Shown: one piece after another, positions 1 to 55,413 of the stretch
How the letters are laid out: each line of letters begins with the position of its first letter
How positions within the stretch are numbered: position 1 is the stretch's first letter
Origin: an uncultured Gammaproteobacteria bacterium
GTDB lineage: Bacteria > Patescibacteriota > Microgenomatia > Levybacterales > JACOYD01
Length of the DNA stretch: 55,413 nt
NCBI GenBank assembly: GCA_964445095.1
Contig: CAYUJR010000001.1
Span: 48,283-103,695 of the forward strand
Reading direction: 5' to 3'
Program-made: the position numbers and the translations under genes
Notes under the pieces: generated by a model
Database searches by the model: none
Seen by the model: only the letters and a program-made list of their open reading frames with translations
What the model was told of the DNA's origin: nothing

Positions 1-342
1 GGGAGGAGTAAAGTTAAAAAGATTTTTCTTTCGTTTTTGCCACAGCGGATTTTTTTTGAGCTCTTTTCTTTTAATCTCTTCCCACTCTCCGTAGCAAACC
101 TCCCGAATTCTTTCTTCTATTAATGGTCTTATCTTTAAAGAACGTCCGACAATCTTGGCAGTAGTTAAAGAACGGGTCAAAGGACTGGTATATATTTGGA
201 CAATATTATTTTCCCGACAAAATAAAGCTAGCCTTTTGGCCTGCCTTAAACCAAGCGCTGTTAAAGCCGAATCAACACAACCCTCAAGCCTATCCTCTTT
301 ACCAAAAACTGTCTGGCCGTGACGTGCAAAAATAATCCGCAT
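1..342 (-). CDS. Histidine phosphatase (phosphoglycerate-mutase-like) family protein, C-terminus runs off the window
   Basis: Absent from the ORF track because there is no in-window stop. The reverse complement from ATG 342-340 reads MRIIFARHGQTVFGKEDRLEGCVDSALTALGLRQAKRLA..IYTSPLTRSLTTAKIV..EVCYGEWEE with no stop to position 1. It has the RHGQT catalytic motif and the SPL-R-TA motif of His_Phos_1. Confidence 0.8.
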   Translation of the reverse strand, partial: MRIIFARHGQTVFGKEDRLEGCVDSALTALGLRQAKRLALFCRENNIVQIYTSPLTRSLTTAKIVGRSLKIRPLIEERIREVCYGEWEEIKRKELKKNPLWQKRKKNLFNFTPP

Positions 343-344
343 AT

Positions 345-1205
345 TTATTTTTTATAGAAGCAGTAAAAATCTTGGGTCGGATAATATTGTTGTCTAGTTT
401 GTGGTTTTAGCCTGCCATCTTGATAGGCGTACATTTTATATCCCATTTTCTCCAGAGAATCATAGAGCTCGGTAGGATGAAAGCCAAAAGCCCGGGCAGT
501 TTCACTGGAAAATTCCACAATCAAGATTGGCTTATACTCTGCTAAAATTTCTTTGGAACTAAATAGGATATCTTTTTCTCCTCCCTCCGTATCAATTTTT
601 ATAATATCTATCTTGTTAATGCTATTTTCTCGACAATAATCCGCCAGCCTAACCATCTGGCTTTTAGTTAGTCTAGATTTATCTTGATAAGAGGTTTTCC
701 GGAGACTGCTAACGTCGGAGCTTTCGTCTACATAGAATTTAACTACTTCGGATTTCGCTCCTAGACAAAGATTATTTAGCTTAATATTTTTTATCTTGTT
801 TAATTGAATAGTTTTTTTAAAATTTTTATAGGTTTTTTGGACTGGTTCGAATGCATGAATGAAGCCATTTTTAGCAATTGCTGATGCCAGTAGGGAAAAG
901 TAGCCGCTATTTGCTCCGATATCAAAAAAGATGCTATCTTTAGTTAAATTCTTACTTAAAAACTTATAAAGATTTATTTCTACATTTTCTCCGAAAAGCC
1001 CGCTTAAAAAAATACTTCTATCCATATGTGAATTTAGGTCAAGAACCATTTGATAATCTTTGAGTGTTGATGGTTTATAGATAATGACATTTAGGCCGAT
1101 CAATTTATAAAAAATGTATAAAATCGGCCGGTATAAATTCAAGGGGTTTTTCAGAATGGCTTTGACAAAAGAGAAAGCAAATATTAAAAAATGCTGATAG
1201 CTCAT
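345..1205 (-). CDS. FkbM-family SAM-dependent methyltransferase
   Basis: Track ORF 345..1241. Contains FDIGANSGYFS (glycine-rich SAM site) and IKIDTEGGEKDIL, typical of the FkbM/Methyltransf_21 family. Start set to ATG 1205 (MSYQHF..) because a TTGCCT-17-TACAAT promoter lies inside the 1206-1241 extension. The stop is 2 nt from the next ATG. Confidence 0.8.
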   Translation of the reverse strand: MSYQHFLIFAFSFVKAILKNPLNLYRPILYIFYKLIGLNVIIYKPSTLKDYQMVLDLNSHMDRSIFLSGLFGENVEINLYKFLSKNLTKDSIFFDIGANSGYFSLLASAIAKNGFIHAFEPVQKTYKNFKKTIQLNKIKNIKLNNLCLGAKSEVVKFYVDESSDVSSLRKTSYQDKSRLTKSQMVRLADYCRENSINKIDIIKIDTEGGEKDILFSSKEILAEYKPILIVEFSSETARAFGFHPTELYDSLEKMGYKMYAYQDGRLKPQTRQQYYPTQDFYCFYKK

Positions 1206-1212
1206 AGTCAGC

Positions 1213-1241
1213 ATTGTACTATGAAAACAGAGAACAGGCAA
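1213..1241 (-). promoter_or_regulatory. Sigma70-type promoter, leaderless geometry (FkbM gene)
   Basis: Minus strand: TTGCCT (1241-1236), 17-nt spacer, TACAAT (1218-1213), then 7 nt to ATG 1205. Confidence 0.55.
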
Positions 1242-1269
1242 TTGACATTACTAACAACTAATCTATAAT
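1242..1269 (+). promoter_or_regulatory. Sigma70-type promoter, leaderless geometry (GDPD-like gene)
   Basis: TTGACA 1242-1247, 16-nt spacer, TATAAT 1264-1269, then 11 nt to ATG 1281. Confidence 0.7.
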
Positions 1270-1280
1270 TTAGCTGGGGT

Positions 1281-2177
1281 ATGCTACATCTTAGAAGACA
1301 ACAGATTTTTACCCATCGAGGGCTGGAGCCGACCAAGTCTGACTTTTTCCCTGAAAGCAGCTACGAAGCATTTGCCGACCATTTAAAAAGGGGGTTTGGC
1401 ATTGAATTCGATCCAAATTTTGCCCGTGACGGCATAGTTGTTTGTCATGACTCCTCGCTCAAACGATTGAGCGGAGGAGAGGACACCAGAGACTTCCGCG
1501 AGATGACTCTAGCGGAAATTGCCCAAATTCGCTATTGGAATATTAACCATACCGCACAAGGAAGAATCCCTACTCTTGACCAGGTGTTAGCCCTTATTCG
1601 ACAAAGCACATCCCAAATTAACGCCCTGCACTATAAAGGAAAATATCAAGACGAGGAAGATCTACAAAGACTAGTTACCGCACTCGGACAAAATACTGAC
1701 ATACTGCCGCGATTACTAATTTTTGATGTTAAGCCGGAGACTGCCCTAAAGTTACTAAGAGTTTTTCCGGAAATACAACTGGCTCCTTCCGTAGCCCATC
1801 CCTATGATGTCGAGCGTTATAATAGTTCAATTGCTAACACCCTACTCGCGGTTGATGACGCGGAAGAATTATTAACAAAAGGAGCATATGGAAAGCATCC
1901 CTGGGTGTGGCTTGATGAATGGGATTTAACCGCTAAAGATGGCGGGCAAAAAAAACTTTATACCAGAGAGGTGTTTACCAGAATGAGGAGTGCCGGTGCC
2001 AAAATTTCCCTGGTGACGCCGGAACTACATGGAACATCTCCCGGACTATATGGAGGAGAATCTCATCCTGATGCCCAAACTCAAGAAAAATTGTTTGCCA
2101 GAATTAGGGAAATTATTTCTTTAGAGCCTGACGCCATTTGCACCGACTACCCCGAACAATTTACCAAACCAATTTGA
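1281..2177 (+). CDS. Glycerophosphodiester phosphodiesterase (GDPD)-like protein
   Basis: FTHRG near the N-terminus, then ESSYEAFADHLKRGFGIEFD..DGIVVCHD (the HR / E-x-D / HD pattern of GDPD domains) and C-terminal ICTDYPE. Confidence 0.75.
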   Translation: MLHLRRQQIFTHRGLEPTKSDFFPESSYEAFADHLKRGFGIEFDPNFARDGIVVCHDSSLKRLSGGEDTRDFREMTLAEIAQIRYWNINHTAQGRIPTLDQVLALIRQSTSQINALHYKGKYQDEEDLQRLVTALGQNTDILPRLLIFDVKPETALKLLRVFPEIQLAPSVAHPYDVERYNSSIANTLLAVDDAEELLTKGAYGKHPWVWLDEWDLTAKDGGQKKLYTREVFTRMRSAGAKISLVTPELHGTSPGLYGGESHPDAQTQEKLFARIREIISLEPDAICTDYPEQFTKPI

Positions 2178-2190
2178 ACTTCTTTCTTTT

Positions 2191-3111
2191 TTATAGAAAA
2201 ACACAGAATGTACTTCGCAGCGACTGAAGTTCGTCTAGCACTCGCCTGTGCTCTTCTTCTCCAGACTTTTCCGTTTTACCTCTCAAAAACTCATCTGGGT
2301 CAGAACTTATGCCTGCCCTTATTAACCCGTCCCAACCAACCTCTTCCGCATATTCAATGGTTTTTAGATAATATGTCTTTTCTTCATTGCTATCACTAAA
2401 TGGAAAACTTTTAATCGTAGAGATTGCTGTTTCTAAAGAAACTCCCAATCTCATTTTAATAAGATGAGCAGATATATAAAGCCTATAAATATCAGCATAA
2501 AATTCGTCAAGGAAAGTACCATAATATTTACCAAGGGTAGGGAACATAAAAAGTCTCTTGCCTTCTAAAGTAATAAATCTATTGTTCCCTTGTCTTCGTA
2601 ATCTTAGTTGAGATCGGTCTACGCCATATCCACTTTCTTCTACCACCCGTAACTGCCCTTGTAAATCCTCTACTTCCGGGGCCGAAAGTGTTTCTTCAAT
2701 TTTTCTTGATGCAAGGTGACCGACCTCATGCGCCAAGACCCAAAAAATTACTCCCGGACTAGTGCTTTCAAACCCGGGTAACTTCCTAATAACTACGTGA
2801 GGTTCTTGAAACCCGTCGAAATCCACTCTAGCACGCACTGTTTGGATTTGCTGGGCAAGAGTATTTTCTATATTTGGATCAATTCTCTTTAATTCTTCCC
2901 ATGTAAAAGGGTGCTTATCCCCTTTTAAGAAAGTGACAAATGCTTCATCAAACACTTCTGGCGTTTGTACTTGTATCGCGCTCGCCCAGTTTTCCGGAGG
3001 GACGAATTCACGGGGAAAAGACGACTGATCAAAAACCATTTGAAGCGTAGAAATAGCTACGCGTAAATTACCATCGGGACCAGGCAAGTATTCATGACCT
3101 CTACTCATCAT
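2191..3111 (-). CDS. Hypothetical protein with HExxH zinc-metallopeptidase-type motif
   Basis: Single VLAHEVGHL motif and no signal peptide or TM segment; the rest is unrecognised. Start moved from TTG 3117 to ATG 3111, which lies 8 nt downstream of an extended -10 box. Confidence 0.5.
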   Translation of the reverse strand: MMSRGHEYLPGPDGNLRVAISTLQMVFDQSSFPREFVPPENWASAIQVQTPEVFDEAFVTFLKGDKHPFTWEELKRIDPNIENTLAQQIQTVRARVDFDGFQEPHVVIRKLPGFESTSPGVIFWVLAHEVGHLASRKIEETLSAPEVEDLQGQLRVVEESGYGVDRSQLRLRRQGNNRFITLEGKRLFMFPTLGKYYGTFLDEFYADIYRLYISAHLIKMRLGVSLETAISTIKSFPFSDSNEEKTYYLKTIEYAEEVGWDGLIRAGISSDPDEFLRGKTEKSGEEEHRRVLDELQSLRSTFCVFL

Positions 3112-3119
3112 AGCCAAGC

Positions 3120-3128
3120 ATTATACCA
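3120..3128 (-). promoter_or_regulatory. Extended -10 promoter element (HExxH gene)
   Basis: Minus strand reads TGgTATAAT, then 8 nt to ATG 3111. No convincing -35. Confidence 0.55.
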
Positions 3129-3156
3129 CATAACAAAAGACAACCTATAGGCTCTA

Positions 3157-3185
3157 TTGACAATTTTCTCTACTTGGCCTATAAT
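3157..3185 (+). promoter_or_regulatory. Consensus sigma70-type promoter, leaderless geometry (IMPase-like gene)
   Basis: TTGACA 3157-3162, 17-nt spacer, TATAAT 3180-3185, then 9 nt to ATG 3195. Confidence 0.75.
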
Positions 3186-3194
3186 TCGTCGGTT

Positions 3195-4211
3195 ATGAGA
3201 GAATACCGTCTAGGTGAAATGCGACCAGAGTGGGAACCGGATTTTATCCGTGCACTTATTTCTACAGAAGGACTAAACAGTCGAGAAACTGCTGTTGCTT
3301 TATACGCCGGTCTTCAAGGTGCCAGAATAGCCCTATCTTATTGGGGAAAAAGCCCTGAAGAACTGCAGACCACCTATAAACTTGCAGATGGATATACCCC
3401 TGTAACTCAAGCAGATAGAGAATCCGAGGAAGCAATGGCAAAAGCTTTCGGTACTTATTTTCCGGATTATTCAATCTATGGTGAGGACACGGAGCGTAAA
3501 ACGGGAATAGATCCCGAGAATACAGTGGTTATGGATGGGGTAGATGGAAGTTTAACTTTTGCCAGAGGTGATTATACCTGGGCTGTAGCCCTCGCTATTT
3601 GTCGTCAAGACCCAATCACGCTTGAAAAATTTCCCATATCATCGGTTATTGTTCTGCCTGCTTTAGGAATAGCTGTGGTTGCACAAAAAAACAAAGGAAC
3701 AGTTAGCTTAAGACTAGGCCTAAGAAGGCCAGGAGATCCAAGAACACTAGAAATAATAGGTGGAGATAGAAAATGCCATGTTAGCAAACTCCACCAGGAT
3801 CCAAATAGGGCATTTATGCATGATTTGATAATCAGTCCCGACGGTATCTTTATCGAAAAATCTAACGGTCCAGAAAAGGACGATTTTCTTACCACACTAA
3901 GGAGGTCTGCAGGAAAAATAAATATTCGAGCTGGGGGAAGCAATTCCCATTCTGGAGCATTAGTGGCAATGGGGACGGCTGACGCGACTATTATGGATTG
4001 TATCGGAGGTGTCTTTGATGCCTTACCGTCTGCTCTCGCCGTGGAAGAAGCTGGAGGAAATTATACAGATAAAGATGGCAATAGACTAAGTATAGAAAGA
4101 GCAGAAAAAGTTCATCTTACTATTGGTTCAAACGGGGCCTTTCACGATGAACTACTGGCCATAGCTAGAACAAGTTATCCCAATTATTTAGGTTGGAGAA
4201 CAGAACGATAA
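3195..4211 (+). CDS. Inositol monophosphatase / FBPase-fold (IMPase family) phosphatase-like protein
   Basis: VMDGVDGSLTFARG resembles the DPxDGT metal-binding motif. GGVFDALPSALAVEEAGGNYTDKDG resembles the WDxAAG..EAGG C-terminal motif. Start set to ATG 3195 because the consensus promoter at 3157-3185 covers the track start TTG 3174. Confidence 0.65.
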   Translation: MREYRLGEMRPEWEPDFIRALISTEGLNSRETAVALYAGLQGARIALSYWGKSPEELQTTYKLADGYTPVTQADRESEEAMAKAFGTYFPDYSIYGEDTERKTGIDPENTVVMDGVDGSLTFARGDYTWAVALAICRQDPITLEKFPISSVIVLPALGIAVVAQKNKGTVSLRLGLRRPGDPRTLEIIGGDRKCHVSKLHQDPNRAFMHDLIISPDGIFIEKSNGPEKDDFLTTLRRSAGKINIRAGGSNSHSGALVAMGTADATIMDCIGGVFDALPSALAVEEAGGNYTDKDGNRLSIERAEKVHLTIGSNGAFHDELLAIARTSYPNYLGWRTER

Positions 4212-4216
4212 CTAAC

Positions 4217-5023
4217 TTAGCTTGGGTAATTCCTTTCGAAATATTCTACGTCTTTGGGGGTGCCAAGACCCCAGACTTGAGGAATAATGGCTGCCTTTAC
4301 CTTTATCCCTTTATTAATCAGTCTTTGATACATCGGCGCCACATAAAATTCCTGCTTACCCGCAGCTCCGTACATATCATTTTGAGCTATCATTTCTTCT
4401 GCTTCTTTAACAAACACATTTCCGTGCGTAAAATAATATCCGCCAATATTGGCATAAGCTCCTTTAGCAGCCAGCTCCGGATCTTTTTCTCCCACGGCTA
4501 TTGCAGTTTTATTCTTGTCAAACAGCGTATAGCTCCATTTTACTTCTTCGTCAGGTGGTGGAAATACCGGAATTATTCCTTCTATATCTGACTCTTTTTC
4601 TTGGATAGCTTGATATAAATTTGTGCCATCAAAGTAGTGATCGGAATCAGAAACAATAATATCCTCGTTACTGTTAATATATTCTTTGGCCTGGAGCGTT
4701 GTCTCAACAGCTCCTCGAGTCACTTCCGGAATAAGAATAATGTGAATGCCAGGACCAAACAATTGCTTCAATAAGTCAACAATTTTGTATTCCTCCTGTT
4801 GCTCTTGTAGAGAGATAAAAATTAGATCTCGGGGAGATACTTTTAATTCGGTCTTGGCTGGTCTTTGAGGTAGATCAAGAAATGGTAAAGATTCCATTGC
4901 CCAGATGATCATGGGTTTTCCTTTTACTAAAATTAGAGGTTTGGGTTTTTTATATTCCGGGTTTTGATCGGCTACTGCCTGGAATCTCGAACCTCTTCCG
5001 GCCATTGGTACGATAATTTTCAT
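4217..5023 (-). CDS. Sugar/polyol-phosphate nucleotidyltransferase (NTP_transferase fold), paralog A
   Basis: MKIIVPMAGRGSRF..KPKPLILVKGKPMIIWAMES N-terminal nucleotide-binding signature. Clear paralog of 5020..5736, with a shared C-terminal GTPxDVxYFE. ATGA overlap with the upstream gene. Confidence 0.75.
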   Translation of the reverse strand: MKIIVPMAGRGSRFQAVADQNPEYKKPKPLILVKGKPMIIWAMESLPFLDLPQRPAKTELKVSPRDLIFISLQEQQEEYKIVDLLKQLFGPGIHIILIPEVTRGAVETTLQAKEYINSNEDIIVSDSDHYFDGTNLYQAIQEKESDIEGIIPVFPPPDEEVKWSYTLFDKNKTAIAVGEKDPELAAKGAYANIGGYYFTHGNVFVKEAEEMIAQNDMYGAAGKQEFYVAPMYQRLINKGIKVKAAIIPQVWGLGTPKDVEYFERNYPS

Positions 5024-5736
5024 ACTTTATAATATTTTTCAAAATAAGCTACGTCTTCGGGAGTGCCCATACTCCACATAAAATCTGTCTCCACCGCCTT
5101 AATTTTCTCTCCCCTGCCAATAAGCTCATTATACACCGGACAAACATAAAACTCATTATTGCGGCGAATGTCTTTTCTAATCATCTCCTCGGCCGCCCAA
5201 ACAAAATCCTTCCCCTTTTTAAAATAATAAAGGCCGACTGTGGCGTGATTTGAAATGGGAACTTTCTCTGCTACTTCTGTAACCATTCCTTTTTCATTGA
5301 CTTTGGCAAAACTCCAGCGAGGATGGGTAGCTTCAAATACCGGGATTAGTCCGACATATTTTTTTCTCTTCAACTCTTTCTCAAAATCTTTAGCGCCAAA
5401 ATAGTGATCGGTATTAGAGATTATTAACTCCTCGTCATTGTTAATATAATCCTTGGCCAGTAGGGCAGATATTGCCGCACCCTGGGTCACTCCATCAGTC
5501 AACAAAACGTTAATCTTTTTGCCAAAAAGCTTCTTCAAATTCCCCACTATGGCATGTTTTTCTTCATGATCTCTTAGGCAAATAAAAATAATTCGGGAAT
5601 TTTTAATAAATGAGAGCGAATCTACTGCCCAGGCAATCATTGGCTTGTCTCTCACGACAATAAGCGGCTTTGGAGCAGTAAATCCTGCCTCCTTAAATCT
5701 CGATGCTCGTCCAGCAGAAAGAAATAAAATGTTCAT
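5020..5736 (-). CDS. Sugar/polyol-phosphate nucleotidyltransferase (NTP_transferase fold), paralog B
   Basis: MNILFLSAGRASRF..APKPLIVVRDKPMIAWAVDS, and C-terminal GTPEDVAYFEKYY. ATGA overlaps on both sides. Confidence 0.75.
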   Translation of the reverse strand: MNILFLSAGRASRFKEAGFTAPKPLIVVRDKPMIAWAVDSLSFIKNSRIIFICLRDHEEKHAIVGNLKKLFGKKINVLLTDGVTQGAAISALLAKDYINNDEELIISNTDHYFGAKDFEKELKRKKYVGLIPVFEATHPRWSFAKVNEKGMVTEVAEKVPISNHATVGLYYFKKGKDFVWAAEEMIRKDIRRNNEFYVCPVYNELIGRGEKIKAVETDFMWSMGTPEDVAYFEKYYKV

Positions 5737-7280
5737 AAGTTTTCCAGCGCTCTTTTTTTATAATGCATTATTTCCCTATCCACTTCTTTTTTTAATTTGA
5801 AAATATCTTTATTGGCATTATATAACTCTTTATAAATAATGAAAAGACTGGCATAACAATTATGATGGTGCATATTGGGAATGTAACTGATTCTTATCTT
5901 AATCATCCCGCTGGCTTCCTTCACGCTTTTAATTACTTTTCTGGCTTTTAAGGTAAAAATAAATGCCCCAAAAGCTGTTGTTTCTACTTCCGCAAGCACA
6001 TTGACCGGTAGGCCTAAGAAATCTGCTCTAAGTTTGGCGGCAAAAGGAATTTTAGCTACTCCTCCGGAGAAATTAATAGAAGATATTTTAAAGCCGTTTT
6101 TCTCAAATTCTTCTAACATCATCTTGGCCTGAAAACCCATTGCCTCAAAAATACTTCTAGCAAAATCCTTTCTGCTATGAAAACGCTCTACTCCAAAAAA
6201 CATGCCTCGGACGTCTGAATCAAAGAAGGGTACTCGCTCCCCTAACAAATGAGGTAAAAACATCAGACCATTTGCTCCTAACTCACTTTCTTGGGCTTCT
6301 TTTTCCATTAGGCTATAAAGAAAAATTTCGTCTTTAAGAAAATCACTGTAAAAAGATTCTTTAAACCATTCTAATGCTCCACCCTCTAAATTATTAGAGC
6401 CACCAATAATAGACAATTTTTCACCCGGGAAGTTTTGCGTAATCAGCTTGTTGGAGAGGGAAAGAGTATTAGTTTTTGAAAATAGTCTGTAAGAAGAACA
6501 TGTTCCGCAAACATTATTTAACTCACCCTCTTCATAAGTACTGCTGCCTACCAGCGCACAAATAGCATCATACGTACTAAGGATCACTTTGACCGAATGA
6601 GAAATCCCTAATTGCTTTTTTAACTTATCTTCCATTTCTCCCAACACCGTGCCCGGTCTAGCAACTCCAGGGAGATTATTTGCCGATATACCGATGAATC
6701 TTAAAATTTGCTGAGGATAATTTTTTTTGCCAGGTTCAAAATAAAACTTCTCCGCGTTTAAATTATCTGTCACAAACTTATTGGTGAGTTTATATATCAA
6801 AAAGTCATTGGCAGAGAGGAACTTTTTGGCTTTGTGAAAAACTTTTTGTTTATGTTTTTTAAACCAAAATACTTTAGGTAACATATAGCTAGGGTCTATC
6901 TTGAAAGATTTATATCTTTGGAAAAAATCTGAAAATCTCCCTGCTAATAATTTACTTTCTTGCTCGGCCCTTTTATCGGAAACCATGTATGATTTATCCA
7001 ACACGTTTCCGTCTTTATCAAAAATAACTAAACAAAGGGCTGAAGAAGTCACGGTGATGTAACGGACGCGGGTGGAAAGTTTTTTATTATTGAATACTTT
7101 TTTGAGCAGTTCCTGCAACAATTCCCACCATTCATTAGGATCTTGCTCTATGGTTAAATTATTAATATAAGTTCTAACCGGCAACCAATCCTCATAAACC
7201 TTCTCTCCGCTATCATTAAAAATAATGAGGCGGATGCTTCTTAGGCTAAGATTAACTACCAGAGTCAATATTGATAACAT
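5733..7280 (-). CDS. FGGY-family carbohydrate/polyol kinase (divergent N-terminal ATP motif)
   Basis: 515 aa. EQDPNEWWE after the first beta-hairpin is typical of xylulo/glycerol-kinase relatives. STYDAICALVGS holds the catalytic Asp region, and there is a C-terminal FGGY_C-like GGVAK segment. The N-terminal DxGT motif reads VVNLSLRSIR. Confidence 0.7.
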   Translation of the reverse strand: MLSILTLVVNLSLRSIRLIIFNDSGEKVYEDWLPVRTYINNLTIEQDPNEWWELLQELLKKVFNNKKLSTRVRYITVTSSALCLVIFDKDGNVLDKSYMVSDKRAEQESKLLAGRFSDFFQRYKSFKIDPSYMLPKVFWFKKHKQKVFHKAKKFLSANDFLIYKLTNKFVTDNLNAEKFYFEPGKKNYPQQILRFIGISANNLPGVARPGTVLGEMEDKLKKQLGISHSVKVILSTYDAICALVGSSTYEEGELNNVCGTCSSYRLFSKTNTLSLSNKLITQNFPGEKLSIIGGSNNLEGGALEWFKESFYSDFLKDEIFLYSLMEKEAQESELGANGLMFLPHLLGERVPFFDSDVRGMFFGVERFHSRKDFARSIFEAMGFQAKMMLEEFEKNGFKISSINFSGGVAKIPFAAKLRADFLGLPVNVLAEVETTAFGAFIFTLKARKVIKSVKEASGMIKIRISYIPNMHHHNCYASLFIIYKELYNANKDIFKLKKEVDREIMHYKKRALENL

Positions 7281-7283
7281 AAT

Positions 7284-8459
7284 TTAATGGCGGGTAAGAA
7301 AATTATATATCTTCGTTTTGGTGATCATTGGGAATATCAAACGTAAAATTTTGGCAGTTATTGGTAATCGCGAGCTATAATAATTGGCTAGACGAATTAT
7401 TCTCCGCGCTGGAACATCGCTTAAATTATACCAGAGCTGCCTCTTTCTATTAGAGAACTGACGTCTAGGAAGTCTACCAAACCTCCAGGAAAGAGAAAGA
7501 CAGGAGGAAAATAGATTAAATCTGGGAAGAAAGCCATATTCGGTCAAATGATGGCTGTATTCTATGTCTTCACCTTGCCCCCAGTATAATGTCTCATTCC
7601 AAGGAACTTTTTCCCAAATATATTTTTTGATGATGGTTAGCATCCCCCCAATGTAAACAAATTTATTCCAATCACGATAATCCAACTCATCAATTTTATA
7701 GACTACGTTTGCCGTCTTAAACGACTCATTAATGCTAACCCAATCTCCAGTTCTTGTCCCATCTGCCAGCTTTTGCACACAAGTCAAAACCTCGAAATTG
7801 TTACCATATTTTTTCATTCCCCTATACCAATCTTTATTAAAAACAATTCTGTCATGGAATATGCAAAGATTGACATATCTAGCATTCTCTGCAATGATAT
7901 TCTTTTTTCTGGTAATCCATCCCCTATCATCTCTCTCGATGAACTTGATATATCTAATATCTTTTGCCTTTTTCCCATTATAGAATCCACAAACTATTAT
8001 CTCGTAATGGGGAATTTTAAGATCTCTGATTGATTGGATTGCCTTTTCTATAAAATCGCGCCGCACGCCATTAGTTACCATACCAAATGTCCAATAATCT
8101 ATTCCCTGCTCAGGTCTTACCAAACTGACTGCTTTTCGAATAATAAGCTTATAACTGTTTCGCTTAAGATCGTGCTCGATGATTTTATACTGTCTTTTAA
8201 ATAACCACCATAAAGTCTGCTCTAGATACCCACTACTTAAATCAACAGTTTTGGGAGAATAAAGAATGTTTAATTCTCCGTTTTCTTTCAGGAGAGAAAA
8301 AAATTCCTTCAATAGAATTGGTAGAAATTTACTATTGCCCCTATTTAAGCAGTGCTGCAGGTTGATAACATCGAAACTCTCCAGCCGGAACTGGGTGGTG
8401 GGATGATAAAGATTATTAATTTTTTTTCCATCGGATTTCTTTAACGTTAATACTTTCAT
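7284..8459 (-). CDS. Putative GT-A-fold glycosyltransferase with extra N-terminal domain
   Basis: C-terminal half has YEIIVCG.., CIFHDRIVF (in the DxD position) and GQGEDIEYSHHL (GT2-like ED motif). The N-terminal ~120 aa are unrecognised. Confidence 0.5.
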   Translation of the reverse strand: MKVLTLKKSDGKKINNLYHPTTQFRLESFDVINLQHCLNRGNSKFLPILLKEFFSLLKENGELNILYSPKTVDLSSGYLEQTLWWLFKRQYKIIEHDLKRNSYKLIIRKAVSLVRPEQGIDYWTFGMVTNGVRRDFIEKAIQSIRDLKIPHYEIIVCGFYNGKKAKDIRYIKFIERDDRGWITRKKNIIAENARYVNLCIFHDRIVFNKDWYRGMKKYGNNFEVLTCVQKLADGTRTGDWVSINESFKTANVVYKIDELDYRDWNKFVYIGGMLTIIKKYIWEKVPWNETLYWGQGEDIEYSHHLTEYGFLPRFNLFSSCLSLSWRFGRLPRRQFSNRKRQLWYNLSDVPARRIIRLANYYSSRLPITAKILRLIFPMITKTKIYNFLTRH

Positions 8460-9769
8460 TTCTTTTTAAGAAAGTCAGAAATACTCTCGGCTATATAATC
8501 TATTTCTCTGTTTCCCAATCCTGGATAAATACCCACAAAAAAGTTGCTATATAAAACTCTGTCTGCATTTTCCAGCTTTCCTATCTTTCTGTAATTAACC
8601 CGAGTATAAGCTGGTTGACGAGTAATGTTACCAGCAAATAAAGGTCTAGTTTGAATCATTCTACTTTCCAAAAACATGGTTATTTCGTGTCTGGTAAAAC
8701 CTACGCCGTCTCTGATTGTCAGAGGATAAGAAAACCAGCAGGGTTTGGCCTTTGGCAGTGATTTAGGAAGAATGAAGTATTTTTCCCACTCTCTGGCATA
8801 TTTATCAAAACGCTCAAAGTTCATTTTTCGCTTTTTGATAAAATAAGGCATTCGTTTTAGCTGCTCGACTCCCATGGCCGCTTGTGGCTCAATCGGTTTT
8901 AGATTATAACCAATTTGATTAAAAATATATTTATGATCATATGGCTTACCATTAATACTGTAATTAAAACGAACTCCGCAGGCTCCCAAGGTCCTTTTTT
9001 CATCTCCCCTACACCAACAACCTCGACCCCAATCTCGTAGCGAACGGGTAATCCGCTCAAATCTAAAATCATTATAATGAATAGCTCCACCTTCTCCCAT
9101 AGTCATATGATGCGGTGGATAAAAAGATTGGGTAGCTAAAATACCGAAACTACCAGTCCTTTTACCATCGTATTCCGACCCCAAAGCATCACAATTATCC
9201 TCAACTAATAATAGATTATTTTTGTTGCAAAAACTTACAATCTTTTCCATTTCATTTGGATTACCCAAGGTATGCGCCAACATCACCAAACGGGTTTTTT
9301 TAGACAGAGCTTTTTCTAGATCATTAGCATTTATATTATAAGTTTCTGGATTAACATCTAAAAAAACAGGTTTTAAGCCATATACTACCAGTGGATTAAC
9401 CGTGGTTGGAAAACCGCAGGCAGAAGTAATAACTTCATCGCCTATATTTAGGTGGCCGGTAAACATATAAGACATTAAGGAAGCTACAGCTAGAAAGTTG
9501 GAACTTGAGCCGGAATTAGTAAGAATACTTCCCCGAGCACCAACAAATCTTGCTAGTCCATTTTCCAGCTCTTGGGCTTTTTTCCCTAAACCAAACCAAC
9601 CGTCAATTAGTACGCTTACGCTGGAGTTAATTTCTTTGTCGTCAAAAACCCCGCCTGCATATTGAATCCATGTTTTACCGGGGATAAACTTCTTTTTTTT
9701 CTTACGCAAAGAAAAAATTTTAGTAATCCGCTCTCTAATTTGTTTTCGTAATATTTCTTCGCTGTCCAC
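8456..9769 (-). CDS. rfbH: RfbH/DdhC (E1)-type NDP-4-keto-6-deoxyhexose 3-dehydrase, DegT/DnrJ/EryC1 aminotransferase fold
   Basis: 437 aa. Contains NSGSSSNFLA, GDEVITSACGFPTTVNP, AHTLGN and EDNCDALG. SFYPPHHMTMGEGG has His in place of the Schiff-base Lys. DWGRGCWCRG..GACG is a Cys cluster resembling the E1 [2Fe-2S] site. Also LFAGNITRQPAY and IYPGL. Confidence 0.85.
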   Translation of the reverse strand: MDSEEILRKQIRERITKIFSLRKKKKKFIPGKTWIQYAGGVFDDKEINSSVSVLIDGWFGLGKKAQELENGLARFVGARGSILTNSGSSSNFLAVASLMSYMFTGHLNIGDEVITSACGFPTTVNPLVVYGLKPVFLDVNPETYNINANDLEKALSKKTRLVMLAHTLGNPNEMEKIVSFCNKNNLLLVEDNCDALGSEYDGKRTGSFGILATQSFYPPHHMTMGEGGAIHYNDFRFERITRSLRDWGRGCWCRGDEKRTLGACGVRFNYSINGKPYDHKYIFNQIGYNLKPIEPQAAMGVEQLKRMPYFIKKRKMNFERFDKYAREWEKYFILPKSLPKAKPCWFSYPLTIRDGVGFTRHEITMFLESRMIQTRPLFAGNITRQPAYTRVNYRKIGKLENADRVLYSNFFVGIYPGLGNREIDYIAESISDFLKKK

Positions 9770-10678
9770 TTATGAGACCTCTTTTCTAAAATAACTCACC
9801 ATTTTCTTTAATCCCTCTTCCAGGGTAGTTTTAGGCTGCCAGCCCAAAACTGATCGAGCTTTGGCATTATCAAGTAACCATGTATCTGCCTCAAGACTCC
9901 TATCTGGTAATACTCCCGCCATGATTTTTGACTTGCTTTTAGTTATTCTAATGATTTTTTTAACAAGATCCAGGAGGCGATAAGATTTGCCACCTCCCAA
10001 ATTTACAATAGTTACTAAATCTTTAAATTTTTTCTCTTTTGCTACTGTCAACGCCTCTACTACATCATCCACATAGATATAGTCTCTTTTTTTTGTTCCA
10101 GAATTAATATTAATATTTTCATTTCTCAAAGCCTTTATTGTAACTTGAGATATGAATCGCGATAGGGAATTTTGTGGACCATACATAGTCCCCACTCTTA
10201 AAATAAGAGCGGGAAATCCTACTTCTTGAGCATAGATAGCAACTAAATGTTCTCCGGCGACTTTTGATACTGCATAAGCAGAGGGTGGATTGATTAATTG
10301 ATTTTCCCGATAAGGGACGATTCCTTCTCCATAAACTTCTTCTGTGCTTAAAAACACAAACAGTTTTGGAGGATAGTTTCTACATGCTTCCAGCAGATTA
10401 AGTGTTCCTTTAATGTTAATTTCTATACACTTTCGGGCAATTTCAAAATCCCGAGATAAATCTACCAGTGCTCCCAAATGATAAATAACTGTGGGCCCAA
10501 ACTCCCTAATTGTTTTTTGAAGTTCGTCTAGATTAGCTAGGTCTATCTTGTGAATATATAAATTCTTAAGCTCGTGGCCACCGGAAAGATAAACTGTTTC
10601 TTGCTCGGCAAGTAATCTCTTAGTTAATCGTCTTCCCAAGAAACCGCTGGCGCCCGTAACTAAAATTTTATTTTTCAT
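9770..10678 (-). CDS. NAD(P)-dependent epimerase/dehydratase/reductase (extended SDR)
   Basis: ILVTGASGFLG Rossmann motif and YAVSK (YxxxK) catalytic motif. Directly abuts the rfbH-like gene. Confidence 0.8.
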   Translation of the reverse strand: MKNKILVTGASGFLGRRLTKRLLAEQETVYLSGGHELKNLYIHKIDLANLDELQKTIREFGPTVIYHLGALVDLSRDFEIARKCIEINIKGTLNLLEACRNYPPKLFVFLSTEEVYGEGIVPYRENQLINPPSAYAVSKVAGEHLVAIYAQEVGFPALILRVGTMYGPQNSLSRFISQVTIKALRNENININSGTKKRDYIYVDDVVEALTVAKEKKFKDLVTIVNLGGGKSYRLLDLVKKIIRITKSKSKIMAGVLPDRSLEADTWLLDNAKARSVLGWQPKTTLEEGLKKMVSYFRKEVS

Positions 10679-11697
10679 AACTTTCTTGCTAAATTCTTTG
10701 AGATATGTTTAATTGTTGCTACAGAATAAGCATAGAAAAAAATCCAACAAACCAGGGGATGTAAAAACCATGCTAAGTCCCGTTTTTTAATAAATCCTCG
10801 TAAACTATCCCATAATGGCTTAATCAGGGTAATCGTATAGATAATAAAGAGAACCAGCCTAACATTGTCTTTTATCTTTCTAGGATTATAGACAAAATAT
10901 CTTCTGGCGATAATTCTTTTTTGGTCAAAGTAATAATTCAAAAGAAAAGCTGTTCTTTTTTTAATTAACATGCTAAGATTTGCTGCAGTATCATGGACTA
11001 TGTCATTCTTCGTAATTGCAAATCTGTTATACCCCTTTTCCACTAAATCTGCAAATATATCTATATGTAAAAATTCTTGAGGACTACTTTTGGCATGTCG
11101 TAGTAAGAGATCTTTTTTGTAAACTACACCGTTACATCCTACTGTTGGTAGGGTTTCCTGGTTAAATTCAACGACATAATAATTTTTAGTTTCTTTAATT
11201 ATATTACCCAGGCTCCATTTTTCTTCTATCCAGGAAAGTCTATCCGGCTTACCTATATAATATACGATTGGATCGTTAATCCCAAATAAGGCAAAATATC
11301 TGTTGGAAAAATTATCATTTGGTCTATATGTGTAATGCATAGTATAAGCATGAACGATTTTATCGTCAGCTAAAAATGGCTCTATCATTTCTCTCAACCA
11401 ATTGTTTTTGGGCAAATAATTATCAGCATCAAGAGATACTATTAGATTATGTTTCGCTTCGCGCAATCCAATTGCTCGTTGAGCTTCTGCATTTTTTTTA
11501 ATTGGGCTATTGATAATTCGGAAATGATATTTTTTAAAAATATCTTTAGTGGAATCAGTTGATCCTCCATCGATTCCCACATAATCAATCAGTCGCTTTG
11601 GATAATCTTGCTCTATCACTTTCCTTAGGCATTCTGACAAAGTCCTCTCATTATTTAAGGTAATTATAACAATACTAATTTTGGGTAAGTTTTTCAT
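10675..11697 (-). CDS. Glycosyltransferase family 2 with C-terminal membrane segment
   Basis: ISIVIITLNNERTL, IDGGSTDST and SLDADN (DxD). Hydrophobic C-terminal tail. Confidence 0.8.
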   Translation of the reverse strand: MKNLPKISIVIITLNNERTLSECLRKVIEQDYPKRLIDYVGIDGGSTDSTKDIFKKYHFRIINSPIKKNAEAQRAIGLREAKHNLIVSLDADNYLPKNNWLREMIEPFLADDKIVHAYTMHYTYRPNDNFSNRYFALFGINDPIVYYIGKPDRLSWIEEKWSLGNIIKETKNYYVVEFNQETLPTVGCNGVVYKKDLLLRHAKSSPQEFLHIDIFADLVEKGYNRFAITKNDIVHDTAANLSMLIKKRTAFLLNYYFDQKRIIARRYFVYNPRKIKDNVRLVLFIIYTITLIKPLWDSLRGFIKKRDLAWFLHPLVCWIFFYAYSVATIKHISKNLARKL

Positions 11698-12787
11698 AAA
11701 ATGATTTAAAACTTTTCTCCCAAGAAAATTTTTTGCTCCAGAAAATTGCTTCCCGCGATAGTTTTTTCCTTAATATCTGATTTGTAATAAGTCTAGTTAT
11801 AGCTAGAGCTAACTCTGGTGGTTTTGGATTTTTACTAAGAATAAGACCAGTTTTATTGGCAACTACCGAATCTTTTAGTCCTGTCACGTTAGAAACAATT
11901 GCCGGCGTACCGCAAGCAGCTGCTTCTGTCACCACCATTCCCCACCCTTCTTTGACTGATGGTAACAATAATGCCCAAGCCCCCTGCATTAATCTTACCT
12001 TCATATCTTTAAGGTTTTTTTCCAAAAATAAATTATTTTTGTTTATTATAAAAACATTTTTACTCAACCTTAACCTATTAATTAAATCTTTTAAATTATT
12101 TTCTTCTTCACCATAACCGACAAGATAAAGACAAGCTTTGTGATTTTTTTTAACAACTGCTTTCATGGCATAGATACAGATATCTGCTCTTTTGTAATTA
12201 ACAAAACGCGAAACAAAGATAAATGTGGGATTAGAAAACTTTTTCCCAGGCTGATATCTTTGGTGATCAATGCCTAGGGGAAAAACACCGATATTATTTC
12301 TGGGAATCCCAAAAGAAACTAAATCGTCTTTGATACTCTGACTATAACAAATCGTCTTAGTATTTTTGTAGGTCAAAAATTGAAGCGGTTCAAGTAGATA
12401 TGTAATCAAAGATATAGGCAAGGGATACTTATAGAAAAAAACTTCTCTAGCTGACTGATTGGCATATAAAATTCTTCTTCTTTGATCAACATAAAGTGGG
12501 GTTTGCCAGCATATGGTATTGACGCAATCTAAAACCAGATCGGGTTTCGTTTTCAATGATTGGTAGTACAAAAAAGCACGAAAAAATACCGAGTATTTAC
12601 TACCGCGACGAATTATCTTTATCCCATTTAAAACCTCTTCGCTCGAGGCACCAGCAAACATTTGAGAAAACCAGTCGACAGTATGACCATTTTCTACCAA
12701 TCTTTTCGCCAGTTCATAAAGAATAATTTCTGCACCACCCTTTTGGGGGTTTTTGATATCACGCCAGTTAAATATTAGAATTCTCAT
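11675..12787 (-). CDS. Glycosyltransferase family 4 (GT-B, Glycos_transf_1)
   Basis: MRILIFNWRD.. start and EGWGMVVTEAAACGTPAIVSN motif. Confidence 0.8.
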   Translation of the reverse strand: MRILIFNWRDIKNPQKGGAEIILYELAKRLVENGHTVDWFSQMFAGASSEEVLNGIKIIRRGSKYSVFFRAFLYYQSLKTKPDLVLDCVNTICWQTPLYVDQRRRILYANQSAREVFFYKYPLPISLITYLLEPLQFLTYKNTKTICYSQSIKDDLVSFGIPRNNIGVFPLGIDHQRYQPGKKFSNPTFIFVSRFVNYKRADICIYAMKAVVKKNHKACLYLVGYGEEENNLKDLINRLRLSKNVFIINKNNLFLEKNLKDMKVRLMQGAWALLLPSVKEGWGMVVTEAAACGTPAIVSNVTGLKDSVVANKTGLILSKNPKPPELALAITRLITNQILRKKLSREAIFWSKKFSWEKSFKSFYEKLTQN

Positions 12788-13662
12788 TTAAGTAAATCAA
12801 CCACTTCTCTCAGATTTCCTACTATGAATAGATTATGATCAATTTTTTTGGGCTTTTTATGCTCTTCCACCAGAATACCTGCTCCAAAAGAAAGCTCTCT
12901 TAGAGGAACATCAAGATCGTCTTGGTAGGAATTACCAATCATTACCAGATCGTTAAAATTAACTTTTACCTTAAGACTTTTCCTTATATGCGCAACTCCT
13001 TTTTCAAAGAAGGCTTTTGTTGGTTTGTCTTCGGGATCTCCAATTATCAGATCTTTAAAGCGTAAACCATCTTCCCGTAGTCGCTGCAATCTTTTTCTTT
13101 TAGTTTTTTCTGAAAAAACTGGATCATAAATAAATTGTCTATTAACCAACTTCAACCTGCCATCGCTACTGGTAAGAATGAAAACAGAAATCCCTTGTTT
13201 TCGTAATTCTCTAAAAAGAATTTTTGCCTCCACAAATGGCTTGACGCAGCTAATAGCTTCCCAATATGCATCCACTATTTGTCTTATAATATTATTTGTC
13301 AGTTTTACTCCTATATCTTTGGCGGCTTTTTGCAAAAACACTTCACGGCTCCATTTTTTAATAAAGCCCCATTTCTGCAAAACTCCTCTTTGATAATATT
13401 CAATATCTTGTAGTAACTCTTTGTATGCCTCCTTACCACCAGGGACATAGTCCCATTCCCGATCATTAGTTATTAGAAAACCGGCTATCATGAGACTTGT
13501 TGAGTAATGGACCCCTTTTATAATATCCTTAATTTGTTGTTTTTTAAAACCTAATTTCTGCATTACTTTTGCCATTTCTTTCATGGCTTTTCCATGGGCA
13601 AGAGCCGTATTAACTAGAGTATGATTATAGTCAAAGACGAATATCTTGTTCTTGAAATTCAT
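12784..13662 (-). CDS. HAD-superfamily hydrolase-like protein
   Basis: IFVFDYNHTLV is a motif I variant (DxNxT). ILTSSDG fits motif II and GNSYQDDL fits motif IV. Confidence 0.5.
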   Translation of the reverse strand: MNFKNKIFVFDYNHTLVNTALAHGKAMKEMAKVMQKLGFKKQQIKDIIKGVHYSTSLMIAGFLITNDREWDYVPGGKEAYKELLQDIEYYQRGVLQKWGFIKKWSREVFLQKAAKDIGVKLTNNIIRQIVDAYWEAISCVKPFVEAKILFRELRKQGISVFILTSSDGRLKLVNRQFIYDPVFSEKTKRKRLQRLREDGLRFKDLIIGDPEDKPTKAFFEKGVAHIRKSLKVKVNFNDLVMIGNSYQDDLDVPLRELSFGAGILVEEHKKPKKIDHNLFIVGNLREVVDLLK

Positions 13663-14411
13663 GAAGACTTTTTAAATTTATTGTTTTTGTAGTAGTTAAG
13701 GATTTTAAGGCGATAGAAAACTGCCATCGTGTCCCATAACATCAGAAAAATTATTTTAATAAAATTTTCCCACGTAATATTACTACCTTTCTGAAAATTT
13801 ATTTCTATCGGAGCTTCATAAATTCTCTTGAAGCCCAAACTATAAGCAACTGCCAAGATTTCTACATCAAAGGCATACTTTTTAACTAATAGTCTAGGTA
13901 ATACATTTTTTATCACTTTCCTTTTAAAAAATTTAAGACCGACTTGAGTATCCCGAACTTTAAAGCCAAAAAGAATTCTAGTCAAAAGCCTATATCCCCA
14001 AGATAGAACTATCCTATACCAAGGGTAGTTAATTTTGGAAACAGGGTGTAATTTTGAACCTATAATTATATCCGCATTATACCAATCCAAATGATTAAGT
14101 AACATGGAAAAACCACTAGGATTAATATCCATACCACTGTCTATAAAACCAACGATATCTCCCTTTGCTCTCATCATCCCTACTCTTACAGCATGTCCTT
14201 TACCTTGATTTTTTTTATAGCCGATTATTTTTACATTATCCGAGGCTAGTTTTTGGGCGTTTTTAAAGGTTTTATCTACCATCCCGTCAACAACAACAAT
14301 TACTTCAAAAGTATATTGAAGACTTTCTAGGATAGATTTTATTCTGGTCAAATCCCTAGCAATAGTTCTCTCTTGCTTAAAAGCCGGAATGATGACTGAT
14401 ATTTTTGGCAT
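13659..14411 (-). CDS. DPM1/GtrB-like GT2, predicted polyprenyl-phosphate sugar synthase
   Basis: ISVIIPAFKQERTI, VVVDGMVD, KNQGKGHAV, FIDSGMD and FDVEILAVAYSLGFKRIYEAPI, which is the DPM1-like C-terminal region. Confidence 0.7.
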   Translation of the reverse strand: MPKISVIIPAFKQERTIARDLTRIKSILESLQYTFEVIVVVDGMVDKTFKNAQKLASDNVKIIGYKKNQGKGHAVRVGMMRAKGDIVGFIDSGMDINPSGFSMLLNHLDWYNADIIIGSKLHPVSKINYPWYRIVLSWGYRLLTRILFGFKVRDTQVGLKFFKRKVIKNVLPRLLVKKYAFDVEILAVAYSLGFKRIYEAPIEINFQKGSNITWENFIKIIFLMLWDTMAVFYRLKILNYYKNNKFKKSS

Positions 14412-15684
14412 ATAGCTTCCAGTAATATAGCAGAAGTAAAAAAAGAAGTAAACTTGTGATTGTAAGGGAAATAACGATGATTTGGAGAAATGAATCGTGA
14501 TAGAACCAAATTAGTACTGCTTGCGTGAGGGCGGCGATTGTCATTGGTATAAAAATTTCTGTTCTTTTGATGGAAAGATAAAAATAAGTAAATATTGAAA
14601 CCAGCGAGTAAAAAGCAATAAAAATTCCAAAAGGGCCTAGTAGCGATGTGACTGCCAAGTATTCTTCATTTTTAATAAAAAATTTAATTGTAAATTCTGG
14701 AAAAAGAAAATAAAAAACGGTGAGGGCAATTGAGGTAACTGCGACTAATAACAAAGCTAAACCAAAGATGTGATGATAATTCTCCGCTCTTGCGTACTTC
14801 TGAGTGACTAGGGGAAACATGACAGTACCCAGTGGCGCAGAAAAAAAGAATATCACTCTACCCACTACTGAAAGGCCGGCGTAAATACCTGCTTCGGTTG
14901 GATTAAAAAAATGCTTGACTAAAATTATATCTGTGTTGACCAAAGACATAAGACTAAAAGTAGCTAGCGCTGCTGGAATACCATAGCTAAATAGTTTCTT
15001 TGAACTAACTTTAGGTAGACTAATTCCCTTCTGAAAAATAAACTTCAAGGGGAAAAAATTAAGCAGATATTGGATTAGAGAAGAGAAAAAAACCGCCCAT
15101 AATACGCCGCCCACGGTAAAACCCAAGAAAACTGTTAAAATTCCCCCAGTCAACTTTAAAAAACCAGAAAGTAGATTCGTAAAGGTAATATAATTAAAAG
15201 CGAGTTTTGCTTGAAGTAATGGTATATTTAGAGCCGCTACAAAACCAAGAAAGACATTCAGTCCGACTAAAATAATTAGGGCGTCATTTGAGATATTAAA
15301 AAATTGCCCAATGATTTGGGTAAAAAGTATGAAAATAATAAAAACCGTAAATCCCAACAAAACAGTCAGCCTGTTAATTTTAAAAAAAAGTCCCCGCACC
15401 ATATCGAGTTCATTCTTGGCAAAATAAGAAGCAGCAAAAGCGACTACCATCGGAATTACTGCATTAACCGGCAATGTAGAAAGAGTAACTAGAGATATTA
15501 AAGATATTAAAACTCCATAATCAGAAACTGCGAGGTTTCTAGCCATAAAAAGATTAAAAAGAAAGTTAAGCAAACTGATTAATAACGAGCCAATAAAAAT
15601 TAGACTTGCCCCGTTAATCAACTCATGGCTCAAAAATTTTTTAGCTAAATTTACTATCATAACTTTAAAAATTATGCCACCCAA
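14377..15684 (-). CDS. MOP-superfamily (Wzx-like) polysaccharide/oligosaccharide flippase
   Basis: 435 aa, roughly 12 hydrophobic helices, with the typical Polysacc_synt layout. The start may be the internal MIVNLAKKF. Confidence 0.7.
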   Translation of the reverse strand: MGGIIFKVMIVNLAKKFLSHELINGASLIFIGSLLISLLNFLFNLFMARNLAVSDYGVLISLISLVTLSTLPVNAVIPMVVAFAASYFAKNELDMVRGLFFKINRLTVLLGFTVFIIFILFTQIIGQFFNISNDALIILVGLNVFLGFVAALNIPLLQAKLAFNYITFTNLLSGFLKLTGGILTVFLGFTVGGVLWAVFFSSLIQYLLNFFPLKFIFQKGISLPKVSSKKLFSYGIPAALATFSLMSLVNTDIILVKHFFNPTEAGIYAGLSVVGRVIFFFSAPLGTVMFPLVTQKYARAENYHHIFGLALLLVAVTSIALTVFYFLFPEFTIKFFIKNEEYLAVTSLLGPFGIFIAFYSLVSIFTYFYLSIKRTEIFIPMTIAALTQAVLIWFYHDSFLQIIVISLTITSLLLFLLLLYYWKLYAKNISHHSGF

Positions 15685-16757
15685 TAACCCCTGGTAAAAA
15701 GAGCTGTCAGAATTAGCAGTAATATAGCATATAATATTAATAATGTAGCTTTTAATAGTTGATTTTTAATTAAACTCAAGGCTAAAAATATGGGAAAAAC
15801 AGTCAGTGTGTATCTGGGCATAGAAGACAAGGTGCCGCTAAAAGTCGGGCTAATAATTGATAAAAAAGAAAAAAGAAGATACGACAGTCTTATTCTTCTC
15901 CAAAATATCACTAGCAAAGCTACGGCCGAGAAAAACATCGATAACTCAAGTACGGCAATCCATAATTGATAGGTAGTAATTGGTACCGTCAAAAATATTT
16001 TAATATAGCGAAAGATGACTTGAGGGAGTAGTATTATTTCTCCTCCGCTGCGCTCGGCTCCGAAAGCCGGCTGAACATGAATAAAAGCCAATAAATCATT
16101 AATAGTAACCTTGAGATAAATTATATAACTCGCAAGACCAGTTATCGGAAACAGGAGTAACCATAGCCATTTCGTCAAAATGGTTTTTAGGTTAAAATTT
16201 AGATATTTGAACCCTTCCAATACAAGTGCGGGCAATAAAAATATCCCTGCTAAACGGGTAGCACTGGCTAGTCCCCCTAATACTCCTGCCATTAGCCACT
16301 TCTTCTTTCTGGCGGCTAAGAAACTTCCCAGAAGAAAAGCTAGAAACAAGCTTTCTGTATAAAAAGAGCCCAAAAAAAATGAGGTAGGAGAGAGAAGTAA
16401 AAATATCACTGCCCAACGGGCTACCCGAGGTTCAAAATCTAGATTGATAAGTTTCCATAACAACAATAAGGCCACCAATAGGGATATATGGATAATCACC
16501 ATACCAGTGATAAGATAATTACCTCCAAAGACGGGCGTTGATATCTTAACTAACAAAGGAAATAAAGGGAAAAATGCCTGTTGAGATTCTCCATACCCAT
16601 TTGTTGCAATAGCTAAATAATGTATTCCATCAAAATTTGCCCAGGAAATAGGACCTAAAAAGGTAGTTATGCGAGGCAAAATTAGCGTTGCTAACAATGC
16701 AACTACGATAAGAGCCAATCTCCAACCGATAATAGATAAAAGAATAAAACTCCACAT
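15672..16757 (-). CDS. PIG-V/GT76-like GT-C membrane mannosyltransferase-like protein
   Basis: WANFDGIHYLAIATNGYGESQQAFFPLFPLL matches the W-D-x-x-Y..IA..GY..AFFPL signature of Mannosyl_trans2. Polytopic. Confidence 0.6.
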   Translation of the reverse strand: MWSFILLSIIGWRLALIVVALLATLILPRITTFLGPISWANFDGIHYLAIATNGYGESQQAFFPLFPLLVKISTPVFGGNYLITGMVIIHISLLVALLLLWKLINLDFEPRVARWAVIFLLLSPTSFFLGSFYTESLFLAFLLGSFLAARKKKWLMAGVLGGLASATRLAGIFLLPALVLEGFKYLNFNLKTILTKWLWLLLFPITGLASYIIYLKVTINDLLAFIHVQPAFGAERSGGEIILLPQVIFRYIKIFLTVPITTYQLWIAVLELSMFFSAVALLVIFWRRIRLSYLLFSFLSIISPTFSGTLSSMPRYTLTVFPIFLALSLIKNQLLKATLLILYAILLLILTALFTRGYWVA

Positions 16758-16761
16758 AAAA

Positions 16762-17826
16762 TTATTTAATGGCTAATATTTTTTTATATACATTACTTGT
16801 TTCCTCAGCGGTTTTTCCCCACGTAAATTTTTTCGCTTGCGCTAAACCTTTTTTAATAAGTTCTTGTTGTAGTTTTTTATTGAAATATACTTCCCCTATG
16901 CCATTGGCAATATTGTTAATATCATACGGATCAACTAAAAAAGCTCCTTCGCCAGCGACTTCCGCTAAGCTACCTTTTTTACTTGTTACCACGGGAGTCC
17001 CGCAAGCCATTGCCTCAAGTATTGGTAATCCAAAACCTTCGTAAAGAGACGGCATGGTAAAAACTGTAGCTAGATTATAAAGAGCCACCAAATCTTCATT
17101 AGGAATAAAACCAAGCGGTATAAATCGCTTATCATTTGCCATCAATCGCTTTACTTTTATCCGGTCTTGATTCCATGAATTATTTTTATCAAACTCTTCT
17201 TCTATAATTGCTTTTCCTGCTAAAACCAAGCTAAGGTTAATTTTTTGTACTGCCTCTATTAGTCGCGGCAGATTTTTATTCCAAGTAACATCACCAACAT
17301 AAAGAATAAATTTTTCCGGCAGATCATATTTAATCCTGATCTTTTCTAAGAATTTGCTATTTTTGATAACTCTAAATTTATCTGAAGACGCTAAATATAT
17401 ACTGTTGATAGCGCTATCGCGAATATTAGCAAACCGCACTATATCTTTTTTTGATGAGTTTGAGTCGGTGATAACAGCCTTGACGCGACTTAAGGCAAAT
17501 TTTTGTATCTGCCATTTAATCGTTCCTCTAATTCCTATTGGAAAATGTTCGGGGAAAACCAGCGGCGTGAGATCATGTATTGTAACTATCGTAGGAAAAT
17601 GATTCCAAACTGGCAGAGTGAGGAAAAAAGGTTCAAAATACGGATAGTGCACTAAATCAATATTTTTGGGTAATTTTTCACCTCGAATAAAAAAATTGTA
17701 CGTATTCTCTGGAAAGCTCTGCAATAAAGCCTTTTTTAGGTTTTCTATGTAAAACCCTGTTCCTCGAACTCTATGCTGCAAGAGTGAAGGCATTTTAAGC
17801 GGAGACACGTCAATGGCAATATTCAT
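16762..17826 (-). CDS. Glycosyltransferase family 4 (GT-B)
   Basis: YEGFGLPILEAMACGTPVVTSKKGSLAEV motif. Confidence 0.85.
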   Translation of the reverse strand: MNIAIDVSPLKMPSLLQHRVRGTGFYIENLKKALLQSFPENTYNFFIRGEKLPKNIDLVHYPYFEPFFLTLPVWNHFPTIVTIHDLTPLVFPEHFPIGIRGTIKWQIQKFALSRVKAVITDSNSSKKDIVRFANIRDSAINSIYLASSDKFRVIKNSKFLEKIRIKYDLPEKFILYVGDVTWNKNLPRLIEAVQKINLSLVLAGKAIIEEEFDKNNSWNQDRIKVKRLMANDKRFIPLGFIPNEDLVALYNLATVFTMPSLYEGFGLPILEAMACGTPVVTSKKGSLAEVAGEGAFLVDPYDINNIANGIGEVYFNKKLQQELIKKGLAQAKKFTWGKTAEETSNVYKKILAIK

Positions 17827-19409
17827 ACTGGCTTCATCATTCTATCATGCCATCTCCTGTAGAACAAAATTAATATAAGTAAAAAGGAGAGCATGCTGAT
17901 AACTGTAGCTATATTCCTTGTTTTAGTATTTTTTAATTTAATTTCTATTTTGCCGTAAGAAGAAGGCTTGACAAATTCGATTAAGCCATTCTTATTGATC
18001 TTTGTTTCTGTTTCTATACCATCTACAAAAACTTTCCAACCGGGAAAATAGGCAATGTTTACCTCTAAGGTAGTTTCTTTTTCTTTAATTTTGGCGGTAG
18101 CTTTTTCCAGACTGTCGTTAAACCAGACAGTATTAAAAGTGTTACCTGGACTATTGGTACCATCAATAAAATTTGAACGGCTAGTATAATAGTTATCATC
18201 TCTTAAATGGTAGTAAGCCGGCTTGGAGTATCCCCACCCTAGAAAAACTATTATCAATATGAATATCGGCAATAATAGTTTGAATTTCCAAAAATAAACT
18301 ACGCTTCCTCCTAAAAACGAACTAAGTAAAATTACCAGGCTTAAGAATCTCCAGGGAAATTGGAAATATTGCATTAAAGGTATTCTTTCCCAGATAAAAG
18401 AAGAGGCTGGTAACATCAAAAATATTTCTAAAATAACCCAGCCCAACATAAAAATGACCATGCTCGCGTATTTCAATCTGGCTCGTTTAATAACAAGGAG
18501 AGTAATACAAATTGCGAGAGCGATAAGATTAGCAATACCTATTTGAAAAGAAAGCCCCTCGGTGGTTAAGTCAGCTGAAAAACCCGATCCCCAACTGGGA
18601 AAAATTAGCTGATAAACTTCTACAAAATGCCGGGTAAAGTCGTATACTTCTAGACCACGAACATATTGACGCTCAAGGAGTGCTGGCAACCAAAATATGG
18701 CAGAGATACCAAGACCTAAAAGTATTAGATTAAAAGCATTAAGTACTAAGCATTTTTTGTCCTTAGTTTTATATATAAGAAAACCTATGTAAGAAATAGC
18801 AAATGGAATAAACATCAATGCCAGTATGTTGTGGGAAAAAATTACTAGCGAGAAAAATAATGATGATATTGGTAAAAAGACCAGTTTTTTTTCTTTAATT
18901 AACTTAGTTACTGACCATAAAAATCCTGGAAATAATCCCAGCGCCCAAACTTCACCCACCGAGCCTCTAATATAGATATCTAGAAAATGATAGGGTGAGT
19001 ATGTATAAAATATACTAGACGTCACTCCCGCCCAATTGCCCCAAAATTGCCTTGACCATAAATATATAAACATGGCACCCAGAATTGTGGCAATAAACAT
19101 TTCTAGTTTAAAAGCGTCAATAAAACTTACGCCCAAAAAATGTAGTAATGAGGCAACGTAGTTAGGTAGCGGGTAAACATAGTTAAAAAGCGGCACTCCA
19201 TAACCTTTGTTGAGATCAGGTGCCCAACGAGGATACCATTCTCCATTTTGCAGGGCTTGATTAAATTCGTAAAATCTTATCACATGGTACTCTCCATCGT
19301 GGGTTGGCGGAAGCCCTGGACGAAGAAGATTTCCTGCGGCAATAATTGTCAAAAAGAGAACGAGAATTATCCGAAAAATTTCCGCTGAATGAATTTTTGC
19401 CATAACCAT
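17823..19409 (-). CDS. PTPS-related/COG5617-like polytopic membrane protein (putative GT-C), paralog A
   Basis: PPTHDGEYHVIRFYEFNQALQNGEWYPRWAPDLNKGYGVPLFNYVYPLPNY N-terminal loop. C-terminal AYFPGWKVFVDG module. Paralog of 23202..24851. Confidence 0.6.
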   Translation of the reverse strand: MVMAKIHSAEIFRIILVLFLTIIAAGNLLRPGLPPTHDGEYHVIRFYEFNQALQNGEWYPRWAPDLNKGYGVPLFNYVYPLPNYVASLLHFLGVSFIDAFKLEMFIATILGAMFIYLWSRQFWGNWAGVTSSIFYTYSPYHFLDIYIRGSVGEVWALGLFPGFLWSVTKLIKEKKLVFLPISSLFFSLVIFSHNILALMFIPFAISYIGFLIYKTKDKKCLVLNAFNLILLGLGISAIFWLPALLERQYVRGLEVYDFTRHFVEVYQLIFPSWGSGFSADLTTEGLSFQIGIANLIALAICITLLVIKRARLKYASMVIFMLGWVILEIFLMLPASSFIWERIPLMQYFQFPWRFLSLVILLSSFLGGSVVYFWKFKLLLPIFILIIVFLGWGYSKPAYYHLRDDNYYTSRSNFIDGTNSPGNTFNTVWFNDSLEKATAKIKEKETTLEVNIAYFPGWKVFVDGIETETKINKNGLIEFVKPSSYGKIEIKLKNTKTRNIATVISMLSFLLILILFYRRWHDRMMKPV

Positions 19410-20518
19410 GCAAATACTATTAGGATAAGTGGGATAAAAGTAGTTGTTTCTCTGATAATTGGCGTTAAGCCGAAATAACTGCCGGTATAAAGAACCGGTA
19501 TGTATCTAGTTAAACTTGTCAATGATAATGCTAGAACTAAAATAAAAATTAAGGACTTCTTGGTAGTCAAAACTATAAACACCATCGCCCAAATAATATA
19601 CCATGGGTAAATTTCCTCTCTTAGGGGTGCTACTAAAATTACCAATATCATAAAAAGCGTGGAGATTGTGTATATTTTTTCCCAATTAATACTTTTTTTT
19701 AAAAAAGTCAGATAAATAATATAAGCAAAAACCGGCAGTAAAATGATGGTGGAATATTTGACGAGAATTGAGAGTGTTAACGCGATAAGGGATAGCATCG
19801 TTTTATTTTGCCCAATAAGATAGAAGGCAAGAAGGGCAAAAAACATCATTACAATATCATTATGAGCGCCAATTAATGTTTCAATTATAACTAGAGGGTT
19901 TAATGCAAATAGCAAAACAGGAAAAATATTCTTTGAAAATTTGTAGATTAGTACTAACGTACCAAGATAAAATGGGACAATTAATAATTTGAACATCAAA
20001 ATTGCCAAAACTACGTTATCAAAACTCAAGGTATAAGGAATTGAAGTCAACCCAATCCAAGAAGGACCATAAAGGGCTAGCTTATTGGCCGCTCGAGTAA
20101 AAGCTAAATTTGCCTCGCCTAAAAATTCTATCGGCATGACAACATAAGGGTTCTCATGATAAAAATAGGCTACCTTGGCCGTCAAAATGTAATTAAAAAT
20201 ATCATAAGAAAAAGCAGGATAGGATAACAGGAGAATTCCCACGGTTAATCCTATCAGCCATCTTAAATCTCTCATTTTTAATTTTTTATTTATTCCCCGC
20301 CATATAAAAAGACCATAAAAAATAGAAAATAAAGAAATTATGGAAATAAAAATTAATGTTGAAAATAGACGACTATGGAAAACTAGATCGGTAAGCGCAT
20401 TGTGAAAGTTTTGAAAAAGTGGATGCACCAAGAGAACCAGATTAGGGTCGACAAAACCGTAGGAGTAGATTGCAGCGACTACTAATAAGAAAGTGTAAAA
20501 ACTTATTAATAATTTCAT
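19367..20518 (-). CDS. DUF2029/GT87-like polytopic membrane protein (putative GT-C)
   Basis: 383 aa and about 10 TM helices. First loop is YDIFNYILTAKVAYFYHENPY, fitting the D..Y...NPY pattern. Confidence 0.45.
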   Translation of the reverse strand: MKLLISFYTFLLVVAAIYSYGFVDPNLVLLVHPLFQNFHNALTDLVFHSRLFSTLIFISIISLFSIFYGLFIWRGINKKLKMRDLRWLIGLTVGILLLSYPAFSYDIFNYILTAKVAYFYHENPYVVMPIEFLGEANLAFTRAANKLALYGPSWIGLTSIPYTLSFDNVVLAILMFKLLIVPFYLGTLVLIYKFSKNIFPVLLFALNPLVIIETLIGAHNDIVMMFFALLAFYLIGQNKTMLSLIALTLSILVKYSTIILLPVFAYIIYLTFLKKSINWEKIYTISTLFMILVILVAPLREEIYPWYIIWAMVFIVLTTKKSLIFILVLALSLTSLTRYIPVLYTGSYFGLTPIIRETTTFIPLILIVFAWLWQKFIQRKFFG

Positions 20519-21036
20519 TCTATATCCAATTCTTTCCCAAATTTAATTGCCTTATTGATGATTTCTCTAATTTCTATTTTCTTTGATTCACTTTTTTCCG
20601 GTTGCCAAAGAAAACTTGCCGGCAAATCCTGACTTAAACGTTCAAGTATCTCCTTATGTCTACTAATTGCGTTCCGGAAGAGTCTTTTTTTCTCTGTTAC
20701 ATTTTTATTTTCCTCTGCCGCTCGATTTAAATAAAAACTGGCTTTTGTTAAATACTTTTCATAGCTAGATAATGCTTGGCTAGCAAGTAAATATTGTTTA
20801 TATTCAAAAAGTGTTTTAGCTTCAACTAATTTTTTATCGGCTAGGCCGAGCTGGTATTTAAATTGAGCAAAGCTCCCAAAACTCCACCACTCTTGCATAT
20901 TGTCAATAAGTTCAGAAACTTTATATAGGGGGTGACCAGGCATAAATCCCGGATAGGGTAGCACATATTCCTGCGCAAAGGATTTTTGCGGTAAAAAAAA
21001 TAATAACATCAGAAAAACAAATATGTAACGCTTCAT
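20515..21036 (-). CDS. Secreted alpha-helical protein, DUF5667-like
   Basis: Start set to MKRYIFVFLMLLFFLPQKSFA-QE (signal peptide). PGHPLYKVSELIDNMQEWW resembles the DUF5667 N-terminal motif. The rest is coiled-coil-like. Confidence 0.45.
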   Translation of the reverse strand: MKRYIFVFLMLLFFLPQKSFAQEYVLPYPGFMPGHPLYKVSELIDNMQEWWSFGSFAQFKYQLGLADKKLVEAKTLFEYKQYLLASQALSSYEKYLTKASFYLNRAAEENKNVTEKKRLFRNAISRHKEILERLSQDLPASFLWQPEKSESKKIEIREIINKAIKFGKELDIE

Positions 21037-21044
21037 AAAACTCT

Positions 21045-21800
21045 TTACTGATATTGATTCTTGAGGTATCTCATGCATGCTGCTGGAAAACGAAGGGAAG
21101 AAAAAAAAGAAAAAATTAATCCCTGCCAGGAGTCCATAAAGCCTTTATGCTTCACGTAAGTTAATAAAAACCACCAAATTGGTTTAATAAATAGATAATC
21201 CAACAACATCAGAGGCCCGGGTTTATCTACCCGCAGTTCATCTCTAATAAGATTTACATAACGATTCCAGCGTAATAAATATCTGCTGAAAGTTATATCA
21301 GCCATATGAATTAGCGGGTTTTTAAGATAACCAACTTCACCCTCAACAACTGCCTGTTCATGAACGCTTTTTTGTGGCAATCTTCCTTTACCTCGCTTGT
21401 ATAGTCGGAGAGTATAATCGGGATAAACTCCACCCTTCATCAAAAATCTTCCTAAAAACCAATTTTTTCGTGGAATCCAATAACCAACGACTAATGACTG
21501 GTGACTAATGGCTGACTTAATCTCTCTGACAAGAGCTGGAGAAACTCTTTCGTCTGCGTCTAATTGTAAAATCCAATCCTTTGTCGCCATATCTATGGCT
21601 ATTTGTTTGTTAATATGAAAAATTGGCTTATTACTAACTACCCTTATTCTTGCTCCATATTTTTTGGCAATTTTAACGGTTTTATCAGTTGACTCCCCAT
21701 CAACAATAATAATCTCATTTGCTAAACTCTTAACGGAGGAAAGACAATCCGATAGATTCTTCTCCTCGTTATAAGTCGCCAAAACCACTGACAAGCTCAT
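21045..21800 (-). CDS. Glycosyltransferase family 2 (paralog group with 50396..51175 and 52724..53632)
   Basis: LSVVLATYNEEKNL, IIVDGESTDKT, QLDADE and GYWIPRKNWFLGRFL..GVYPDY. Confidence 0.8.
   Translation of the reverse strand: MSLSVVLATYNEEKNLSDCLSSVKSLANEIIIVDGESTDKTVKIAKKYGARIRVVSNKPIFHINKQIAIDMATKDWILQLDADERVSPALVREIKSAISHQSLVVGYWIPRKNWFLGRFLMKGGVYPDYTLRLYKRGKGRLPQKSVHEQAVVEGEVGYLKNPLIHMADITFSRYLLRWNRYVNLIRDELRVDKPGPLMLLDYLFIKPIWWFLLTYVKHKGFMDSWQGLIFSFFSSLRFPAACMRYLKNQYQ
21489..21516. repeat. Decayed heptanucleotide repeat homologous to the 53313 tract
   Basis: gactaat gactggt gactaat ggctgac. In coding sense, GCCATTA GTCACCA GTCATTA GTCGTTG aligns unit-for-unit with GCCATCA x4 of the paralog. 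Confidence 0.7.
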
Positions 21801-21809
21801 ATAATTGGT

Positions 21810-21815
21810 ATTATA
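21810..21815 (-). promoter_or_regulatory. Candidate -10 box inside the cluster (GT2 21045..21800)
   Basis: Minus strand TATAAT, then 9 nt to ATG 21800. A-rich upstream with no clear -35. Confidence 0.35.
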
Positions 21816-23235
21816 CCTTTTTTAATAACATTTTTTCTCCCGATTGATAAAGCACTTCAAACTTATATTGGGAAAAATATCCTCGTAGACTCTCCAGTTC
21901 TTCTCTAGTAGTAATAATAAATACTCTATCTTTCTGCAAAATTTTTATCCAATCGTCTTTTGGTTTAATCCACCAGGCAGTATTATGCTGATTTTCGCTA
22001 TAAACAGCATGAGTTTGACGTTGACTATAATAAACAATAGTGGGGTAATAATAATTGGTTAAATATAAAACATCATCTGCTGTTGTTAGGTCTCGTGCCG
22101 CCAGGGCCACTTTAGCCTCATCGCCTGCTATATCGGGTACAATATAATTATCACGATAAAAGAAAAGTTGTAGACTGCTAATGAAAAACGATATCATGAT
22201 AATGATAACCGTTCCCTTCTTTCCAATTTTTTTTCCCAAAACATTCAGGGAGTAGGCAATCGCCAGAGCGGTAATTGGATAAAGTGGCATAAGAAACCAA
22301 TTACTTTTATTTTCAGAGAAAGATAAGACGATAAATAAAGACACAAAATAAATAATGAGTATTATCTTATGACTATTTCTCCATTTAAGGAAAACGTAAA
22401 TAAACCCTGCAATAAATGGGATAAACCACAGTTTTAAGCCGCTCTTGAGATGCCAAATATATTCTAAGGAAAAGTTTTTCCAGAATAATGAAGATGTAGA
22501 AATTTTACCTAATTGATTAGCCAAAAAACTTTCAATAAATGGATAGCCATTATTCAAAAAAGTAAACAATACCCATGTTAAAGAAATAGCGATGCCGATA
22601 AAAATACTTCCTGTTAAAAATGGTAAATTGAGCAATCTATGTCTCCTCCTTGGAATAATATAGAGAAGAGAAAGAAGAGGAAATAAAAAAATAAGAGCTC
22701 CCTTCGTTAAAAAACCTAATCCCAATATAACTCCCATAGCTATAGACCATTTCACCAACTTCTGCTGATAAAATTTATAAAATGAAAGAATGGAAGCCAG
22801 AATAAAAAACGTGAAGAGCGCATCAAGATTACCAGTTCTTGCTCTAAATAAAAAGCCGATCGTAGAAGTAAAAACTATGAAAGCTAATATGGCAGTTGAT
22901 TTATTAAATAGGACTATTGCTAAAAAATAAAGGACAACGCCGGTCCCTAATCCTGCCATCACTGATGGTAGTCTGGCAGCAAACTCTCCCACTCCAAAAA
23001 CCTTCATCGTGGCTCCCGATAACCAAAAATAAAGAGGCGGCTTATCAAAAAATGGCTCCTTGTTCCAAATAAGAGTTGCTATTTCTCCATAAGCAACGTT
23101 GCGGGATATATCGGCATGCCAAGCTTCATCCCAATGAGTTAAATAATTGCTATCAAACCTATAGAAAAGAACGAATCCTAAAACAATAAAGAGAAAAAGG
23201 ATTAAGCCATTGGTTTTGCTAATAATTTTTTCCAT
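21811..23235 (-). CDS. ArnT/PMT_2-like GT-C glycosyltransferase
   Basis: HWDEAWHADISRN..PFFDKPPLYFWLSG..FGVGEFAARLPS is the typical ArnT/GT83-GT39 first-loop signature. Polytopic. Confidence 0.8.
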   Translation of the reverse strand: MEKIISKTNGLILFLFIVLGFVLFYRFDSNYLTHWDEAWHADISRNVAYGEIATLIWNKEPFFDKPPLYFWLSGATMKVFGVGEFAARLPSVMAGLGTGVVLYFLAIVLFNKSTAILAFIVFTSTIGFLFRARTGNLDALFTFFILASILSFYKFYQQKLVKWSIAMGVILGLGFLTKGALIFLFPLLSLLYIIPRRRHRLLNLPFLTGSIFIGIAISLTWVLFTFLNNGYPFIESFLANQLGKISTSSLFWKNFSLEYIWHLKSGLKLWFIPFIAGFIYVFLKWRNSHKIILIIYFVSLFIVLSFSENKSNWFLMPLYPITALAIAYSLNVLGKKIGKKGTVIIIMISFFISSLQLFFYRDNYIVPDIAGDEAKVALAARDLTTADDVLYLTNYYYPTIVYYSQRQTHAVYSENQHNTAWWIKPKDDWIKILQKDRVFIITTREELESLRGYFSQYKFEVLYQSGEKMLLKKV

Positions 23236-24851
23236 AAAGTGGGAATCCCCAAGAGTAATAAGATGTTCGCTAAGCTGATTAAATTAGCAACCAGTCTTAG
23301 TCTAGTTTCGCCAAAGATTATTTCAACCGAATGTTTTCCTCCGTCGACGAAAAATGTCACAAGTCCCCTATTGGCCGGATCTTGAAATTCAACAGCTACT
23401 TTTTTACCGTCAACTAAGACCTCCCATCCCGGAAAATAAAGAGTATTTTCTCTAATCCTAGCCCTAGTGATTACTCCTATTTCATATTGGTGATATGTTG
23501 AAGTTCTCTTCCCTTGTCTAATTAAAGCGTTTCCGCTGATAACCTCCATAGGCATCTCTGACTCTTTCTCCATAAAACGCACTGACCAAATGGGACTACT
23601 CTCTCCAGTATCAGTGGTACTAGAGTAAATACCCTTAAAGAAACTCTCGGGTTTTTTAAGATGGTCTTTCGCATGCCAATAATCTTTATTTACCAGCAGC
23701 AAAACAACAAGCAACAGGAAACAGGCAGCGAATTGAGCTTTCTTAGGAATTGCTGAAATTACCAGGCCTCCAAGAACAGCCGTAGTAAAAACGGTTACTG
23801 ATAGTAATCTCCAGGGAAATTGGAATTTTTGCAAAGTAGTCAAAGTTTCCCAGATGAATTGCGAGCTGGGAATCATTAGAAAAAGTGTTATTCCAAATAT
23901 CAAAAATAAGGCGGCTCCAAATATCCAATTTTTATCTCTTTTCTTATATAGAAGTAGCGTTATGGGTAAACTTAATAAAATCATTGACCATTGAACAATC
24001 CCCACCTGAACAGAAAACTGTCCGCTGATACCATAATTCCACGGACTAAAAATAAAATTTCTAAAATCAGCAAAACGTGAAGCATACTCTCCGGCTGTAA
24101 CAATATCCCGCAATGTATATTTACCTTCCAAAAAAGCCGGCACCCAGAAAAATGCGGATAATCCAAACCCTAAGACAGCCACTAACCCATAGCCCATAAT
24201 TAATAACCATTTTCGTTTTGATTGCCAGAGGAGAAATAGTGCATAAAGAAAAATTATAGGTAAAAACATCAGGCTGATGGCATTATGGGACAGGATTAAT
24301 CCGGCGAGTGAAAGTGCTCCGCCAACTATATGCCAGTAACTGTATTTTTTTGTTAGCTGCAAAAGAAAATAACAGACTAATGGAGGGAATATAAAAGCTA
24401 CATGCTCCCCTAGCGCACCACGAACATAAAGATCGATAAAACGATAGGGGGCAATTAGATAGAGCAAAGCGGATATAAAAGCTGCTCGTTTTCCTAAGAA
24501 TTCATTAATCCAAAGATACATTGTTAAACCGCTGAACATATATGTTATTCCAAAGACTAATTTTGTACTGTCAATTAAGGAAAAACCCAAAAAATGAAAA
24601 AGCGAAGCAATATAGGACGGTAACGGGTAGAGAAACATCAAGATGGGATGACCGTATCTCCAATTTAAATTGGCTGCCCATCGGGGAACGATATTCCCCT
24701 CGGTAAGATTTTGGTAAAAATTGGCAATGCGAGCCACATGATCCTGACCATCATGTGTTATCGGAAGGCCGGGATGTAAAAGATCAAAAAGCGGAATAAA
24801 GGAGAGAAAAATTAAAAAAACAAATAAGAGATAGCCATTCTGTTTCTTCAT
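23202..24851 (-). CDS. PTPS-related/COG5617-like polytopic membrane protein (putative GT-C), paralog B
   Basis: PITHDGQDHVARIANFYQNLTEGNIVPRWAANLNWRYGHPILMFLYPLPSY. C-terminal LYFPGWEVLVDGKK module. Confidence 0.6.
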   Translation of the reverse strand: MKKQNGYLLFVFLIFLSFIPLFDLLHPGLPITHDGQDHVARIANFYQNLTEGNIVPRWAANLNWRYGHPILMFLYPLPSYIASLFHFLGFSLIDSTKLVFGITYMFSGLTMYLWINEFLGKRAAFISALLYLIAPYRFIDLYVRGALGEHVAFIFPPLVCYFLLQLTKKYSYWHIVGGALSLAGLILSHNAISLMFLPIIFLYALFLLWQSKRKWLLIMGYGLVAVLGFGLSAFFWVPAFLEGKYTLRDIVTAGEYASRFADFRNFIFSPWNYGISGQFSVQVGIVQWSMILLSLPITLLLYKKRDKNWIFGAALFLIFGITLFLMIPSSQFIWETLTTLQKFQFPWRLLSVTVFTTAVLGGLVISAIPKKAQFAACFLLLVVLLLVNKDYWHAKDHLKKPESFFKGIYSSTTDTGESSPIWSVRFMEKESEMPMEVISGNALIRQGKRTSTYHQYEIGVITRARIRENTLYFPGWEVLVDGKKVAVEFQDPANRGLVTFFVDGGKHSVEIIFGETRLRLVANLISLANILLLLGIPTLWKKLLAKPMA

Positions 24852-26494
24852 AGACTTAAAATTTTAATGGCCTCTACTCCATCAAGATTATTAAAAGTTT
24901 TTAAGATAATCTGATTATTCGTAACCTCTTTAGCATTGACTACATATAAAACTTCCCTCTCCATGCTTTCTTTTTGTAGATCAACCGATCTAAACTCATA
25001 TTTTCCAAATTGATGACTTTCCGCAAACCCACCGGACTTAGTTCCTCCCTGCTTTTGATAAAGCAATGGATCGTAGTGACTATAGTATAAAAAAAGCATA
25101 TACGATTGGTAGAGATTATCTTTATTTGAGAAAACTATTTTCTGATAATTCTCCTCTCGGGAAAGAACATAAGGAATAGCTTTTGATAGTACATAATGAA
25201 ATGAATTGGATTGCTCTCTGGGAAAAACAATAAAATAATTTTTATAAAAAGTGACTAGGCTAATTAAGACAAGTAGCCCGAAGATAGTCAAGGTTATAAA
25301 TTGAAACTTTTTTAGCTTGGTCAAGATGTATACCAAGCCAAATGCAGCAAAAATTTGCCAAACGACAACGAGACTATAAGAACGCATGGCATGTGGAGTT
25401 TGGGTAGCAATAGCCGCTGGCAGAGGCGCCAAAAAAAGCCAAAGAAAAATCAATTTTTTTATCCTGCTATCCAAAAGGCGACTAAAAATAATAGCTAAAA
25501 ACCCTATAATTATTAGTGGAAGCTCCCATAAATAAAGCAAGCCCATATTGGGTACTTTGTGCGGCTGGGCTCCAGAATTAGCAAATAGCCATTCGGGTTT
25601 AAAGTGAGAAAGATATCCCTCCGCCAATACCTGGAATTGAAAAAAATATTTGTTATAAACTAGGGTGCCAATAATATCATTGTTATTAATGGCATTACTC
25701 CAAAGCGCTAAACGCTGGTTAAACCTTTCCAGGTGTGCTTCCGGTCTAAAAACGCTGGTACCTTGAAAGCGGATTAAAGCCTCGGGAGAAAATATCTCTT
25801 TAAAAATAGGAATAAGTAAAATCGCTAAAACAAGAAAACTAATTATTATCTTTTTATCCGATAAAACAAACGCTAGTAGTTTTTCCCTGAAGATAAAGAA
25901 TAAACCTATTACAAACAACGGTATGAAAGCTTGCCCCGAATAATAGCTAATCAGGGAGAGAGTAAAGAAGATTATTGAAAACAAAAGTCGTAACTTATCC
26001 TTTTGACCTTGCAAGAAAAACAGAATTCCAAAAACCAGGAAGGCCAAGCTTGCATTAGATTCATGCCCAAGACGAGAAATATAGATATGCCAGGGACTAA
26101 TTGCCAATAAAAATGAGGTAAGAAGTGCGAAATTTGAAGAGAAGACTGAACGTTTCGAGAATAAAGATAGCGCAATGTGGTAGGTTGCTAGAATAGTTAG
26201 AATCGACAGAACGACCGCTGGCAGACGAACTGATATCACATTTAAATCAAATAAGGCTACGAATGGAACGACTAAATAAAGATATGTTGCTCTTCTCCAG
26301 TCATCATAAGCGCGGTGAGACAGAATAGGCAACTCTTTATATTCATCACCGCCAGTTTTTAAGAGAGAATAGGCATTGTAACCAATTGAGGCTTCATCCA
26401 TGGAAGTGCTGGGAGGAACACTCCCCAAGCTCCACAGCCGTAGAATTGCCGCTAATACCAGTATGGCAATTAAAATAATTAGTTTTCCCTTCAT
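24848..26494 (-). CDS. GT39/PMT_2-like GT-C glycosyltransferase, paralog A of 5
   Basis: LRLWSLGSVPPSTSMDEASIGYNAYSLLKTGGDEY..VRLPAV first-loop DE motif. Polytopic, with a C-terminal soluble domain (GGFAESHQFGKYEF). Confidence 0.75.
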   Translation of the reverse strand: MKGKLIILIAILVLAAILRLWSLGSVPPSTSMDEASIGYNAYSLLKTGGDEYKELPILSHRAYDDWRRATYLYLVVPFVALFDLNVISVRLPAVVLSILTILATYHIALSLFSKRSVFSSNFALLTSFLLAISPWHIYISRLGHESNASLAFLVFGILFFLQGQKDKLRLLFSIIFFTLSLISYYSGQAFIPLFVIGLFFIFREKLLAFVLSDKKIIISFLVLAILLIPIFKEIFSPEALIRFQGTSVFRPEAHLERFNQRLALWSNAINNNDIIGTLVYNKYFFQFQVLAEGYLSHFKPEWLFANSGAQPHKVPNMGLLYLWELPLIIIGFLAIIFSRLLDSRIKKLIFLWLFLAPLPAAIATQTPHAMRSYSLVVVWQIFAAFGLVYILTKLKKFQFITLTIFGLLVLISLVTFYKNYFIVFPREQSNSFHYVLSKAIPYVLSREENYQKIVFSNKDNLYQSYMLFLYYSHYDPLLYQKQGGTKSGGFAESHQFGKYEFRSVDLQKESMEREVLYVVNAKEVTNNQIILKTFNNLDGVEAIKILSL

Positions 26495-26497
26495 TGA

Positions 26498-27571
26498 TTA
26501 AGAAAACAGCTTTACCAGTTTAAGAATTCCCATTTTAGGTAAGCTTCTATTTTCGGAAACACTGCTTGAGCCAATTACCGTAAATTTCCCTTTATTTTCT
26601 TTATACCATTGGTAATTTTCTAAAAATGTCTCCACATTGGTCTTTTTAGGCTTCCAACCGAACTTCTTTTTTATTTTATTGGTATCCATGTAGAGGGAGC
26701 GACCTAGCATGGTATATTGATAGACTCCCAGAGGCGAAGTATTCAACTTATCAAGAAGGGATAATAGAAAAAGTAAAGGAGCTTTGGGTAATGAGATTAT
26801 TTTTGATGTGCTTGTGGCAAAATTAATTACTTTTTGATAAATCTCGCGCAGTGTGAGAATCTGATCGGCACCAATATTATAGATATCAAAACCGTTTATG
26901 TAGCTTGCTTTTTCTAGTGCCGTAGCTACATCCATCGCATCAACAAATTGATACTTATTTTCTCCATCTCCCAAAAGATAGATGTTCTTATTTTCACTGA
27001 TAAACTCGAAAAGAATTGCTTGAAGTCCTAATCTACCAACTCCAGTAATGACCGGACAGCGAAAAATCTGGATATTGATGTCTTTTTTAAATCTAGCTAA
27101 CTCCTTTTCCGCCTGCGCCTTACTCCTGCCATAAATCTCGAGGGGTTCTAGTGGAGTTTTTTCTGTAACGGGAAGAATAGACGCAATACCATAGGCTACA
27201 TTGCTGGAGGTAAAAATAAAGGATTTAGCTTTATTTTTTACTGACTCTTTTATAATGTTTCTGGTGCCAAGGACATTAGTTTTCCAAAGAATATCATCTG
27301 AAACTGCTTTATTGGGCATAGCTGATGCTAAATGATAAACTGTTAGAAAAGGGCCGTACATCTTAAAAACTCCTCGCACATCTTTTTGGGAAATAATATC
27401 GCCCTTGACATAGGTAACACTACTTTTAAAGTTTTTTGGCTTGTGATATTCAAGTTTATCAAAAACGACTATTTTATAATCACCCTTACGTAATAAATAC
27501 TCGACCAGGTGCGACCCGACAAAACCTGCCCCCCCCGTAATAAGGATTTTTTGCTTTTTTATACTACTCAT
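26498..27571 (-). CDS. NAD-dependent epimerase/dehydratase (extended SDR)
   Basis: ILITGGAGFVGSHLV and YGRSKAQAE (YxxxK). Confidence 0.8.
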   Translation of the reverse strand: MSSIKKQKILITGGAGFVGSHLVEYLLRKGDYKIVVFDKLEYHKPKNFKSSVTYVKGDIISQKDVRGVFKMYGPFLTVYHLASAMPNKAVSDDILWKTNVLGTRNIIKESVKNKAKSFIFTSSNVAYGIASILPVTEKTPLEPLEIYGRSKAQAEKELARFKKDINIQIFRCPVITGVGRLGLQAILFEFISENKNIYLLGDGENKYQFVDAMDVATALEKASYINGFDIYNIGADQILTLREIYQKVINFATSTSKIISLPKAPLLFLLSLLDKLNTSPLGVYQYTMLGRSLYMDTNKIKKKFGWKPKKTNVETFLENYQWYKENKGKFTVIGSSSVSENRSLPKMGILKLVKLFS

Positions 27572-28820
27572 TGTTTATTGCTTTATTTTTATAAATATAG
27601 TAGTAATAGATATACGATTCGGGAACTCCTTGCCGAAACTCTACTACTCTCTTTTCCCTAATGACTCTTTCAACCTCTTTTCTATGATAGTCTAGCCCCT
27701 GAATGCTTTTGGAAAAAAATTGTTGCGCATTGAATATAGCATAGTAGAGCAAAAAACCAGCTATGCCAACTTTAGGGAAAAAATGTTTTCGGCCGACTAT
27801 CCAAACAATAAGACAGGCAATAATTATTACGGCTATTGGCCGCGAAAGAGCAAAATAGTAATTGGTAATTTCTCCGCTATAAGTCGTGAAACCTACCCAT
27901 GGTACCAGTAGCCATAAAACAATCAGATAGCATACAAGTAATCTCTCCCTTCCATAACCTCTAGCTAGATACGTAATTAAAAATAAAGGCAGGAAAATAT
28001 ATCTAAGAGATGACAATACTGGAATCGGCAGGACTGTACTAAATTCTATAAATGCATCACTGGCTATTTGTAGCATCCTGGTAAGATGAAATCCATGAAA
28101 GTAAGCGCTGATGTATAAAGCTATACTTTTTGTAGACGATGCTTGACTTCCAACTTCGGCAATAATATTTGGGACTAACCAGATAGCAAAGATTAGTAAG
28201 GAAATTAATCCGTACTTGATCGTTTCTCTTGTTTTTGGTAAAAAGGGCAACGATAAAAGAGCTATTATGGGGAAAAAAATCGAAGTAAAATTAAGACTAA
28301 AAGAAAAGCCTAAGGCCATCCCTAACAAAAGTAAGTATTTTACTTTCCCCAATAAACTATTGTAAAGAGCATAAAAAATTACCAATGAGGTTGCGGGGAT
28401 AAGATTTATTGGCCATTGATATCGATCGGCAAATATCACTTCAAATGAAAAAGTGTAGAGAAAGATTGCAATAATAGCAATGGGTAATGAAAATAGCTTT
28501 TTTGTAATGTAAAAAATGGTAAAAAAGGTCATTATGCTTGATATACCGGCGATAACTGTGGCGGCGATGGGATCAAGATTAAAAAAAGCGTAAAAAGGGG
28601 TAATAAGATAATAGTAGGCCGGACCGATAAAGAAACCGGAGTTTTGCTTGGCCTGCATACCAACAAGAGGTAGTTTATGATCAACCAAGATATCTTTGAC
28701 TGCCCAAGCATTATCAACCTGATCCCAGCGAAATTCGGTCCGAGCCTCCAGCTGGTAAAAGCGGAAAAATACTAAAGCAAAAAAAATAAGTAGTACGATA
28801 ATCCAAGCTTTACGTTTCAT
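27564..28820 (-). CDS. Polytopic membrane protein, ArnT/PMT_2-like GT-C candidate
   Basis: 418 aa. FYQLEARTEFRWDQVDNAWAVKDIL has DQ in the DE position. At least 10 hydrophobic helices and no large soluble domain. Confidence 0.5.
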   Translation of the reverse strand: MKRKAWIIVLLIFFALVFFRFYQLEARTEFRWDQVDNAWAVKDILVDHKLPLVGMQAKQNSGFFIGPAYYYLITPFYAFFNLDPIAATVIAGISSIMTFFTIFYITKKLFSLPIAIIAIFLYTFSFEVIFADRYQWPINLIPATSLVIFYALYNSLLGKVKYLLLLGMALGFSFSLNFTSIFFPIIALLSLPFLPKTRETIKYGLISLLIFAIWLVPNIIAEVGSQASSTKSIALYISAYFHGFHLTRMLQIASDAFIEFSTVLPIPVLSSLRYIFLPLFLITYLARGYGRERLLVCYLIVLWLLVPWVGFTTYSGEITNYYFALSRPIAVIIIACLIVWIVGRKHFFPKVGIAGFLLYYAIFNAQQFFSKSIQGLDYHRKEVERVIREKRVVEFRQGVPESYIYYYYIYKNKAINNE

Positions 28821-30445
28821 CCTTCAACAATTTTTATAGCAGGTTTACCATTTAAAAAGTTTATAATTTTAATAACTTTAGCACTATCCGGAAAGTCTCC
28901 TGGTCTGCCGATATAAAGAATTTTAGAGTTTTTTTCTTCTTTTTCCCAACTTATTGGTCGAAATGTATACTTAGCAAATCCGCGATGAGGTTCGGCAAAA
29001 CCGCCTGATGCCGTTCCCCCTTCTACTTGATATTTCCGGGGGTCATATTGCGTGTAGAAAAGAAAAAACATATATGATTGATCCAAATGCGGCTTGTTGG
29101 TCACAATAATTTTATCATATTTGCTATAAATGTCCTGATTATTCACAAAATCAACAGCTTGTTTATAGCCGTACTGCCAATCTTGCGAATTAAAATAGTT
29201 TTGCTGAATAAAATATTGATTTAAGTAATATAAGAAATTAAAAATAGAAAATGAGAAAATGAGAATATATATCGGATATCTAATTTGTATATTTGATATT
29301 TTTTGCATAGCAAAAATGATACCTATTGCAGTAAAAACTTGAAATGTCGGCAGAAAGTTCAAAGTCCGTACCGCGTGAGGGACTCCAGTTGTAATCATAG
29401 CCGGAATCGGGGTAATTAAAAACCAACCCAATAACACCAATTTAGTCTTTTTATCAAACTTACCAAAGACTAACTGGTAAACTCCCAGTAGTAAAAATGG
29501 CAACTCCCACAGATATAATAGGCCCATGTTAGGTGCATGATGTCTTGCCTCGTCTCCGGTAATAAATAACCAGTTTAAGTCAAAATGAGAAATATAGCCG
29601 CTCACAATTGCCACAAAGTAGGTAATTCTTCTGTTATCTAAAACCAAGCCCATTACATCTTTAGCGGCATTATCAGCTTTTAATCTTTCGACCGTCCGAG
29701 CAAGAAATGGTGTTTGATCAGAAAAAACACTCACTCCGCGAGCGCGAAGAAAAACTTGTTTTTCTGTCAATAAATATAACAATAATGGCAAAATTAATAC
29801 GAAACTCACAATAATCGCTGTTGCTAAATATTTTTTAGGAATCCTTAGTAAGTCTTTTCTCAAAATAATTGCTAGCAATAATGTCACTATTGGTACAAAG
29901 ACCTTTTCCCCTTGATACATATGGATATTCAGTCCGGCAAACACGGCAGCAAAAAGTAGATACCAAGGCTGGCGTAATCCTTTTAGGAAAAACACGATAA
30001 TAAAAACATTAAATGCCATACCAACATTTGCCTCAAAAGCAATTCTAGAAAATTGAATATGCCAGGGAGAGATAGCCAAGAGAAGGGAAGCAACAAGTGC
30101 AATGCTAGACTTCTTAAATAGCTCTTTAACTAAGAAGTAGGTGGCGATAACTGTTAGTATTCCAAAAATAGCAGATGGTAGACGCACTGCAAAAACTTCA
30201 AGGCCAAAAAGTTTGATAAAAGGTATCATGAGATACGTATAAAGTCCTGGTTTATAGTCATCAAACGAACGAAGGATTAAGGGGAAAGATTGTCTGTATT
30301 CATCTTTCCCTGTCTGCATTATTGAATAAGCATTATATCCTAATGATGCCTCATCCCAGTCGGGCGAAGGAGGGATATTACCCAGCTGCCAAAGTCTTAA
30401 TACCGAAGCTAATACAATAATGAAAAAAAGAATTTTATACTTCAT
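28817..30445 (-). CDS. GT39/PMT_2-like GT-C glycosyltransferase, paralog B of 5
   Basis: LRLWQLGNIPPSPDWDEASLGYNAYSIMQTGKDEY..VRLPSA. C-terminal GGFAEPHRGFAKYTF. Confidence 0.75.
   Translation of the reverse strand: MKYKILFFIIVLASVLRLWQLGNIPPSPDWDEASLGYNAYSIMQTGKDEYRQSFPLILRSFDDYKPGLYTYLMIPFIKLFGLEVFAVRLPSAIFGILTVIATYFLVKELFKKSSIALVASLLLAISPWHIQFSRIAFEANVGMAFNVFIIVFFLKGLRQPWYLLFAAVFAGLNIHMYQGEKVFVPIVTLLLAIILRKDLLRIPKKYLATAIIVSFVLILPLLLYLLTEKQVFLRARGVSVFSDQTPFLARTVERLKADNAAKDVMGLVLDNRRITYFVAIVSGYISHFDLNWLFITGDEARHHAPNMGLLYLWELPFLLLGVYQLVFGKFDKKTKLVLLGWFLITPIPAMITTGVPHAVRTLNFLPTFQVFTAIGIIFAMQKISNIQIRYPIYILIFSFSIFNFLYYLNQYFIQQNYFNSQDWQYGYKQAVDFVNNQDIYSKYDKIIVTNKPHLDQSYMFFLFYTQYDPRKYQVEGGTASGGFAEPHRGFAKYTFRPISWEKEEKNSKILYIGRPGDFPDSAKVIKIINFLNGKPAIKIVEG
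29283..29304. repeat. Imperfect ATTTGAT-family heptamer array in GT39-like paralog B
   Basis: atttgta t atttgat atttttt. Encodes KISNIQI. The flanking DNA (atatatcggatatct) is homologous to the paralog D tract. Confidence 0.65.
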
Positions 30446-32067
30446 ATGGAGTAAGCCGACAGGACGGGCTCACCATTTAATAAATAGAATGTTTTCAAAA
30501 CTGTAGCACCGCCTGGAACATTTTCTGGCGTATCAATAAAAAGTGTTTTTTTGCTATTGAGATGCTCCTTGGGGTTCTTGGTAAAAAGATATTTTTTATA
30601 TCCCTCAACATGGACAAATCCATAAGCCTCTCTATAGATTTTAGCCGTCTCTCGAAAAACTTTGGGATCTTCTTTTTTGTAAAAAAGGACGTAAATATAA
30701 GGGCGGCCCAAGCTTTCTGTAGCAACTATTTTGTCGTATTGAGATTCGACTCTTTGCGTATAGGAAATTATCTCACTATACCCATATTGCCACTCTCCGG
30801 AAAACTCTCTGGGATAATGAGTATAGTAACCATGATAATAATAAAGAAAATTAGCAGCTAGCAACAAGCAACTAGCAATTAAAAATAACTTCCTAATTCC
30901 TGATTCATAATTTCTAATTCCTGAAATGAATTGATAAAACCCGTATGCAATAAGTATCTGAAATGTAGGAAGAGTTGTTTCGATTCTCAAGGCATGAGGA
31001 GTTTCCCGGGCTGTCCCTGCTGGAATAATTCCCACCAATAACCATAAAGGAACTATCCACCAATTGCCTTCACGCCTTCTTAAAAGTAAGAATATTCCGA
31101 ACACTAAGAACGGCAAATCCCATAAATAAAGTTGGCCAACATCTTGCGTGGAAAATTTGGGATTACCGTCGCCCTTAATAAACAGAAAGTTTGGGTTAAG
31201 ATTGTCAAAATAATGTTTTAGATATTCTACTCCATAGGCTAAGCGGCGATTGTGAACTATTTTTGACCACCAAGCATTACTATCGTTCGCTATTAGCTGA
31301 TTAGTTCTCTCTATAACTCCCACATCGGAAAAAATATTTACCTCTTGAAATCTTAATTTTGCTTGAGGACTAGTTAGAAATTGTGCCAAGGGCGTAATTA
31401 GAATAACCCCTATTATTATCGCTATCAAGACATGCGTTCTTATCTTTAACAGTTGTTCCCGAAAACCTACCCCTAATAATATAAGCAAAAGAGGGGCTAC
31501 AATTCTGGCTGTATTAAATGCATACATCGAGAGAATAAAAGAACCGGCTGATAATAATAGATACCATTTCTTATCCTGTACTGCGGCTAAAAATAACCAA
31601 ACTCCGGAAATAATAAAAAATGTTGCAATATTTGCTTCAAAAGCCGCTCTGGATAAATTAATATGCCAAGGAGAAATAGCCAAGAAAAAACCACTCATTA
31701 AAGCCAAGGCTTCTACACGGAATAAACGTCTCACTAAGAAATATGTAACAAGCACAGTTAATACTCCAAAAAATGCAGAAGGGAATCTTACGGCAAACTC
31801 ATTCAACCCCAAAATCTTCACTGGTAAGATATCAAGATATGCATACACCGGCGGTTTAAAATCACCAAACGATTCCAGATATTGAATTGGTAAAAATTTA
31901 CCAAATTCATCCCGTCCATCGATACCGAGAGAATACGCGTTATATCCCCACGCCGCCTCATCCCAAGTCAAGGATGGCGGATTAGCTCCCAATTGATAAA
32001 AGCGTAGAAAAACGGCCAGTAAAATAACTATCCCTAATATAATTTTGTTATTTATTATCTTTTTCAT
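30442..32067 (-). CDS. GT39/PMT_2-like GT-C glycosyltransferase, paralog C of 5
   Basis: LRFYQLGANPPSLTWDEAAWGYNAYSLGIDGRDEF..VRFPSA. Start set to MKKIINNK (ATG 32067), which gives an ATGA overlap with the upstream stop. The track ORF extends to 32094. Confidence 0.75.
   Translation of the reverse strand: MKKIINNKIILGIVILLAVFLRFYQLGANPPSLTWDEAAWGYNAYSLGIDGRDEFGKFLPIQYLESFGDFKPPVYAYLDILPVKILGLNEFAVRFPSAFFGVLTVLVTYFLVRRLFRVEALALMSGFFLAISPWHINLSRAAFEANIATFFIISGVWLFLAAVQDKKWYLLLSAGSFILSMYAFNTARIVAPLLLILLGVGFREQLLKIRTHVLIAIIIGVILITPLAQFLTSPQAKLRFQEVNIFSDVGVIERTNQLIANDSNAWWSKIVHNRRLAYGVEYLKHYFDNLNPNFLFIKGDGNPKFSTQDVGQLYLWDLPFLVFGIFLLLRRREGNWWIVPLWLLVGIIPAGTARETPHALRIETTLPTFQILIAYGFYQFISGIRNYESGIRKLFLIASCLLLAANFLYYYHGYYTHYPREFSGEWQYGYSEIISYTQRVESQYDKIVATESLGRPYIYVLFYKKEDPKVFRETAKIYREAYGFVHVEGYKKYLFTKNPKEHLNSKKTLFIDTPENVPGGATVLKTFYLLNGEPVLSAYSI
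30853..30927. repeat. Two adjacent imperfect heptamer arrays (AGCAAYT-type then CTAATTC-type) in GT39-like paralog C
   Basis: agcagct agcaaca agcaact agcaatt (30853-30880). ctaattc ctgattc ataattt ctaattc ctgaaat (30893-30927), including an 11-nt exact direct repeat ctaattcctga at a 21-nt spacing. Confidence 0.7.
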
Positions 32068-34505
32068 ATATTTATTATCTTTCTTTTTGTACAAAAAAAT
32101 GCAGCACCCATAGATGCACCTAATATCATTATCGCAACAATAAACCCGTATACTACGCTAGTATTATTATAATACATCCGAACCGTGTGTTTACCAGCCG
32201 GAACTGCCATCGCTCTAAAGCTGTAGTTAGCCCTTAAAAGAGTTGACTCTTTACCATCAATTAGTACTTTAAAATTGGGTGAATAGTTATCGGATAAATA
32301 TAAAAGTCCGTCCCCAATTGAATCTGTTTTAAATTCTATGCTATTTGGCGTATAACTTATAAGCTCAACGTTACCTTTTGGGTTGGAATTATAAACTAAT
32401 CCCGGATATTGTTCCAAAACTAGAGTTGTCGGATCGGAATTAGGAGTAAAAAGCGTTTCCAGTATTTTATCTTCTTCTTTTATCACCTGGTATTTATTGG
32501 TCCAAAAAAAACGAGGTAACGCGTTTCTATATCTAAATATTTGCCAAGTATCGTTCTCCCACGCTAGAGAAAAAGTATCAGATTCTAAAGTATTGATATC
32601 TAGTGTTCCTTTTTCTTTTTTTAGCCTTACCACATATTTTATCCCATCTATCTGCATAAATCTTAACAAATAAGGGTTTTTCTCGATAAAAAGTGCTTTT
32701 GATGAAGGTGAAATTTTTGCCTCAACCCGAGACGCTTCTCCCCTTACTCCTCTATCCTGAATATATCTTAGAATCTTGGCGTATCTCCTTGGGTACATGG
32801 ATCCTTCTCCATCCGGAGAAAAGAGTCTAAACATTAGGGGAAAATTGGCTGCGATATAACTTTCTTCTGTACTGATAAATCTATCTAAATCTACTTTTTT
32901 AAAGTAAGAAAAGACCGGGTGTTGTGGATAAACAAAAGAAGGATTAGAAAAGGCCAAGGCCTTATTGGCAAAATAAGCTTGACCAAAAAAGGTTAAGACA
33001 ACTATCAGTAGAAAAAATGTTTTTCCTTCCAATTTCTGTCTAGCTAAAAAAATTAAAGCCGTGAGAAGAAATAGGAAGCTAGGTAATATAATATTCCTAG
33101 CTTGGATTATTAATTGACATTTTTTATTTGCCGTACTAAGTAAAGCACAAATCTCTAAAGAATGACGTAACTCCCCAAGCGTAATGGACTGCCGCCAAGC
33201 AGATAGAAGAACATATAAATCTGTTATTAGTATTGCAGAACCTACAAAAGCCAGCGCTAAAACTATTTTCTTAGTTGCTAATATTTTATAATTATTTAGC
33301 AACCATTCCATCCCAAATGCCGATAAAACTGCTAGTCCAAATGAGTTAAGTAAAAATATTCTATTGGGCAAAAAGGAGGAAACAATCGGTATAGGCAAAC
33401 GAGCTACTAAACGCGAAAGAGGCGTATCCAAGCCCATAAGCAACGCCACGATTGAAGCGATCAGAAAAAATCTAGCTACGCTACTTTTCCTAAACCGCCA
33501 CAGAGAAAATAGAAAAACAATAAAAGGAACCAGTCCTATGTAAAGAGTTGTTCCGTACATGCTTTTACCAAAAAAATTATATGAACCCGGATTCCCCCAC
33601 AAATCAGGGAAAAGGTAGGTTAGTAAATGCGTCAGGGGCATCAGATGAAGATCTGCTAAGACGCTCTGTTCTACTTGTGTACCTCGCAGCGAATCAAAAA
33701 GAGAAACGAGCGCTGGCAATAAGTGGTAGAGTGTTACCAAGGGAAGTAAAAGATAAGGAATAAAAACTAGTAGCCTTTTTCCCAGATAAAGATTTTTCCT
33801 AATTCTAAAAATTATATAAATTAGGGAAAAAATTAGAATATAAAAGGTGAACTGAAACCAACCAGCAAGTAGAGAACTAACCAGAGAAAATAGGAGTAAA
33901 AAAAGATATCGCAATTTATATTTTTGCAGATAACCCTCAATTCCATAAAAGATGAATGGTAGCCATAAAAGCGCATGTCCGGCGCTCAAACCTTCTTCTA
34001 ATCTTGTTATGACAACTCCCGAAAAGGCAAAAGTTATCGCGCCAAAAAATATGGCCCTTTTATCCTTTAGAATTAAGCCTAAATAGAGATACATCCCCAG
34101 AGCAACTAAAATTGGTTCCACTATTATGAGAATTGTCCAAGCAGTCAGTTGAGGCAAAAAAGAAAAAAGCAAAGAGAAAGGATAAAAAACTGCAGTTTCA
34201 GAAAGTCCGATGTGATAATTACCGGAAGCACTATATGGATTCCACAAGGGAAACTGTCCTTGACGCAATATTTCTAGGGTAAAATTACGTTGAGGATAAA
34301 AAATTCTCAAATCGTCAATTCCCACTGGCTTATTGGGAATACCCACTTCCCATCCGGGGAATTTTTCTTGAGCCCAGGGATTAAATGCCGAAACAAGCAG
34401 GTTGGCAGAAAAAGGAACAAGGCCAGTAAAAATTGGCCGAAAAATAAAAATTGTCAAAAAGATAAATACTAGAAAAACCAAAATCCCCTTAAAATTTTTC
34501 TTCAT
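32064..34505 (-). CDS. YfhO-family GT-C membrane glycosyltransferase, paralog A of 4
   Basis: 813 aa. NPWAQEKF..RIFYPQRNF..QGQFPLWNPYSASGNYH N-terminal signature. C-terminal LSDNYSPNFKVLIDGKES..RANYSFRAMAVPAGKHTV module. Confidence 0.8.
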   Translation of the reverse strand: MKKNFKGILVFLVFIFLTIFIFRPIFTGLVPFSANLLVSAFNPWAQEKFPGWEVGIPNKPVGIDDLRIFYPQRNFTLEILRQGQFPLWNPYSASGNYHIGLSETAVFYPFSLLFSFLPQLTAWTILIIVEPILVALGMYLYLGLILKDKRAIFFGAITFAFSGVVITRLEEGLSAGHALLWLPFIFYGIEGYLQKYKLRYLFLLLFSLVSSLLAGWFQFTFYILIFSLIYIIFRIRKNLYLGKRLLVFIPYLLLPLVTLYHLLPALVSLFDSLRGTQVEQSVLADLHLMPLTHLLTYLFPDLWGNPGSYNFFGKSMYGTTLYIGLVPFIVFLFSLWRFRKSSVARFFLIASIVALLMGLDTPLSRLVARLPIPIVSSFLPNRIFLLNSFGLAVLSAFGMEWLLNNYKILATKKIVLALAFVGSAILITDLYVLLSAWRQSITLGELRHSLEICALLSTANKKCQLIIQARNIILPSFLFLLTALIFLARQKLEGKTFFLLIVVLTFFGQAYFANKALAFSNPSFVYPQHPVFSYFKKVDLDRFISTEESYIAANFPLMFRLFSPDGEGSMYPRRYAKILRYIQDRGVRGEASRVEAKISPSSKALFIEKNPYLLRFMQIDGIKYVVRLKKEKGTLDINTLESDTFSLAWENDTWQIFRYRNALPRFFWTNKYQVIKEEDKILETLFTPNSDPTTLVLEQYPGLVYNSNPKGNVELISYTPNSIEFKTDSIGDGLLYLSDNYSPNFKVLIDGKESTLLRANYSFRAMAVPAGKHTVRMYYNNTSVVYGFIVAIMILGASMGAAFFCTKRKIINI

Positions 34506-36192
34506 AAGATTTTTTAGATTCTAGTATCTTGAAGACTGCCGTTCCATCGCTTCTTTTAATTTCTTCCAGTTTTTGGCTATTTTGGGGAACCGCACACGCA
34601 CTATAATTCACATAAAGCACGTTCTCTTTCCTAGTAGTTCCTTTCTCTTTACCTGTTTGATCTTTCAGTTCTCTTAAGGGACACTCTTCTTGGGAAAAAT
34701 CATACTTTCCAAACCCAATCCTATCGAAATCTTGTATCGCACTTCCTCTTGTTTCTTCTTGAAAAAGATGTGGATTGTATTTACCAAAAAAGAGGAAGAA
34801 GATGGCTGGGGCTGACTCGTGATCGGTAATAACTATCTTGTCGTAATTTACCAGATATTCCTTTGTTTTAGCAATAAGCTCTTTGTACCCATCGTGTCTG
34901 TACCATGGTCTGTAGCGCGGACCATGAACATAATATTGGTGTAAGTAATATGAAAAATTAAAAATAAAAAATAAAAAAGCAAAAAGATATATTGGATATT
35001 TTATTTGTATATTTGATATTTGATGTTTAATATTTGATAATGCAATTAATCCAACCCCTTCAATTATTGATAGTGCCGGAAAAACAAGTAAAGTTCGCTG
35101 TAAATTTGGAACATCATCAAATGTCAATGCGCTTCCAAACGGAGCTAATAATAACCATCCAATGAGAAATGCTCCGGCGCTATTTCTCATTCGTAATAAA
35201 CTCCATATGCCAAACGTAAGTAAAGGCAGTTCAAAGATTAATAATAATCCTGTAAGAGGTATTCTATATCTATCCGGAAGACCTTTATCTGTAAAAAGAA
35301 AATCATAGGAGAAGTGCTTAAAGTAATTCTGTAGTACTTGAAAGGAATAGCCCAGTGGCTTATTATGAAATGTTCTTGTAAGAAATCTTTGCACATTTGA
35401 TACCCCATCCTCACGGAGTTGTTCATCGATGATAAGTTGTGACTCTGCAGTTGCAAAAATACTAACAGTTCGTAATCGTAAAGTTAGTTCTTTTGAAAGA
35501 AAAATTATCGAAAGCGGTATGAGTATTACAAGAATAAATAGGATTAGGATAGATGTAAGTTTTTTTCTGTCGAACTTTACTTTGGGTAAGATAAATACCA
35601 TGAAGGGAATAAATATCGGAAGAAAAGCGCGGGATGCTTGGTAAATAAAGAGAGTCGCTCCAAACGATAAAAAGGAAAAAAGAAGCAGATACCATTTCTG
35701 TTTTTCTCGCCAAATAAGAAAAAGTAGAACTCCAAGACTTATAAAGAAAACTACAAGTACATTTTCATTAGCAGTCCTGGAAAGATTAATATGCCAAGGA
35801 CTAATCGTAAGTAGTATCGCAGCTATTAGCGAATAGCCAATAGCTAACGGAGACCTGCGAAATAATTCTTTAGTTAAAAAATAGGTAACTAAAATCGTTA
35901 AACTACCAAAAAATGCCGAGGCGAAACGAACTGAAAAAGCATTTAGATCAAAAATCTTTATAAAAGGTATTGAAAAATACGAATATCCGGCGGGACTGTA
36001 GAGAAATGACTCTAGATGCAAAGGCAAAAAATTGCCGCTCATGTCACGTCCTGTCTTTAAAATGGAATAGGCATTATAGCCAAGGAAGGCTTCATCTCGA
36101 TGAAAGCCAACAGGAACATCGCCCAGCTGATAGAATCGTAAAAATAATCCCAGAATAAAAATTATCCCCAGAATAAAGACTGTTCTCTTCAT
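34489..36192 (-). CDS. GT39/PMT_2-like GT-C glycosyltransferase, paralog D of 5
   Basis: LRFYQLGDVPVGFHRDEAFLGYNAYSILKTGRDMSG..VRFASA. Confidence 0.75.
   Translation of the reverse strand: MKRTVFILGIIFILGLFLRFYQLGDVPVGFHRDEAFLGYNAYSILKTGRDMSGNFLPLHLESFLYSPAGYSYFSIPFIKIFDLNAFSVRFASAFFGSLTILVTYFLTKELFRRSPLAIGYSLIAAILLTISPWHINLSRTANENVLVVFFISLGVLLFLIWREKQKWYLLLFSFLSFGATLFIYQASRAFLPIFIPFMVFILPKVKFDRKKLTSILILFILVILIPLSIIFLSKELTLRLRTVSIFATAESQLIIDEQLREDGVSNVQRFLTRTFHNKPLGYSFQVLQNYFKHFSYDFLFTDKGLPDRYRIPLTGLLLIFELPLLTFGIWSLLRMRNSAGAFLIGWLLLAPFGSALTFDDVPNLQRTLLVFPALSIIEGVGLIALSNIKHQISNIQIKYPIYLFAFLFFIFNFSYYLHQYYVHGPRYRPWYRHDGYKELIAKTKEYLVNYDKIVITDHESAPAIFFLFFGKYNPHLFQEETRGSAIQDFDRIGFGKYDFSQEECPLRELKDQTGKEKGTTRKENVLYVNYSACAVPQNSQKLEEIKRSDGTAVFKILESKKSYEEKF
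35003..35038. repeat. Imperfect ATTTGAT-family heptamer array in GT39-like paralog D
   Basis: atttgta t atttgat atttgat gtttaat atttgat. Encodes NIKHQISNIQIKY. Confidence 0.8.
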
Positions 36193-36193
36193 T

Positions 36194-37810
36194 TTATTCT
36201 CTTAAATATTCATTAACTGTATAAGCGGGTGTTTTATCTCTTCTTTCTATTGTGGTAATAAATTTAAGTTCTTTAGGGTTATCTCGGCAACGAGGATCCT
36301 GCACTATCAGTACTCGGCTCCCAACATTTAACGGCCTTGACTCAAATACTTTTACCGGGCAGGAATAGGGTACAAAAGTATATCTACCAATGTTTATTTC
36401 GTTATTGTATTGAGATTTATCAACTAGCAAAAAACTGGTTGAGCTTTTTTTAAAAAAGAGGTAATACAAGGGTAAATCTTCATATATGGGAAGATAAATA
36501 GCGGTAAATTCATTCTCGCGACTGACAATGTAGGAAAAAAGAGCTTGATTGCCTTCATGTCGGGCAAATGAAACATTGGTTGCTTTGTGAACAAAATACT
36601 GGTGAAGAAAATATATAATAGAAATAATAAAAATAAGACTAATTCCTATAATAAAAAATCTTCTAATTTTTACTGATAAAGCGCTCAACAAAAAGTATAA
36701 ACCGGCAGCTCCAATAATCTGCAGAGCCGGCAACATAAACAACGCGCGCTGAATATTAGGAGTGTCCTCTAGGGTTAGCGAGGCGGCAATCGGCCCAGTT
36801 AAAAGCCAAACTAACGGTAAAAAGGACAAAGCTCTCTTAGTGCGAAAAATATAAACAATCCCCAACAAAAGAAGAGGAAATTCCAAATAATATAAGAGCC
36901 CTACGTCATTTACGACATAACGATCCGGAAGTCCACCTTTTTGAAAAAGAAATCCGGTAGAAAAATAGTTTAAATATTGATCAAGTATGGCTTTTGTAAA
37001 AACGATCGGTTTATTGTGAAAAATTCGCGCTAGAAAAATATTCCCCTGGTCGCCATCTTCTAAATCTTTTATTTTTGTGAATATTTCGTGACTTGTAAAA
37101 ATTGAAGTCTGTCCAAAACGCCCTTTCCCAAAGTTTGTAAAACCGATCACTACAGTAATTATCACAATAGTTAAAGTCAATAATATGAGATATTTCCCCC
37201 GTAACAAGCGCAGGATTGGCAATGAGAATAAAAGAAAAACCGGTATAAATAGTCGCGGAGTGTGATAAAAAAAATAGCTACCCATAAAAAGAGCAAAAGA
37301 CATAATAAGCAAAATAGGCTTCTTCTTAAGAGCGAGTATAAGAAAAATTGCTCCATACGCAGTCAAAAACAGAGCAATAATAGATTCAGATGTAGCTCGG
37401 CTCGCCACGATATGCCAAGGGGATAAGGCTATTAGTAGTGAAGAAAAGATGGCTAATTCCCTTTTTTGAAAAATTAATAAAGAAAGCGTAAAAGTAGGAA
37501 AGACCATCAAGGCGCCTACTAAAGCTGCCGGAAAACGAATAAAGAAAGTCTCCAGTCCAAATAAAGATGTGGCTAGTCCTGAAAGATAGAAGATGCCGGC
37601 CGGTCTAAAATCCCCAAATCTATCAATATAAAGCGGTAAGGTGTTACCGAAAATGTCGCTACCGGTTTTGATAATTTTGTAACCTTGATATCCGGCATTT
37701 AATTCATCTATATGTAGCCCATTAGGAATATTACCTAAATCGTATGTTCTCAAAGACAGCGCCAATATAAAAACTAAGATTAATCCAAATTTAAACATCT
37801 TATTCTTCAT
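36194..37810 (-). CDS. GT39/PMT_2-like GT-C glycosyltransferase, paralog E of 5 (most divergent)
   Basis: LRTYDLGNIPNGLHIDELNAGYQGYKIIKTGSDIFG..IRFPAA. Confidence 0.7.
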   Translation of the reverse strand: MKNKMFKFGLILVFILALSLRTYDLGNIPNGLHIDELNAGYQGYKIIKTGSDIFGNTLPLYIDRFGDFRPAGIFYLSGLATSLFGLETFFIRFPAALVGALMVFPTFTLSLLIFQKRELAIFSSLLIALSPWHIVASRATSESIIALFLTAYGAIFLILALKKKPILLIMSFALFMGSYFFYHTPRLFIPVFLLFSLPILRLLRGKYLILLTLTIVIITVVIGFTNFGKGRFGQTSIFTSHEIFTKIKDLEDGDQGNIFLARIFHNKPIVFTKAILDQYLNYFSTGFLFQKGGLPDRYVVNDVGLLYYLEFPLLLLGIVYIFRTKRALSFLPLVWLLTGPIAASLTLEDTPNIQRALFMLPALQIIGAAGLYFLLSALSVKIRRFFIIGISLIFIISIIYFLHQYFVHKATNVSFARHEGNQALFSYIVSRENEFTAIYLPIYEDLPLYYLFFKKSSTSFLLVDKSQYNNEINIGRYTFVPYSCPVKVFESRPLNVGSRVLIVQDPRCRDNPKELKFITTIERRDKTPAYTVNEYLRE

Positions 37811-39023
37811 CCTTTGGCCAGAAATATGCTGTGATAAAAACTGTTGATAGATATCCCAAGTGACTATTATTTAAATATCGGGAAAAATACCAAAAGACGA
37901 AAAGGAAAACTCCATAAAAAAGAATTAATCGAGAAACCGTTGGTATTTTGCGAAGATATATCAGTAGCCATACTAATACTGGGGCGCCGATTCCTATTTG
38001 CCAAATAAGAAATGGGTAATAATTATGTATATCTTTAATAATGCCTAAACTAACAAGTATCATGCCAAAACCATACCCCGAGACCGGATAGCTATTAGGC
38101 GCATTTCCAGAAAGATAAAAGACAGTGCTATCTAGTAAGGCTTTCGTATCCCACAGCAAAAACGGAACAAAAATAGCCGACAAAACTATAATAGATAAAC
38201 CAAGCTGCTTAATGGTCCAAGCAATATTTCTATTTTTAAAATATAAAAAGGCTATATATAGGGGGAAGATTGGCCAAACCGATTGTTTGACAGCAAAAGC
38301 CATAGCCATGGGAATACCGGCTAATAAATATCGTTTTTTATGTAAAAACAGAAAAGCAAAGAAAAGAAAACTAAACATAAAGAAATCCGATCTGCCCTCC
38401 AGCATATAAAGTAATGTGGCGGGATTAAAGGCCAATAAAATTAAAAACAATAAACGCTGTCTCTCGTCTTTTACTAGCTTAGCTACCCCCATCAGTAGCG
38501 CCAGGAATAAAAAGAGCAAGGGCATTCGCGCGTCAAAAAAACCAAAAATAGGAATACTAAGAAAATAAAAAGGTAAAGCAAATAGGATGTATAATGGCGG
38601 TAATACAAAATGGTAAAGCGCCGGATTGACTTCTTTTTCTGAATAGTGCCACTGTTCTAGAAATGTGCCAAAATAAGTAGTGGCGTAAGGATTTTTACCA
38701 TCGAGCAAAAATCTCATGGCTATTTCTTGCTGCAACGGCATGTCATGAATTTGATAGGTCGGATGGGCTTGACGGCGAACTATCATGGCCGAGGCAAAAG
38801 CGCTCCCAATCACCAAAATTATTAGCGACCATAGCAAAATGTGTTTATACTTAAAATATTGTTTCTCGCTAATTTTGATGATATCTAGAAGTAAGTAAAT
38901 AAATAACCCCAGAAAAATTATCCCAAAAAGCCAGTAGGGGGTTTTGTCCGGACTTAAACTAACAGTCATAATAAAGGGAATAATTAAGGTAAATAACAAG
39001 ATTGAATCTAGTTTAATAGTCAT
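37800..39023 (-). CDS. Polytopic membrane protein, DUF2029/GT87-like GT-C candidate
   Basis: 407 aa. The loop IHDMPLQQEIAMRFLLDGKNPYATTY fits the D...G.NPY pattern. At least 9 hydrophobic helices. Confidence 0.4.
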   Translation of the reverse strand: MTIKLDSILLFTLIIPFIMTVSLSPDKTPYWLFGIIFLGLFIYLLLDIIKISEKQYFKYKHILLWSLIILVIGSAFASAMIVRRQAHPTYQIHDMPLQQEIAMRFLLDGKNPYATTYFGTFLEQWHYSEKEVNPALYHFVLPPLYILFALPFYFLSIPIFGFFDARMPLLFLFLALLMGVAKLVKDERQRLLFLILLAFNPATLLYMLEGRSDFFMFSFLFFAFLFLHKKRYLLAGIPMAMAFAVKQSVWPIFPLYIAFLYFKNRNIAWTIKQLGLSIIVLSAIFVPFLLWDTKALLDSTVFYLSGNAPNSYPVSGYGFGMILVSLGIIKDIHNYYPFLIWQIGIGAPVLVWLLIYLRKIPTVSRLILFYGVFLFVFWYFSRYLNNSHLGYLSTVFITAYFWPKDEE

Positions 39024-41392
39024 CTTTTTTCTTTCCTTCTAATGAAAATAATAGCCACCACGAAGAGAAGGCTTATTCCACTAACTAGACTACCATAAGT
39101 AAAGCTTTTTGGTCTATAAGTAAATACTACCTCGCTTTCTCCGGCTGGCGCCAAAACTGCCCGCAGCGCATAGTCGGCACGATAAATTTTAGTCGGTACA
39201 CCATTTATCGTCGCTTGCCAACCAGGATAGTATGCATCAGAAAGAACCAAGAATTGAGGAGCGTCGGTTGAGGTTCTGATCGCTACCCTACTGGGTTGGT
39301 ATTCTGTAATTTTGACTGCGCCTTGAGAAGAATAATCTGGTATTAATCTCTCTGTTTTTTCCTGAAGAATAATTTTTTTGGATAGATCTGTCTGCGGATC
39401 ATAGATTAAACTAATTGCCTCCTGATCAGAAGTCGTAGAAATTACCTCTGACACAAGGAATGCCCTCGCAAATGCTTTTTTATTTTCAAAGATCATAAAA
39501 CCGTTGTCTTGCCAAAGCAAGGAAAATCTGTCGTTGTTTTTATCTTCTTTTTGTTCTTGATTATAATAGCCAATAAATTTTACCCCCAGTAGGTCAAGTA
39601 ATCTTAGACGCTTTTGGTTAGTATCCTCCAGCGGATAAATTTCGCTTGTTGGAATAACAGCATCAGATCTCGAGGCAATACCGCGTAGATCGCCGGTATT
39701 TACCGAAGAAATAAGTTCGTTGTAGTTCTTGATGTTAACCGGATCATACCCTTCGGGAGAATAAATCTCGTAGACTGTGGCAAAATTATTTGTCAGACTA
39801 GCCCTGCCATAATAACTCCAGTATCGATATAAACCTTGATGTGCTTGCAGGTAGGCAAGCAATGGATGCTGTGGGTAAATAAATTTGATCTCTGTAAATG
39901 CGGCATATTTCTGAAAAAATATTAAAGAATGAAATAATAAAATTACCGTTAAAGCAACAAAGGCTGGTTTTTTATACCGGGGGAATTTTATCGCCCCTAG
40001 AATAACAACCGTAGTTACCAAAAATATAATTAAGGGCAGTATCAAATTTCGCAGGGAAATAATATACCAATTAGGCGGGAAGGACAGTAATGAGCTTTTT
40101 TGCATAAAAGACCACATGAGCCAGACGGCAATAGCTAGATAAAGAGCTAACAGCGGTAGTAACAAAAAAAATGCTTTTTTAATTCTGATGCCACCCTTGA
40201 GTAAAACTTCCATGCCCAGGGCAGAAAGGACAGATAGAGAAAACGCCGTAACAAGAATTATCCTGATGGGAATGGCTGTCGATAAAAATGGCACGTGAAG
40301 TTGATAAATTAACCGCGAGGTTGGTAGATCAAATATGCTGCTTAAAGTCGCGATTGCCGCAATAAGAAAAAAAATTACATACGAACGTAGCTTAGCGTTA
40401 AACAATGCCAATAAAGATAACACTAGTGGCACTATTCCAACATAAGTCATATTTTCATAGTACTGACCGGGCCTTTGTAAAAACCAGTTCTGTGTTGCTA
40501 TGTGGCCAAAAATATCAGGAATAAAAATTGTTAGCAATTGAATTGGAGACAATAGAAAATCTAGATTGACATCAGATAAGCTAATCTCTTTTCTGGGAGA
40601 CAATAGGAAGGCCTCCGCCCCAGGTATTATCTGTATAGCTGACAAGCCAAGACCTAAAATTAATCCTCCTGCAAATAGGGCTAGCGTCTTTTTAGTTATG
40701 GCTTTAGCCCGAAAGATTAGATAGGATAAAATAAATATAAAAAGGTAAATAGTTGGCTGGATATATCCAGCCGTAATTGAAGCAGCGATACTGAATGCCA
40801 ATAGCACAACGTAGAATAGTTTTTTGGTATTAATTAATTTTTCGATACTAAAAAGGGCAAGCGGTAACCAAAGCATGCTATGAACCGCCTGCCAAATTTC
40901 CGCCCCCCAAATAAGCATGGGAGCAGATAAGGCAAACGCCGTTCCTCCAAAAAAAGCGGATAATTTACCAAGCGTAAGACTGCGAAGGTAAAGATAGGTA
41001 AAAAACCCAGACAGGATAATAGCGCTTAATTTTAAAAATATCAAAATTTGAATTTTACTTAATAATAAAAATGTCATGCTTAAGGGATAAAATATGGCGC
41101 TGGCCCAGTTGGCAAAATGCGGATAGCCAGAAAAATTATAAGGGTTCCATAATGGAACAGAACCAGTCCGCATTAAATCATAGGTAAAATCAAGCAGAGG
41201 ATAGAATTCTCGTATTTCATCAACTCCTATGAGCTTAAAGGGTGTTAGCTGTCGCCATGGATTAAAAAATGCCACCAATAAATTACCATTTAGGGGAATT
41301 TTCCCAAGAAAAATTGGAAAATAAAAAACTAAAGCGGTAACTATAAACAGTAGGAAGACAACTGCCAACCCTACAACAGTTTTTCTACCCAT
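39020..41392 (-). CDS. YfhO-family GT-C membrane glycosyltransferase, paralog B of 4
   Basis: FNPWRQ..EFYPLLDF..TGSVPLWNPYNFSGYPH. C-terminal LSDAYYPGWQATINGVPTKIYRADYALRAVLAPAGE. Confidence 0.8.
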   Translation of the reverse strand: MGRKTVVGLAVVFLLFIVTALVFYFPIFLGKIPLNGNLLVAFFNPWRQLTPFKLIGVDEIREFYPLLDFTYDLMRTGSVPLWNPYNFSGYPHFANWASAIFYPLSMTFLLLSKIQILIFLKLSAIILSGFFTYLYLRSLTLGKLSAFFGGTAFALSAPMLIWGAEIWQAVHSMLWLPLALFSIEKLINTKKLFYVVLLAFSIAASITAGYIQPTIYLFIFILSYLIFRAKAITKKTLALFAGGLILGLGLSAIQIIPGAEAFLLSPRKEISLSDVNLDFLLSPIQLLTIFIPDIFGHIATQNWFLQRPGQYYENMTYVGIVPLVLSLLALFNAKLRSYVIFFLIAAIATLSSIFDLPTSRLIYQLHVPFLSTAIPIRIILVTAFSLSVLSALGMEVLLKGGIRIKKAFFLLLPLLALYLAIAVWLMWSFMQKSSLLSFPPNWYIISLRNLILPLIIFLVTTVVILGAIKFPRYKKPAFVALTVILLFHSLIFFQKYAAFTEIKFIYPQHPLLAYLQAHQGLYRYWSYYGRASLTNNFATVYEIYSPEGYDPVNIKNYNELISSVNTGDLRGIASRSDAVIPTSEIYPLEDTNQKRLRLLDLLGVKFIGYYNQEQKEDKNNDRFSLLWQDNGFMIFENKKAFARAFLVSEVISTTSDQEAISLIYDPQTDLSKKIILQEKTERLIPDYSSQGAVKITEYQPSRVAIRTSTDAPQFLVLSDAYYPGWQATINGVPTKIYRADYALRAVLAPAGESEVVFTYRPKSFTYGSLVSGISLLFVVAIIFIRRKEKR

Positions 41393-42405
41393 GTGATAGG
41401 TGTATACTTGTTAACAATCTCTAAATCTTCTAGATAATGGAATTTTTGTGGCCCTTTCTTTTTTGCCCACTCTATCATTTTTTTTACTCCGTCCTGTAGT
41501 GATACTGTAGTTTGATAACCCAGCACTCTCTTTGCTTTATCTACCGAACACCAAGCTTCCATTACTTCCATTGGGCGATGAGGGAGGTATTTTGGTTGTA
41601 AATTAGCGGGGACATTGCCATTTGGGAAAAATCTATCCAAAACAATTTTTGCTAACTCATTAATCGTGTACTCCTCTGTAGGACCAATATTAAAAATTTC
41701 TCCTTCTGCTTCTTTACCAAACGCTGCCTTAATAATGTAGGGGGTAAAATCATCAATATAAGAAAAGGCTCGCTTTTGCTTTCCCTCTCCATAGATATAA
41801 AAGTTTTTATTATTGAGAAGGCAATTAATGAAAATTGCCACTACGTTTCTATAGGGATCTGATAAATTCTGTCCTGGGCCGTAAACGTTGTGCGGACGGA
41901 TGATCACATATTTAAATCCGTGAACTTTACTCATGACTTCTGTAGCTCTTTCCATAGCGGCTTTGGAAATACCATATATATCATCAGGCAAATGAGGCAT
42001 CTCTTCTTTAAAAGGAGGTTTTTGAGAACCATAAACACTCATTGAGCTGGTCAAAATCATTTTTTTAAGACCGTTTTTGATGGCCGCTGTTAGTAAATAA
42101 ATATAGGCTAGAAAATTGCGCTCCGTACAACCAATGGGAGTAAACTGACTTCTTCCTTCTGTGGCATCTGCTGCTAGATGAAAAATGATTTCTGGTTTTA
42201 TTTCCGCAACATATTTTGCTACTTTTTCCCTTTCTCGCAGATCAAGCTGAGTAAAATGGCTTTTAGGATTAACATTATCAAGATATCCTCCCGACAAGTC
42301 ATCTACGCTAAAAACTTCGCTGTGGGCCATCTCAATAAGTTTATTAACTAGATGGCTACCCATGAATCCTGCCGCTCCGGTAACCAAAATTCTTTGTTTA
42401 AGCAT
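41371..42405 (-). CDS. NAD-dependent epimerase/dehydratase (extended SDR, UDP-sugar epimerase/4,6-dehydratase class)
   Basis: ILVTGAAGFMGSHLV and YGISKAAME (YxxxK). 344 aa. Confidence 0.85.
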   Translation of the reverse strand: MLKQRILVTGAAGFMGSHLVNKLIEMAHSEVFSVDDLSGGYLDNVNPKSHFTQLDLREREKVAKYVAEIKPEIIFHLAADATEGRSQFTPIGCTERNFLAYIYLLTAAIKNGLKKMILTSSMSVYGSQKPPFKEEMPHLPDDIYGISKAAMERATEVMSKVHGFKYVIIRPHNVYGPGQNLSDPYRNVVAIFINCLLNNKNFYIYGEGKQKRAFSYIDDFTPYIIKAAFGKEAEGEIFNIGPTEEYTINELAKIVLDRFFPNGNVPANLQPKYLPHRPMEVMEAWCSVDKAKRVLGYQTTVSLQDGVKKMIEWAKKKGPQKFHYLEDLEIVNKYTPITWVEKLL

Positions 42406-42459
42406 ATCTTCTTTATTATCTTAAAGTATTATGATAAATATTGCAACAGCAATATATTG

Positions 42460-42465
42460 TATAAT
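42460..42465 (+). promoter_or_regulatory. Candidate -10 box (plus-strand DPM1-like GT2)
   Basis: TATAAT 42460-42465, then 11 nt to ATG 42477. TTGCAA at 42441 is only 13 nt away, so the -35 is unclear. Confidence 0.45.
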
Positions 42466-42476
42466 AGTTTCAATTT

Positions 42477-43187
42477 ATGTTAAATCAGAAGAAAATTTCT
42501 TTGGTTTTTCCTGCTTTTAATGAAGCCGGTAATATCACCCAAGCTATTGATAATTTTAAAGCTCTAAAACTTATCGATGAGATTATTGTTGTTGATAATA
42601 ATTCAACTGATAGGACTGCTGAGATCGCAAAAACTAAAGGGGTAAAAATCATTAAAGAGGTACGTCAGGGATATGGTTTTGCCCTAATACGTGGTCTTAA
42701 ACAAGCAACGGGTGATTATATTGTCCTTACAGAACCCGATGGAACATTTATGGCAAAGGACTTACTGCGACTTTTAAAATACTCCAGCAGTTACGATATG
42801 GTTACGGGAACTCGGACAAATCCTCAATATTTTACCCGAGATGCCAATATGGGATATTTCCTGCGATTTGGAAATATTTTTGTTGCTAAACTGATACAAA
42901 TTCTTTATAATACCTCTTCGTTATCAGATTGCGGTTGTACCTTCCGAATCATCAAAAAATCATTAATTACCAAATTACTTCCTAAATTTACCGTTGGAGG
43001 GCAACACTTTTTAGCAGAACTGGTTGTACTTACTGCACTTACTGGCGGCAGTATTTATGAAATACCAGTGCGTTATAAAAAAAGAGTGGGTAGATCAAAA
43101 ATAACCGGCTCGCTTAAAACTTCAATTTCCGTAGGACTTCATATGATAGGGACATTAATCAAGTATAAATTTAATTTAAAAATCTAA
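42477..43187 (+). CDS. DPM1-like GT2, predicted polyprenyl-phosphate sugar synthase (only plus-strand gene in the cluster)
   Basis: ISLVFPAFNEAGNI, VVDNNSTDRTAEIAK, TEPDGTF and FLAELVVLTALTGGSIYEIPVRYKKRVGRSKI, the DPM1-type C-terminal motif. Confidence 0.8.
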   Translation: MLNQKKISLVFPAFNEAGNITQAIDNFKALKLIDEIIVVDNNSTDRTAEIAKTKGVKIIKEVRQGYGFALIRGLKQATGDYIVLTEPDGTFMAKDLLRLLKYSSSYDMVTGTRTNPQYFTRDANMGYFLRFGNIFVAKLIQILYNTSSLSDCGCTFRIIKKSLITKLLPKFTVGGQHFLAELVVLTALTGGSIYEIPVRYKKRVGRSKITGSLKTSISVGLHMIGTLIKYKFNLKI

Positions 43188-43917
43188 ATTTAATCAGCGT
43201 CCAAAGAGCAATCACGCCATCCCTAATAGTATTTAGTTTTTTACCTTCAGCATATCCTCTGGGGTTGGTGCTGATAGGAACTTCCATAATTTTATATCCC
43301 TTTTTTAGTAATTTGGCAGTAATTTCAGGCTCAAAGTCAAAACTTTTTGCCCGAAGGGTAATGCCGGCGAGGGCACTTTTGGGAAAAAGCTTGTAACCGG
43401 TCTCCATGTCAGTCAACCATTGACCGTAAAGAAGACTTGTCAATAGACTCAATAATCTGTTGCCAAAATAATGTAACAAGAAGCGAAATGTTTTTTCATC
43501 TCGACTAAGATCTGGCCATCTTCTTAACCTAGTGCCATAAATTACTTGAGTCTGGCCGTCAAGAATTGGCCGAATTAACTTTTCTATATCGCTAGGGTGA
43601 TATTCCAGATCGGCGTCCTGAATAATAATATACTCTCCAGACGCATTATTAATGCCGGTTCTGACCGCAGCTCCCTTCCCCTGATTATTTTTATGCTTAA
43701 CGCTTTTAAGATTTGAGATTTGAGATTTTCCGCCAGAGGCGGATCCGCCTTTGGAGGAGATATTTGATATTACCGACGCGGTAGCATCGGTCGATCCATC
43801 ATCAACTACAATTATTTCTATAGTAATCTTTGCTATTTTGAGACTAGCTATAGCCCGCAAAACTTGCCCGATAGTTTTTTCCTCGTTATACACTGGAATA
43901 ACAATAGATAATTTCAT
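43171..43917 (-). CDS. DPM1-like GT2, predicted polyprenyl-phosphate sugar synthase, with low-complexity insert
   Basis: LSIVIPVYNEEKTI, VVDDGSTDAT, NNQGKGAAVRTG, IQDADLEY and FEPEITAKLLKKGYKIMEVPIS. The insert ISNISSKGGSASGGKSQISNLKS lies between the DGSTD and GKG motifs. Confidence 0.8.
   Translation of the reverse strand: MKLSIVIPVYNEEKTIGQVLRAIASLKIAKITIEIIVVDDGSTDATASVISNISSKGGSASGGKSQISNLKSVKHKNNQGKGAAVRTGINNASGEYIIIQDADLEYHPSDIEKLIRPILDGQTQVIYGTRLRRWPDLSRDEKTFRFLLHYFGNRLLSLLTSLLYGQWLTDMETGYKLFPKSALAGITLRAKSFDFEPEITAKLLKKGYKIMEVPISTNPRGYAEGKKLNTIRDGVIALWTLIKFRFLN
43704..43771. repeat. Composite: ATTTGAG-type heptamers, GC-rich palindrome, ATTTGAT heptamer
   Basis: ttttaag atttgag atttgag attt (43704-43728). 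ccgccagaggcggatccgcc, with the perfect 14-nt palindrome aggcggatccgcct at 43737-43750. atttgat att (43762-43771). Confidence 0.8.
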
Positions 43918-44828
43918 GATAATACTTCGTTATCAGATTTTATAAACAATTTTCGTACCCTTAGGCCTTCTTTAATAATAGCAGGTAATCTAATCAGAGC
44001 TAGAAAAAATCCTATTAAAAAATAAAGATCGCCCCGCATAAAAGCTCTTACAACATGATATGGCAACCACAAAAGATGCCATAACCGCTTATTAAGATCA
44101 GTTATATTCTTCCAGACAAATATAAACTGATTTCGATAGGCGATAATTTTGATTTTGAAATCCGGTTGATAATGTTTAATGGCACCATATGCATGCTCAT
44201 GGACAACAACTGCTTTTGGTTCAAAGAAAATTTTATGTCCCGATTTCAACGCTCGATAAGAAAGGTCTATGTCTTCCCAATAAAATGGGTTATAAAGAGA
44301 ATCAAAACCGCCCAGCTTCTCCCAGGTTTTTTTTCTAAAGGCACCTGATCCTCCAGAAACCCACAACGTATCTGTCTTATCAACCTCACCTCTTCTGTGG
44401 ATAAGGAAACCCCGCTGAAATTTACCAATTCCCCGACCTCTCAATACAATTTTTCTACCCTCAATGCTTTTGTCAAGACAACCCACGGCAAAAATATTGC
44501 TATCGTCAAAGTGGGAAATCAGCGGGTTTAAAAAATCTTTTTGGGGAGCCACATCCGTATTAAGTAAAACAACAATTTCTCCCTTTGCTTCTTCTACTCC
44601 CCTATTAATCGTCGAGGAAAAACCTAAGTTTTTCTCGTTACGAATAATTTTTAATTTAGGGTATGTATTTTTGATATATTCTACCGACCCATCCTGCGAG
44701 GCATCATCTACAATGATTATTTCAGCTATACTGTCTTTATATGCCGTAGTTGCGTCTAGAACTTTTGATAAATTTTTTCTTAGAAGTTCTTGACCATTGT
44801 AATTTGGAATAATAATACTTATATTCAT
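43914..44828 (-). CDS. Glycosyltransferase family 2
   Basis: ISIIIPNYNGQELL, VDDASQDGS, LLNTDV and YWEDIDLSYR. Confidence 0.8.
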   Translation of the reverse strand: MNISIIIPNYNGQELLRKNLSKVLDATTAYKDSIAEIIIVDDASQDGSVEYIKNTYPKLKIIRNEKNLGFSSTINRGVEEAKGEIVVLLNTDVAPQKDFLNPLISHFDDSNIFAVGCLDKSIEGRKIVLRGRGIGKFQRGFLIHRRGEVDKTDTLWVSGGSGAFRKKTWEKLGGFDSLYNPFYWEDIDLSYRALKSGHKIFFEPKAVVVHEHAYGAIKHYQPDFKIKIIAYRNQFIFVWKNITDLNKRLWHLLWLPYHVVRAFMRGDLYFLIGFFLALIRLPAIIKEGLRVRKLFIKSDNEVLS

Positions 44829-47071
44829 AATAATGTTGAGTAAAATATTACCGTATGCCTACCTTTTGGTACAACGACCCCTCTAAAATTATAGTCTGTT
44901 CTATAAATTTCGGTGGCGGCTCCATCAATTGTTGCTTGCCAGGTGGGATAAAAACTATCAGTTAAGACCAGAAATCCCTCGCTCCCATTTTTTGTCTCTA
45001 TAATTACCATGCTTTCACTATAAGTAGCAATCTCCGCTTCGCATTTTATACACTTCCAGGGTGTACTAGATAGGACACCTCGATAATTCTCGACAACGGC
45101 AGTCTTTCTTGGGTTAAAATTCTGCTCAAAAAGCTTCCTTATTGCCTCATTCTTACTTGCTACAGAATGTATTTCTTCAACAAAAAATGCTCGCGGTAAT
45201 ATCTTCTCGTTCTCATAAACTCTAGTCTCCCCTTCTTGGAAAACTTTTACTAGCTTGGGTGATTGTAAATCAGCAAGACTTAATACATATTTTACCCCCA
45301 GCAAATCAATTATTTTTGATTCGTAATTTTTGGGCGTAATGATTCTATTAAAACCAAAGGGAGAACTGATATTGGGTTCTCCCCGTTCTGATGCGGCAAT
45401 AAGTTCTCCGTAACGTTTTAGATATAAAGGATCGTAACCATCAACACTTTGCAACCGATACATCACCGAAAAGTTGGGCGGCAAAATTCTGTCGTCTGTT
45501 GTCATAATCCGAAAAATTCCCTGCTGCTTTTGTAAAAAGTTCAGCACTTCTGTTTGGGGAAAAAGATACTCCCGATTTGTAAAGGGCAGGAACTTCCAGC
45601 CAAAACGAATCAAATCAAAAGTAACCACTCCCGCCATAATGATGTATATTATTAAAGTAAATACTCCTTTTTTTAGGCGGGATAAGACGAGAAATATAAC
45701 TATCGATATGGCAAATAGACTTGTTGGCAGAATGAGATTATTTTTGGCTACTGAAATATCATCTTTAAAAGCAAATAGCCAAAGCACCGCCAGAATAAGT
45801 CCCACAATAATAACTGGATAGAAAATTTGCTTTTTTCGACGCATAAAATAGTCAAATCCCAGAGCGGCCAAAATAGCTAGTAAAAAATCTGCTAAAAAAA
45901 TTAGTCTGGTTGGTTGAGCTGTTGAAAGAAAAGGGATATTTAAAATATAAGGAACTTTCGCAATGGGAGTAGGCAGAGCTAAAAGCAATACTACAAAGAG
46001 AAATAGTCCAAAAAACATGGTCTTTTTATCGCGTCTTGTGATAATAGCAAAAAGGGCAAGTATTAATGGCAGGATACCAATGTAACCGATAAACTCTCCA
46101 TAATTCCAAACTCCGAGGTAATTAAGCGTGGTGGGATTACCAAAAAAATCAGGGGCGACAAATTGGGCTAAATGCTGCCAGGGAATAAACCAACCATCAC
46201 GTTGCCAATCTACCTGATCAATACTTCTTGCGCTCTCTTCAATTAACTGCAATGTCGGCAGCCACTGAATTGCGGTAATTACCATAAATAATAAATAGCA
46301 AACAGCAAATAATCCTAGAGTTGTTTTGTCTTTACCGTACTGCCACCAACGAACTATTAAATAAACTAAGGATATTACAAAAACATAAAAAAAGGTCTGT
46401 AAATGTCCGGCAAAGAACGAGGAAATAAGTGAAAATAAGAAAACAAAAAACCAAACAGTATATTTTTTGCCAAGATTAAGAAAAATTTTATCTATCGACA
46501 GGAGTATTAAGGGTAACCATAATGCCGCGTGTAGTATCGTTCCCCACTCCATCCAGGCAACGAAAAACCCAGAAAAAGCAAATGCTATCGCCCCTAATAA
46601 ACCGGCTAATTTCTCTAAATTTAGACTTCTTAAATAAAAATACATTAATATACCTGCCAGTAGCGGTTGTGCAATAATTAAAAACGACCAGGCGACGAGA
46701 AAAGGTAATAAAAAGAATAAAATATTAAAAGGATAAAAAGCGGCCGTTTGAAAGTTAGCCAGTAAGGGTATTCCAGCCATATTATAGGAATTCCATAACG
46801 GGATTTCTCCTTTTTTAAGCATGTCTATCGCTAAATCCTTCCATGGCAGCAACTGCCGGACGGGATCGGTAATTAAGAAGTTTTTAAAAGGAATGCCAAC
46901 TGGGTATTGCTCGGCATAAAGGTCACGGAAAGGGTGATAGAGTGCGACAATAGTATCAGCCGGTATAGGTAAAAGGTTGGAAAATAGGACAGCCCGGAAA
47001 AATATTACAATAACTAAAAAAATAGTTAGTATTGGCCAGCTAGCTTTTAATAATGTCATCAATTTTTTCAT
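44825..47071 (-). CDS. YfhO-family GT-C membrane glycosyltransferase, paralog C of 4
   Basis: LYHPFRDL..KGEIPLWNSYNMAGIPL. C-terminal LTDSFYPTWQATIDGAATEIYRTDYNFRGVVVPKGRHTV. Confidence 0.8.
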   Translation of the reverse strand: MKKLMTLLKASWPILTIFLVIVIFFRAVLFSNLLPIPADTIVALYHPFRDLYAEQYPVGIPFKNFLITDPVRQLLPWKDLAIDMLKKGEIPLWNSYNMAGIPLLANFQTAAFYPFNILFFLLPFLVAWSFLIIAQPLLAGILMYFYLRSLNLEKLAGLLGAIAFAFSGFFVAWMEWGTILHAALWLPLILLSIDKIFLNLGKKYTVWFFVFLFSLISSFFAGHLQTFFYVFVISLVYLIVRWWQYGKDKTTLGLFAVCYLLFMVITAIQWLPTLQLIEESARSIDQVDWQRDGWFIPWQHLAQFVAPDFFGNPTTLNYLGVWNYGEFIGYIGILPLILALFAIITRRDKKTMFFGLFLFVVLLLALPTPIAKVPYILNIPFLSTAQPTRLIFLADFLLAILAALGFDYFMRRKKQIFYPVIIVGLILAVLWLFAFKDDISVAKNNLILPTSLFAISIVIFLVLSRLKKGVFTLIIYIIMAGVVTFDLIRFGWKFLPFTNREYLFPQTEVLNFLQKQQGIFRIMTTDDRILPPNFSVMYRLQSVDGYDPLYLKRYGELIAASERGEPNISSPFGFNRIITPKNYESKIIDLLGVKYVLSLADLQSPKLVKVFQEGETRVYENEKILPRAFFVEEIHSVASKNEAIRKLFEQNFNPRKTAVVENYRGVLSSTPWKCIKCEAEIATYSESMVIIETKNGSEGFLVLTDSFYPTWQATIDGAATEIYRTDYNFRGVVVPKGRHTVIFYSTLL

Positions 47072-48125
47072 AGAAATTTTCTTTACTATAGGTTAGCGAT
47101 GAAGTTTTAGCGCTTACGGACAATCTCTGCCAAACACGCTCCTCTCTAATAACCCATAGTGTTTTATCCTGTAGTTCAGGGAGGGTGTTCCAGAGTAATC
47201 CGTTCTTTTTATCTTTGACAATTTCTCTTTGACCTCCAGCGTTAATCACGATTGGCACAGTACCTGCTCCCATAGCTTCAACTGTAGAAATGCCAAAATG
47301 CTCCGCATATTCCGGATGTTTTATCAAATCTTCGCCGAAACCGCTGGCATGCCAATAAATTTTAGCCAGATTATAATAATTCCACAATTGTCTGTTATTC
47401 TGGTTAACTACAAACTGAATCGGTAATCCCTCTGTCCCTTTTTTCATCTCTTCTAACACATTTTTATCTTGGTCTTTTACGCTTACTGCTAACACCAGCT
47501 TCCAACCGCGTAATCCTTTTTTGAGCAGTTGCTTAAATGCTTTTACCAATACTGTTTGTTTTTTATAATCGCTAATAGGCCGACCCTCAATAGTAACATC
47601 TTTAACTCGCAGCCTGCCTACATTTAGGATAATATTTTCTTTTTGTATTTTCTTGGCATGTGTATCAACTGGAGGATATATTACCTTGGTATTTTTGCCA
47701 AACTTTTTGTCAACAAACGATTTAGTAAAATAGGAATTGCAAAATATATCAGCAATTCGAGTCAGTTTTAATTTTTCCCATAAAGAGAGTTTACTCAAAT
47801 GCTCCATTGGCTGCTGAAAATGGAGGAAAAGCTTGTGACATAGGAGAAAAGGAATACTCCCATCGCTTAAGATAATAATTATGTCAAATCTTCTGGATAT
47901 TAGAAGTCTTTTCCAGATGGTTACATCTTTAGAAAAAATGTTTTTGACAAATTTAACTCGAGATAGATCAATGGAAAAACGCTCTAGAAATTCTTTAATG
48001 TCTTTTTTACTATCCCAAAAAACACTCACTTCATGCTCTTTTGATAAGTACTCCGCTATAGACATCATGTATTTCTCGCCACCGCCTAAATCATCCATGT
48101 AGGGATTATAAATACCAATTTTCAT
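47040..48125 (-). CDS. Glycosyltransferase family 4 (GT-B)
   Basis: MKIGIYNPYMDDLGGGEKY start and EHFGISTVEAMGAGTVPIVINAGGQREIV motif. Confidence 0.8.
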   Translation of the reverse strand: MKIGIYNPYMDDLGGGEKYMMSIAEYLSKEHEVSVFWDSKKDIKEFLERFSIDLSRVKFVKNIFSKDVTIWKRLLISRRFDIIIILSDGSIPFLLCHKLFLHFQQPMEHLSKLSLWEKLKLTRIADIFCNSYFTKSFVDKKFGKNTKVIYPPVDTHAKKIQKENIILNVGRLRVKDVTIEGRPISDYKKQTVLVKAFKQLLKKGLRGWKLVLAVSVKDQDKNVLEEMKKGTEGLPIQFVVNQNNRQLWNYYNLAKIYWHASGFGEDLIKHPEYAEHFGISTVEAMGAGTVPIVINAGGQREIVKDKKNGLLWNTLPELQDKTLWVIREERVWQRLSVSAKTSSLTYSKENFYEKIDDIIKS

Positions 48126-50415
48126 AGATAAATTCTATCTGGCTTTCTCCGGCTGGAATAACAACTGCCCGAAAGGTGTAATCTGCTCTATAAATTTTAA
48201 CATCTTCTCCGCTTAATTTTGCTTTCCAACCGGGGTAAAAATTATCCGAGAGAAATAAAAATGCTGGACTGTCGGTCTTGACGGCAATAATAATTTTATT
48301 CGGGGTATATGAAATAATTTGGGCGCTTCCGCTGCCTTCTTTGCTTGGCGCAAAAAAAGGCTTATCTTCTACAATCAATGTCTTTCTAAAATCAAAGCTA
48401 TCGCTGTAAAATCTTTTGATTATTTCCCGATCGCTTTTTATCACCTCAAAATTATAAAAGAGTAAAGCTCTGGGTAATGCTAGATTATTTTTAAATAGCT
48501 GATGCTTGCTGTCTTGATAAGCCAATGTATATCTTTTTGGGTCCTGCCAAACCGGATAAGCCCAGCCGGCATTAGTATCGCTGATAGGATTAAAAATTAA
48601 AGAAACTCCTAATAGGTCTAACGCTCGGTCGGTAAATCTTCCCCGCCTATCAAGGTTTACCACCGACCGTTCTCCCTGTAAAAATTCTCCTGTACCCGCG
48701 CTTCTTATAAATTCGCCATAGCGGTTGACGTATAAAGGATCATAGCCTTCAATAATAGGAAAACCGTAATAAGAAGAAACCCCTGCTCCAATATTGCCAA
48801 AGATTCGCCCGCCCCCAATATTTTTTTTAATCGCCTCAATAACAGGAACCGGCGGATAAACTAATCCTTTTGGATCAAACGGCATCCATTTTTGGGCGAA
48901 GCGAAGGCTGTCGAAAGAAGCAACAAGTAACAGGTAACAAGTAATAAGTAATATAAATTTTTTATTAATTTTTAAAAGACCAACAAAAAATACTACGCCT
49001 ATAAATAATACTGTCGGCAAGACTAAATTTCTTTTTGCCACAATCAGCCATTCCTGTGGATATACTTTTCCAAAAAACAGCAGAAGCCAAATGGAAGCAA
49101 AAAAAACTGCCACCAAGGTAAATAATGCTATCATCTTTTTATTTTCCCTAACATCTCTAATTCCCCTAATTTCCCCAATGAGCCGGTCAAAACCAAATCC
49201 CGCCAGAACCGCCAGCGAAAAACTAAACAAAACAATAATTCTTGATTGAGCGCTTGTTGATAAAACAGGAATTTTTAAGGAGACTATAATATTAGAAATA
49301 TTAAGATTAATAGGAATATTATAAATATAAAAAACTGGGATGTATACAGCAAGAAGAAGTGATACTACTGCTAAAATTACAAAAAATGATATTTTCTTTA
49401 TCTGTATTCTCAAAATTGCATAAATGGCAAGCATTAATGGGATGATGCCGATAAACGACGCCCATTCGGCATAATGCCCAAACCAGTCATTTCGAGTAAC
49501 AGGATTACCAAAAAAATCCGGCGAAAAAACAGTAACAAGATATTGAAAAGGTATCGCCTCGCCTACTTGAAAAAGCTCACTGCGAACCGATTGACCATAA
49601 AGTCTTATCGATGGTAAGAGCTGTGGCAGTGAAAGAACTAAACCTAATAAAATAGCAACTAGCAATTGGTAATTAGCAATTAGTTTTTTAACCGATAGTG
49701 CATTAAAAAAAGTATAAGCAATAATTGCTACTAGAAAATATAAACCTATTTGAAAATGACCGGAGAAAAACGACAGAGGAATTGTCAGAGCAAGTAGTGC
49801 CAAAAAACGTATTTGTCTTTGCTGATAATATTTTTCAATAGCAAAAAGAGCAAGCGGCAAATATAAAATTGCAAAAGCCAATGTTCCATAAGCCATCCAT
49901 ACCACGATGAAGCCACAGAACATAAAACTAATACTACCAATCAGTAATCCCGTAGCGCTTATCTTAAGCGTTTTTAAAAACATCGACATGAAAATTCCTG
50001 CTAATAATGGTTGTAGAAGAATTAAAATGCTCCAGGCATCGATAAAGGGAAGTAAGGAAAAAAGAGCATTTCCAGGGGAAAGTACCGCCGATTGAAAATT
50101 GGCTAAATGAGGATTGCCGGAAAAACTATATGGGTTCCATAAGGGTATCTGACCGTTTTTCCACGTTTCGATAGTAAATTTCTTCCAGGGGTATATTTGG
50201 GTATGAACATCAGGCATGGCATTATTTTTGACCGGTCCCCAAAATTGTTCATAATGACTCCAGGGGGCAAAAAAATTTACCTGATAAGTCGAGGCATAGG
50301 GAACTTTTTCCTTAATAAAATAAGGACTGGCAAAAATAAACCAAAGCCCGAAGATAAAAATAATCGGCCAGAATCTTAATAAAAAGTTTTTAGTTTTAAG
50401 TTGTAGTTTTGACAT
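48106..50415 (-). CDS. YfhO-family GT-C membrane glycosyltransferase, paralog D of 4
   Basis: FFAPWSHY..IYPWKKF..NGQIPLWNPYSFSGNPH. C-terminal LSDNFYPGWKAKLSGEDVKIYRADYTFRAVVIPAGE. Start set to MSKLQLKTKN (ATG 50415). The track extension to 50502 would overlap the upstream GT2 by 107 nt. Confidence 0.8.
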   Translation of the reverse strand: MSKLQLKTKNFLLRFWPIIFIFGLWFIFASPYFIKEKVPYASTYQVNFFAPWSHYEQFWGPVKNNAMPDVHTQIYPWKKFTIETWKNGQIPLWNPYSFSGNPHLANFQSAVLSPGNALFSLLPFIDAWSILILLQPLLAGIFMSMFLKTLKISATGLLIGSISFMFCGFIVVWMAYGTLAFAILYLPLALFAIEKYYQQRQIRFLALLALTIPLSFFSGHFQIGLYFLVAIIAYTFFNALSVKKLIANYQLLVAILLGLVLSLPQLLPSIRLYGQSVRSELFQVGEAIPFQYLVTVFSPDFFGNPVTRNDWFGHYAEWASFIGIIPLMLAIYAILRIQIKKISFFVILAVVSLLLAVYIPVFYIYNIPINLNISNIIVSLKIPVLSTSAQSRIIVLFSFSLAVLAGFGFDRLIGEIRGIRDVRENKKMIALFTLVAVFFASIWLLLFFGKVYPQEWLIVAKRNLVLPTVLFIGVVFFVGLLKINKKFILLITCYLLLVASFDSLRFAQKWMPFDPKGLVYPPVPVIEAIKKNIGGGRIFGNIGAGVSSYYGFPIIEGYDPLYVNRYGEFIRSAGTGEFLQGERSVVNLDRRGRFTDRALDLLGVSLIFNPISDTNAGWAYPVWQDPKRYTLAYQDSKHQLFKNNLALPRALLFYNFEVIKSDREIIKRFYSDSFDFRKTLIVEDKPFFAPSKEGSGSAQIISYTPNKIIIAVKTDSPAFLFLSDNFYPGWKAKLSGEDVKIYRADYTFRAVVIPAGESQIEFIYENWYL
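48920..48954. repeat. Imperfect GTAACAA-type heptamer array in YfhO-like paralog D
   Basis: gcaacaa gtaacag gtaacaa gtaataa gtaatat. Encodes a TM segment, LLITCYLLLVA. Confidence 0.7.
49654..49688. repeat. Imperfect AGCAAYT-type heptamer array in YfhO-like paralog D
   Basis: agcaact agcaatt ggtaatt agcaatt agttttt. Encodes LIANYQLLVAI. Confidence 0.7.
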
Positions 50416-51175
50416 TTGAGTTTTGCGATTTGAGATTATTCTGTAACTCCCAAAGTCTGGCATAAGTAATAAACATACTAAAAGCTTGATATATACTCTC
50501 AATTAGTCCTACCGTCCCCGCCTTCCAACCGCTCTGTCTTATATACGAATCAAAAAATGCGGTAAGCATTACACGCGGAAACCGCCACCATGTCATTTGA
50601 GGATGTCCCGCTTTTAGCCGTAGCTCTGCCTCAATTTTAGACCACTCGATAGTTTTCTCAACCATTGAAGTAAAGTCTTTGTGCGTATAATGCAGTAGGA
50701 ATCCATCAAGCTCCCCTATTTTTCCATCAATAACCGGACTTTCGTGAAGCTGCCCTCGCCATTCTTTTAATGCATCTTTTCTAAAAAGCCGCTCTATTTT
50801 CTCAATATACGGCCACTCGTGCTTTCCGAAGTAGAAATTTTTCCTGCTAATCCTAAAAACAGCATAATTTTGATATTTGATATTTGATATTTGATATTTG
50901 ATATTGTCGCGAAGCGACGTTGTTATCCGTTCATCCGTATCCACATACAAAACCCATTCCCCTTTTGCCTCTTGTAATCCCTTATTTCTCAACTGGGCAA
51001 AACTGTCTGTATTAATAGTCAAGACTTTAGCCTTAAGATATTTAGCAACTTCTGCCGTCCTATCTGTCGACGAGTTATCAACTACAATTACCTCATCGGC
51101 AAAATCAACAGAGGTGATGGCATCAGCAATCTCACCCTCCGCATTTTTAGCAATAATAATAATTGACAGCTTCAT
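50396..51175 (-). CDS. Glycosyltransferase family 2 carrying a perfect heptanucleotide tract
   Basis: LSIIIIAKNAEGEI, VVDNSSTDRTAEVAK, VDTDE and RISRKNFYFGKHEWPY. Paralog of 21045..21800 and 52724..53632. Confidence 0.8.
   Translation of the reverse strand: MKLSIIIIAKNAEGEIADAITSVDFADEVIVVDNSSTDRTAEVAKYLKAKVLTINTDSFAQLRNKGLQEAKGEWVLYVDTDERITTSLRDNIKYQISNIKYQNYAVFRISRKNFYFGKHEWPYIEKIERLFRKDALKEWRGQLHESPVIDGKIGELDGFLLHYTHKDFTSMVEKTIEWSKIEAELRLKAGHPQMTWWRFPRVMLTAFFDSYIRQSGWKAGTVGLIESIYQAFSMFITYARLWELQNNLKSQNSNVKTTT
50414..50437. repeat. Imperfect ATTTGAG-family heptamers at the GT2 stop / YfhO start overlap
   Basis: atttgag ttttgcg atttgag att. Covers the C-terminal tail of 50396..51175 and lies immediately upstream of, and overlaps, the YfhO-like D start codon (ATG 50415). 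Confidence 0.6.
50869..50906. repeat. Perfect heptanucleotide tandem repeat (TTTGATA) about 5.4 copies, in-frame in a GT2 gene
   Basis: Five exact units at 50869-50903 plus a partial ttg. The coding-sense unit ATATCAA encodes NIKYQISNIKYQ. Confidence 0.95.
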
Positions 51176-52080
51176 AACTCGTAGCTTCCTCTACCAAATT
51201 TTCCCAGGTAAAAATCCAGCGCTCCTCTTTTTTGCCATAATCTACCATTGATTAATAACCCGAAACTTTCTCGCAAAAGTGCTAGTTTTGACCGAAGCGG
51301 TGCATATCTTATGCCAAAAAGCAACCGGTTTCTGGTAATGTAATAATCTTGAAGTGAGGAACCAGAACCGCCTGCTGAACCGGCGTTTTTGTGCCAGAGC
51401 ACTGCTCTTGGATTAAATACTATTTTAAAACCGGCTTTTTTTGCTCGAAGAGAAAAATCACTGTCTTCATAATACAAAAAATATTTATTGTCTAACATCC
51501 CAATTCTTTCAAAAACGCTTCTTTTAATCATCATGCAACACCCACTGGCGAAATCCGTTTCTTCTTCTTTTTCATATTGACCACCGTCAACATCGTCAAC
51601 GCCCCGGTGTCTACCAACGACATTTTCCCAATCAACTATTCCTCCCGCATACCAAATAACTTTCCCCAAATCTTCCTTTTTATATCTGTCTTTATGAAAT
51701 TCAAAACTAGGGGCAAAGTAAATTTTGGGGGCCACCATTCCGATCTTTTTGTCCGATTCTGCAACTTTAACAAGTTCGTTAACCAAATTTTTATCAACAA
51801 CAGTATCATTATTCAGAATAATAACGTACTCTGCCCCATTTCTTAGTGCATAATTAATGCCAACATTATTCCCTCCCGCAAATCCTAAATTCTCTTTATT
51901 TCTAATAATCTCTACCCTTTCCCCTTTACCCTCTACCCTAAACTCTTCTTTTGATCCGTTATCAACAACAATAGTTTGTAGTTTGTAGTTTGTAGTTTGT
52001 AGTTGACTAAGGCTCTCTAGGCACTCCAGTGTATCTCTAGTCCCATTCCAATGGAGGATGATTATAAAAACAGTTTTCAT
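51172..52080 (-). CDS. Glycosyltransferase family 2 (WbbL/rhamnosyltransferase-like class) carrying a perfect heptanucleotide tract
   Basis: VFIIILHWNGTRDTLECLESL, VVDNGS, NLGFAGGNNVG, ILNNDT and FLYYEDSDFSLR. Confidence 0.85.
   Translation of the reverse strand: MKTVFIIILHWNGTRDTLECLESLSQLQTTNYKLQTIVVDNGSKEEFRVEGKGERVEIIRNKENLGFAGGNNVGINYALRNGAEYVIILNNDTVVDKNLVNELVKVAESDKKIGMVAPKIYFAPSFEFHKDRYKKEDLGKVIWYAGGIVDWENVVGRHRGVDDVDGGQYEKEEETDFASGCCMMIKRSVFERIGMLDNKYFLYYEDSDFSLRAKKAGFKIVFNPRAVLWHKNAGSAGGSGSSLQDYYITRNRLLFGIRYAPLRSKLALLRESFGLLINGRLWQKRGALDFYLGKFGRGSYEL
51972..52004. repeat. Perfect heptanucleotide tandem repeat (TAGTTTG) about 4.7 copies, in-frame in a GT2 gene
   Basis: Four exact units at 51972-51999 plus a partial tagtt. 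The coding-sense unit CAAACTA encodes QLQTTNYKLQT. Confidence 0.95.
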
Positions 52081-52727
52081 TCCGTAGTAATTTTTACTCT
52101 GGCTTGAATAAGTTGAGTGCGGGCTCCTAATTGAGTTTTCATTTGCACCCGATAAAGCTTGTTGCCACTACCTAATCCCAAGGCAGTAGAAATCAATAGC
52201 TTTGGCTCTCCTCCTTCTATAGAAAGCTCCGAGGGCCATACCATATTTTTATCGCTCACATTATATAGTCTGACATAAGTTGTCTGATTACCGGTGGGAG
52301 TATAAAGCGAGGCTTCAAAAACTGCACTTTTTATCCGACCGTATTTAGTATTATCTATGTAGGTCTCAACTCCTGGAACATCTGTCCAATCCTTGGCTGT
52401 ACTCTCGCCTGAACCTAGCGATATCAAAAATTCCCGAGCCGGCCCAGCTACTTGACTGCCAATCGCACTAGTATTTTGCGCAGGAACAATATTAATAGAT
52501 GCTGTAGCTATTTTTACTATCTCTTCTACTTCCTGCCGAGTAATACCTATAGCATCAGCAGAAGCTGTCGCTACCGACTGCGATCCTCGTTCCACAAAAA
52601 CAACTTGCTTTTCCGGTAGATTTTTTTCCTGAACAAAAAATTTATAATCTAATAATATTAGATTACCTAAAGCGAGCAGTAAAATTATTCCCGCTAAAGC
52701 CAGTAGAACCCTTCGTAGTTTAGTCAT
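52077..52727 (-). CDS. Membrane-anchored extracytoplasmic protein of unknown function
   Basis: Start set to MTKLRRVLLALAGIILLLALGNLILL (ATGA overlap with the upstream stop at 52724). It has a single N-terminal TM anchor followed by a beta-rich soluble domain. No recognisable motif. Confidence 0.5.
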   Translation of the reverse strand: MTKLRRVLLALAGIILLLALGNLILLDYKFFVQEKNLPEKQVVFVERGSQSVATASADAIGITRQEVEEIVKIATASINIVPAQNTSAIGSQVAGPAREFLISLGSGESTAKDWTDVPGVETYIDNTKYGRIKSAVFEASLYTPTGNQTTYVRLYNVSDKNMVWPSELSIEGGEPKLLISTALGLGSGNKLYRVQMKTQLGARTQLIQARVKITTE

Positions 52728-53632
52728 AAAAACTTCCTTTGCAGTTTTAATAATAATTTTTCCCAAATATTTTTACTGTCATTTAAGCGTGCTGTGATTA
52801 GCCAAAAATTTAACTCTCCTCTTAGCTTTTTTGACTCATTCTGGAGCGAATTGAGGGAAATTTTGTCCGTCGGCGCAAAATTTTTCTTCTCCCAAACAGT
52901 CACAAAAACAATCAAATGATAAAAGGCCATTAGTAGGCTTAAAACTAGTCCATGAAGTCCATCTTTATAACCTTGTTGGGCAAAAAAACGATTAATGAAC
53001 TCTTTGGCCGGCATCCTAATGCTATCCAAGTAGTTGAATTGATAATTATTTCTTAGCAGGTTTTGAGCTTCGTTGGGAGTATAAATATAGGTAAGTTTAT
53101 TTAAAAATTGACTGACATTATCGTAGTTTAAGTGCTCGAGATGGTTAGTCAATTTTTCTGTGAGGCCGGCAACTTCTACCATTTCATGAACATGCCGTTC
53201 GGGAAACTTACCCTTGCCTTTCTTGAATAACCTTAATTGATAGTCCGGATACCAACCGGTGTGACGCATCCATTTGCCAAAAATGATATTTTTTCTGGGA
53301 ATCCAGTAGCCACTGATGGCTGATGGCTGATGGCTGATGGCTAAGAGTATTTCTTTTTTAAGCTCTGGTGTAACTCGTTCATCCGCATCCAAACTAAGAA
53401 TCCAATCTCCCGTGGCTTTAGTAAATCCGAAGTTCTTATTGACATTAAGCATTGGGTTGTTGGACCGGGCATAGATTCTTGAGGTGTATTCTTTGGCAAT
53501 TTGGGCGGTTTTATCGGTTGAGGAGTTATCAATAAATATTATCTCATCCGCCAGCTGGCAGATTGACCCTAGACAATCGCGAATCTTGTCTTCCTCATTA
53601 AAAGCAGAGATAACTACCGACAGTCCTATCAC
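52724..53632 (-). CDS. Glycosyltransferase family 2 carrying a perfect heptanucleotide tract
   Basis: GTG start. LSVVISAFNEEDKI, FIDNSSTDKTAQIAK, SLDADE and GYWIPRKNIIFGKWMRHTGWYPDY. Confidence 0.8.
   Translation of the reverse strand: MIGLSVVISAFNEEDKIRDCLGSICQLADEIIFIDNSSTDKTAQIAKEYTSRIYARSNNPMLNVNKNFGFTKATGDWILSLDADERVTPELKKEILLAISHQPSAISGYWIPRKNIIFGKWMRHTGWYPDYQLRLFKKGKGKFPERHVHEMVEVAGLTEKLTNHLEHLNYDNVSQFLNKLTYIYTPNEAQNLLRNNYQFNYLDSIRMPAKEFINRFFAQQGYKDGLHGLVLSLLMAFYHLIVFVTVWEKKNFAPTDKISLNSLQNESKKLRGELNFWLITARLNDSKNIWEKLLLKLQRKFL
53313..53342. repeat. Perfect heptanucleotide tandem repeat (CTGATGG) about 4.3 copies, in-frame in a GT2 gene
   Basis: Four exact units at 53313-53340 plus a partial ct. 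The coding-sense unit CCATCAG encodes ISHQPSAIS. Confidence 0.95.
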
Positions 53633-53639
53633 ATCTACA

Positions 53640-53667
53640 ATTGTATCAATTTGAGGGATTTTTTCAA
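53640..53667 (-). promoter_or_regulatory. Sigma70-type promoter with extended -10 (GT2 52724..53632)
   Basis: Minus strand: TTGAAA (53667-53662), 16-nt spacer, TGaTACAAT (-10 at 53645-53640), then 7 nt to GTG 53632. Confidence 0.6.
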
Positions 53668-54353
53668 AATGCGGGATTTAAACTCTTAAGTGGGGGAAGA
53701 AGTTTTCTAGCAATCAGAAAGGATAATATATGTTTAACCACAAAATAGGATGCAGAGATACCAAGAGCAAAAAGCAACCGTTCCTGTATGACAATTGGGA
53801 TAAGATTATTCCAGACCGAGGCCGGCAGATTAAACGCCCAAATCCAGGCGGCTCCCCCGACTGCGTGGGCGGTAAATGTGGCACCCAAGCTTTGGATAAG
53901 AAGCTTATCTCGTTTAAGATACGCGAGAAGTGGAATGGTCCAAAAGAGAGAGTAATACCAAACCGTTCTGCCTATGGGATGAGCAACAAATGCAATTATA
54001 GCAATAAGCGGTACGAGCAAAATCCACCGATTTTTTCCTCCCCAATTTTTCCTACTTCCCTTACCACTCACTACCCCGAAATACCACACCGCAAAAAGCA
54101 TGGGGAAAAGACGGATAATCGCGCCTGTTGTAAAAGGGACTTGTTTAACAGTGTAATTGACAACCTCAACCACCAATACCGAAATAACTCCAAACAACGG
54201 TCCCAAGAAAGTACCGGCTATGGGGCCGAAGAAGTCAAACAGAGTAAAAGAAACATTGCTACCCGCGAGTCTTGTAAATGGCACTTGAAAAGTAATAAAA
54301 CCAATAACCGAGAAGAGAACAAAAAAAATCAACCGAGCATTTTTCTTTATCAT
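53664..54353 (-). CDS. Integral membrane protein of unknown function (about 6 TM)
   Basis: 229 aa and hydrophobic throughout. Preceded by a TTGACA-17-TAATAT promoter. No recognisable catalytic motif. The antisense ORF 53730..54377 is judged spurious. Confidence 0.55.
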   Translation of the reverse strand: MIKKNARLIFFVLFSVIGFITFQVPFTRLAGSNVSFTLFDFFGPIAGTFLGPLFGVISVLVVEVVNYTVKQVPFTTGAIIRLFPMLFAVWYFGVVSGKGSRKNWGGKNRWILLVPLIAIIAFVAHPIGRTVWYYSLFWTIPLLAYLKRDKLLIQSLGATFTAHAVGGAAWIWAFNLPASVWNNLIPIVIQERLLFALGISASYFVVKHILSFLIARKLLPPLKSLNPAF

Positions 54354-54362
54354 AACTTCTTG

Positions 54363-54391
54363 ATATTAGTACAGTAATCTAACCTTGTCAA
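54363..54391 (-). promoter_or_regulatory. Sigma70-type promoter, leaderless geometry (membrane protein 53664..54353)
   Basis: Minus strand: TTGACA (54391-54386, overlapping the upstream stop), 17-nt spacer, TAATAT (54368-54363), then 9 nt to ATG 54353. Confidence 0.65.
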
Positions 54392-54918
54392 GAATTTTTT
54401 AACACCTTATATTTGACAAGTAATGTCCCATTACTATTAAGCTTTTTAATGCTTAATAGTTTTAAACTGATATTCAAAGGGCTTTCAGAAACCAGAGGTT
54501 TACCGCTGCCAAAAATTCTTGGTTCAATAGTCAACCATAATTGATTGACAAGCCCTTTTTCAAGAAATGTCCCAGCAAGAATTGCTCCGCCTATAAACAA
54601 CATCTTTTTAAATCCCTTTCTTGTCAATCGCTCTAATAACTGCCTTGGGGTCTCATTTACAAACTCAAGCTGACCGGCTACAAAAATCTTGCTATACTTT
54701 TTAGGGTTTTTAGTAACTACAACTCGCAGTTTCCCTTTTTGAGGAGCGGGTTTGCGAGCCTCATAAGTATGTCGTCCCATCACTATTAGATTATTCTGCT
54801 CTATAAGCGAAAAGAAATATTGTGAATCTTCTGGCGAGGTCCACTCGTAAATATTATTCGAATCCCATTTTGTAGTTTTCCCATCTATTGATGATGCCAT
54901 CACTAAAATTATCCTCAT
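54388..54918 (-). CDS. RibD C-terminal domain / dihydrofolate-reductase-like reductase
   Basis: MRIILVMASSIDGKTT.., VMGRHTYE and LFIGGAILAGTFLEKGLVNQLWLTIEPRIFGSG, typical of RibD_C. Confidence 0.75.
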   Translation of the reverse strand: MRIILVMASSIDGKTTKWDSNNIYEWTSPEDSQYFFSLIEQNNLIVMGRHTYEARKPAPQKGKLRVVVTKNPKKYSKIFVAGQLEFVNETPRQLLERLTRKGFKKMLFIGGAILAGTFLEKGLVNQLWLTIEPRIFGSGKPLVSESPLNISLKLLSIKKLNSNGTLLVKYKVLKNS

Positions 54919-54925
54919 AGGTAGT

Positions 54926-55413
54926 TTAATTTTTAAGATGGGTCAAAATCGTTTTTATATCGGAGGACATTTCTTGCTTGGCAATAAGAAATAACAGGCT
55001 GAAGTAAATTATTCCGCTTCCCAAAATTGCCAGCAGGAGAGTTGGGATATTAGCTACAAAAAGCGGAGCGCTAATGTATAAAACTGCCGCCATTAGAAAT
55101 GAGGAGATGAGAGGCTTAATGATTATTTGCAATATTTTAAATTCTATATGTTGTCTTACTATATAAATTACCACTATAACTGATAAAGCAATCGTGGCCG
55201 AAGCAATAGCCACGCCAATAAAGCCAAAAAACTTAATAAAAACAAATGTTAATATCCAAGTACTTACAGTCCAAAACACCATTAGCCTAAGCGTTATCTT
55301 AATCTTTCCCAAGGCATTAAGGATGTTTGTCAGAGGTGTGGAAACAGATGAAAAAATTGCATTGATGCCAAAAAAAGTCAGCGATAAAAGAGCCGGCTCC
55401 CATTTATTGTATT
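54926..55413 (-). CDS. MOP/Wzx-type flippase, C-terminal part (N-terminus off the window)
   Basis: The frame stays open upstream of the track start to the window edge (..YNKWEPALLSLTFFGINAIFSSVSTPLTNILNALGKIKITLRLMVFW..). Hydrophobic helices resemble Polysacc_synt_C. Confidence 0.6.
   Translation of the reverse strand, partial: YNKWEPALLSLTFFGINAIFSSVSTPLTNILNALGKIKITLRLMVFWTVSTWILTFVFIKFFGFIGVAIASATIALSVIVVIYIVRQHIEFKILQIIIKPLISSFLMAAVLYISAPLFVANIPTLLLAILGSGIIYFSLLFLIAKQEMSSDIKTILTHLKN

Follow-up and report, generated by a model that had tools for sequence, protein, structure and literature searches.

Organization of the Locus

The window (the whole stretch of 55,413 nucleotides analyzed here) contains 40 close-packed genes between positions 4217 and 53632, 39 of which are called as open reading frames on the minus strand, with a lone plus-strand gene at 42477-43187. 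Across the 40 same-strand junctions, the median spacing is -4 nt, with 31 overlaps and a largest gap of 34 nt, and all 29 junctions of the block running from 42405 down to 4217 are of 10 nt or less. An earlier note had described this region as co-directional, which holds for 39 of the 40 genes, one being inverted, and had placed its end at 53632, which does not stand, given that the minus-strand array is dense from the right edge of the window down to 4217 and, by synteny, continues past that edge. The gene content set out in the same note was recovered almost gene for gene by profile, structure, and homolog evidence. There is only one site at which transcription has to start anew, for the downstream 38-kb block, and promoter-like hexamers are present there on both strands, with the scan as a whole not above chance:

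42406-42476, no strand: divergent intergenic region, 71 nt

The source, a groundwater bacterium with a tiny genome, belongs to the Microgenomates, in the Candidate Phyla Radiation (CPR), and is Levybacteria-like. The genomes nearest to the window in the homology search are Levybacteria, and the matches include one complete Levyibacteriota chromosome of 762,565 bp, in keeping with the small-genome organism that had been guessed. Judged from sequence, the region, an operon-like block of approximately 50 kb, probably makes up most of a supercluster for envelope glycans in a Levybacteria-type bacterium.

The GT-C Glycosyltransferases

The core of the array is formed by 16 polytopic proteins other than the flippases, each with 7-12 predicted transmembrane (TM) segments (hydropathy), which comprise four YfhO, seven PMT_2, two PTPS_related, two GT87/MptA-B-like, and one PIG-V-like GT-C proteins. 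They form six sequence groups, that is, YfhO, a five-member PMT_2 paralog group, two further PMT_2 proteins, PTPS_related, GT87-like, and PIG-V-like:

48106-50415, minus: YfhO no. 1, 52.9 bits; 11 TM segments; first-loop Asp kept; ortholog 67% identical; probable start ATG 50415, 769-aa gene call on a Logan contig
44825-47071, minus: YfhO no. 2, 126 bits; 12 TM segments; ortholog 59% identical
39020-41392, minus: YfhO no. 3, 92.7 bits; Levybacteria orthologs 48-49% identical
37800-39023, minus: GT87/DUF2029-like; homologs 60-70% identical, carrying PF09594/PF26314 and named "glycosyltransferase 87 family"
36194-37810, minus: PMT_2-group paralog, 21.4 bits; DE motif kept; full-length paralog of the next protein (E 1e-73)
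34489-36192, minus: PMT_2/PMT paralog (Pfam, paralogy, first-loop motif)
32064-34505, minus: YfhO no. 4, 49.3 bits; full-length paralog of the other three
30442-32094, minus: PMT_2/PMT paralog (Pfam, paralogy, first-loop motif)
28817-30445, minus: PMT_2/PMT paralog (Pfam, paralogy, first-loop motif)
27564-28820, minus: short PMT_2, ArnT-like, 418 aa, 27.6 bits; ortholog 49% identical
24848-26494, minus: PMT_2 paralog, 28.2 bits (also paralogy, first-loop motif)
23202-24851, minus: PTPS_related, 42.9 bits; hhalign to YfhO family 99.7%
21811-23235, minus: PMT_2, ArnT-like, 474 aa, 86.6 bits (PMT 52 bits)
19367-20518, minus: MptA/B-family (GT87-like); TIGR03459 (MptA) 4e-10; ortholog tagged PF26314
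17823-19409, minus: PTPS_related, 61.5 bits
15672-16757, minus: PIG-V/Gpi18-like; homologs carry PF04188 (PIG-V), PF13231, and PF09594

The possibility that transporters or membrane proteins of unrelated kinds make up most of this set, with the array being an artefact of annotation, might draw on the fact that three of the 16 (15672-16757, 37800-39023, and 19367-20518) have no Pfam match of their own, and that the protein at 36194-37810 falls below the PMT_2 gathering cut-off of 26.1 bits. The other 12 exceed their gathering scores (four YfhO, six PMT_2, and two PTPS_related), and homolog Pfam tags, NCBIfam matches, and hhalign links all indicate the GT-C, including a 97% probability between 19367-20518 and the 37800-39023 family. 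The first-loop acidic residue is kept in every GT-C family alignment and is present in all 13 of the checked window members of multi-member families, with the PMT-type "DE" in the five-member PMT_2 group, and the three single-copy proteins have equivalent first-loop residues that are likewise conserved in the alignments of their families.

Two confident AF2 models point in the same direction. In the case of 37800-39023 (pLDDT 83), which is better conserved than any other GT-C of the array, the top nine PDB matches in Foldseek are GT-C-fold proteins, including GPI mannosyltransferase I, ALG6, STT3, and PimE, while all of the top 41 fold matches of 15672-16757 (pLDDT 90.9) are GT-C-fold proteins. 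As no solved structure is detectable by sequence for YfhO or PTPS_related, the assignment of these two families derives from Pfam family knowledge and the profile links. The artefact reading is thus extremely improbable, and is effectively refuted by the profiles, homolog tags, first-loop residues, and structure models; the profile, homolog, and structure searches returned GT-C enzymes rather than transporters, and both the 16 candidates and the classes proposed for them (five plus two PMT_2, four YfhO, two PTPS-related, one PIG-V-like, and two DUF2029/GT87-like) were reproduced.

Donor Synthases, Flippases, and Other Genes

The array also encodes DPM1-like synthases, flippases, and further glycosyltransferases:

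54926-55413, minus: second MOP/Wzx-type flippase, 3' part (~160 codons), cut by the right window edge, frame open to the end
52724-53632, minus: GT2, Glycos_transf_2 97.6 bits; ortholog 59% identical
51172-52080, minus: GT2, rhamnosyltransferase-like, Glycos_transf_2 64 bits; TIGR01556 92 bits, below cut-off
50396-51175, minus: GT2, Glycos_transf_2 59.9 bits
47040-48125, minus: GT4 (GT-B), Glycos_transf_1 69.5 bits
43914-44828, minus: generic GT2 with C-terminal TM segment, GtrB likeness not supported (Pfam, hydropathy)
43171-43917, minus: DPM1/Ppm1-type polyprenyl-phosphate sugar synthase a; AglJ 125 bits, Dol-P-hexose transferase and PpgS near full length, ArnC partial; no TM segments
42477-43187, plus: DPM1-type synthase b, the sole inverted gene (NCBIfam, PDB profile)
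21045-21800, minus: GT2 (Pfam)
16762-17826, minus: GT4 (Pfam)
14377-15684, minus: complete MOP/Wzx-type flippase, Polysacc_synt_3 46.9 bits; 11 TM segments
13659-14411, minus: DPM1-type synthase c (Pfam, NCBIfam, PDB profile)
11675-12787, minus: GT4 (Pfam)
10675-11697, minus: GT2 with C-terminal TM segment (Pfam, hydropathy)
7284-8459, minus: orphan 391-aa protein, possible GT-A domain (weak GT-A signal)

The three DPM1-like enzymes of the earlier note were upheld by near-full-length NCBIfam matches to AglJ, Dol-P-hexose transferase, or PpgS, with ArnC matching partially, and by a top PDB profile match to the Pyrococcus DPMS (5mlz, 9e-29). The inversion of synthase b is also kept in two Levybacteria (L002 and L015). 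The complete flippase lies directly upstream of synthase c, which it overlaps. The open reading frame of the edge flippase (54926-55312) represents the C-terminal part of a protein of approximately 485 aa, to judge from homologs of 479-495 aa in 30 loci, two of which score 158-166 bits on Polysacc_synt_3; a DPM1-like gene directly precedes the MOP gene in 27 of these 30 loci. Both flippases had been anticipated, as had the three GT4 enzymes. Six of the seven other GT2/GT-A enzymes claimed were found; the seventh is probably the orphan at 7284-8459, which has no Pfam family and a weak chondroitin-synthase match (0.0066), with no significant hhalign alignment to the DPM1-like proteins, and whose 97 homologs include a few named ones from Microgenomates and DPANN MAGs.

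The sugar-nucleotide genes were likewise confirmed, and are accompanied by a small number of accessory and non-glycan genes:

54388-54918, minus: RibD_C/DHFR-like gene (Pfam)
53664-54353, minus: ECF-transporter S component (Pfam)
52077-52766, minus: 229-aa protein, one N-terminal TM segment, no Pfam or NCBIfam family; homologs at the equal position in three loci
41371-42405, minus: SDR sugar-nucleotide epimerase/dehydratase, Epimerase 171 bits
26498-27571, minus: SDR sugar-nucleotide epimerase/dehydratase (Pfam)
20515-21078, minus: DUF5667 protein, N-terminal TM/signal segment; equal position in a Levybacteria genome
12784-13662, minus: HAD-like hydrolase, weak match (Pfam, NCBIfam); ortholog at the equal position
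9770-10678, minus: SDR epimerase/dehydratase (Pfam)
8456-9769, minus: DegT-type sugar aminotransferase, DegT_DnrJ_EryC1 255 bits
5733-7280, minus: FGGY sugar kinase, xylulokinase-like (Pfam, NCBIfam)
5020-5736 and 4217-5023, minus: two paralogous sugar-phosphate nucleotidyltransferases (Pfam, paralogy)

The RibD_C/DHFR-like and ECF genes (53664-54918) are a non-glycan insertion that separates the edge flippase from the first GT2. This pair has a counterpart in no related locus, and is found on contigs of ~1.0-1.6 kb in three other assemblies.

The absence of an initiating phosphoglycosyltransferase (PGT), Wzy, Wzz, and ligase was borne out, with no Pfam match to these families within the window; a PGT gene could lie elsewhere in the genome, outside the window and the ~20-kb loci.

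Conservation of the Array

The order PTPS-PTPS-DPM1-MOP-GT2x3-YfhO-GT4-YfhO-GT2-DPM1-GT87-PMT_2 and onward recurs in dozens of Microgenomates genomes, spanning the Levy-, Curtiss-, Gottesman-, and Chisholmbacteria, so that the gene set is syntenic, rather than scattered, in the relatives. In the Levybacteria contig JACOXU010000001, for example, the order of both halves is kept over a span of ~48 kb, in proteins that are only 25-66% identical. The paralogs share 46-67% identity with their orthologs versus 23-38% with each other, and in 14 of the 16 GT-C the orthologs are clearly closer than the paralogs of the window, which implies that each paralog has been kept separately. On this sequence evidence, the GT-C paralogs appear to be ancient and specialized.

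The array had been singled out as unusual, and this is valid in comparison with non-CPR bacteria, which have 1-3 GT-C per locus, but not within the Microgenomates-like (CPR-type) loci, which have a median of seven per ~20-kb locus. A large number of GT-C is thus the rule in these loci, a trait of the lineage rather than an oddity of a single genome. That close and distant relatives share the block suggests a complex surface glycan that has yet to be described.

Heptanucleotide Repeats

Perfect heptanucleotide tracts are found inside three consecutive GT2 genes (50396-51175, 51172-52080, and 52724-53632), respectively (motifs on the coding strand):

50869-50905, minus: TATCAAA x5.3
51972-52004, minus: CAAACTA x4.7
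53313-53342, minus: CCATCAG x4.3

These tracts, which also occur at recurrent positions in orthologs, are candidate phase-variation switches, and may indicate a repertoire for surface variation, in which many of the paralogs would be alternatives rather than sequential steps, with a subset expressed per cell and the repeats switching paralogs, so as to vary the glycan in defense against phages or in recognizing the host. A change of one or two copies would truncate the proteins of the three genes, to 102-131 aa in the case of the tract at 50869-50905, and degenerate 7-nt tracts are present in DPM1-like, YfhO, and PMT_2 genes. In 1.1 Mb of related clusters, the long perfect tandem repeats are almost exclusively of period 7, with none in randomized sequence. 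Heptanucleotide repeats are also accepted mediators of phase variation in Haemophilus (PMC2651432). The tracts here are short (4-5 copies), however, no variation in copy number was observed, the reading frames are intact in every assembly examined, and the one-to-one correspondence of the GT-C paralogs across genomes is a better fit for fixed roles than for interchangeable alternatives, which makes a repertoire of this type an unlikely explanation of the array as a whole.

Proposed Pathway and Comparison with Known Systems

[quoted passage not shown] The nucleotidyltransferases, kinase, SDR enzymes, and DegT aminotransferase would, from their family membership, supply the nucleotide sugars. 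The three TM-less DPM1/Ppm1-type GT2, together with a fourth DPM1-like gene that is probably located just past the window edge, may then attach single sugars to polyprenyl phosphate on the inner side of the membrane, as their homology suggests, and the soluble or peripheral GT2 and GT4 would assemble a short lipid-linked primer. As there is no PGT, this primer probably starts from a polyprenyl-monophosphate-sugar (cf. the archaeal AglJ) or a membrane glycolipid (cf. PimA/PimB). The two Wzx/MOP flippases, each adjoining a DPM1-like gene, may take the lipid-linked sugars, the primer, or both outward, and each of the 16 GT-C, on the basis of fold and motif, is predicted to form a single linkage type on the outside of the membrane. 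The set would thereby build or decorate a complex, lineage-specific glycoconjugate, with most of the paralogs having their own ortholog in the relatives. Candidate acceptors are lipoglycans, wall polysaccharides, and surface glycoproteins.

It is rather doubtful that the acceptors are mainly proteins, with the array serving for protein O-glycosylation in the manner of PMT or of the streptococcal Pgf system, in which S-layer, pilus, or other envelope proteins would be glycosylated on Ser/Thr and the glycans then extended outside the membrane. The five paralogs with the PMT-family "DE" match PF02366 (PMT) as well as PMT_2, Pmt1/2/4 are among the fold matches of the 15672-16757 model, and streptococcal systems of GT-C plus GT2 are reported to glycosylate Ser/Thr-rich regions (PMC12041528). 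The cluster nevertheless has no MIR domain matches and no obvious Ser/Thr-rich substrate gene, the GT87/MptA-B-like and PIG-V-like members are similar to enzymes whose substrates are lipid-linked glycans, and PMT_2 also includes lipid-modifying enzymes of the ArnT type.

With only three DPM1-like synthases to supply donors to 16 GT-C, either several GT-C draw on the same donor or some of them use lipid-linked oligosaccharides. This ratio, and the lack of a recognized polymerase in the window, would also suit a set of co-located but independent three-component modules, each of which would attach one side-chain sugar to polymers already formed elsewhere (teichoic-acid-like or wall polysaccharides), as in the decoration of LTA, WTA, and rhamnan by the characterized YfhO and PMT_2 enzymes of Gram-positive bacteria, in the examples given in PMC8035078 and PMC5836110. 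The window, on the other hand, has no Pfam match to a teichoic-acid polymerase (Glyphos_transf), LtaS, or LCP ligase, and the strict co-linear order over ~48 kb, together with the co-located GT2/GT4, flippase, and sugar-nucleotide genes, is more compatible with one pathway than with unrelated decorations. Independent modules are thus improbable, to a degree similar to the protein reading, and the 16 GT-C may act on one product rather than several.

Precedents exist for several parts of the assembly line. In Haloferax, for example, initiation on Dol-P is PGT-free, and sugars are added outside from Dol-P-Man via AglD/AglR/AglS (PMC3871713). Against the assembly-line reading, the window genes include neither a GtrA-type flippase nor a small membrane protein of the GacJ kind that could partner the TM-less synthases. 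Published variants of multi-component transmembrane glycosylation combine a Wzx-type flippase with a TM-less GT-A (PMC8035078), and GacI/J/K/L, like the array, includes both of these together with a GT-C (PMC8035078). The sequence of donor synthesis, flipping, and transfer put forward in the earlier note matches the published scheme (PMC8035078), as a predicted function in the present case.

Membrane Glycosyltransferases of the Array

The assignment of the genes to families is based on a hydropathy scan and on sequence searches against Pfam, NCBIfam, and the PDB. The inventory of glycosyltransferase classes drawn up in the earlier note, from the sequence alone, stands throughout, given that the results from Pfam, NCBIfam, the PDB, the structural models, and the partner genes agree, and the only entry left over is a seventh "other GT-A" enzyme, probably the open reading frame (ORF) at 7284–8459, which has a weak GT-A signal. 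The 16 polytopic membrane glycosyltransferases (GT-C) are as follows.

Table. GT-C candidates of the window, by family.
48106–50415 (−), YfhO
44825–47071 (−), YfhO
39020–41392 (−), YfhO
32064–34505 (−), YfhO
36194–37810 (−), PMT_2, five-member paralog group
34489–36192 (−), PMT_2, five-member paralog group
30442–32094 (−), PMT_2, five-member paralog group
28817–30445 (−), PMT_2, five-member paralog group
24848–26494 (−), PMT_2, five-member paralog group
27564–28820 (−), other PMT_2
21811–23235 (−), other PMT_2
23202–24851 (−), PTPS_related
17823–19409 (−), PTPS_related
37800–39023 (−), no Pfam match of its own
19367–20518 (−), no Pfam match of its own
15672–16757 (−), no Pfam match of its own

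All 16 candidates have 7–12 transmembrane (TM) segments in the hydropathy scan, and 12 exceed the Pfam gathering score; the remaining four are backed by homolog tags, paralogy, hhalign, and Foldseek. The PMT_2 match of 36194–37810, for example, is sub-threshold (21.4 bits), and this protein has a full-length paralog in the window at an E value of 1e-73. The homologs of 15672–16757 are tagged PF04188 (PIG-V/Gpi18), PF13231, and PF09594, and the best 41 PDB fold matches of its AlphaFold model (pLDDT 90.9) are all of the GT-C fold, including AglB, ArnT, STT3, ALG12/9/3, Pmt, Emb, and PimE. In the case of 37800–39023, the homologs are tagged PF09594/PF26314 and named "glycosyltransferase 87 family" in the Levybacteria, and the fold matches of the model (pLDDT 83) include GPI mannosyltransferase I (TM-score 0.55), ALG6, STT3, PimE, and ALG12. 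Both of the modelled proteins are all-helical. The protein at 19367–20518 matches MptA (TIGR03459) at 4e-10, and has an ortholog tagged PF26314 (MptA_B_family).

The PDB sequence searches with the YfhO and PTPS profiles recovered no relatives, and the PMT_2 profile found only a weak STT3 match. For the YfhO and PTPS_related families, no solved structure could be found by sequence. Profile–profile comparisons of the hhalign type, using family alignments from the related loci, linked YfhO to PTPS_related (99.7%), the two PMT_2 groups to one another (99.8%), PMT_2 to PTPS (97.5%), and the two GT87-like proteins to one another (97%). The first loop, which follows TM1, has a conserved acidic residue in every GT-C family, in 90–100% of the family members; all of the window proteins that belong to the four multi-member families (13 of 13) carry it, and the three single-copy proteins have first-loop acidic residues that are conserved in their family alignments. 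The GT-C paralogs look free of degenerate copies. The enzymes would use polyprenyl-phosphate-linked donors, a putative donor chemistry with which the co-located DPM1-like synthases agree.

The five-member PMT_2 group has the PMT-type Asp-Glu pair in the first loop. Protein O-glycosylation as the main purpose of the array is a rival explanation that may be considered beside these residues, and beside the envelope glycoconjugate that is the preferred product here.

Two of the PMT_2 paralogs share a 97-nt stretch (29205–29301 and 34925–35021) that is 82% identical, in proteins that are approximately 35% identical. Degenerate TATCAAA-type repeats overlap with this stretch, which encodes '..ISNIQI(R/K)YPIY..FIFNF.YYL.QY' and could represent local gene conversion or the parallel growth of the repeats.

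Candidate Donor Synthases, Flippases, and Absent Functions

The three DPM1-like GT2 enzymes are TM-less, have 236–250 aa, and form a single subgroup. Together with the flippases, they are located as follows.

Table. Candidate donor synthases and flippases.
43171–43917 (−), DPM1-like GT2
42477–43187 (+), DPM1-like GT2
13659–14411 (−), DPM1-like GT2
14377–15684 (−), MOP/Wzx flippase (Polysacc_synt_3)
54926–55312 (−), C-terminal part of a second MOP flippase (the edge flippase), with the frame open to the window end

The near-full-length NCBIfam matches of the DPM1-like trio are AglJ, a haloarchaeal Dol-P-hexose transferase, or PpgS, with a partial match to ArnC, and AglJ is the top match for two of the three. 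In the PDB, the DPM1-like profile matched the Pyrococcus Dol-P-Man synthase 5mlz at 9e-29, over nearly its full length, followed by GtrB and ArnC. By homology only, these enzymes are candidate C55-P-monosaccharide synthases. The window also encodes six further GT2 and three GT4 glycosyltransferases. Two TM-bearing GT2 proteins, at 43914–44828 and 10675–11697, were considered as GtrB/DPMS-like synthases, and are better described as generic GT2 enzymes, given that only the N-terminal GT2 core matches.

Both of the MOP flippases adjoin DPM1-like genes, which in the case of the edge flippase is known from its counterparts in relatives. The homologs of the edge flippase have 479–495 aa, and their Polysacc_synt_3 scores reach 166 bits. 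The possibility that this fragment (128 aa, 4 TM) is a GtrA-type flippase paired with DPM1 is ruled out by the open frame and by the MOP homologs of approximately 485 aa. No small flippase of the GtrA type was found in the array, which has no spare coding space, its largest gap being 71 nt. The sugar-nucleotide genes encode three SDR epimerase/dehydratases, a DegT aminotransferase, an FGGY kinase, two nucleotidyltransferases, and an HAD-like protein.

Two small single-TM proteins, 20515–21078 (DUF5667) and 52077–52766 (229 aa), keep their cluster positions in relatives, and could be accessory or acceptor-binding partners of the GT-C enzymes.

The Pfam searches of all 47 window proteins bear out the observation of the earlier note that no initiating phosphoglycosyltransferase (PGT, of the WecA/WbaP type), Wzy, Wzz, or O-antigen ligase can be recognized in the window, where Wzx, represented by 14377–15684 and the edge gene, is the part of a Wzx/Wzy locus that is present. 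Pfam also detected no LCP ligase, teichoic-acid polymerase (TagF/TarL), LtaS, or STT3-type transferase in the window. The related loci include 83 ORFs with no window counterpart, and the PGT is absent from their 25 most frequent Pfam families. The idea that a PGT, Wzy, or ligase adjoins the cluster in relatives was set aside, as these ORFs yielded methyltransferases, PMT_2, DUF2079, and UDP-glucose dehydrogenase.

In loci L005–L071, the same 83 ORFs include 14 SAM methyltransferases, 14 divergent PMT_2 proteins, four DUF2079 membrane proteins, UDP-glucose dehydrogenases, and one Phosphoesterase-family protein.

The ORF at 7284–8459 (391 aa) represents an orphan family with 97 homologs, none of which has a Pfam domain, and the few named homologs are from Microgenomates (Levy- and Blackburnbacteria) and DPANN-labelled MAGs. 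Its GT-A signal (chondroitin synthase, E 0.0066) is weak, and it is at most a possible GT-A enzyme.

Layout and Transcription of the Array

The window has a G+C content of 36–40% and no tRNA genes, and its minus-strand ORFs are densely packed from the right window edge down to 4217, with the DPM1-like gene at 42477–43187 (+) as the sole inverted gene of the array. At the 40 same-strand junctions, the median distance is −4 nt, 31 are overlaps, and 16 are overlaps of exactly 4 nt; every gap is of 10 nt or less over the 38 kb from 42405 to 4217. The largest gap of the array is the 71-nt divergent spacer at 42406–42476, which is the only point at which transcription must restart. In promoter and terminator scans of the window, the totals were no higher than expected from shuffled sequences, with hexamers seen in real gaps, the Rfam search of the window returned no matches, and the DNA repeat search found only paralog motifs and simple sequence repeats (SSRs).

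The RibD_C/DHFR-like gene and the gene of an ECF-transporter S component (53664–54918) separate the edge flippase from the first GT2 gene, and occupy that place in none of the related loci. In three other assemblies, the pair is found on contigs of its own, of approximately 1.0–1.6 kb, identical to the window. This pair is an insertion particular to the lineage of the window.

The downstream flank contains an FkbM-type methyltransferase (345–1241, −), a GDPD phosphodiesterase (1281–2177, +), a 308-aa protein with an HExxH motif (2191–3117, −), and an inositol-monophosphatase-family gene (3174–4211, +) that adjoins the cluster. Two perfect (12/12) hexamer pairs of the sigma-70 type (1242–1269 and 3157–3185) lie directly before the two plus-strand genes. 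Any tie of this flank to the metabolism of polyols or inositol lipids is no more than a lead.

Conservation and Synteny in Relatives

A scan with the YfhO alignment, with one genome per species, confirmed 578 relatives, the closest of which are from Candidatus Levybacteria (48–49% identity), followed by Curtiss-, Gottesman-, and Chisholmbacteria, and unnamed Patescibacteria. When all of the ORFs of 79 loci were mapped onto the window proteins, a recurrent order was obtained: PTPS, PTPS, DPM1-like, MOP, GT2, GT2, GT2, YfhO, GT4, YfhO, GT2, DPM1-like, (GT87-like), PMT_2, PMT_2, and so on. In the Microgenomates-like (CPR-type) loci of at least 15 kb, the median is seven GT-C genes (3.1 per 10 kb, in comparison with 3.24 per 10 kb in the window), whereas those of Planctomycetia, Chloroflexota, Omnitrophota, and comparable phyla have a median of one.

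In the Levybacteria contig JACOXU010000001, the stretches 280897–298221 and 250153–271274 (fetched separately) follow the gene order of the window in its upstream and its downstream half, respectively, so the order of both halves is kept within approximately 48 kb. The match spans DUF5667, GT87-like, PTPS, GT4, PIG-V-like, MOP, DPM1-like, HAD-like, GT4, GT2, and SDR genes, and the proteins are 25–66% identical to those of the window.

Orthologs of 14 of the 16 GT-C proteins are found elsewhere at 46–67% identity, and the best paralog within the window reaches 23–38%. The GT-C duplications are old, with every copy retained. The GT87-like protein at 37800–39023 is 60–70% identical over more than 120 clusters, in contrast with the 46–67% of the other GT-C proteins to their best orthologs, and this greater conservation suggests a core role, possibly in an early step. 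The tail at 4217–9769 has no close counterpart in the compared loci, with only a distant match of the DegT gene (27.5% identity), and looks like a variable sugar-supply module. A variable repertoire is a rival reading of the array as a whole, and the preferred reading remains that of an assembly line.

In 27 of 30 loci of relatives, a DPM1-like gene and additional GT-C genes stand ahead of the edge flippase, and the cluster therefore almost certainly continues past the window. Exact matches to the proteins neighbouring this flippase are found only on contigs of approximately 1.0–1.6 kb.

Numerous MAG records titled "uncultured Gammaproteobacteria bacterium" (L003, L008, L010–L013, and many more of the related loci) carry a Microgenomates-type cluster in the same order, as does one titled "Candidatus Pacearchaeota archaeon" (L025). 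The Gammaproteobacteria titles look like placeholder labels, and the labels or the binning look unreliable; alternatively to mislabelling, the DPANN-titled copy may represent gene transfer.

Heptanucleotide Tracts

The Tandem Repeats Finder returned 48 rows for the window, 18 with a period of 7, all located at 15.8–53.4 kb. The three perfect tracts lie in three consecutive GT2 genes.

Table. Heptanucleotide tracts of the window.
50869–50905, perfect, 5.3 copies, in a GT2 gene
51972–52004, perfect, 4.7 copies, in a GT2 gene
53313–53342, perfect, 4.3 copies, in a GT2 gene
43705–43728, degenerate
50385–50437, degenerate
34989–35039, degenerate
30890–30922, degenerate
48918–48951, degenerate
49653–49683, degenerate
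51913–51939, degenerate

Such tracts are also found at the related loci L002, L005, L011, L014, L018, L021, L027, L032, L036, L049, L060, and L084. In 1.1 Mb of CPR-type loci, the perfect tracts of at least 24 nt have a period of 7 (17 tracts), 14 (two), or 8 (one), with none of any other period from 1 to 15, and five Markov-1 randomisations produced no such perfect tracts. In the window, too, almost every long perfect tandem repeat has a period of 7. The tracts of orthologs recur at the same protein positions, often with other units, before 'GYWIPR' and 'VVDNGS' in two GT2 proteins and before 'SFDSLRF' in YfhO, and they are also present in DPM1-like, PMT_2, and PTPS genes. The unit TATCAAA is found in two separate genes of the window.

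Each of the three GT2 ORFs thus contains a tandem repeat with a unit that is not a multiple of three, so a change of one or two copies breaks the frame, cutting each protein to 34–143 aa, and a change of three restores it. In Haemophilus, heptanucleotide SSRs count as accepted phase-variation candidates (PMC2651432). By this sequence signature of a contingency locus, the tracts are candidate phase-variation switches; a neutral slippage bias of these genomes is a possible source of the tracts. A pattern scan of the JGI metagenomes for SSR alleles found none. One Logan contig ends inside one of the tracts, where a k=31 graph would probably break anyway, and the NCBI record is the only one that has the three SSR-bearing proteins.

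A Proposed Assembly Line and Its Significance

In the proposed mechanism, a GT-A enzyme would make a C55-P-sugar, a flippase would export it, and a GT-C enzyme would transfer the sugar outside the membrane. The Wzx-type flippases would be paired with the DPM1-like synthases in place of a GtrA-type flippase, with C55-P-sugars as their presumed substrates, and initiation would occur with no PGT, on a polyprenyl-monophosphate or a membrane glycolipid. Candidate GT-A synthases and 16 GT-C genes are present in the same array, in keeping with the published scheme of multi-component transmembrane glycosylation (PMC8035078), with the Wzx-type alternative to the GtrA-type flippase that is known from GacK. 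This match, together with the precedents for PGT-free initiation, is the reason for adopting an extracytoplasmic assembly line, which would build or heavily decorate a lineage-specific envelope glycoconjugate; as a general mechanism, this reading is given a probability of roughly 70%. It is less probable that all 16 GT-C enzymes serve one product, and both the order of the steps and the acceptor are conjectural.

A more complete scenario is put forward only tentatively, as it is rather unlikely to hold in all its parts. The Microgenomates would here build a complex, previously undescribed envelope glycoconjugate on the densest known extracytoplasmic GT-C line, of at least 16 enzymes (probably more than 20 with the part outside the window), started without a PGT on a polyprenyl-monophosphate or glycolipid, with Wzx–DPM1 pairing, and with a composition switched by the heptanucleotide phase variation of cytoplasmic GT2 and some membrane glycosyltransferase genes.

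The mechanism class is already known, and single genes are already labelled GT39, GT87, or DUF2029 in the public records. In searches of the full-text literature outside subscription journals, no account of GT-C arrays, or of YfhO, PMT, or other glycosyltransferase clusters, came up for CPR, Patescibacteria, or Microgenomates. What appears to be new is the presence of at least 16 GT-C genes in one conserved operon-like block in a genome close to 1 Mb, the mix of families in the array, the MOP–DPM1 pairing with neither a GtrA-type flippase nor a PGT, and the heptanucleotide tracts.

Most CPR bacteria are episymbionts that have not been cultured, and their genomes are of approximately 1 Mb; the question addressed here is how they build up their envelope and attach. 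The block, of approximately 49 kb, would represent some 6% of the 0.76-Mb chromosome of a relative, and the GT-C genes account for 27 kb, over half of the block. This size, and an order kept across several candidate phyla, point to a major, selected surface structure. The array offers concrete enzymes, an ordered gene set, and a predicted glycoconjugate for testing, and, if the tracts vary in copy number, they would be the first sign, in the literature covered, of contingency-locus phase variation of the surface glycans of CPR bacteria.

Comparison with Known Systems

The Gram-positive multi-component glycosylation systems include CsbB/GtcA/YfhO, GtlA/GtcA/GtlB, and GacI/GacJ/GacK/GacL (PMC8035078; PMC5836110), with a Gac variant that combines a TM-less GT-A enzyme with a Wzx-type flippase (PMC8035078). 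As proposed for the window, a GT2 enzyme makes the C55-P-monosaccharide, a flippase follows, and a YfhO- or PMT_2-type GT-C enzyme acts outside. However, these systems have one GT-C per module and 1–3 modules per genome, whereas the window has 16 GT-C proteins in six sequence groups and three donor synthases. They also decorate a polymer from a separate pathway, whereas the window has no recognisable backbone pathway, and it lacks both their GtrA-type flippase and their GacJ-like partner. A set of independent decoration modules is a rival explanation, to be weighed against the single array and its recurrent order.

The Corynebacterineae build LM/LAM and arabinogalactan with PimA/PimB' (GT4), Ppm1, PimE, MptA/MptB/MptC (GT87), EmbA/B/C, and AftA-D. 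In mycobacterial PIM/LM/LAM synthesis, which needs no PGT, a membrane lipid is primed by GT4 enzymes and then extended from polyprenyl-phosphate-mannose by GT-C enzymes, GT87 members among them. The PimE of this pathway has been described (PMC12041525). Here, as proposed for the window, numerous GT-C enzymes work one after another outside the membrane, with polyprenyl-phosphate sugars, on a glycolipid or other lipid-linked primer from cytoplasmic GT4/GT2 enzymes. At the family level, the GT87/MptA-B-like proteins and the TM-less Ppm1-type synthases of the window resemble those of this pathway, with all of the NCBIfam scores falling far short of the equivalog cut-offs. The three GT4 genes of the window, and the inositol-monophosphatase-family gene beside the cluster, are at most a lead towards a possible phosphatidylinositol-based anchor, of the kind made by PimA/PimB-type GT4 enzymes. 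The mycobacterial GT-C genes are scattered across a genome of 4.4 Mb, where no cluster has more than about half a dozen of them, whereas those of the window form one array, in which neither the Emb/Aft arabinosyltransferases, the decaprenyl-phosphoribose pathway, nor the PI synthase was recognised. YfhO and PTPS_related dominate the window, and its host, a CPR bacterium, has approximately 1 Mb of genome or less.

The Agl N-glycosylation pathway of Haloferax volcanii comprises AglJ/G/I/E, AglD, AglR, AglS, and AglB. In it, glycan synthesis begins on dolichyl monophosphate with AglJ, the final mannose is attached outside by AglD/AglR/AglS, and the MOP/Wzx-like AglR is tied to Dol-P-Man delivery (PMC3871713). 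The start by a DPM1-like GT2 with no PGT, and the use of a lipid-linked monosaccharide outside, are like those proposed for the window. However, Haloferax has a single outside step, in contrast with sixteen, and an oligosaccharyltransferase of the AglB/STT3 type, which was not detected in the window, and, given the low NCBIfam scores, the AglJ match is a likeness, not orthology.

In the GT-C pathways of the eukaryotic ER lumen, ALG3/9/12/6/8/10, PIG-M/V/B/Z, and PMT, as a series of GT-C paralogs, extend oligosaccharides stepwise with Dol-P-Man or Dol-P-Glc, and the fold matches of the two modelled GT-C proteins of the window include ALG6, ALG9, ALG12, ALG3, and GPI mannosyltransferase I. The window differs from these pathways in being a bacterial operon of the families YfhO and PTPS_related, with no sign of a Dol-PP-linked core or a GPI anchor. 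The array would be a third large multi-GT-C assembly system, after those of the mycobacterial envelope and the eukaryotic ER, and one that uses YfhO and PTPS_related enzymes.

Follow-up and report, generated by a model that had tools for sequence, protein, structure and literature searches.

The locus raises the question of how several glycosyltransferase genes came to carry tandem 7-nt repeats inside their reading frames, and whether such tracts are selected peptides, genetic switches or tolerated by-products of replication. The 55-kb stretch of DNA that was analysed (the window), from an uncultured Levybacteria (CPR) bacterium, is a glycosylation island of surface-glycan genes. It contains nine GT2 genes, of which only 52724, 50396 and 21045, three GmaR/WaaE-like paralogs, are of the DxDER...RKN type (Table 1; genes are referred to by their first coordinate). 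Membership of GT2 and of the GT-A fold was borne out by matches to PF00535 (E=1e-27 to 4e-16), by a DADE/DTDE motif and by models with pLDDT of 91 and 94. Matches of these proteins in the PDB were to SunS, TarS, SpsA and GmaR, with GmaR (PDB 22ao, E=8e-24) as the closest solved relative of the 52724 product by sequence. By sequence and fold, the closest solved GT2 catalytic domains are those of Listeria monocytogenes GmaR (22ao) and the SunS/ThuS peptide S-glycosyltransferases. The helix-loop-strand region of the Levybacteria enzymes is included in their alignment with GmaR; they differ from GmaR and SunS/ThuS in their C-terminal parts, and to our knowledge no repeat is known in GmaR or SunS/ThuS. 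The comparison set comprised about 300 relatives, where labels of the form L### and P#### denote related genes and proteins.

Table 1. Coordinates of the GT2 genes, heptamer arrays and exchangeable segments in the window.
Feature	Position	Strand	Remarks
GT2 gene, 302 aa, GmaR/WaaE-like, C-terminal hydrophobic helices	52724..53632	(-)	PF00535 E=1e-27; AlphaFold pLDDT 91
GT2 paralog, 251 aa	21045..21800	(-)	PF00535 E=4.5e-21; 41% identity to 52724 product
GT2 paralog, 259 aa	50396..51175	(-)	PF00535 E=3.7e-16; AlphaFold pLDDT 94
Fourth GT2 gene, rhamnosyltransferase-like subfamily	51172..52080	(-)	PF00535 and TIGR01556 matches
Perfect (GCCATCA)x4.3	53313..53342	(-)	Encodes AISHQPSAIS, residues A98-S107 of 52724 product
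Decayed array GCCATTA GTCACCA GTCATTA GTCGTTG	21485..21512	(-)	Encodes AISHQSLVV in 21045 gene
Perfect (AATATCA)x5.3, preceded by gac	50869..50905	(-)	Encodes N91-Q102 (NIKYQISNIKYQ) of 50396 product
Perfect (CAAACTA)x4.7, QTTNYKLQT, ahead of IVVDNGS strand	51972..52004	(-)	In 51172 gene, codons 25-36
Decayed TCTCAAA-type array, junction of GT2 stop codon and YfhO start	50408..50437	(-)	Junction arrays also in L027, L031, L034, L054; absent from the earlier note
Further decayed 7-mers	48915-48951, 49653-49683, 34989-35039, 30851-30922		Absent from the earlier note
Helix-loop segment type A, R86-G108, RVTPELKKEILLAISHQPSAISG	53309..53377	(-)	Exchangeable; 52724 gene
Helix-loop segment R85-G106	21483..21548	(-)	21045 gene
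Helix-loop segment type B, R83-V106, TCGCTTCGCGAC then AATATCA array	50858..50929	(-)	50396 gene

An earlier note on this DNA had described 7-nt arrays at one site in three GT2 paralogs. This was confirmed by reading of the coding strands and by protein alignment, in which the arrays of the three paralogs occupy identical columns, between DxDER with its helix and the (Y/F)xI(P/S)RKN strand. The perfect arrays of the window, with 4.3, 5.3 and 4.7 copies, consist of 7-nt units placed head to tail in at least three copies and are simple sequence repeats (SSRs). On the coding strand, the 52724 gene reads tta, four GCCATCA units and then Gt ggc tac tgg, and the 21045 gene has tca before a decayed GYCRYYR array and gt tat tgg after it. 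The latter array differs from (GCCATCA)4 at nine positions, all nine of which are transitions. Its description as a decayed array was correct, but the start given for it, 21489, is that of Tandem Repeats Finder, the true limits being 21485-21512. The homology proposed at the DNA level between the 52724 and 21045 inserts was upheld and extends to the orthologs. For the third insert, 5.3 perfect AATATCA copies were read; its unit had been called unrelated, yet it belongs to a segment type which genes of the other two families carry in different genomes.

The adjacent 50396, 51172 and 52724 genes each contain one perfect 7-nt array. That of the 51172 gene, absent from the earlier note, is at a position different from that in the DxDER...RKN paralogs. 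Nine arrays with differing units were found in its orthologs, at codons 24-35 or 43-58, indicating that this gene has a repeat hot spot of its own.

Chance as an origin of these tracts was ruled out by comparison with shuffled sequences. Only three perfect tandem repeats with a period of 4-15 and at least three copies were identified in the window, and all have a period of 7. At a match of at least 85%, there are four period-7 arrays compared with none in 30 dinucleotide-preserving shuffles, and no arrays of period 5, 6 or 8-12 were detected in the window at this threshold. Across 80 related loci (1.36 Mb), 56 period-7 arrays were found against none in shuffles, with counts of 0-2 for periods 5 and 8-12. 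Intact ORFs contain 76 of the 88 arrays found across 89 sources. The tracts are translated heptanucleotide SSRs, a class present in strong excess throughout Levybacteria and Microgenomates.

The arrays are confined to a narrow part of the gene. Among the orthologs of the 52724 gene (n=81), all 15 heptamer arrays lie in one segment making up 7.5% of the gene length, at least 10 different units are used at this helix-loop site, and the orthologs of the 21045 and 50396 genes follow the same pattern. The loop is a long-lived repeat hot spot, which upholds the earlier proposal that hypervariable tracts are preferentially located and tolerated there. A seven-residue periodicity was observed in 36 of 119 segments of the 52724 family and 29 of 120 of the 21045 family (about 10-11 in shuffles). 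About 70-80% of orthologs are without an array at the site, and in many of them the loop is plain, short and non-repetitive. Array-bearing segments are mostly of the modal length (23 residues) and not seven residues longer; arrays thus replace the loop instead of merely adding to it, which plain slippage leaves unexplained.

The site was mapped, as had been suggested, onto structure models. Two AlphaFold models placed the array at the end of the helix following the DxD motif and in the loop after it. In the 52724 product it takes in the last residues of helix 89-100 together with loop 101-105 and runs into strand 106-117; in the 50396 product it makes up the latter half of helix 86-98 plus loop 99-103. 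Local pLDDT falls to 85-86 at the array in both. Judged by the topology of the models, the segment is probably distant from the active site, as it lies where a 12-residue helix running away from the DxD motif ends.

The perfect (GCCATCA)4.3 array of the window has a counterpart of identical length and phase in L087, a perfect (GCAATCA)4.3 array, with L085 and L086 being intermediate. At the level of sequence comparison, this unit-wide change of C to A, which replaces H by N and P by Q at the same time, demonstrates concerted evolution of the array. For AATATCA, L030 and L024 have perfect arrays like the window, and at least six other species have decayed ones. Unit number also changes: AAATTGG is present in 1.7 copies in L027 and 4.7 copies in L209 and L060 (+21 nt), and a difference of +7 residues was found between P0048 and P0073. 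Between relatives, 3-unit steps were found and no single-unit change was seen. Logan contigs (k=31) from 8 runs, which break at arrays and drop rare variants, yielded no 7-nt indel. The earlier choice between independent occupation and maintenance versus decay of a repeat was incomplete, as concerted evolution and the exchange of segments are also visible.

The helix-loop-array segment, ~70 nt long, falls into discrete types common to all three paralog families. Between families, DNA identity peaks at 87-100% at the segment against a background of 40-65%, and in a nearest-neighbour test the closest segments belong to another paralog family. The type A segment of the 52724 gene is 86% identical at the DNA level to that of L211, a gene of the 21045 family from another sample, compared with 46% and 36% protein identity in the flanks. 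The 21045 gene presents the reciprocal dip, with 53-60% DNA identity to its own ortholog L211 in the segment against a background of 70-87%, and the nearest relatives of its segment are the 52724-family genes L082/L083 (70%). Type B recurs in a 21045-family gene, L212, and in a 52724-family gene, L013, with 76% DNA identity. Full replacement of the segment was observed between proteins that are 92-96% identical outside it: N-terminal, C-terminal and segment identities are 96, 94 and 17% for P0028 and P0103, and 96, 95 and 27% for P0025 and P0073. The nucleotide-level breakpoints of exchange lie at GTTACGCC and AATGG. Local phylogenetic incongruence, sharp boundaries and an identity peak with a reciprocal dip (21045 gene and L211) were thus observed, as expected of mosaic exchange. 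As read from the alignments, the segment types are shared and swapped across the three paralog families, which is a new finding, and the swap between near-identical genes points to short-patch recombination. A donor copy was identified for none of the exchanges, and in 28 genomes segments of the 52724 and 50396 families resembled each other within a genome no more closely than between genomes (permutation p=0.54).

Short-tract ectopic gene conversion between paralogs is a feature of the futA/futB and bab genes of H. pylori and of the opa genes of Neisseria. The exchange described here is similar in having a short discordant internal tract with conserved bounds which is common to paralogs. It differs in that the tract is only ~70 nt, contains a heptamer array and is exchanged across genomes, and in that the three sharing families are only 27-52% identical elsewhere.

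These tracts are, with somewhat better than even confidence, best explained as arrays born of slippage that are tolerated and homogenise themselves, in a segment that is permissive and recombines. They would be created by slips in replication, 7-nt units being preferred throughout the lineage, and would persist only where the protein accepts any sequence, namely in the last helix turns after the DxD motif and the loop before the RKN strand, and only if the unit has no stops in all three frames. Slips other than those of 3 units (21 nt, 7 residues) would disrupt the gene, so that the array would remain near 4-5 units, and occasional slips would re-homogenise it, giving rise to concerted evolution. 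The ~70-nt segment is flanked by DNA motifs conserved in the three families, DADERVTP and (N)GYWIPRKN, between which the segment is replaced as a unit, probably by short-patch recombination among paralogs and/or related genomes, with the consequence that the same array types circulate in all three families.

Non-triplet intragenic repeats are normally purged or serve as phase-variation switches. The arrays could in the latter case be contingency loci, slips of one unit reversibly switching single glycosyltransferases and thus varying the cell-surface glycan, as for Neisseria pglE, a pilin-glycosylation glycosyltransferase with a heptanucleotide repeat inside its gene and with on and off states among isolates; phase variation by this repeat is established (PMC7157529). 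As in pglE, the repeat is within the ORF of a glycan-building glycosyltransferase and a gain or loss of one unit would break the frame; the tracts are non-triplet repeats in surface-glycan genes, three of them perfect and in adjacent GT2 genes. Perfect arrays in deeply diverged lineages also imply ongoing homogenisation by slippage, from which it follows that single-unit, frame-breaking slips should occur as well, leaving room for a contingency role. However, unlike pglE, no off-state copy was found in about 190 family genes, tracts are merely 4-5 units long and most orthologs lack an array. When in-frame and out-of-frame alleles were sought in three families, no frameshifted gene was found, the count being zero among 81 (52724), 68 (50396) and 76 (51172 family) genes and zero for the 76 in-ORF arrays from 89 sources. 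The absence of 7-nt indels from contigs of the 8 runs also argues against switching, though rare variants drop out of such contigs, and this role is considered unlikely. Five apparent frameshift cases proved to be GT2/YfhO gene junctions and were rejected. Exchange may instead be adaptive, the helix-loop being a determinant of specificity or geometry for which arrays generate variants and recombination shuffles cassettes among paralogs; a base change spread through an array would alter up to three residues, and three units more or fewer would equal two helix turns. HsdS domain shuffling and the heptad ruler of the H. pylori fucosyltransferase are analogies. The discrete segment types in all three families, the complete replacements between otherwise near-identical proteins, the sharp breakpoints at conserved motifs and the joint replacement of H by N and of P by Q would fit such diversification, but it is made highly doubtful by the probable distance of the segment from the active site in the models, by the plain, short loops of many orthologs and by the lack of an obvious external selective agent, since the catalytic domain is cytoplasmic. 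It is also conceivable, if quite unlikely, that Levybacteria run a cassette system on the helix-loop of GmaR/WaaE-like glycosyltransferases, in which heptamer arrays make loop variants and the DADERVTP/GYWIPRKN flanks let ~70-nt cassettes move between families and genomes, diversifying enzyme behaviour or giving slow on/off contingency. If true, this would concern a lineage whose surface glycans mediate episymbiotic life.

The clustering of arrays at about 4.3 units (30 nt), which overwrite the loop instead of lengthening it, would be expected of a dedicated or mobile process, in which an element- or polymerase-linked activity would insert arrays of ~30 nt, made of four copies of a unit that the genome prefers, wherever a site is permissive. 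An identical 31 nt, (GCCATCA)4.3 plus T, was also found at a second locus of the same samples in another gene context, and (CAAACTA)n is present in dozens of further contigs from the same metagenomes. Such a process is nevertheless very improbable, as neither an enzyme, a target motif nor an element boundary was found, the units of relatives at this site are single bases apart (as in-situ evolution predicts), the +21-nt case grew from an existing 1.7-copy seed (as slippage predicts) and recombination at conserved flanks accounts for sharing across paralogs. It is barely credible that the tracts are a conserved peptide under protein-level selection which is repetitive in appearance only. Several orthologs, like the paralog, have AISHQ-like peptides, but the DNA is still 7-periodic wherever the peptide recurs, repeat copies within one array have identical codons, and at least 10 unrelated peptides occupy the site, with about 70% of loops being non-periodic. 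The same peptide in non-repetitive DNA had been named as the observation that would speak for such selection; in L085, L086 and L087 the AISHQPS-type peptide is still encoded by repetitive DNA, which contradicts that scenario.

Polymerase slippage, from which the favoured reading derives these tolerated arrays, has also been proposed for the heptanucleotide SSRs that are over-represented in prokaryotes (Mrazek, Guo and Shah, 2007, via PMC4692102). Published cases include GGGAATC of Xanthomonas, GGGGA(C/T)T of Nostoc and STRR of Calothrix (PMC4692102). The Levybacteria arrays share with them tandem 7-nt units, enrichment of period 7 alone, many loci per genome, and variation of length and sequence between related species. 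The published SSRs are for the most part intergenic and rich in G, and a genome has one or a few of their units, whereas the arrays reported here are A/T-rich, stop-free in all frames and translated inside conserved enzymes, ~4-5 units long and built from many different units, with positions conserved across species and paralogs. A literature search found no paper on SSRs in CPR bacteria. The present case is of a whole bacterial lineage (CPR/Patescibacteria) in which 7-nt repeats are translated in conserved enzymes at fixed structural positions and kept over long evolutionary times. The arrays amount to a natural map of where GT-A glycosyltransferases are permissive to sequence. They also make it tractable to ask why slippage of 7 nt is favoured by polymerases, and are a concrete place for testing whether surface glycosylation is varied by uncultured episymbionts. 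Units of the TCTCAAA type were found at two sites in the window, 43705 and 50408.

The window (1–55,413) has a G+C content of 36.6% and is nearly all one co-directional glycosylation island on the minus strand, with nine GT2 genes, three GT4 genes, sugar-nucleotide enzymes, flippases, at least seven PMT-like GT-C paralogs and five YfhO/PTPS-related membrane-protein genes. The best protein matches of its genes name Candidatus Levybacteria or Patescibacteria. The GT2 subfamily with the DxDER ... (Y/F)xI(P/S)RKN arrangement is limited in the window to 21045–21800, 50396–51175 and 52724–53632, with identities of 41, 32, and 27% among the three. An earlier note had described a heptamer insert at one loop in these paralogs and proposed a preferred, tolerated site for a hypervariable tract. 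The coding-strand array sequences match that description exactly; the observation was confirmed and its interpretation was supported and extended, to concerted evolution and segment exchange. The array of the 21045 gene differs from (GCCATCA)4 at nine positions, all transitions. The CAAACTA array had been omitted from the note, and several decayed arrays are also held by the YfhO genes, the PMT-like genes and the GT2/YfhO junction of the window.

Coordinates of heptamer arrays and related features in the window and in related DNA loci (L numbers)
Feature	Location	Strand	Context
Perfect (GCCATCA)x4.3	window 53313–53342	minus	52724 gene; read from coding-strand DNA
Perfect (AATATCA)x5.3	window 50869–50905	minus	50396 gene; read from coding-strand DNA
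Decayed GCCATTA GTCACCA GTCATTA GTCGTTG	window 21485–21512	minus	21045 gene
Perfect (CAAACTA)x4.7	window 51972–52004	minus	near N-terminus of 51172–52080 (different GT2 subfamily)
Junction arrays	window 50408–50437; L027 3631; L031 12592; L034 12581; L054 13212		GT2 stop / YfhO-like start
Further hot spot	L005 6722; L010 5432; L013 5337; L018 6909; L030 6914; L033 6765; L059 5657; L068 6952; L072 3137; L075 7367; L079 7374 (and others)		560–600-aa gene
GT2 fragment	L061 10001–10291
GT2 fragment	L069 10001–10297

The loop was found to be a repeat hot spot in all three ortholog families. Among 81 orthologs of the 52724 gene, all 15 arrays fall inside the DxDE–YWIPRKN segment, which makes up 7.5% of the gene length, and their units are diverse (ATCCAAC, TCAACTC, AATTGGA, AGACCAA, GTAATCA, GAATCAA, TCAACAA, AAGTCAC, GTCAGCA, and AATATCA). 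The same loop has AATATCA-type arrays in at least nine species of the 50396 family (perfect in the window, L030, and L024), and the same peptide signatures occur across 120 proteins of the 21045 family. Three or more i/i+7 matches were present in 36 of 119 segments of the 52724 family and 29 of 120 of the 21045 family, compared with ~10–11 in shuffles; in roughly 70–80% of orthologs the loop is ordinary and non-periodic. The 51172 GT2 family has separate hot spots at codons 24–35 and 43–58. G+C-rich, Pro/Gly-rich insertions were seen in the same loop of relatives (proteins P0122, P0040, P0134, P0074, and P0141), an example being RPPAGEA (+7 residues) in an 88% ortholog of the 21045 gene. Two Roizmanbacteria loci carry, directly upstream of a full-length gene, a fragment coding only GT2 residues 1–99/104, which ends at the loop position.

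AlphaFold models based on alignments of orthologs (pLDDT 91 for the 52724 product and 94 for the 50396 product) place the array-encoded residues A98–S107 of the former at the end of helix 89–100, loop 101–105 and the start of strand 106–117, and N91–Q102 of the latter in the second half of helix 86–98 and loop 99–103. Local confidence dips to 85–86 at the array in both. As the helix begins at DxD and the strand comes back with the conserved RKN, the array loop is predicted by topology to lie at the greatest distance from the catalytic centre. The closest solved relative by sequence is GmaR (E=8e-24), and those by fold are SunS/ThuS, WrtF, TarS, and SpsA.

The array of the 52724 gene was compared with the DNA of its closest orthologs, of which L085, L086, and L087 have an array of the same length and phase. 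Four perfect GCCATCA units in the window correspond to GCCATCA ACCATCA GCCATCA GCCATCG in L085, GTCATCA GCCATCA GCTATCA GCAATCA in L086 and four perfect GCAATCA units in L087; in at least one lineage a single base change has thus spread to all units, which amounts to concerted evolution of the array. GTCGTTA-type decayed arrays in L082 and L083 (72–78% orthologs of the 52724 gene) resemble the 21045 array of the window more than its 52724 array. An in-frame expansion by three units was also observed, with AAATTGGGAATT (1.7 copies) in L027 and AAATTGG x4.7 in L209 and L060, the flanks being otherwise the same, and P0048 and P0073 differ in length by seven residues.

A new result of the present analysis is the exchange of the helix-loop-array segment, discrete types of which were found across paralog families. 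Type A (PELKKEILLAIS with a G[CA][CA]ATCA array) is shared by the window's 52724 gene and L211 of the 21045 family, and type B (PSLRD with an AATATCA array) by the window's 50396 gene, L212 of the 21045 family and L013 of the 52724 family. Likewise, an ILDQRPKTKDQ type occurs in L008/L010 (52724 family) and L210 (21045 family), and a EKIGNWKLEIGNS type in L060 (52724 family) and L209 (21045 family). Genes that share a type stay in their own family in both their N- and C-terminal parts (70–76% identity within vs. 27–51% between families), and whole-gene mosaicism, with N- and C-terminal domains of different families, was rejected as just the short segment is discordant. Between families, sliding DNA identity peaks at 87–100% around codons ~80–110 over a background of 40–65%, whereas between the orthologous window 21045 gene and L211 it drops to 53–60% in exactly this region. 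In a nearest-neighbor test the closest segment lay in another family for all five 21045-family genes with DNA, and also for the window's 52724 and 50396 genes. Near-identical proteins carry unrelated segments: P0028 and P0103 are 96% (N-terminal) and 94% (C-terminal) identical with a segment identity of 17%, the values being 96, 95, and 27% for P0025 and P0073 and 88, 93, and 15% for P0001 and P0002. When L008 and L013 are aligned as DNA, the breakpoints fall at ...GTTACGCC (RVTP) and AATGG(C/T)TATTGG (NGYW), between which ~70 nt are replaced by the type-B tract. Such a pattern is characteristic of short-patch recombination acting at conserved flanking sequences. Assembly chimerism was judged an unlikely cause of the shared segments, since a chimera would need two crossovers no more than ~110 nt apart and assemblies from three sources (GenBank MAG, ENA, and Logan) show the same pattern. 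Mutual conversion of the adjacent 52724- and 50396-family genes was unsupported, same-genome segments being no more alike than those of different genomes (28 genomes, p=0.54); the segments may therefore have been converted within a genome and then diverged, or have passed from one genome to another.

The period of seven was found to be specific. The only three perfect tandem repeats in the window (at least three copies, periods 4–15) are all of period 7, and at a match of at least 85% there are four period-7 arrays and no array of period 5, 6, or 8–12; 30 dinucleotide-preserving shuffles gave no period-7 array. In 80 related loci (1.36 Mb, Levybacteria and other Microgenomates, from an ortholog-alignment scan of one-genome-per-species contigs), 56 period-7 arrays of 4 copies and 85% or better match were counted vs. 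0 after triplet shuffling, with just 0–2 arrays for periods 5 and 8–12. When the threshold was relaxed, 88 arrays were counted, 76 of them within intact ORFs. The five apparent frameshifts are each a GT2 stop / YfhO start junction, and an array disrupts the reading frame in none of the genes. In several species, arrays of the TCTCAAA, ACTCAAA, or GTTAAAA type are found again precisely where the GT2 stop overlaps the downstream YfhO-like start. At least 14 species have a further hot spot, with varying units (ACTATTT, CGCTATA, CTTCTCA, and GGTCATT), ~650–760 nt into a gene that lies 3–4 kb upstream of the 52724 ortholog. The longest array met, (AACCATT)x8.7 at L051 12613–12673, is not within any long ORF.

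With moderate probability, the heptamer arrays would originate by slippage, be tolerated in a permissive helix-loop segment and re-homogenise themselves, while the array-bearing segment would also move among paralogs. A slow contingency switch, with the arrays as on/off control of glycosyltransferases, would accord with the disruption of the reading frame by ±1 unit and with the established heptanucleotide phase variation of a glycosyltransferase, Neisseria pglE (PMC7157529). However, off-state alleles, the one defining feature of such a locus that was tested, were not found here (0 broken copies among ~190 family genes), the tracts are short and most orthologs have no array, and a switch is considered unlikely. 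Adaptive cassette diversification is thought quite improbable, and so, to a similar degree, is a dedicated heptamer-writing or mobile process. Over-represented heptanucleotide repeats are known from other bacteria (Mrazek 2007, as summarised in PMC4692102), and those cases are mostly intergenic, whereas the Levybacteria arrays represent this class in a variant that lies in coding sequence at conserved positions, evolves in concert and recombines. No publication was found that describes phase variation or simple sequence repeats in CPR bacteria.

In eight public groundwater runs the region is represented by Logan k=31 contigs, which break off at the arrays and do not retain rare variants, and no 7-nt indel is listed there for the stretches compared, which lie outside 50869–50908. 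The source groundwater runs are two 2017 samples and four 2020 samples that contain 45–99% of the region. Contigs of 33 and 34 nt in the source sample match the GCCATCA array and may be pure-repeat words, implying an array of at least 37 nt. As the 31 nt at window 53312–53342, (GCCATCA)4.3 plus T, recur unchanged at a second locus in these groundwater samples (runs X1, X6, and X7), this longer array is not assignable to a +1 allele of the 52724 gene and may instead belong to the second locus, which reads on as ...AISHQPSAIS-WVEITEDYMR and is thus a different gene. Its sequencing depth resembles that of the window's organism; an exact-pattern scan of JGI metagenomes gave no match to it. At least four copies of GCCATCA, and up to 17, were present in at least 120 JGI contigs (L089–L208) of 36–74% G+C, which makes it a widespread heptamer repeat far beyond CPR. 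These contigs are mostly from unrelated high-GC organisms, in which the array is mostly outside long ORFs, and the scan is uninformative on the 52724 gene. Similarly, (CAAACTA)n (window 51969–52005) matches dozens of other contigs of the same metagenomes with differing flanks and a summed depth of up to ~3200, and the unit is common in the community.

Follow-up and report, generated by a model that had tools for sequence, protein, structure and literature searches.

A close known counterpart of the repeat analysed here is neuO of Escherichia coli K1, a gene of the CUS-3 prophage that encodes a phase-variable capsule O-acetyltransferase and carries (AAGACTC)n in the 5' part of its coding sequence (PMC13001214). 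Between 3 and 53 repeats are found, 65.6% of 64 complete genomes have the gene OFF, and ~7% of the cells in culture carry variants with one unit more or less (PMC13001214). Heptanucleotide tracts also occur in Haemophilus influenzae (PMC2651432). Heptamers are over-represented among bacterial simple sequence repeats (SSRs), and the polymerase footprint has been suggested to account for this (PMC4692102).

The DNA examined here, referred to as the window, is the whole stretch of 55,413 nucleotides; its host genome is that of a Levybacteria-like CPR bacterium. The following features define the tract and its surroundings.

50396..51175, minus strand: host gene of the tract, a family-2 glycosyltransferase (GT2) of 259 aa, with a PF00535 match and an AlphaFold model of pLDDT 89.4
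50869..50905, minus strand: heptanucleotide array (AATATCA)x5.29, residues 91-103 of the GT2
50933..50941, minus strand: DxD motif D79-T80-D81 of the GT-A fold, 9 residues upstream of the array
50905..50919, no strand assigned: G+C-rich inverted repeat GTCGC-GAA-GCGAC, abutting the 5' (coding-sense) edge of the array

Inspection of the sequence, TRF and an exact-repeat scan all returned a perfect period-7 array of 37 nt, with 5.29 units of TTTGATA on the plus strand, which reads (AATATCA)5+AA on the coding (minus) strand. The period is broken by base 50906 (G). The first-pass annotation had placed the tract at 50869-50906 with 5.4 copies; the perfect array was confirmed, but its end and copy number required correction. 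The array encodes residues 91-103, NIKYQISNIKYQN, and AATATCA contains no stop codon in any of the three frames, so the description of an in-frame, stop-free heptamer in a GT2 gene is borne out by the sequence and by the Pfam match. Markov-1 shuffles of the window yielded no array of comparable score at any period. The inverted repeat is partly set by the codons for T-S-L-R-D and might be a replication pause site.

The ORF at 50396..51175 matched Pfam PF00535 (Glycos_transf_2) with E=3.7e-16 and 59.9 bits (cut-off 23.3). This above-threshold match, the DxD motif, and the alternating strands and helices of the model identify it as a family-2 enzyme of the GT-A type; D79, D81, and E82 are invariant columns in the alignment of its orthologs. 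The protein has no exact match on record and is alone in its 90% cluster; the most similar relative shares 77% identity. The gene overlaps its neighbours on both sides, its start with the stop of an upstream GT2 (51172) and its 3' end with the start region of a downstream YfhO-like gene. In the AlphaFold model, for which 24 orthologs served as input, strands E74-79 and E82-84 are followed by helix H86-97, and the array (modelled at pLDDT 83-87) supplies the end of this helix and the turn before strand E104-115. As modelled, the array segment is a canonical surface element of the GT-A fold, an ordinary surface helix in the middle of the gene. Compared to the Pfam profile and to orthologs, it contains no insertion.

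The consequences of unit gain and loss were simulated. Changes of +1 or -2 units produced proteins ending in ...KLCCF* (109 or 102 aa, compared to 259), changes of -1 or +2 units gave ...ILRK* (124 or 131 aa), and the frame was kept with +3 or -3 units. These are exactly the two frameshifted ends that the first-pass annotation had predicted, and its expectation that most of the enzyme would be lost was likewise reproduced, with 102-131 of 259 aa remaining. A non-triplet unit lying inside an ORF (codons 91-103), where any change of one or two units introduces a premature stop, is an anatomy shared with contingency loci. One reading is that the tract is an evolved contingency locus, in which gain and loss of units toggle the GT2 and the neighbouring arrays help to diversify a surface glycan, for example against phages or hosts. 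It is an unlikely reading, and the evidence on both sides is taken up below as it arises.

The tract has many neighbours of the same period. At a low threshold, 13 period-7 arrays were detected in the window against 0.8 expected (11-16-fold), and at a stricter threshold 9 were detected against 0.13 expected (~70-fold). No period other than 7 and its multiple 14 was enriched in the window scan, and the frame-neutral periods 6 and 9 were not. The arrays examined individually, other than the tract, are these.

50408..50437, minus strand: imperfect period-7 array, AATCTCA-like, in the C-terminal tail of the GT2 (NLKSQNSNVK), spanning the junction with the YfhO-like ORF
51972..52004, minus strand: perfect array (AACTACA)x4.71 in the adjacent GT2 51172..52080, residues 26-37 (QLQTTNYKLQT)
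51915..51939, minus strand: imperfect period-7 array in GT2 51172..52080, residues 48-56
53313..53342, minus strand: perfect array (AGCCATC)x4.29 in the paralogous GT2 52724..53632, residues 97-107
48918..48953, minus strand: imperfect period-7 array TTACTTG/TTACCTG in a transmembrane segment of the YfhO-like protein
49653..49683, minus strand: weak period-7 array in the YfhO-like protein, residues 274-284
46284..46309, minus strand: weak period-7 array in a second YfhO-like protein
43705..43728, minus strand: period-7 array AAATCTC in GT2 43171..43917, residues 64-71 (KSQISNLK)
35009..35039, minus strand: degenerate TATCAAA array, with the same unit as the 50869..50905 tract, in a PMT_2-family glycosyltransferase (SNIKHQISNIQ)
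30852..30878, minus strand: imperfect period-7 array in a transmembrane segment of a PMT-family membrane protein

Within 2.5 kb, then, three GT2 genes each contain one perfect array, and a glycosylation island of ~50 kb in the window is crowded with about 13, a concentration that favours a contingency system. The array at 53313..53342 occupies a post-DxD site that is the structural equivalent of the tract site in a paralogous enzyme. Several of the imperfect arrays have better-preserved counterparts in related loci. Orthologs of the 50408..50437 site carry perfect arrays in L009, L010, L032, and L039 (7.86 copies in L039). The syntenic locus L081 has a more perfect array at the codons matching 48918..48953 and a perfect (TTTGTTA)x4.4 at those matching 46284..46309. 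In all, five ortholog pairs from the window and L081 have period-7 arrays that lie at the same codons and differ in unit or perfection.

Homologs of the GT2 are abundant in Patescibacteria (source names include Levybacteria, Roizmanbacteria, and others), and 80 related loci bearing an ortholog, 1.26 Mb in total, were compared. All 80 fetched orthologs were intact, in a retrieval that favoured intact genes. Among 50 perfect tandem repeats of at least three copies in these loci, 36 had period 7, mostly with 4-5 copies, and these 36 arrays comprised 24 canonical units. The 39 perfect arrays of the window and the Levybacteria loci lie without exception on the coding strand, and all are in frame apart from five, of which four lie at gene ends and one at a contig end. 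Homologous positions recur. Two paralogous GT2 families have arrays following the DxD motif; other recurrent sites follow a GSTD motif, precede the IVVDNG strand, fall in certain transmembrane helices of the membrane proteins, or lie where the GT2 C-terminus meets YfhO. Persistence and renewed homogenisation at orthologous sites are also what a contingency system would show.

At the tract site itself, the segment from DxDER to RKNFY is of near-constant length across orthologs (mostly 81 nt), and the tract is not an insertion. The window shares a perfect AATATCA array at this site with L082 (76% aa identity) and with L017 and L019 (62%); L013, L001, and L007 have one or two mismatches. Other orthologs carry variant units (AGTATCA/AGTATGA, CAATTTC, AAATTCA, or AGACCAA), the orthologs form a series of progressive decay, and most have unrelated sequence at this position. 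In the closest relative, the syntenic L081 (77%), these codons are occupied by a perfect (AAATCCG)x4.6 that encodes KSEIRNPKSEI. Between the window and the same-unit orthologs, codons for conserved residues were identical in every case inside the array (10-12 of 10-12), compared to 41-45% outside it (P 5e-5 to 3.5e-4). Complete codon identity combined with replacement of the unit at orthologous sites points to concerted evolution, which implies ongoing slippage or misaligned conversion. From these sequence comparisons, homogeneity of the array is maintained at the DNA level, and its unit can apparently be replaced en bloc.

The same comparison bears on variability. The first-pass annotation had proposed that copy number be compared across relatives and had named a single invariant length at deep coverage, together with a copy number shared by all related genomes, as refuting a switch. 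The same-unit orthologs (61-75% aa identity) come near to that outcome, all having an equal unit count (4.7-5.3 units) and a constant segment length, although none is a close relative. All-against-all megablast of the window and L001-L202 gave no near-identical pairs spanning an array.

The array is not confined to glycosyltransferases. A metagenome scan for (AATATCA)3 returned at least 120 stretches, and among the matches listed 56 of 124 arrays were internal and in frame in long ORFs, with one possible frame break among the 124. No antisense (AATATCA)n was present among the matches listed, as expected because TTTGATA contains TGA. The copy range among the matches listed was narrow (3-5.7, mode 4), a range that includes the 5.29 units of the tract; the modal array was (AAATATC)4AAA, 31 nt, with ends falling in an A-run, and the host contigs were mostly of 32-45% G+C. 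The 50 hosts scanned among the matches listed include 4 GT2, 2 GT1, 2 Wzy, and 2 PMT_2 proteins. Other hosts are MiaA, NifS/IscS, Mur ligases, GatB, PurH, UppP, TsaD, MnmA, GAPDH, TrmD, MurB, RecR, and NrdG, and the array-bearing GAPDH host belongs to the Pacebacteria, a different CPR class. Unrelated low-GC, CPR-like metagenome contigs totalling 0.54 Mb contributed 32 further heptamer arrays, which comprise at least 25 different units, 7 being the commonest period. Compared to solved homologs, the array-bearing segment is longer by 9 aa in GAPDH and by 5 aa in RecR, and shorter by 1 aa in MurB. These differing length changes indicate that arrays lie in variable surface segments and are not uniform insertions.

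Glycan enzymes accounted for 10 of 50 hosts among the matches listed, compared to 5-7 of 100 ORFs drawn from those contigs as a length-weighted background, a modest enrichment (odds ratio 3.3-4.8, p = 0.006-0.02, among the matches listed). This 3-5-fold excess speaks for a contingency system, and it fits either relaxed constraint or some adaptive use; 80% of the hosts among the matches listed are other genes. The first-pass annotation had likened the tract to the contingency architecture of surface-glycan genes in host-adapted bacteria. That comparison is not supported, the array class being clade-wide and extending to core housekeeping genes.

The balance of ON and OFF alleles was assessed by screening 213 perfect heptamer arrays for breaks that could be mended by adding or removing units. 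Eight were flagged as unit-correctable broken ORFs. Four of these lay at gene junctions (L009, L010, L032, and L108), three were ambiguous (L119, L156, and L188, on contigs of 37-53% GC), and one, a GAPDH gene in L206 that had been retrieved because it was truncated, was genuine. In the sample not chosen for breakage, out-of-frame internal arrays numbered 0-3 of ~124, with a 95% upper bound of 2.4-6.1%, and the array class does not show the mixture of common ON and common OFF alleles that characterizes contingency loci.

The GAPDH case shows slippage of the tract's own unit. The 90% cluster of the array-bearing GAPDH includes a 254-aa fragment on a 75-kb contig (L206). When L206 was aligned with L112, an independent assembly, all 1,022 aligned nucleotides were identical except for the loss of one AATATCA unit, which takes the array from 4.29 copies in L112 to 3.29 in L206 and splits the L206 gene in two. 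The L206 array lies at 2903..2925 of that locus (ENA ERZ27247683, contig k141_718224). An error in the library or the assembly might in principle account for this allele, which might also be a minority variant. Other GAPDH genes document further fates of the array. In L207, a 35-nt deletion between AAATT microhomologies removes the whole patch; an ortholog with 92% protein and 93.4% nucleotide identity has no array, a 33-nt segment replacing the 60-nt patch between flanks that are 100% identical; and a 73% ortholog retains the same patch with a decayed array. Collectively, these results indicate that the arrays slip and decay, and they appear to be exchanged by recombination.

In our judgement the tract is probably a slippage-prone, in-frame coding heptamer microsatellite belonging to a CPR-wide class, and not a dedicated switch, any switching being a by-product. 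Members of this class are short, perfect, in-frame arrays, usually of 4-5 units (~31 nt), scattered in genes of Levybacteria and other Patescibacteria. They may be born and homogenised by replication slippage or by misaligned conversion within the array, with a strong intrinsic bias to 7 nt. Selection then acts as a filter, and the survivors observed have a stop-free unit on the coding strand, a frame-preserving length, and a structurally permissive site. Because 7 is not a multiple of 3, three units give a 7-residue periodic peptide with all three frames read in turn, and in the model this peptide makes up the last part of the post-DxD surface helix and the turn that follows. Each base of the unit occupies codon positions 1, 2, and 3 in turn, so presumably no change of the unit across the array would be synonymous, and homogenisation together with protein-level selection could freeze the DNA sequence of the array. 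Slippage of one or two units would leave a truncated, presumably dead GT2, an outcome simulated in silico here and an event type that occurs naturally in GAPDH, and it may also disturb the translationally coupled downstream gene. Such null alleles would be rare and mostly purged, with purifying selection keeping the frame, and the resulting glycan heterogeneity would be a by-product rather than an evolved switch.

Many of the units share a TCAA core. In stop-free A-rich units, a T must precede C, T, AT, or AC, and the core probably reflects avoidance of stops in A-rich coding DNA and not a recognition motif.

The contingency reading described above draws further support from the natural single-unit slippage of AATATCA in GAPDH and from the precedent of neuO, a coding heptanucleotide switch in a capsule-modifying enzyme (PMC13001214). 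Several results weigh against it. The same unit is found in frame in single-copy housekeeping genes, where an OFF state makes no sense; OFF alleles number 0-3 of ~124 arrays compared to 65.6% for neuO (PMC13001214); copy number spans 3-5.7 with a mode of 4, compared to 3-53 in neuO; and same-unit orthologs do not differ in unit count. The tract also lies mid-gene in a canonical helix and not in a dispensable 5' leader, and five units are few for high mutability, a caution already raised by the first-pass annotation and upheld by comparison of 5.29 units with the 3-53 of neuO and the 10-40 often found in Haemophilus and Neisseria. What stands of that annotation's candidate switch is the mechanism of slippage and the anatomy of the locus; a dedicated on/off switch does not agree with arrays that are nearly always ON and that also occur in housekeeping genes. 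The enrichment among glycan enzymes and the crowding of arrays in the island count, for their part, against the by-product reading.

A broader variant appears quite improbable, namely that the in-frame heptamer arrays of CPR bacteria, placed at conserved codons, form a lineage-wide, actively renewed system that acts as a distributed, low-rate mutational toggle, of which the tract is one working element. If this were so, the system would be driven by a replication or repair property specific to 7 nt and would also generate surface-peptide variation. Through the ~50-kb glycosylation island it would provide population-level glycan heterogeneity to organisms with hardly any transcriptional regulation, arrays in core genes being collateral.

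There is little likelihood that selection acts on the periodic peptide itself. In that reading, (NIKYQIS)n would be an amphipathic helix of heptad-like character on which GT2 function or oligomerisation depends, and the DNA repeat would simply be its encoding. A helix is predicted for this segment, the peptide NIKYQISNIKY is common to orthologs at 61-75% identity, and the heptad extension of NeuO reportedly influences activity (cited in PMC13001214). Selection on the protein would, however, leave the complete codon identity unaccounted for. The closest relative, L081, encodes KSEIRNPKSEI at the tract site from a different perfect unit, and most orthologs have unrelated sequence there. Among the matches listed, NIKYQIS recurs in the loops, strands, and termini of dozens of unrelated proteins.

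Still more remote is a role as a DNA or RNA cis element, either a binding site that recognizes the 7-nt periodicity or a copy-number-dependent antisense promoter. Intergenic heptamers of Beggiatoaceae, Xanthomonas, and Nostoc have been proposed to be regulatory (PMC4679880, PMC4692102). Here, the array is conserved at the DNA level and contains a weak antisense promoter-like match, TTGATA-17-GATATT (9/12, in two registers). Such matches were not in excess (3, compared to 1.7 in shuffles, sd 1.4), and the tract has no secondary structure (MFE 0). Units vary widely between arrays, even at one site in relatives, with no common recognition sequence; practically all arrays lie within genes on the coding strand, and the avoidance of stops is the sole constraint on them. 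An assembly or sequencing artefact is barely credible: tandem repeats are prone to mis-assembly and the window is a metagenome-derived contig, but typical reads and final k-mers far exceed the 37-nt tract in length, the tract leaves a conserved gene in frame, orthologs carry the same array, and the phenomenon recurs in more than 100 independent assemblies from different pipelines, including L022, L042, and L074, which from their record names we take to be complete chromosomes or long-read assemblies.

Other candidate mechanisms were considered and rejected. Growth of a seed by three units, giving an insertion of 7 aa, was ruled out by the observed changes of +9 (GAPDH), +5 (RecR), -1 (MurB), and 0 (GT2) aa. 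In-frame selfish insertion elements, such as the Rickettsia palindromic elements, are dispersed and near-identical, with defined ends or a palindrome; the arrays have no conserved flank or target motif, no secondary structure, and no uniform gain in length. A mobile mini-element with a target site was discarded on similar evidence, the flanks having no motif and the array ending in an A-run. Hairpin-driven slippage was set aside for an array that is unstructured, and an antisense promoter for matches that are weak and no commoner than in shuffles.

By itself, the tract looks like an ordinary candidate switch, the evidence weighs against a dedicated one, and the array class is of greater interest. 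Existing metagenome reads would allow three questions to be addressed: how mutable short heptamer arrays are, how homogeneity is reached without frameshifted intermediates, and what the arrays cost or contribute in a minimal genome. The arrays also have practical consequences, as sites of split gene calls in CPR metagenome-assembled genomes and as a source of false "hypervariable" patches in protein alignments.

Heptameric SSRs are over-represented in the window, in the 80 related loci, and in the unrelated CPR-like contigs. An excess of heptamers in bacteria has been known since 2007, the source reportedly being Mrazek et al. of that year, and the described cases are mostly intergenic. Lin and Kussell (2012) make no mention of heptamers, and the literature searched yielded neither heptamer arrays in CPR nor the intragenic form at conserved sites with unit turnover. 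In that literature, the coding form, read in three frames and with turnover of its unit, does not appear to have been described. Intergenic heptamer families resemble the arrays here in their excess of period 7 over neighbouring periods, and those of Xanthomonas and Nostoc also have a mode of about four units. Slippage tied to the polymerase footprint has been put forward as the cause. The intergenic families (STRR, GGGNATC, and TAACTGA) have one unit consensus per lineage, whereas the present arrays are intragenic, lie on the coding strand, and use many A-rich stop-free units.

Among theoretical treatments, Ohno is said to have modelled, in PNAS in the 1980s, coding sequences made of oligomeric repeats as an origin of genes. 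In both that model and the arrays here, a non-triplet unit is open in three frames and makes the peptide periodic with the length of the unit, but the model is a theory of gene origin and not a described feature of a living lineage. The tetranucleotide and other SSR loci of H. influenzae and Neisseria (lic, lgt, hmw, and others), which lie within or at the promoters of LPS or adhesin genes, share with the tract a non-triplet, perfect, position-conserved repeat and slippage. They differ in that they often have 10-40 units, vary between strains, are often OFF, and are concentrated in surface or host-interaction genes, whereas the tract has 5.29 units and belongs to a class that is nearly always ON and extends to housekeeping genes. 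With neuO, the tract has in common a 7-nt unit in the coding sequence of a surface-polysaccharide enzyme that is full length only in frame, a 7-residue periodic peptide encoded by three units, and strand slippage by single units, the last likeness resting on the -1 GAPDH allele with the tract's unit. The two part in position and state: the neuO repeat lies in a 5' extension and the gene is mostly OFF, whereas the tract has five units in a canonical helix in the middle of its gene, and the class to which it belongs is ON in ~95-100% of cases.

Nearly the entire window is occupied by a run of ~45 tightly packed or overlapping ORFs read in one direction (4217..55312, − strand). The annotated ones encode mostly GT2, GT1, PMT/PMT_2, and YfhO-type membrane glycosyltransferases, and the run is a glycosylation island, unusually large given the small genome of the bacterium. 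Within it, the GT2 gene carrying the AATATCA tract and the YfhO-like gene are neighbors and overlap. Their counterparts in the closest syntenic relative (L081) are split by an inserted MmeI-like type IIL restriction-modification gene (10744..13455; 903 aa), whose product contains N6_Mtase, MmeI_Mtase, Eco57I, and TaqI_C domains.

The GT2 heptamer array is immediately adjoined by a G+C-rich inverted repeat, GTCGC-GAA-GCGAC (50905..50919), which gave a terminator-like score on the + strand in a simple scan and is partly kept in orthologs as S/E-L-R/A-D/R codons. At the tract-equivalent site of the L025 ortholog, AGTATCA and AGTATGA alternate, giving an effective period of 14; the array is a higher-order repeat, and this alternation suggests duplication by two-unit steps. 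At the same site in L004 (P0023-like), the AATATCA array is broken by a 24-nt nonrepeat insertion (SIRQAQDK) flanked on each side by array remnants.

Heptamer arrays also recur precisely at gene junctions, in the window and in five fetched loci:

Window, 50408..50437, junction array
L009, 10735..10761, junction array
L010, 10750..10781, junction array
L032, 10739..10771, junction array
L039, 10742..10796, junction array
L108, 755..785, junction array

The junctions are formed by the GT2 C-terminal tail and the start of the YfhO-like gene, or involve a GalE tail. At several of them, gain or loss of one or two units would fuse both ORFs into one. The GT2/YfhO-like junction array of L039, with 7.86 copies, is the longest heptamer array of any position seen among the Levybacteria loci.

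For one Pacebacteria GAPDH, near-identical contigs differ in one short patch with three alleles:

Allele 1, 4.29-unit array
Allele 2, 3.29-unit array, frameshifted
Allele 3, 35-nt microhomology deletion, frameshifted

GAPDH is broken on two of five contigs, and the gene of a relative (93% nucleotide identity) has an array-free, 33-nt version of the patch. The GAPDH entries are:

L206, 2741..3765
L207, 911..1880
L203
L112, 6448..7479

The L112 and L203 genes share 93.4% nucleotide identity overall; their differences are clustered, and the array patch is flanked on both sides by >100 nt at 100% identity. This distribution suggests that the population harbors a recombination mosaic.

Follow-up and report, generated by a model that had tools for sequence, protein, structure and literature searches.

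The DNA analysed here (the window, 55,413 nt in total, G+C content 36.6%) is one mostly unidirectional envelope-glycan cluster of 55 kb, containing genes for sugar-nucleotide enzymes, glycosyltransferases of the GT1, GT2 and GT4 families, PMT_2, YfhO and PTPS-related membrane proteins, and flippases. Orthologous clusters are syntenic with it. The gene under study (51172..52080, minus strand) encodes a GT2 glycosyltransferase of the GT-A fold, 302 aa long and rhamnosyl-/galactofuranosyl-transferase-like. Its assignment to GT2/GT-A is based on the match to Pfam PF00535 (64.1 bits, gathering cutoff 23.3, E = 2e-17) and on a Rossmann-like beta1-alpha1-beta2 arrangement leading into a D-x-(G/A)-S site. 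The rhamnosyltransferase subfamily model NCBIfam TIGR01556 gave 92 bits against a cutoff of 200.55, which indicates likeness and not membership, and a PDB search with the 302-aa protein returned GlfT2-like matches. The closest proteins are at most 78% identical; few of the matches are named, and these are mostly from Levybacteria or Patescibacteria.

Near the 5' end of the gene lies a perfect heptamer tract (51972..52004). The plus strand reads TAGTTTGTAGTTTGTAGTTTGTAGTTTGTAGTT, that is TAGTTTG four times followed by TAGTT, 33 nt with a period of 7; in the coding sense, on the minus strand, this is (CAAACTA)n. TRF reported the tract with 100% matches and a score of 66. It occupies gene nt 77-109, is coding and lies 76 nt inside the ORF, and its codons 26-36 give the peptide QLQTTNYKLQT, directly before IVVDNGS. 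A previous sequence-only reading of this locus had described a perfect (TAGTTTG)x4.7 tract at these positions, and had placed it at about codons 26-36, upstream of IVVDNGS; the sequence and TRF bore out the former and translation of the ORF the latter. The TAGTTTG-sense strand is closed in all frames. RNA structure in the tract region was not significant (fold z = -0.02), an Rfam search of the region gave no match, and scans for promoter and terminator patterns at the tract stayed at background level.

The AlphaFold2 model of the protein (37 orthologues) had a pLDDT of 92.5 and comprised beta1 (residues 2-10), alpha1 (14-24), a loop (25-31) and beta2 (32-41), with a pLDDT of 90-94 for both the loop and beta2. 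According to this model, the peptide encoded by the tract comprises the loop plus the first half of beta2, the DNGS-bearing strand, and is predicted to be an ordered part of the core. The DNGS codons (D40-S43; 51952..51963, minus strand) form, by sequence and structure model, the nucleotide-sugar-binding end of beta2, and, read in the coding sense, begin 8 nt beyond the tract.

When the 55.4-kb window was searched for perfect tandem repeats of at least three units with periods 4-12, such repeats were found at period 7 only. Three perfect period-7 arrays (at 50869, 51972 and 53313) were present versus 0.0 expected from 20 dinucleotide shuffles, so that the window shows both the excess over chance and the excess over other periods that characterise heptanucleotide long simple sequence repeats (SSRs). 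Each of the three lies in a GT2 gene, and together they span less than 2.5 kb. The two sister arrays, both on the minus strand, are (TTTGATA)x5.3 at 50869..50905, in the next GT2 gene, and (CTGATGG)x4.3 at 53313..53342, in the GT2 gene at 52724..53632. Contingency loci are classically found in such a setting, a glycan cluster in which neighbouring GT2 genes carry further perfect arrays, two in this case; this circumstance counts against the explanation we come to favour below.

The consequences of unit changes were simulated. With one unit more or two fewer, the protein ended in ...NYCC followed by TGA; with one unit fewer or two more, it ended in ...KLLLLITDQKKSLG followed by TAG; and a change of three units in either direction left the frame open. 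Gain or loss of one or two units therefore stops translation at residue 35-54, as the sequence-only reading had foreseen when it stated that both shifted frames stop soon after the tract and that a one-unit change would abolish the protein early. The same reading had called the gene ATGA-coupled to its neighbours, and the ORF coordinates agree: 4-nt ATGA stop/start overlaps exist on the minus strand with the upstream gene of 229 aa (52077..52766; overlap 52077..52080) and with the downstream GT2 gene (50396..51175; overlap 51172..51175). A one-unit slip would be expected to create a null allele and to uncouple translation of the downstream GT2.

The gene thus contains a non-triplet repeat in its coding region whose unit changes shift the frame, and as a GT2 gene within a glycan cluster it serves a surface or environment-facing structure; both are properties of contingency loci. 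One explanation of the tract is indeed that it is a true contingency locus, in which slipped-strand mispairing would switch the GT2 on and off and, together with the tracts in the neighbouring GT2 genes, vary the surface glycan, the coupling extending the effect to the downstream gene. Several features speak for it: the non-triplet repeat is perfect and lies at the 5' end, where either frameshift soon leads to a stop; the gene is ATGA-coupled to both neighbours; a stretch of 2.5 kb in the surface-glycan cluster contains three perfect heptamer tracts; and neuO, a heptanucleotide switch in a 5' coding region (PMC13001214), sets a precedent. Concerted evolution of the array, described below, would also imply recurrent slippage. 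Further data on orthologues, on other loci and on alleles, presented in the following paragraphs, nevertheless make us regard a dedicated switch as quite unlikely.

Orthologue DNA was compared for 11 orthologues with 57-78% identity, the slots being anchored on the GAT codon of DNGS. In the window the array occupies five heptamer slots (51971..52005, minus strand, gene nt 76-110), the last of which ends 7 nt before the DNGS codons, reading CAACTAC, three times AAACTAC and AAACTAT, in a register common to all orthologues examined. All 11 contained five 7-nt slots in this one register, with the Asp at codon 39-41, and among 120 orthologous proteins, 116 had the active-site Asp where it is normally found. 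The sequence-only reading had proposed unit number in orthologues as a check on length variation; the number proved invariant. It had also considered that orthologues might encode the same peptide with non-repetitive codons, which would have spoken against its proposal. A third outcome was obtained, as the orthologues encode similar peptides with repetitive codons of their own.

Near-perfect arrays were present in five lineages with five units: AAACTAC in the window, AAATTAC in L208, AAGTTAC in L124, CAATTGT in L125 and AAACTGG in L134, the latter four each with four copies of the unit and a variant last slot. A partly uniform array was seen in L123 (AATACAC, three times AAATTAC, AAATATT), and decayed arrays of NAACTAN or AAGTTAY in L121, L206, L210, L207 and L209. 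Mean unit identity was 0.82 inside arrays versus 0.62 for the same slot across orthologues. The units at this GT2 site differ by 1-4 substitutions; turning one perfect array into another would require 4-16 parallel substitutions.

The periodicity was also visible in the proteins. Among 106 distinct orthologue segments, the two variable pairs showed identical residues at a lag of 7 in 25% and 29% of cases, where 11% and 13% were expected; none of 1000 shuffles reached this level. Lags 5, 6 and 9 gave no excess, and lag 8 gave an excess at one pair.

Homologues below approximately 55% identity mostly lack arrays. An exception is L013, a 54% identical homologue from Daviesbacteria, in which the same slots are filled with the unit seen in the window; between the two, identity reaches 94% in the slots and 57% in the 75-nt upstream flank. 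In members of the subfamily that lack an array, Cys20 and Asp40 are as far apart as in the window's protein, which indicates that the array replaces native sequence and is not an insertion. An origin by insertion of three units into a seed was considered, and was rejected for the GT2 site on account of this conserved spacing. Across L013 and the orthologues, unit identity does not track the gene phylogeny, and there are orthologues of 65-78% identity without the window's unit. For local homogenisation, the explanation favoured below, this is a difficulty, since either long retention or convergence of units would then be needed.

These data bear on the simplest alternative, a static relic of a one-off slippage expansion that is now decaying, with no dynamics and no functional consequence. 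Decayed arrays in the close orthologues L121, L206, L210 and L207 would fit a relic, as would the fixed length and the lack of visible polymorphism, although the latter has to be read with the contigs of public sequencing runs breaking in the tract. However, perfect arrays with different units occupy the same slots in five lineages, where independent decay would need the 4-16 parallel changes mentioned above, and the slots are far more similar to those of the distant L013 than the flank is. We therefore consider a static relic very unlikely. Judged from the sequences compared, the block of slots appears to be old, to have kept its position and to have been made uniform again and again, a pattern of concerted evolution in which length is strictly constrained. 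Such a pattern means that the tract turns over, and that slippage or conversion acts on it. The arrays probably share descent, rather than having originated repeatedly in place from homologous seeds. The fixed length can be explained by the structure model, in which the segment is the ordered loop plus beta2.

A second array site was found on the other side of DNGS. It is an imperfect array of TACCCTT x3.9 with 85% matches (51913..51939, minus strand; coding AGGGTAG/AGGGTAA), which encodes the peptide RVEGKGERVE in the loop after DNGS. The 120 orthologous proteins were screened for peptides of at least 8 aa that are readable from some (7-nt unit)n, for which the chance is approximately 6e-7 per position. 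The screen gave 28 such stretches in 26 proteins, located at the site of the tract (site 1) in 5 proteins and at the second site (site 2), 6-24 residues past the Asp of DNGS, in 23. No heptamer-encodable peptide was found outside these two sites in the 120 orthologues; both flank DNGS. At the DNA level, site-2 arrays of (ATTCAAG)x5, (ATTCAAA)x4.7 and (CAATTTC)x4.4 were seen.

The same array occurs at many other loci. The 26-mer of the tract was found in species-representative genomes, on more than 120 contigs from CPR lineages, Bacteroidota, Parabeggiatoa, cyanobacteria, Megasphaera and others. Almost half of the array copies examined (63/132) sit in open frames of at least 150 codons. Coding copies invariably read CAAACTA, as the opposite sense, TAGTTTG, meets a TAG stop in all frames. 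They were 26-34 nt long in 60 of 63 cases, versus up to 80 nt for non-coding copies. Pfam named ten array-bearing host genes, nine of which are housekeeping genes, the tenth being the GT2 homologue L013. In other CPR genomes the array was in frame in genes for MurB, RNase H, FolD, DNA polymerase I (Pol I), Pgk (phosphoglycerate kinase), RF-1, a class-I aminoacyl-tRNA synthetase, KsgA and LigA (NAD-dependent ligase). Given these housekeeping genes, a perfect in-frame heptamer tract alone is no mark of a contingency gene here; identical arrays in essential genes, where switching would be lethal, also argue against a switch function of the array. In two MurB genes from different CPR lineages (CAAACTA)n was found at the same codons with unrelated flanks.

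Such recurrence of one unit raises the question of active, unit-specific rewriting: a dedicated or biased process would place preferred heptamers into permissive 35-nt blocks without changing their length, with ectopic short-patch conversion from arrays of a favoured unit, or templated reiterative synthesis, as candidates. One unit would then be expected to turn up at homologous sites in distant genomes. Evidence in this direction comes from L013, which at 54% identity has the window's unit when orthologues of 65-78% identity do not, from the two MurB genes, from the occurrence of the same 26-mer in over 120 contigs of many phyla, from the depth of tract words in the source community, approximately 45 times that of the flanks, and from the substitution of native sequence by an array of equal length. 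However, the loci in the cross-genome set were picked by their CAAACTA unit, which biases the apparent popularity of that unit, and even in this biased sample the flanks of the selected loci contained 58 other units (59 in all). The GT2-site units, 1-4 substitutions apart in one register, are what local descent predicts, no enzyme or template candidate was identified, and a homology of approximately 30 nt is marginal for recombination. We regard rewriting of this kind as unlikely.

To look at the locus in metagenomes, 10 public runs were used, in which it was present in all cases as Logan k=31 contigs. The run contigs break inside the 33-nt tract, the left ones ending at 51998-52001 and the right ones starting at 51975. 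In the public groundwater metagenomes with the locus, tract 31-mers were 10-45 times deeper than the flanks and ran on into many unrelated flanks. The depth spike was considered as a copy-number signal, and this was rejected because the array is present at many unrelated loci in the community. A strain with approximately 9% divergence (26 differences over 284 nt) aligned across the tract without a gap, its tract being equally long. For the 30-nt sister array at 53313 no allele with 7 nt more or less was listed, but contigs break at the edge of this array. The breaks inside the tract are the one observation that might suggest an assembly or sequencing artefact. Both junctions (flank plus 27-30 nt of tract) were, however, mismatch-free in independent runs from two studies, the divergent strain spans the tract, and orthologues from unrelated assemblies contain arrays in the same slots with the frame intact. 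The probability of an artefact is practically negligible.

A census of alleles was performed with residues 60-302 only as the query, so that alleles with an N-terminal frameshift would rank equally. In this region-scored census 118 of the 120 best matches were full length. One exception was a protein on a 1.1-kb contig that starts with LESL and was read as cut by the end of the contig. The other, P0122, is a nonsense allele without an array. P0122 (268 aa, starting MVDNGS) was considered as an OFF allele and rejected: it has an in-frame TAA at a conserved Ser codon, and with no array there was no slip. Hence no frameshifted allele was found among the approximately 120 orthologues, the assemblies representing consensus alleles. 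All array-bearing orthologues were in frame, in a census of perfect arrays that is small (6 orthologues or homologues with near-perfect site-1 arrays and DNA).

The census adds to the case against a dedicated switch. A contingency locus is expected to have many units, giving a high slippage rate, and to vary in unit number with both ON and OFF alleles. The tract has 4.7 units as compared with 8-53 in proven heptamer switches. Mutation rates of SSRs depend on length, and the slippage rate at 4.7 units is expected to be far lower. The number of slots was the same in 11 of 11 orthologues, none of the approximately 120 orthologues was frameshifted, tract length was equal in the 9% diverged strain, and no 7-nt length allele was reported for the 30-nt sister tract, at whose edge contigs broke. 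Of the phase switch put forward by the sequence-only reading, the perfect, early, non-triplet tract and the truncating effect of a slip have stood, whereas the fixed slots and the lack of a frameshifted allele go against switching itself. Our best reading of the tract is that of a latent frameshift hotspot and not of a shown phase switch, and OFF variants are presumably rare in its population.

In our opinion the tract is probably a coding heptamer microsatellite of a type typical of CPR (Microgenomates-like) genomes, which undergoes concerted evolution while its length is held by selection, and which is not a dedicated switch. The fixed block would consist of five 7-nt slots that cover the loop after alpha1 and the first half of beta2, before DNGS. 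It would be old, its register and slot number being shared throughout the GT2 orthogroup. Repeated slippage or short-patch conversion among the slots would re-homogenise it, leaving each lineage with a near-perfect or decayed unit of its own, and purifying selection on reading frame and fold would remove every length variant. Null alleles would arise as a by-product, and nothing indicates that they are frequent or used. Homogenisation is likely to be ongoing in the lineage of the window. For the molecular route, presumably -1/+1 slips or a length-neutral double slip, there are three candidates. Successive -1/+1 slips would pass through transient null alleles, which is conceivable for a dispensable GT2 and not for MurB. 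The second route would be a length-neutral double slip or short-patch conversion, and a third would be ectopic copying from other arrays.

More generally, there is a modest chance that CPR, and perhaps other phyla, have a length-preserving homogenising process that acts on blocks of approximately 35 nt, or five 7-nt slots, in coding cores, through double-slip conversion or ectopic copying from arrays of a favoured unit. An active, unit-biased process is given about this low probability because the distant homologue and the two MurB genes carry the same unit. If such a homogenising process is real, arrays would be retained at homologous codons across deep divergence, change their unit in a concerted way and at times arrive at one and the same unit; AAACTAC in the 54% identical GT2 homologue and the shared codon position of the array in two MurB genes would be examples. 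It would also generate reversible null alleles at a low rate in dispensable glycan genes. Should our best reading be correct, finding a perfect non-triplet repeat early in a surface-glycan gene does not suffice to call phase variation in CPR. A 7-nt microsatellite could then persist for a very long time in the core of an enzyme, with its unit changing in concert and its length never. The system would offer a natural measure of slippage or conversion versus selection, and would bear on the unexplained excess of heptamers in bacteria.

No description of in-frame heptamer arrays in CPR genes was found in the literature searched. The closest precedent for the proposed switch is neuO of E. coli K1, located on the CUS-3 prophage, in which an (AAGACTC)n tract in the 5' coding region phase-switches a capsule O-acetyltransferase (PMC13001214). 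As in the present gene, the 7-nt unit is repeated early in the coding region of an enzyme that modifies a surface glycan, a full-length product is made in one of three registers, and strand slippage is the presumed mutational process. However, neuO has 3-53 repeats, most commonly 20, with 65.6% of 64 complete genomes OFF, and off-length tracts were present in 7% of cells of one culture (PMC13001214). Earlier work cited in that paper linked a longer neuO repeat region to higher NeuO activity (PMC13001214). The tract described here has 4.7 units in fixed slots inside a conserved fold, and no OFF allele was seen among its orthologues.

Heptanucleotide SSRs of H. influenzae comprise those in the hmw promoters, an internal (AATTTTG)14 in hmw1A and (AACAACC)n in a gene for a TonB-dependent receptor (PMC2651432). 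Some of them thus lie within ORFs, where a change in length means a frameshift, as it would here. The H. influenzae tracts have 8-38 units, and the number varies by strain and includes frameshifted alleles (PMC2651432); neither variation in unit number nor frameshifted alleles were seen for the present tract.

TAACTGA direct repeats form short arrays of 2-6 copies at many loci in marine Beggiatoaceae, cyanobacteria and Bacteroidetes (PMC4679880). One heptamer at many loci with an unexplained spread across phyla is also what we observed for (TAGTTTG)n, which occurs in Parabeggiatoa, cyanobacteria, Bacteroidota and CPR. Most TAACTGA arrays lie between genes, upstream of start codons, and have been proposed to act in translational regulation (PMC4679880), whereas the present array is coding and nearly half of the copies examined are in long ORFs.

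Finally, Mrazek and co-workers described prokaryotic heptanucleotide long SSRs in which, according to the summary in PMC4679880, period 7 is over-represented relative to other periods, polymerase slippage is held responsible and the phyla concerned are scattered; units divisible by 3 were, in the same summary, the likeliest in coding regions (PMC4679880). The window shares with these SSRs the excess of period 7 over other periods, and the array shares the scatter across phyla. The tract differs from them in that a 7-nt unit is maintained in frame in the conserved core of an enzyme, in fixed slots and with turnover of the unit.

Across the groundwater community, arrays of the heptamer unit studied here are far from confined to one locus. 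The 31-mers of the tract (window 51970-52005), which lies in the minus-strand GT2 gene 51172..52080, were ~45 times deeper than its flanks in the public sequencing runs X2-X5, and the community therefore carries (CAAACTA)n arrays at a very large number of loci. For the sister array, the perfect (CTGATGG)x4.3 in GT2 52724..53632, contigs of relatives from runs X2, X3, X5 and X10 aligned to the gene as far as the array edge (53312/53313) and then diverged; this array is therefore a homology boundary between relatives.

Within the orthologues of GT2 51172..52080, the loop after the DNGS motif (site 2, window 51913-51939) is a heptamer-array hotspot, more frequent still than site 1, the five 7-nt slots before DNGS. 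Heptamer-readable peptides were found at site 2 in 23 of 120 orthologues, every one of them decodable from a unit of its own (for example KFKVQSSKFKV, FQFPISNFQF and FKIQDSRFKIQD).

The orthologue at L211:1972-2082, which lacks a heptamer array, carries an in-frame TAA at ~codon 23, where CL(E/K)S has its conserved Ser, and because of this stop the gene call begins at the Val of VVDNGS; the TAA could be a recoded stop, mark the gene as a nonsense pseudogene, or result from a sequencing error. Another orthologue was matched by tblastn with the 302-aa query over 1202 nt (L128:639-1840), a span from which, beyond its N-terminus, it seems either to have an additional segment of ~300 nt or to change frame.

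Nearly all of the window (1-55413; 47 ORFs, all except three on the minus strand) is a single glycan supercluster, including several PMT_2/GT39-like, YfhO and PTPS-related membrane proteins, with many genes connected by 4-nt overlaps. In the closest syntenic cluster (L121), the GT2 pair is separated from the YfhO gene by an inserted MmeI-like type IIG restriction-modification gene (7646-10357; N6_Mtase, MmeI_Mtase, Eco57I), which the window lacks.

Outside this cluster, a Nealsonbacteria contig (L009) contains a (CAAACTA)x4.9 array close to the C-terminal third of a UvrD/PcrA-like helicase ORF of ~1400 codons, which by eye appears to have an intein-like insertion. In Daviesbacteria (L013, JAQUSJ010000001.1), a GT2 homologue joined to a second GT2 domain (~600 aa) has the exact heptamer unit of the window in the same five slots, despite only 54% protein identity to the window GT2. 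Finally, (CAAACTA)x4.6-4.9 arrays are located in the MurB genes of one Wildermuthbacteria and one Gribaldobacteria MAG (L007 and L056) at identical codons (GL[VI]I-KLQTTNYKLQ-[IT]N), and the DNA flanking the two arrays is unrelated. The MurB pair gives a second example of deeply diverged orthologues that share the same array at a homologous site, and in this instance the gene is essential.
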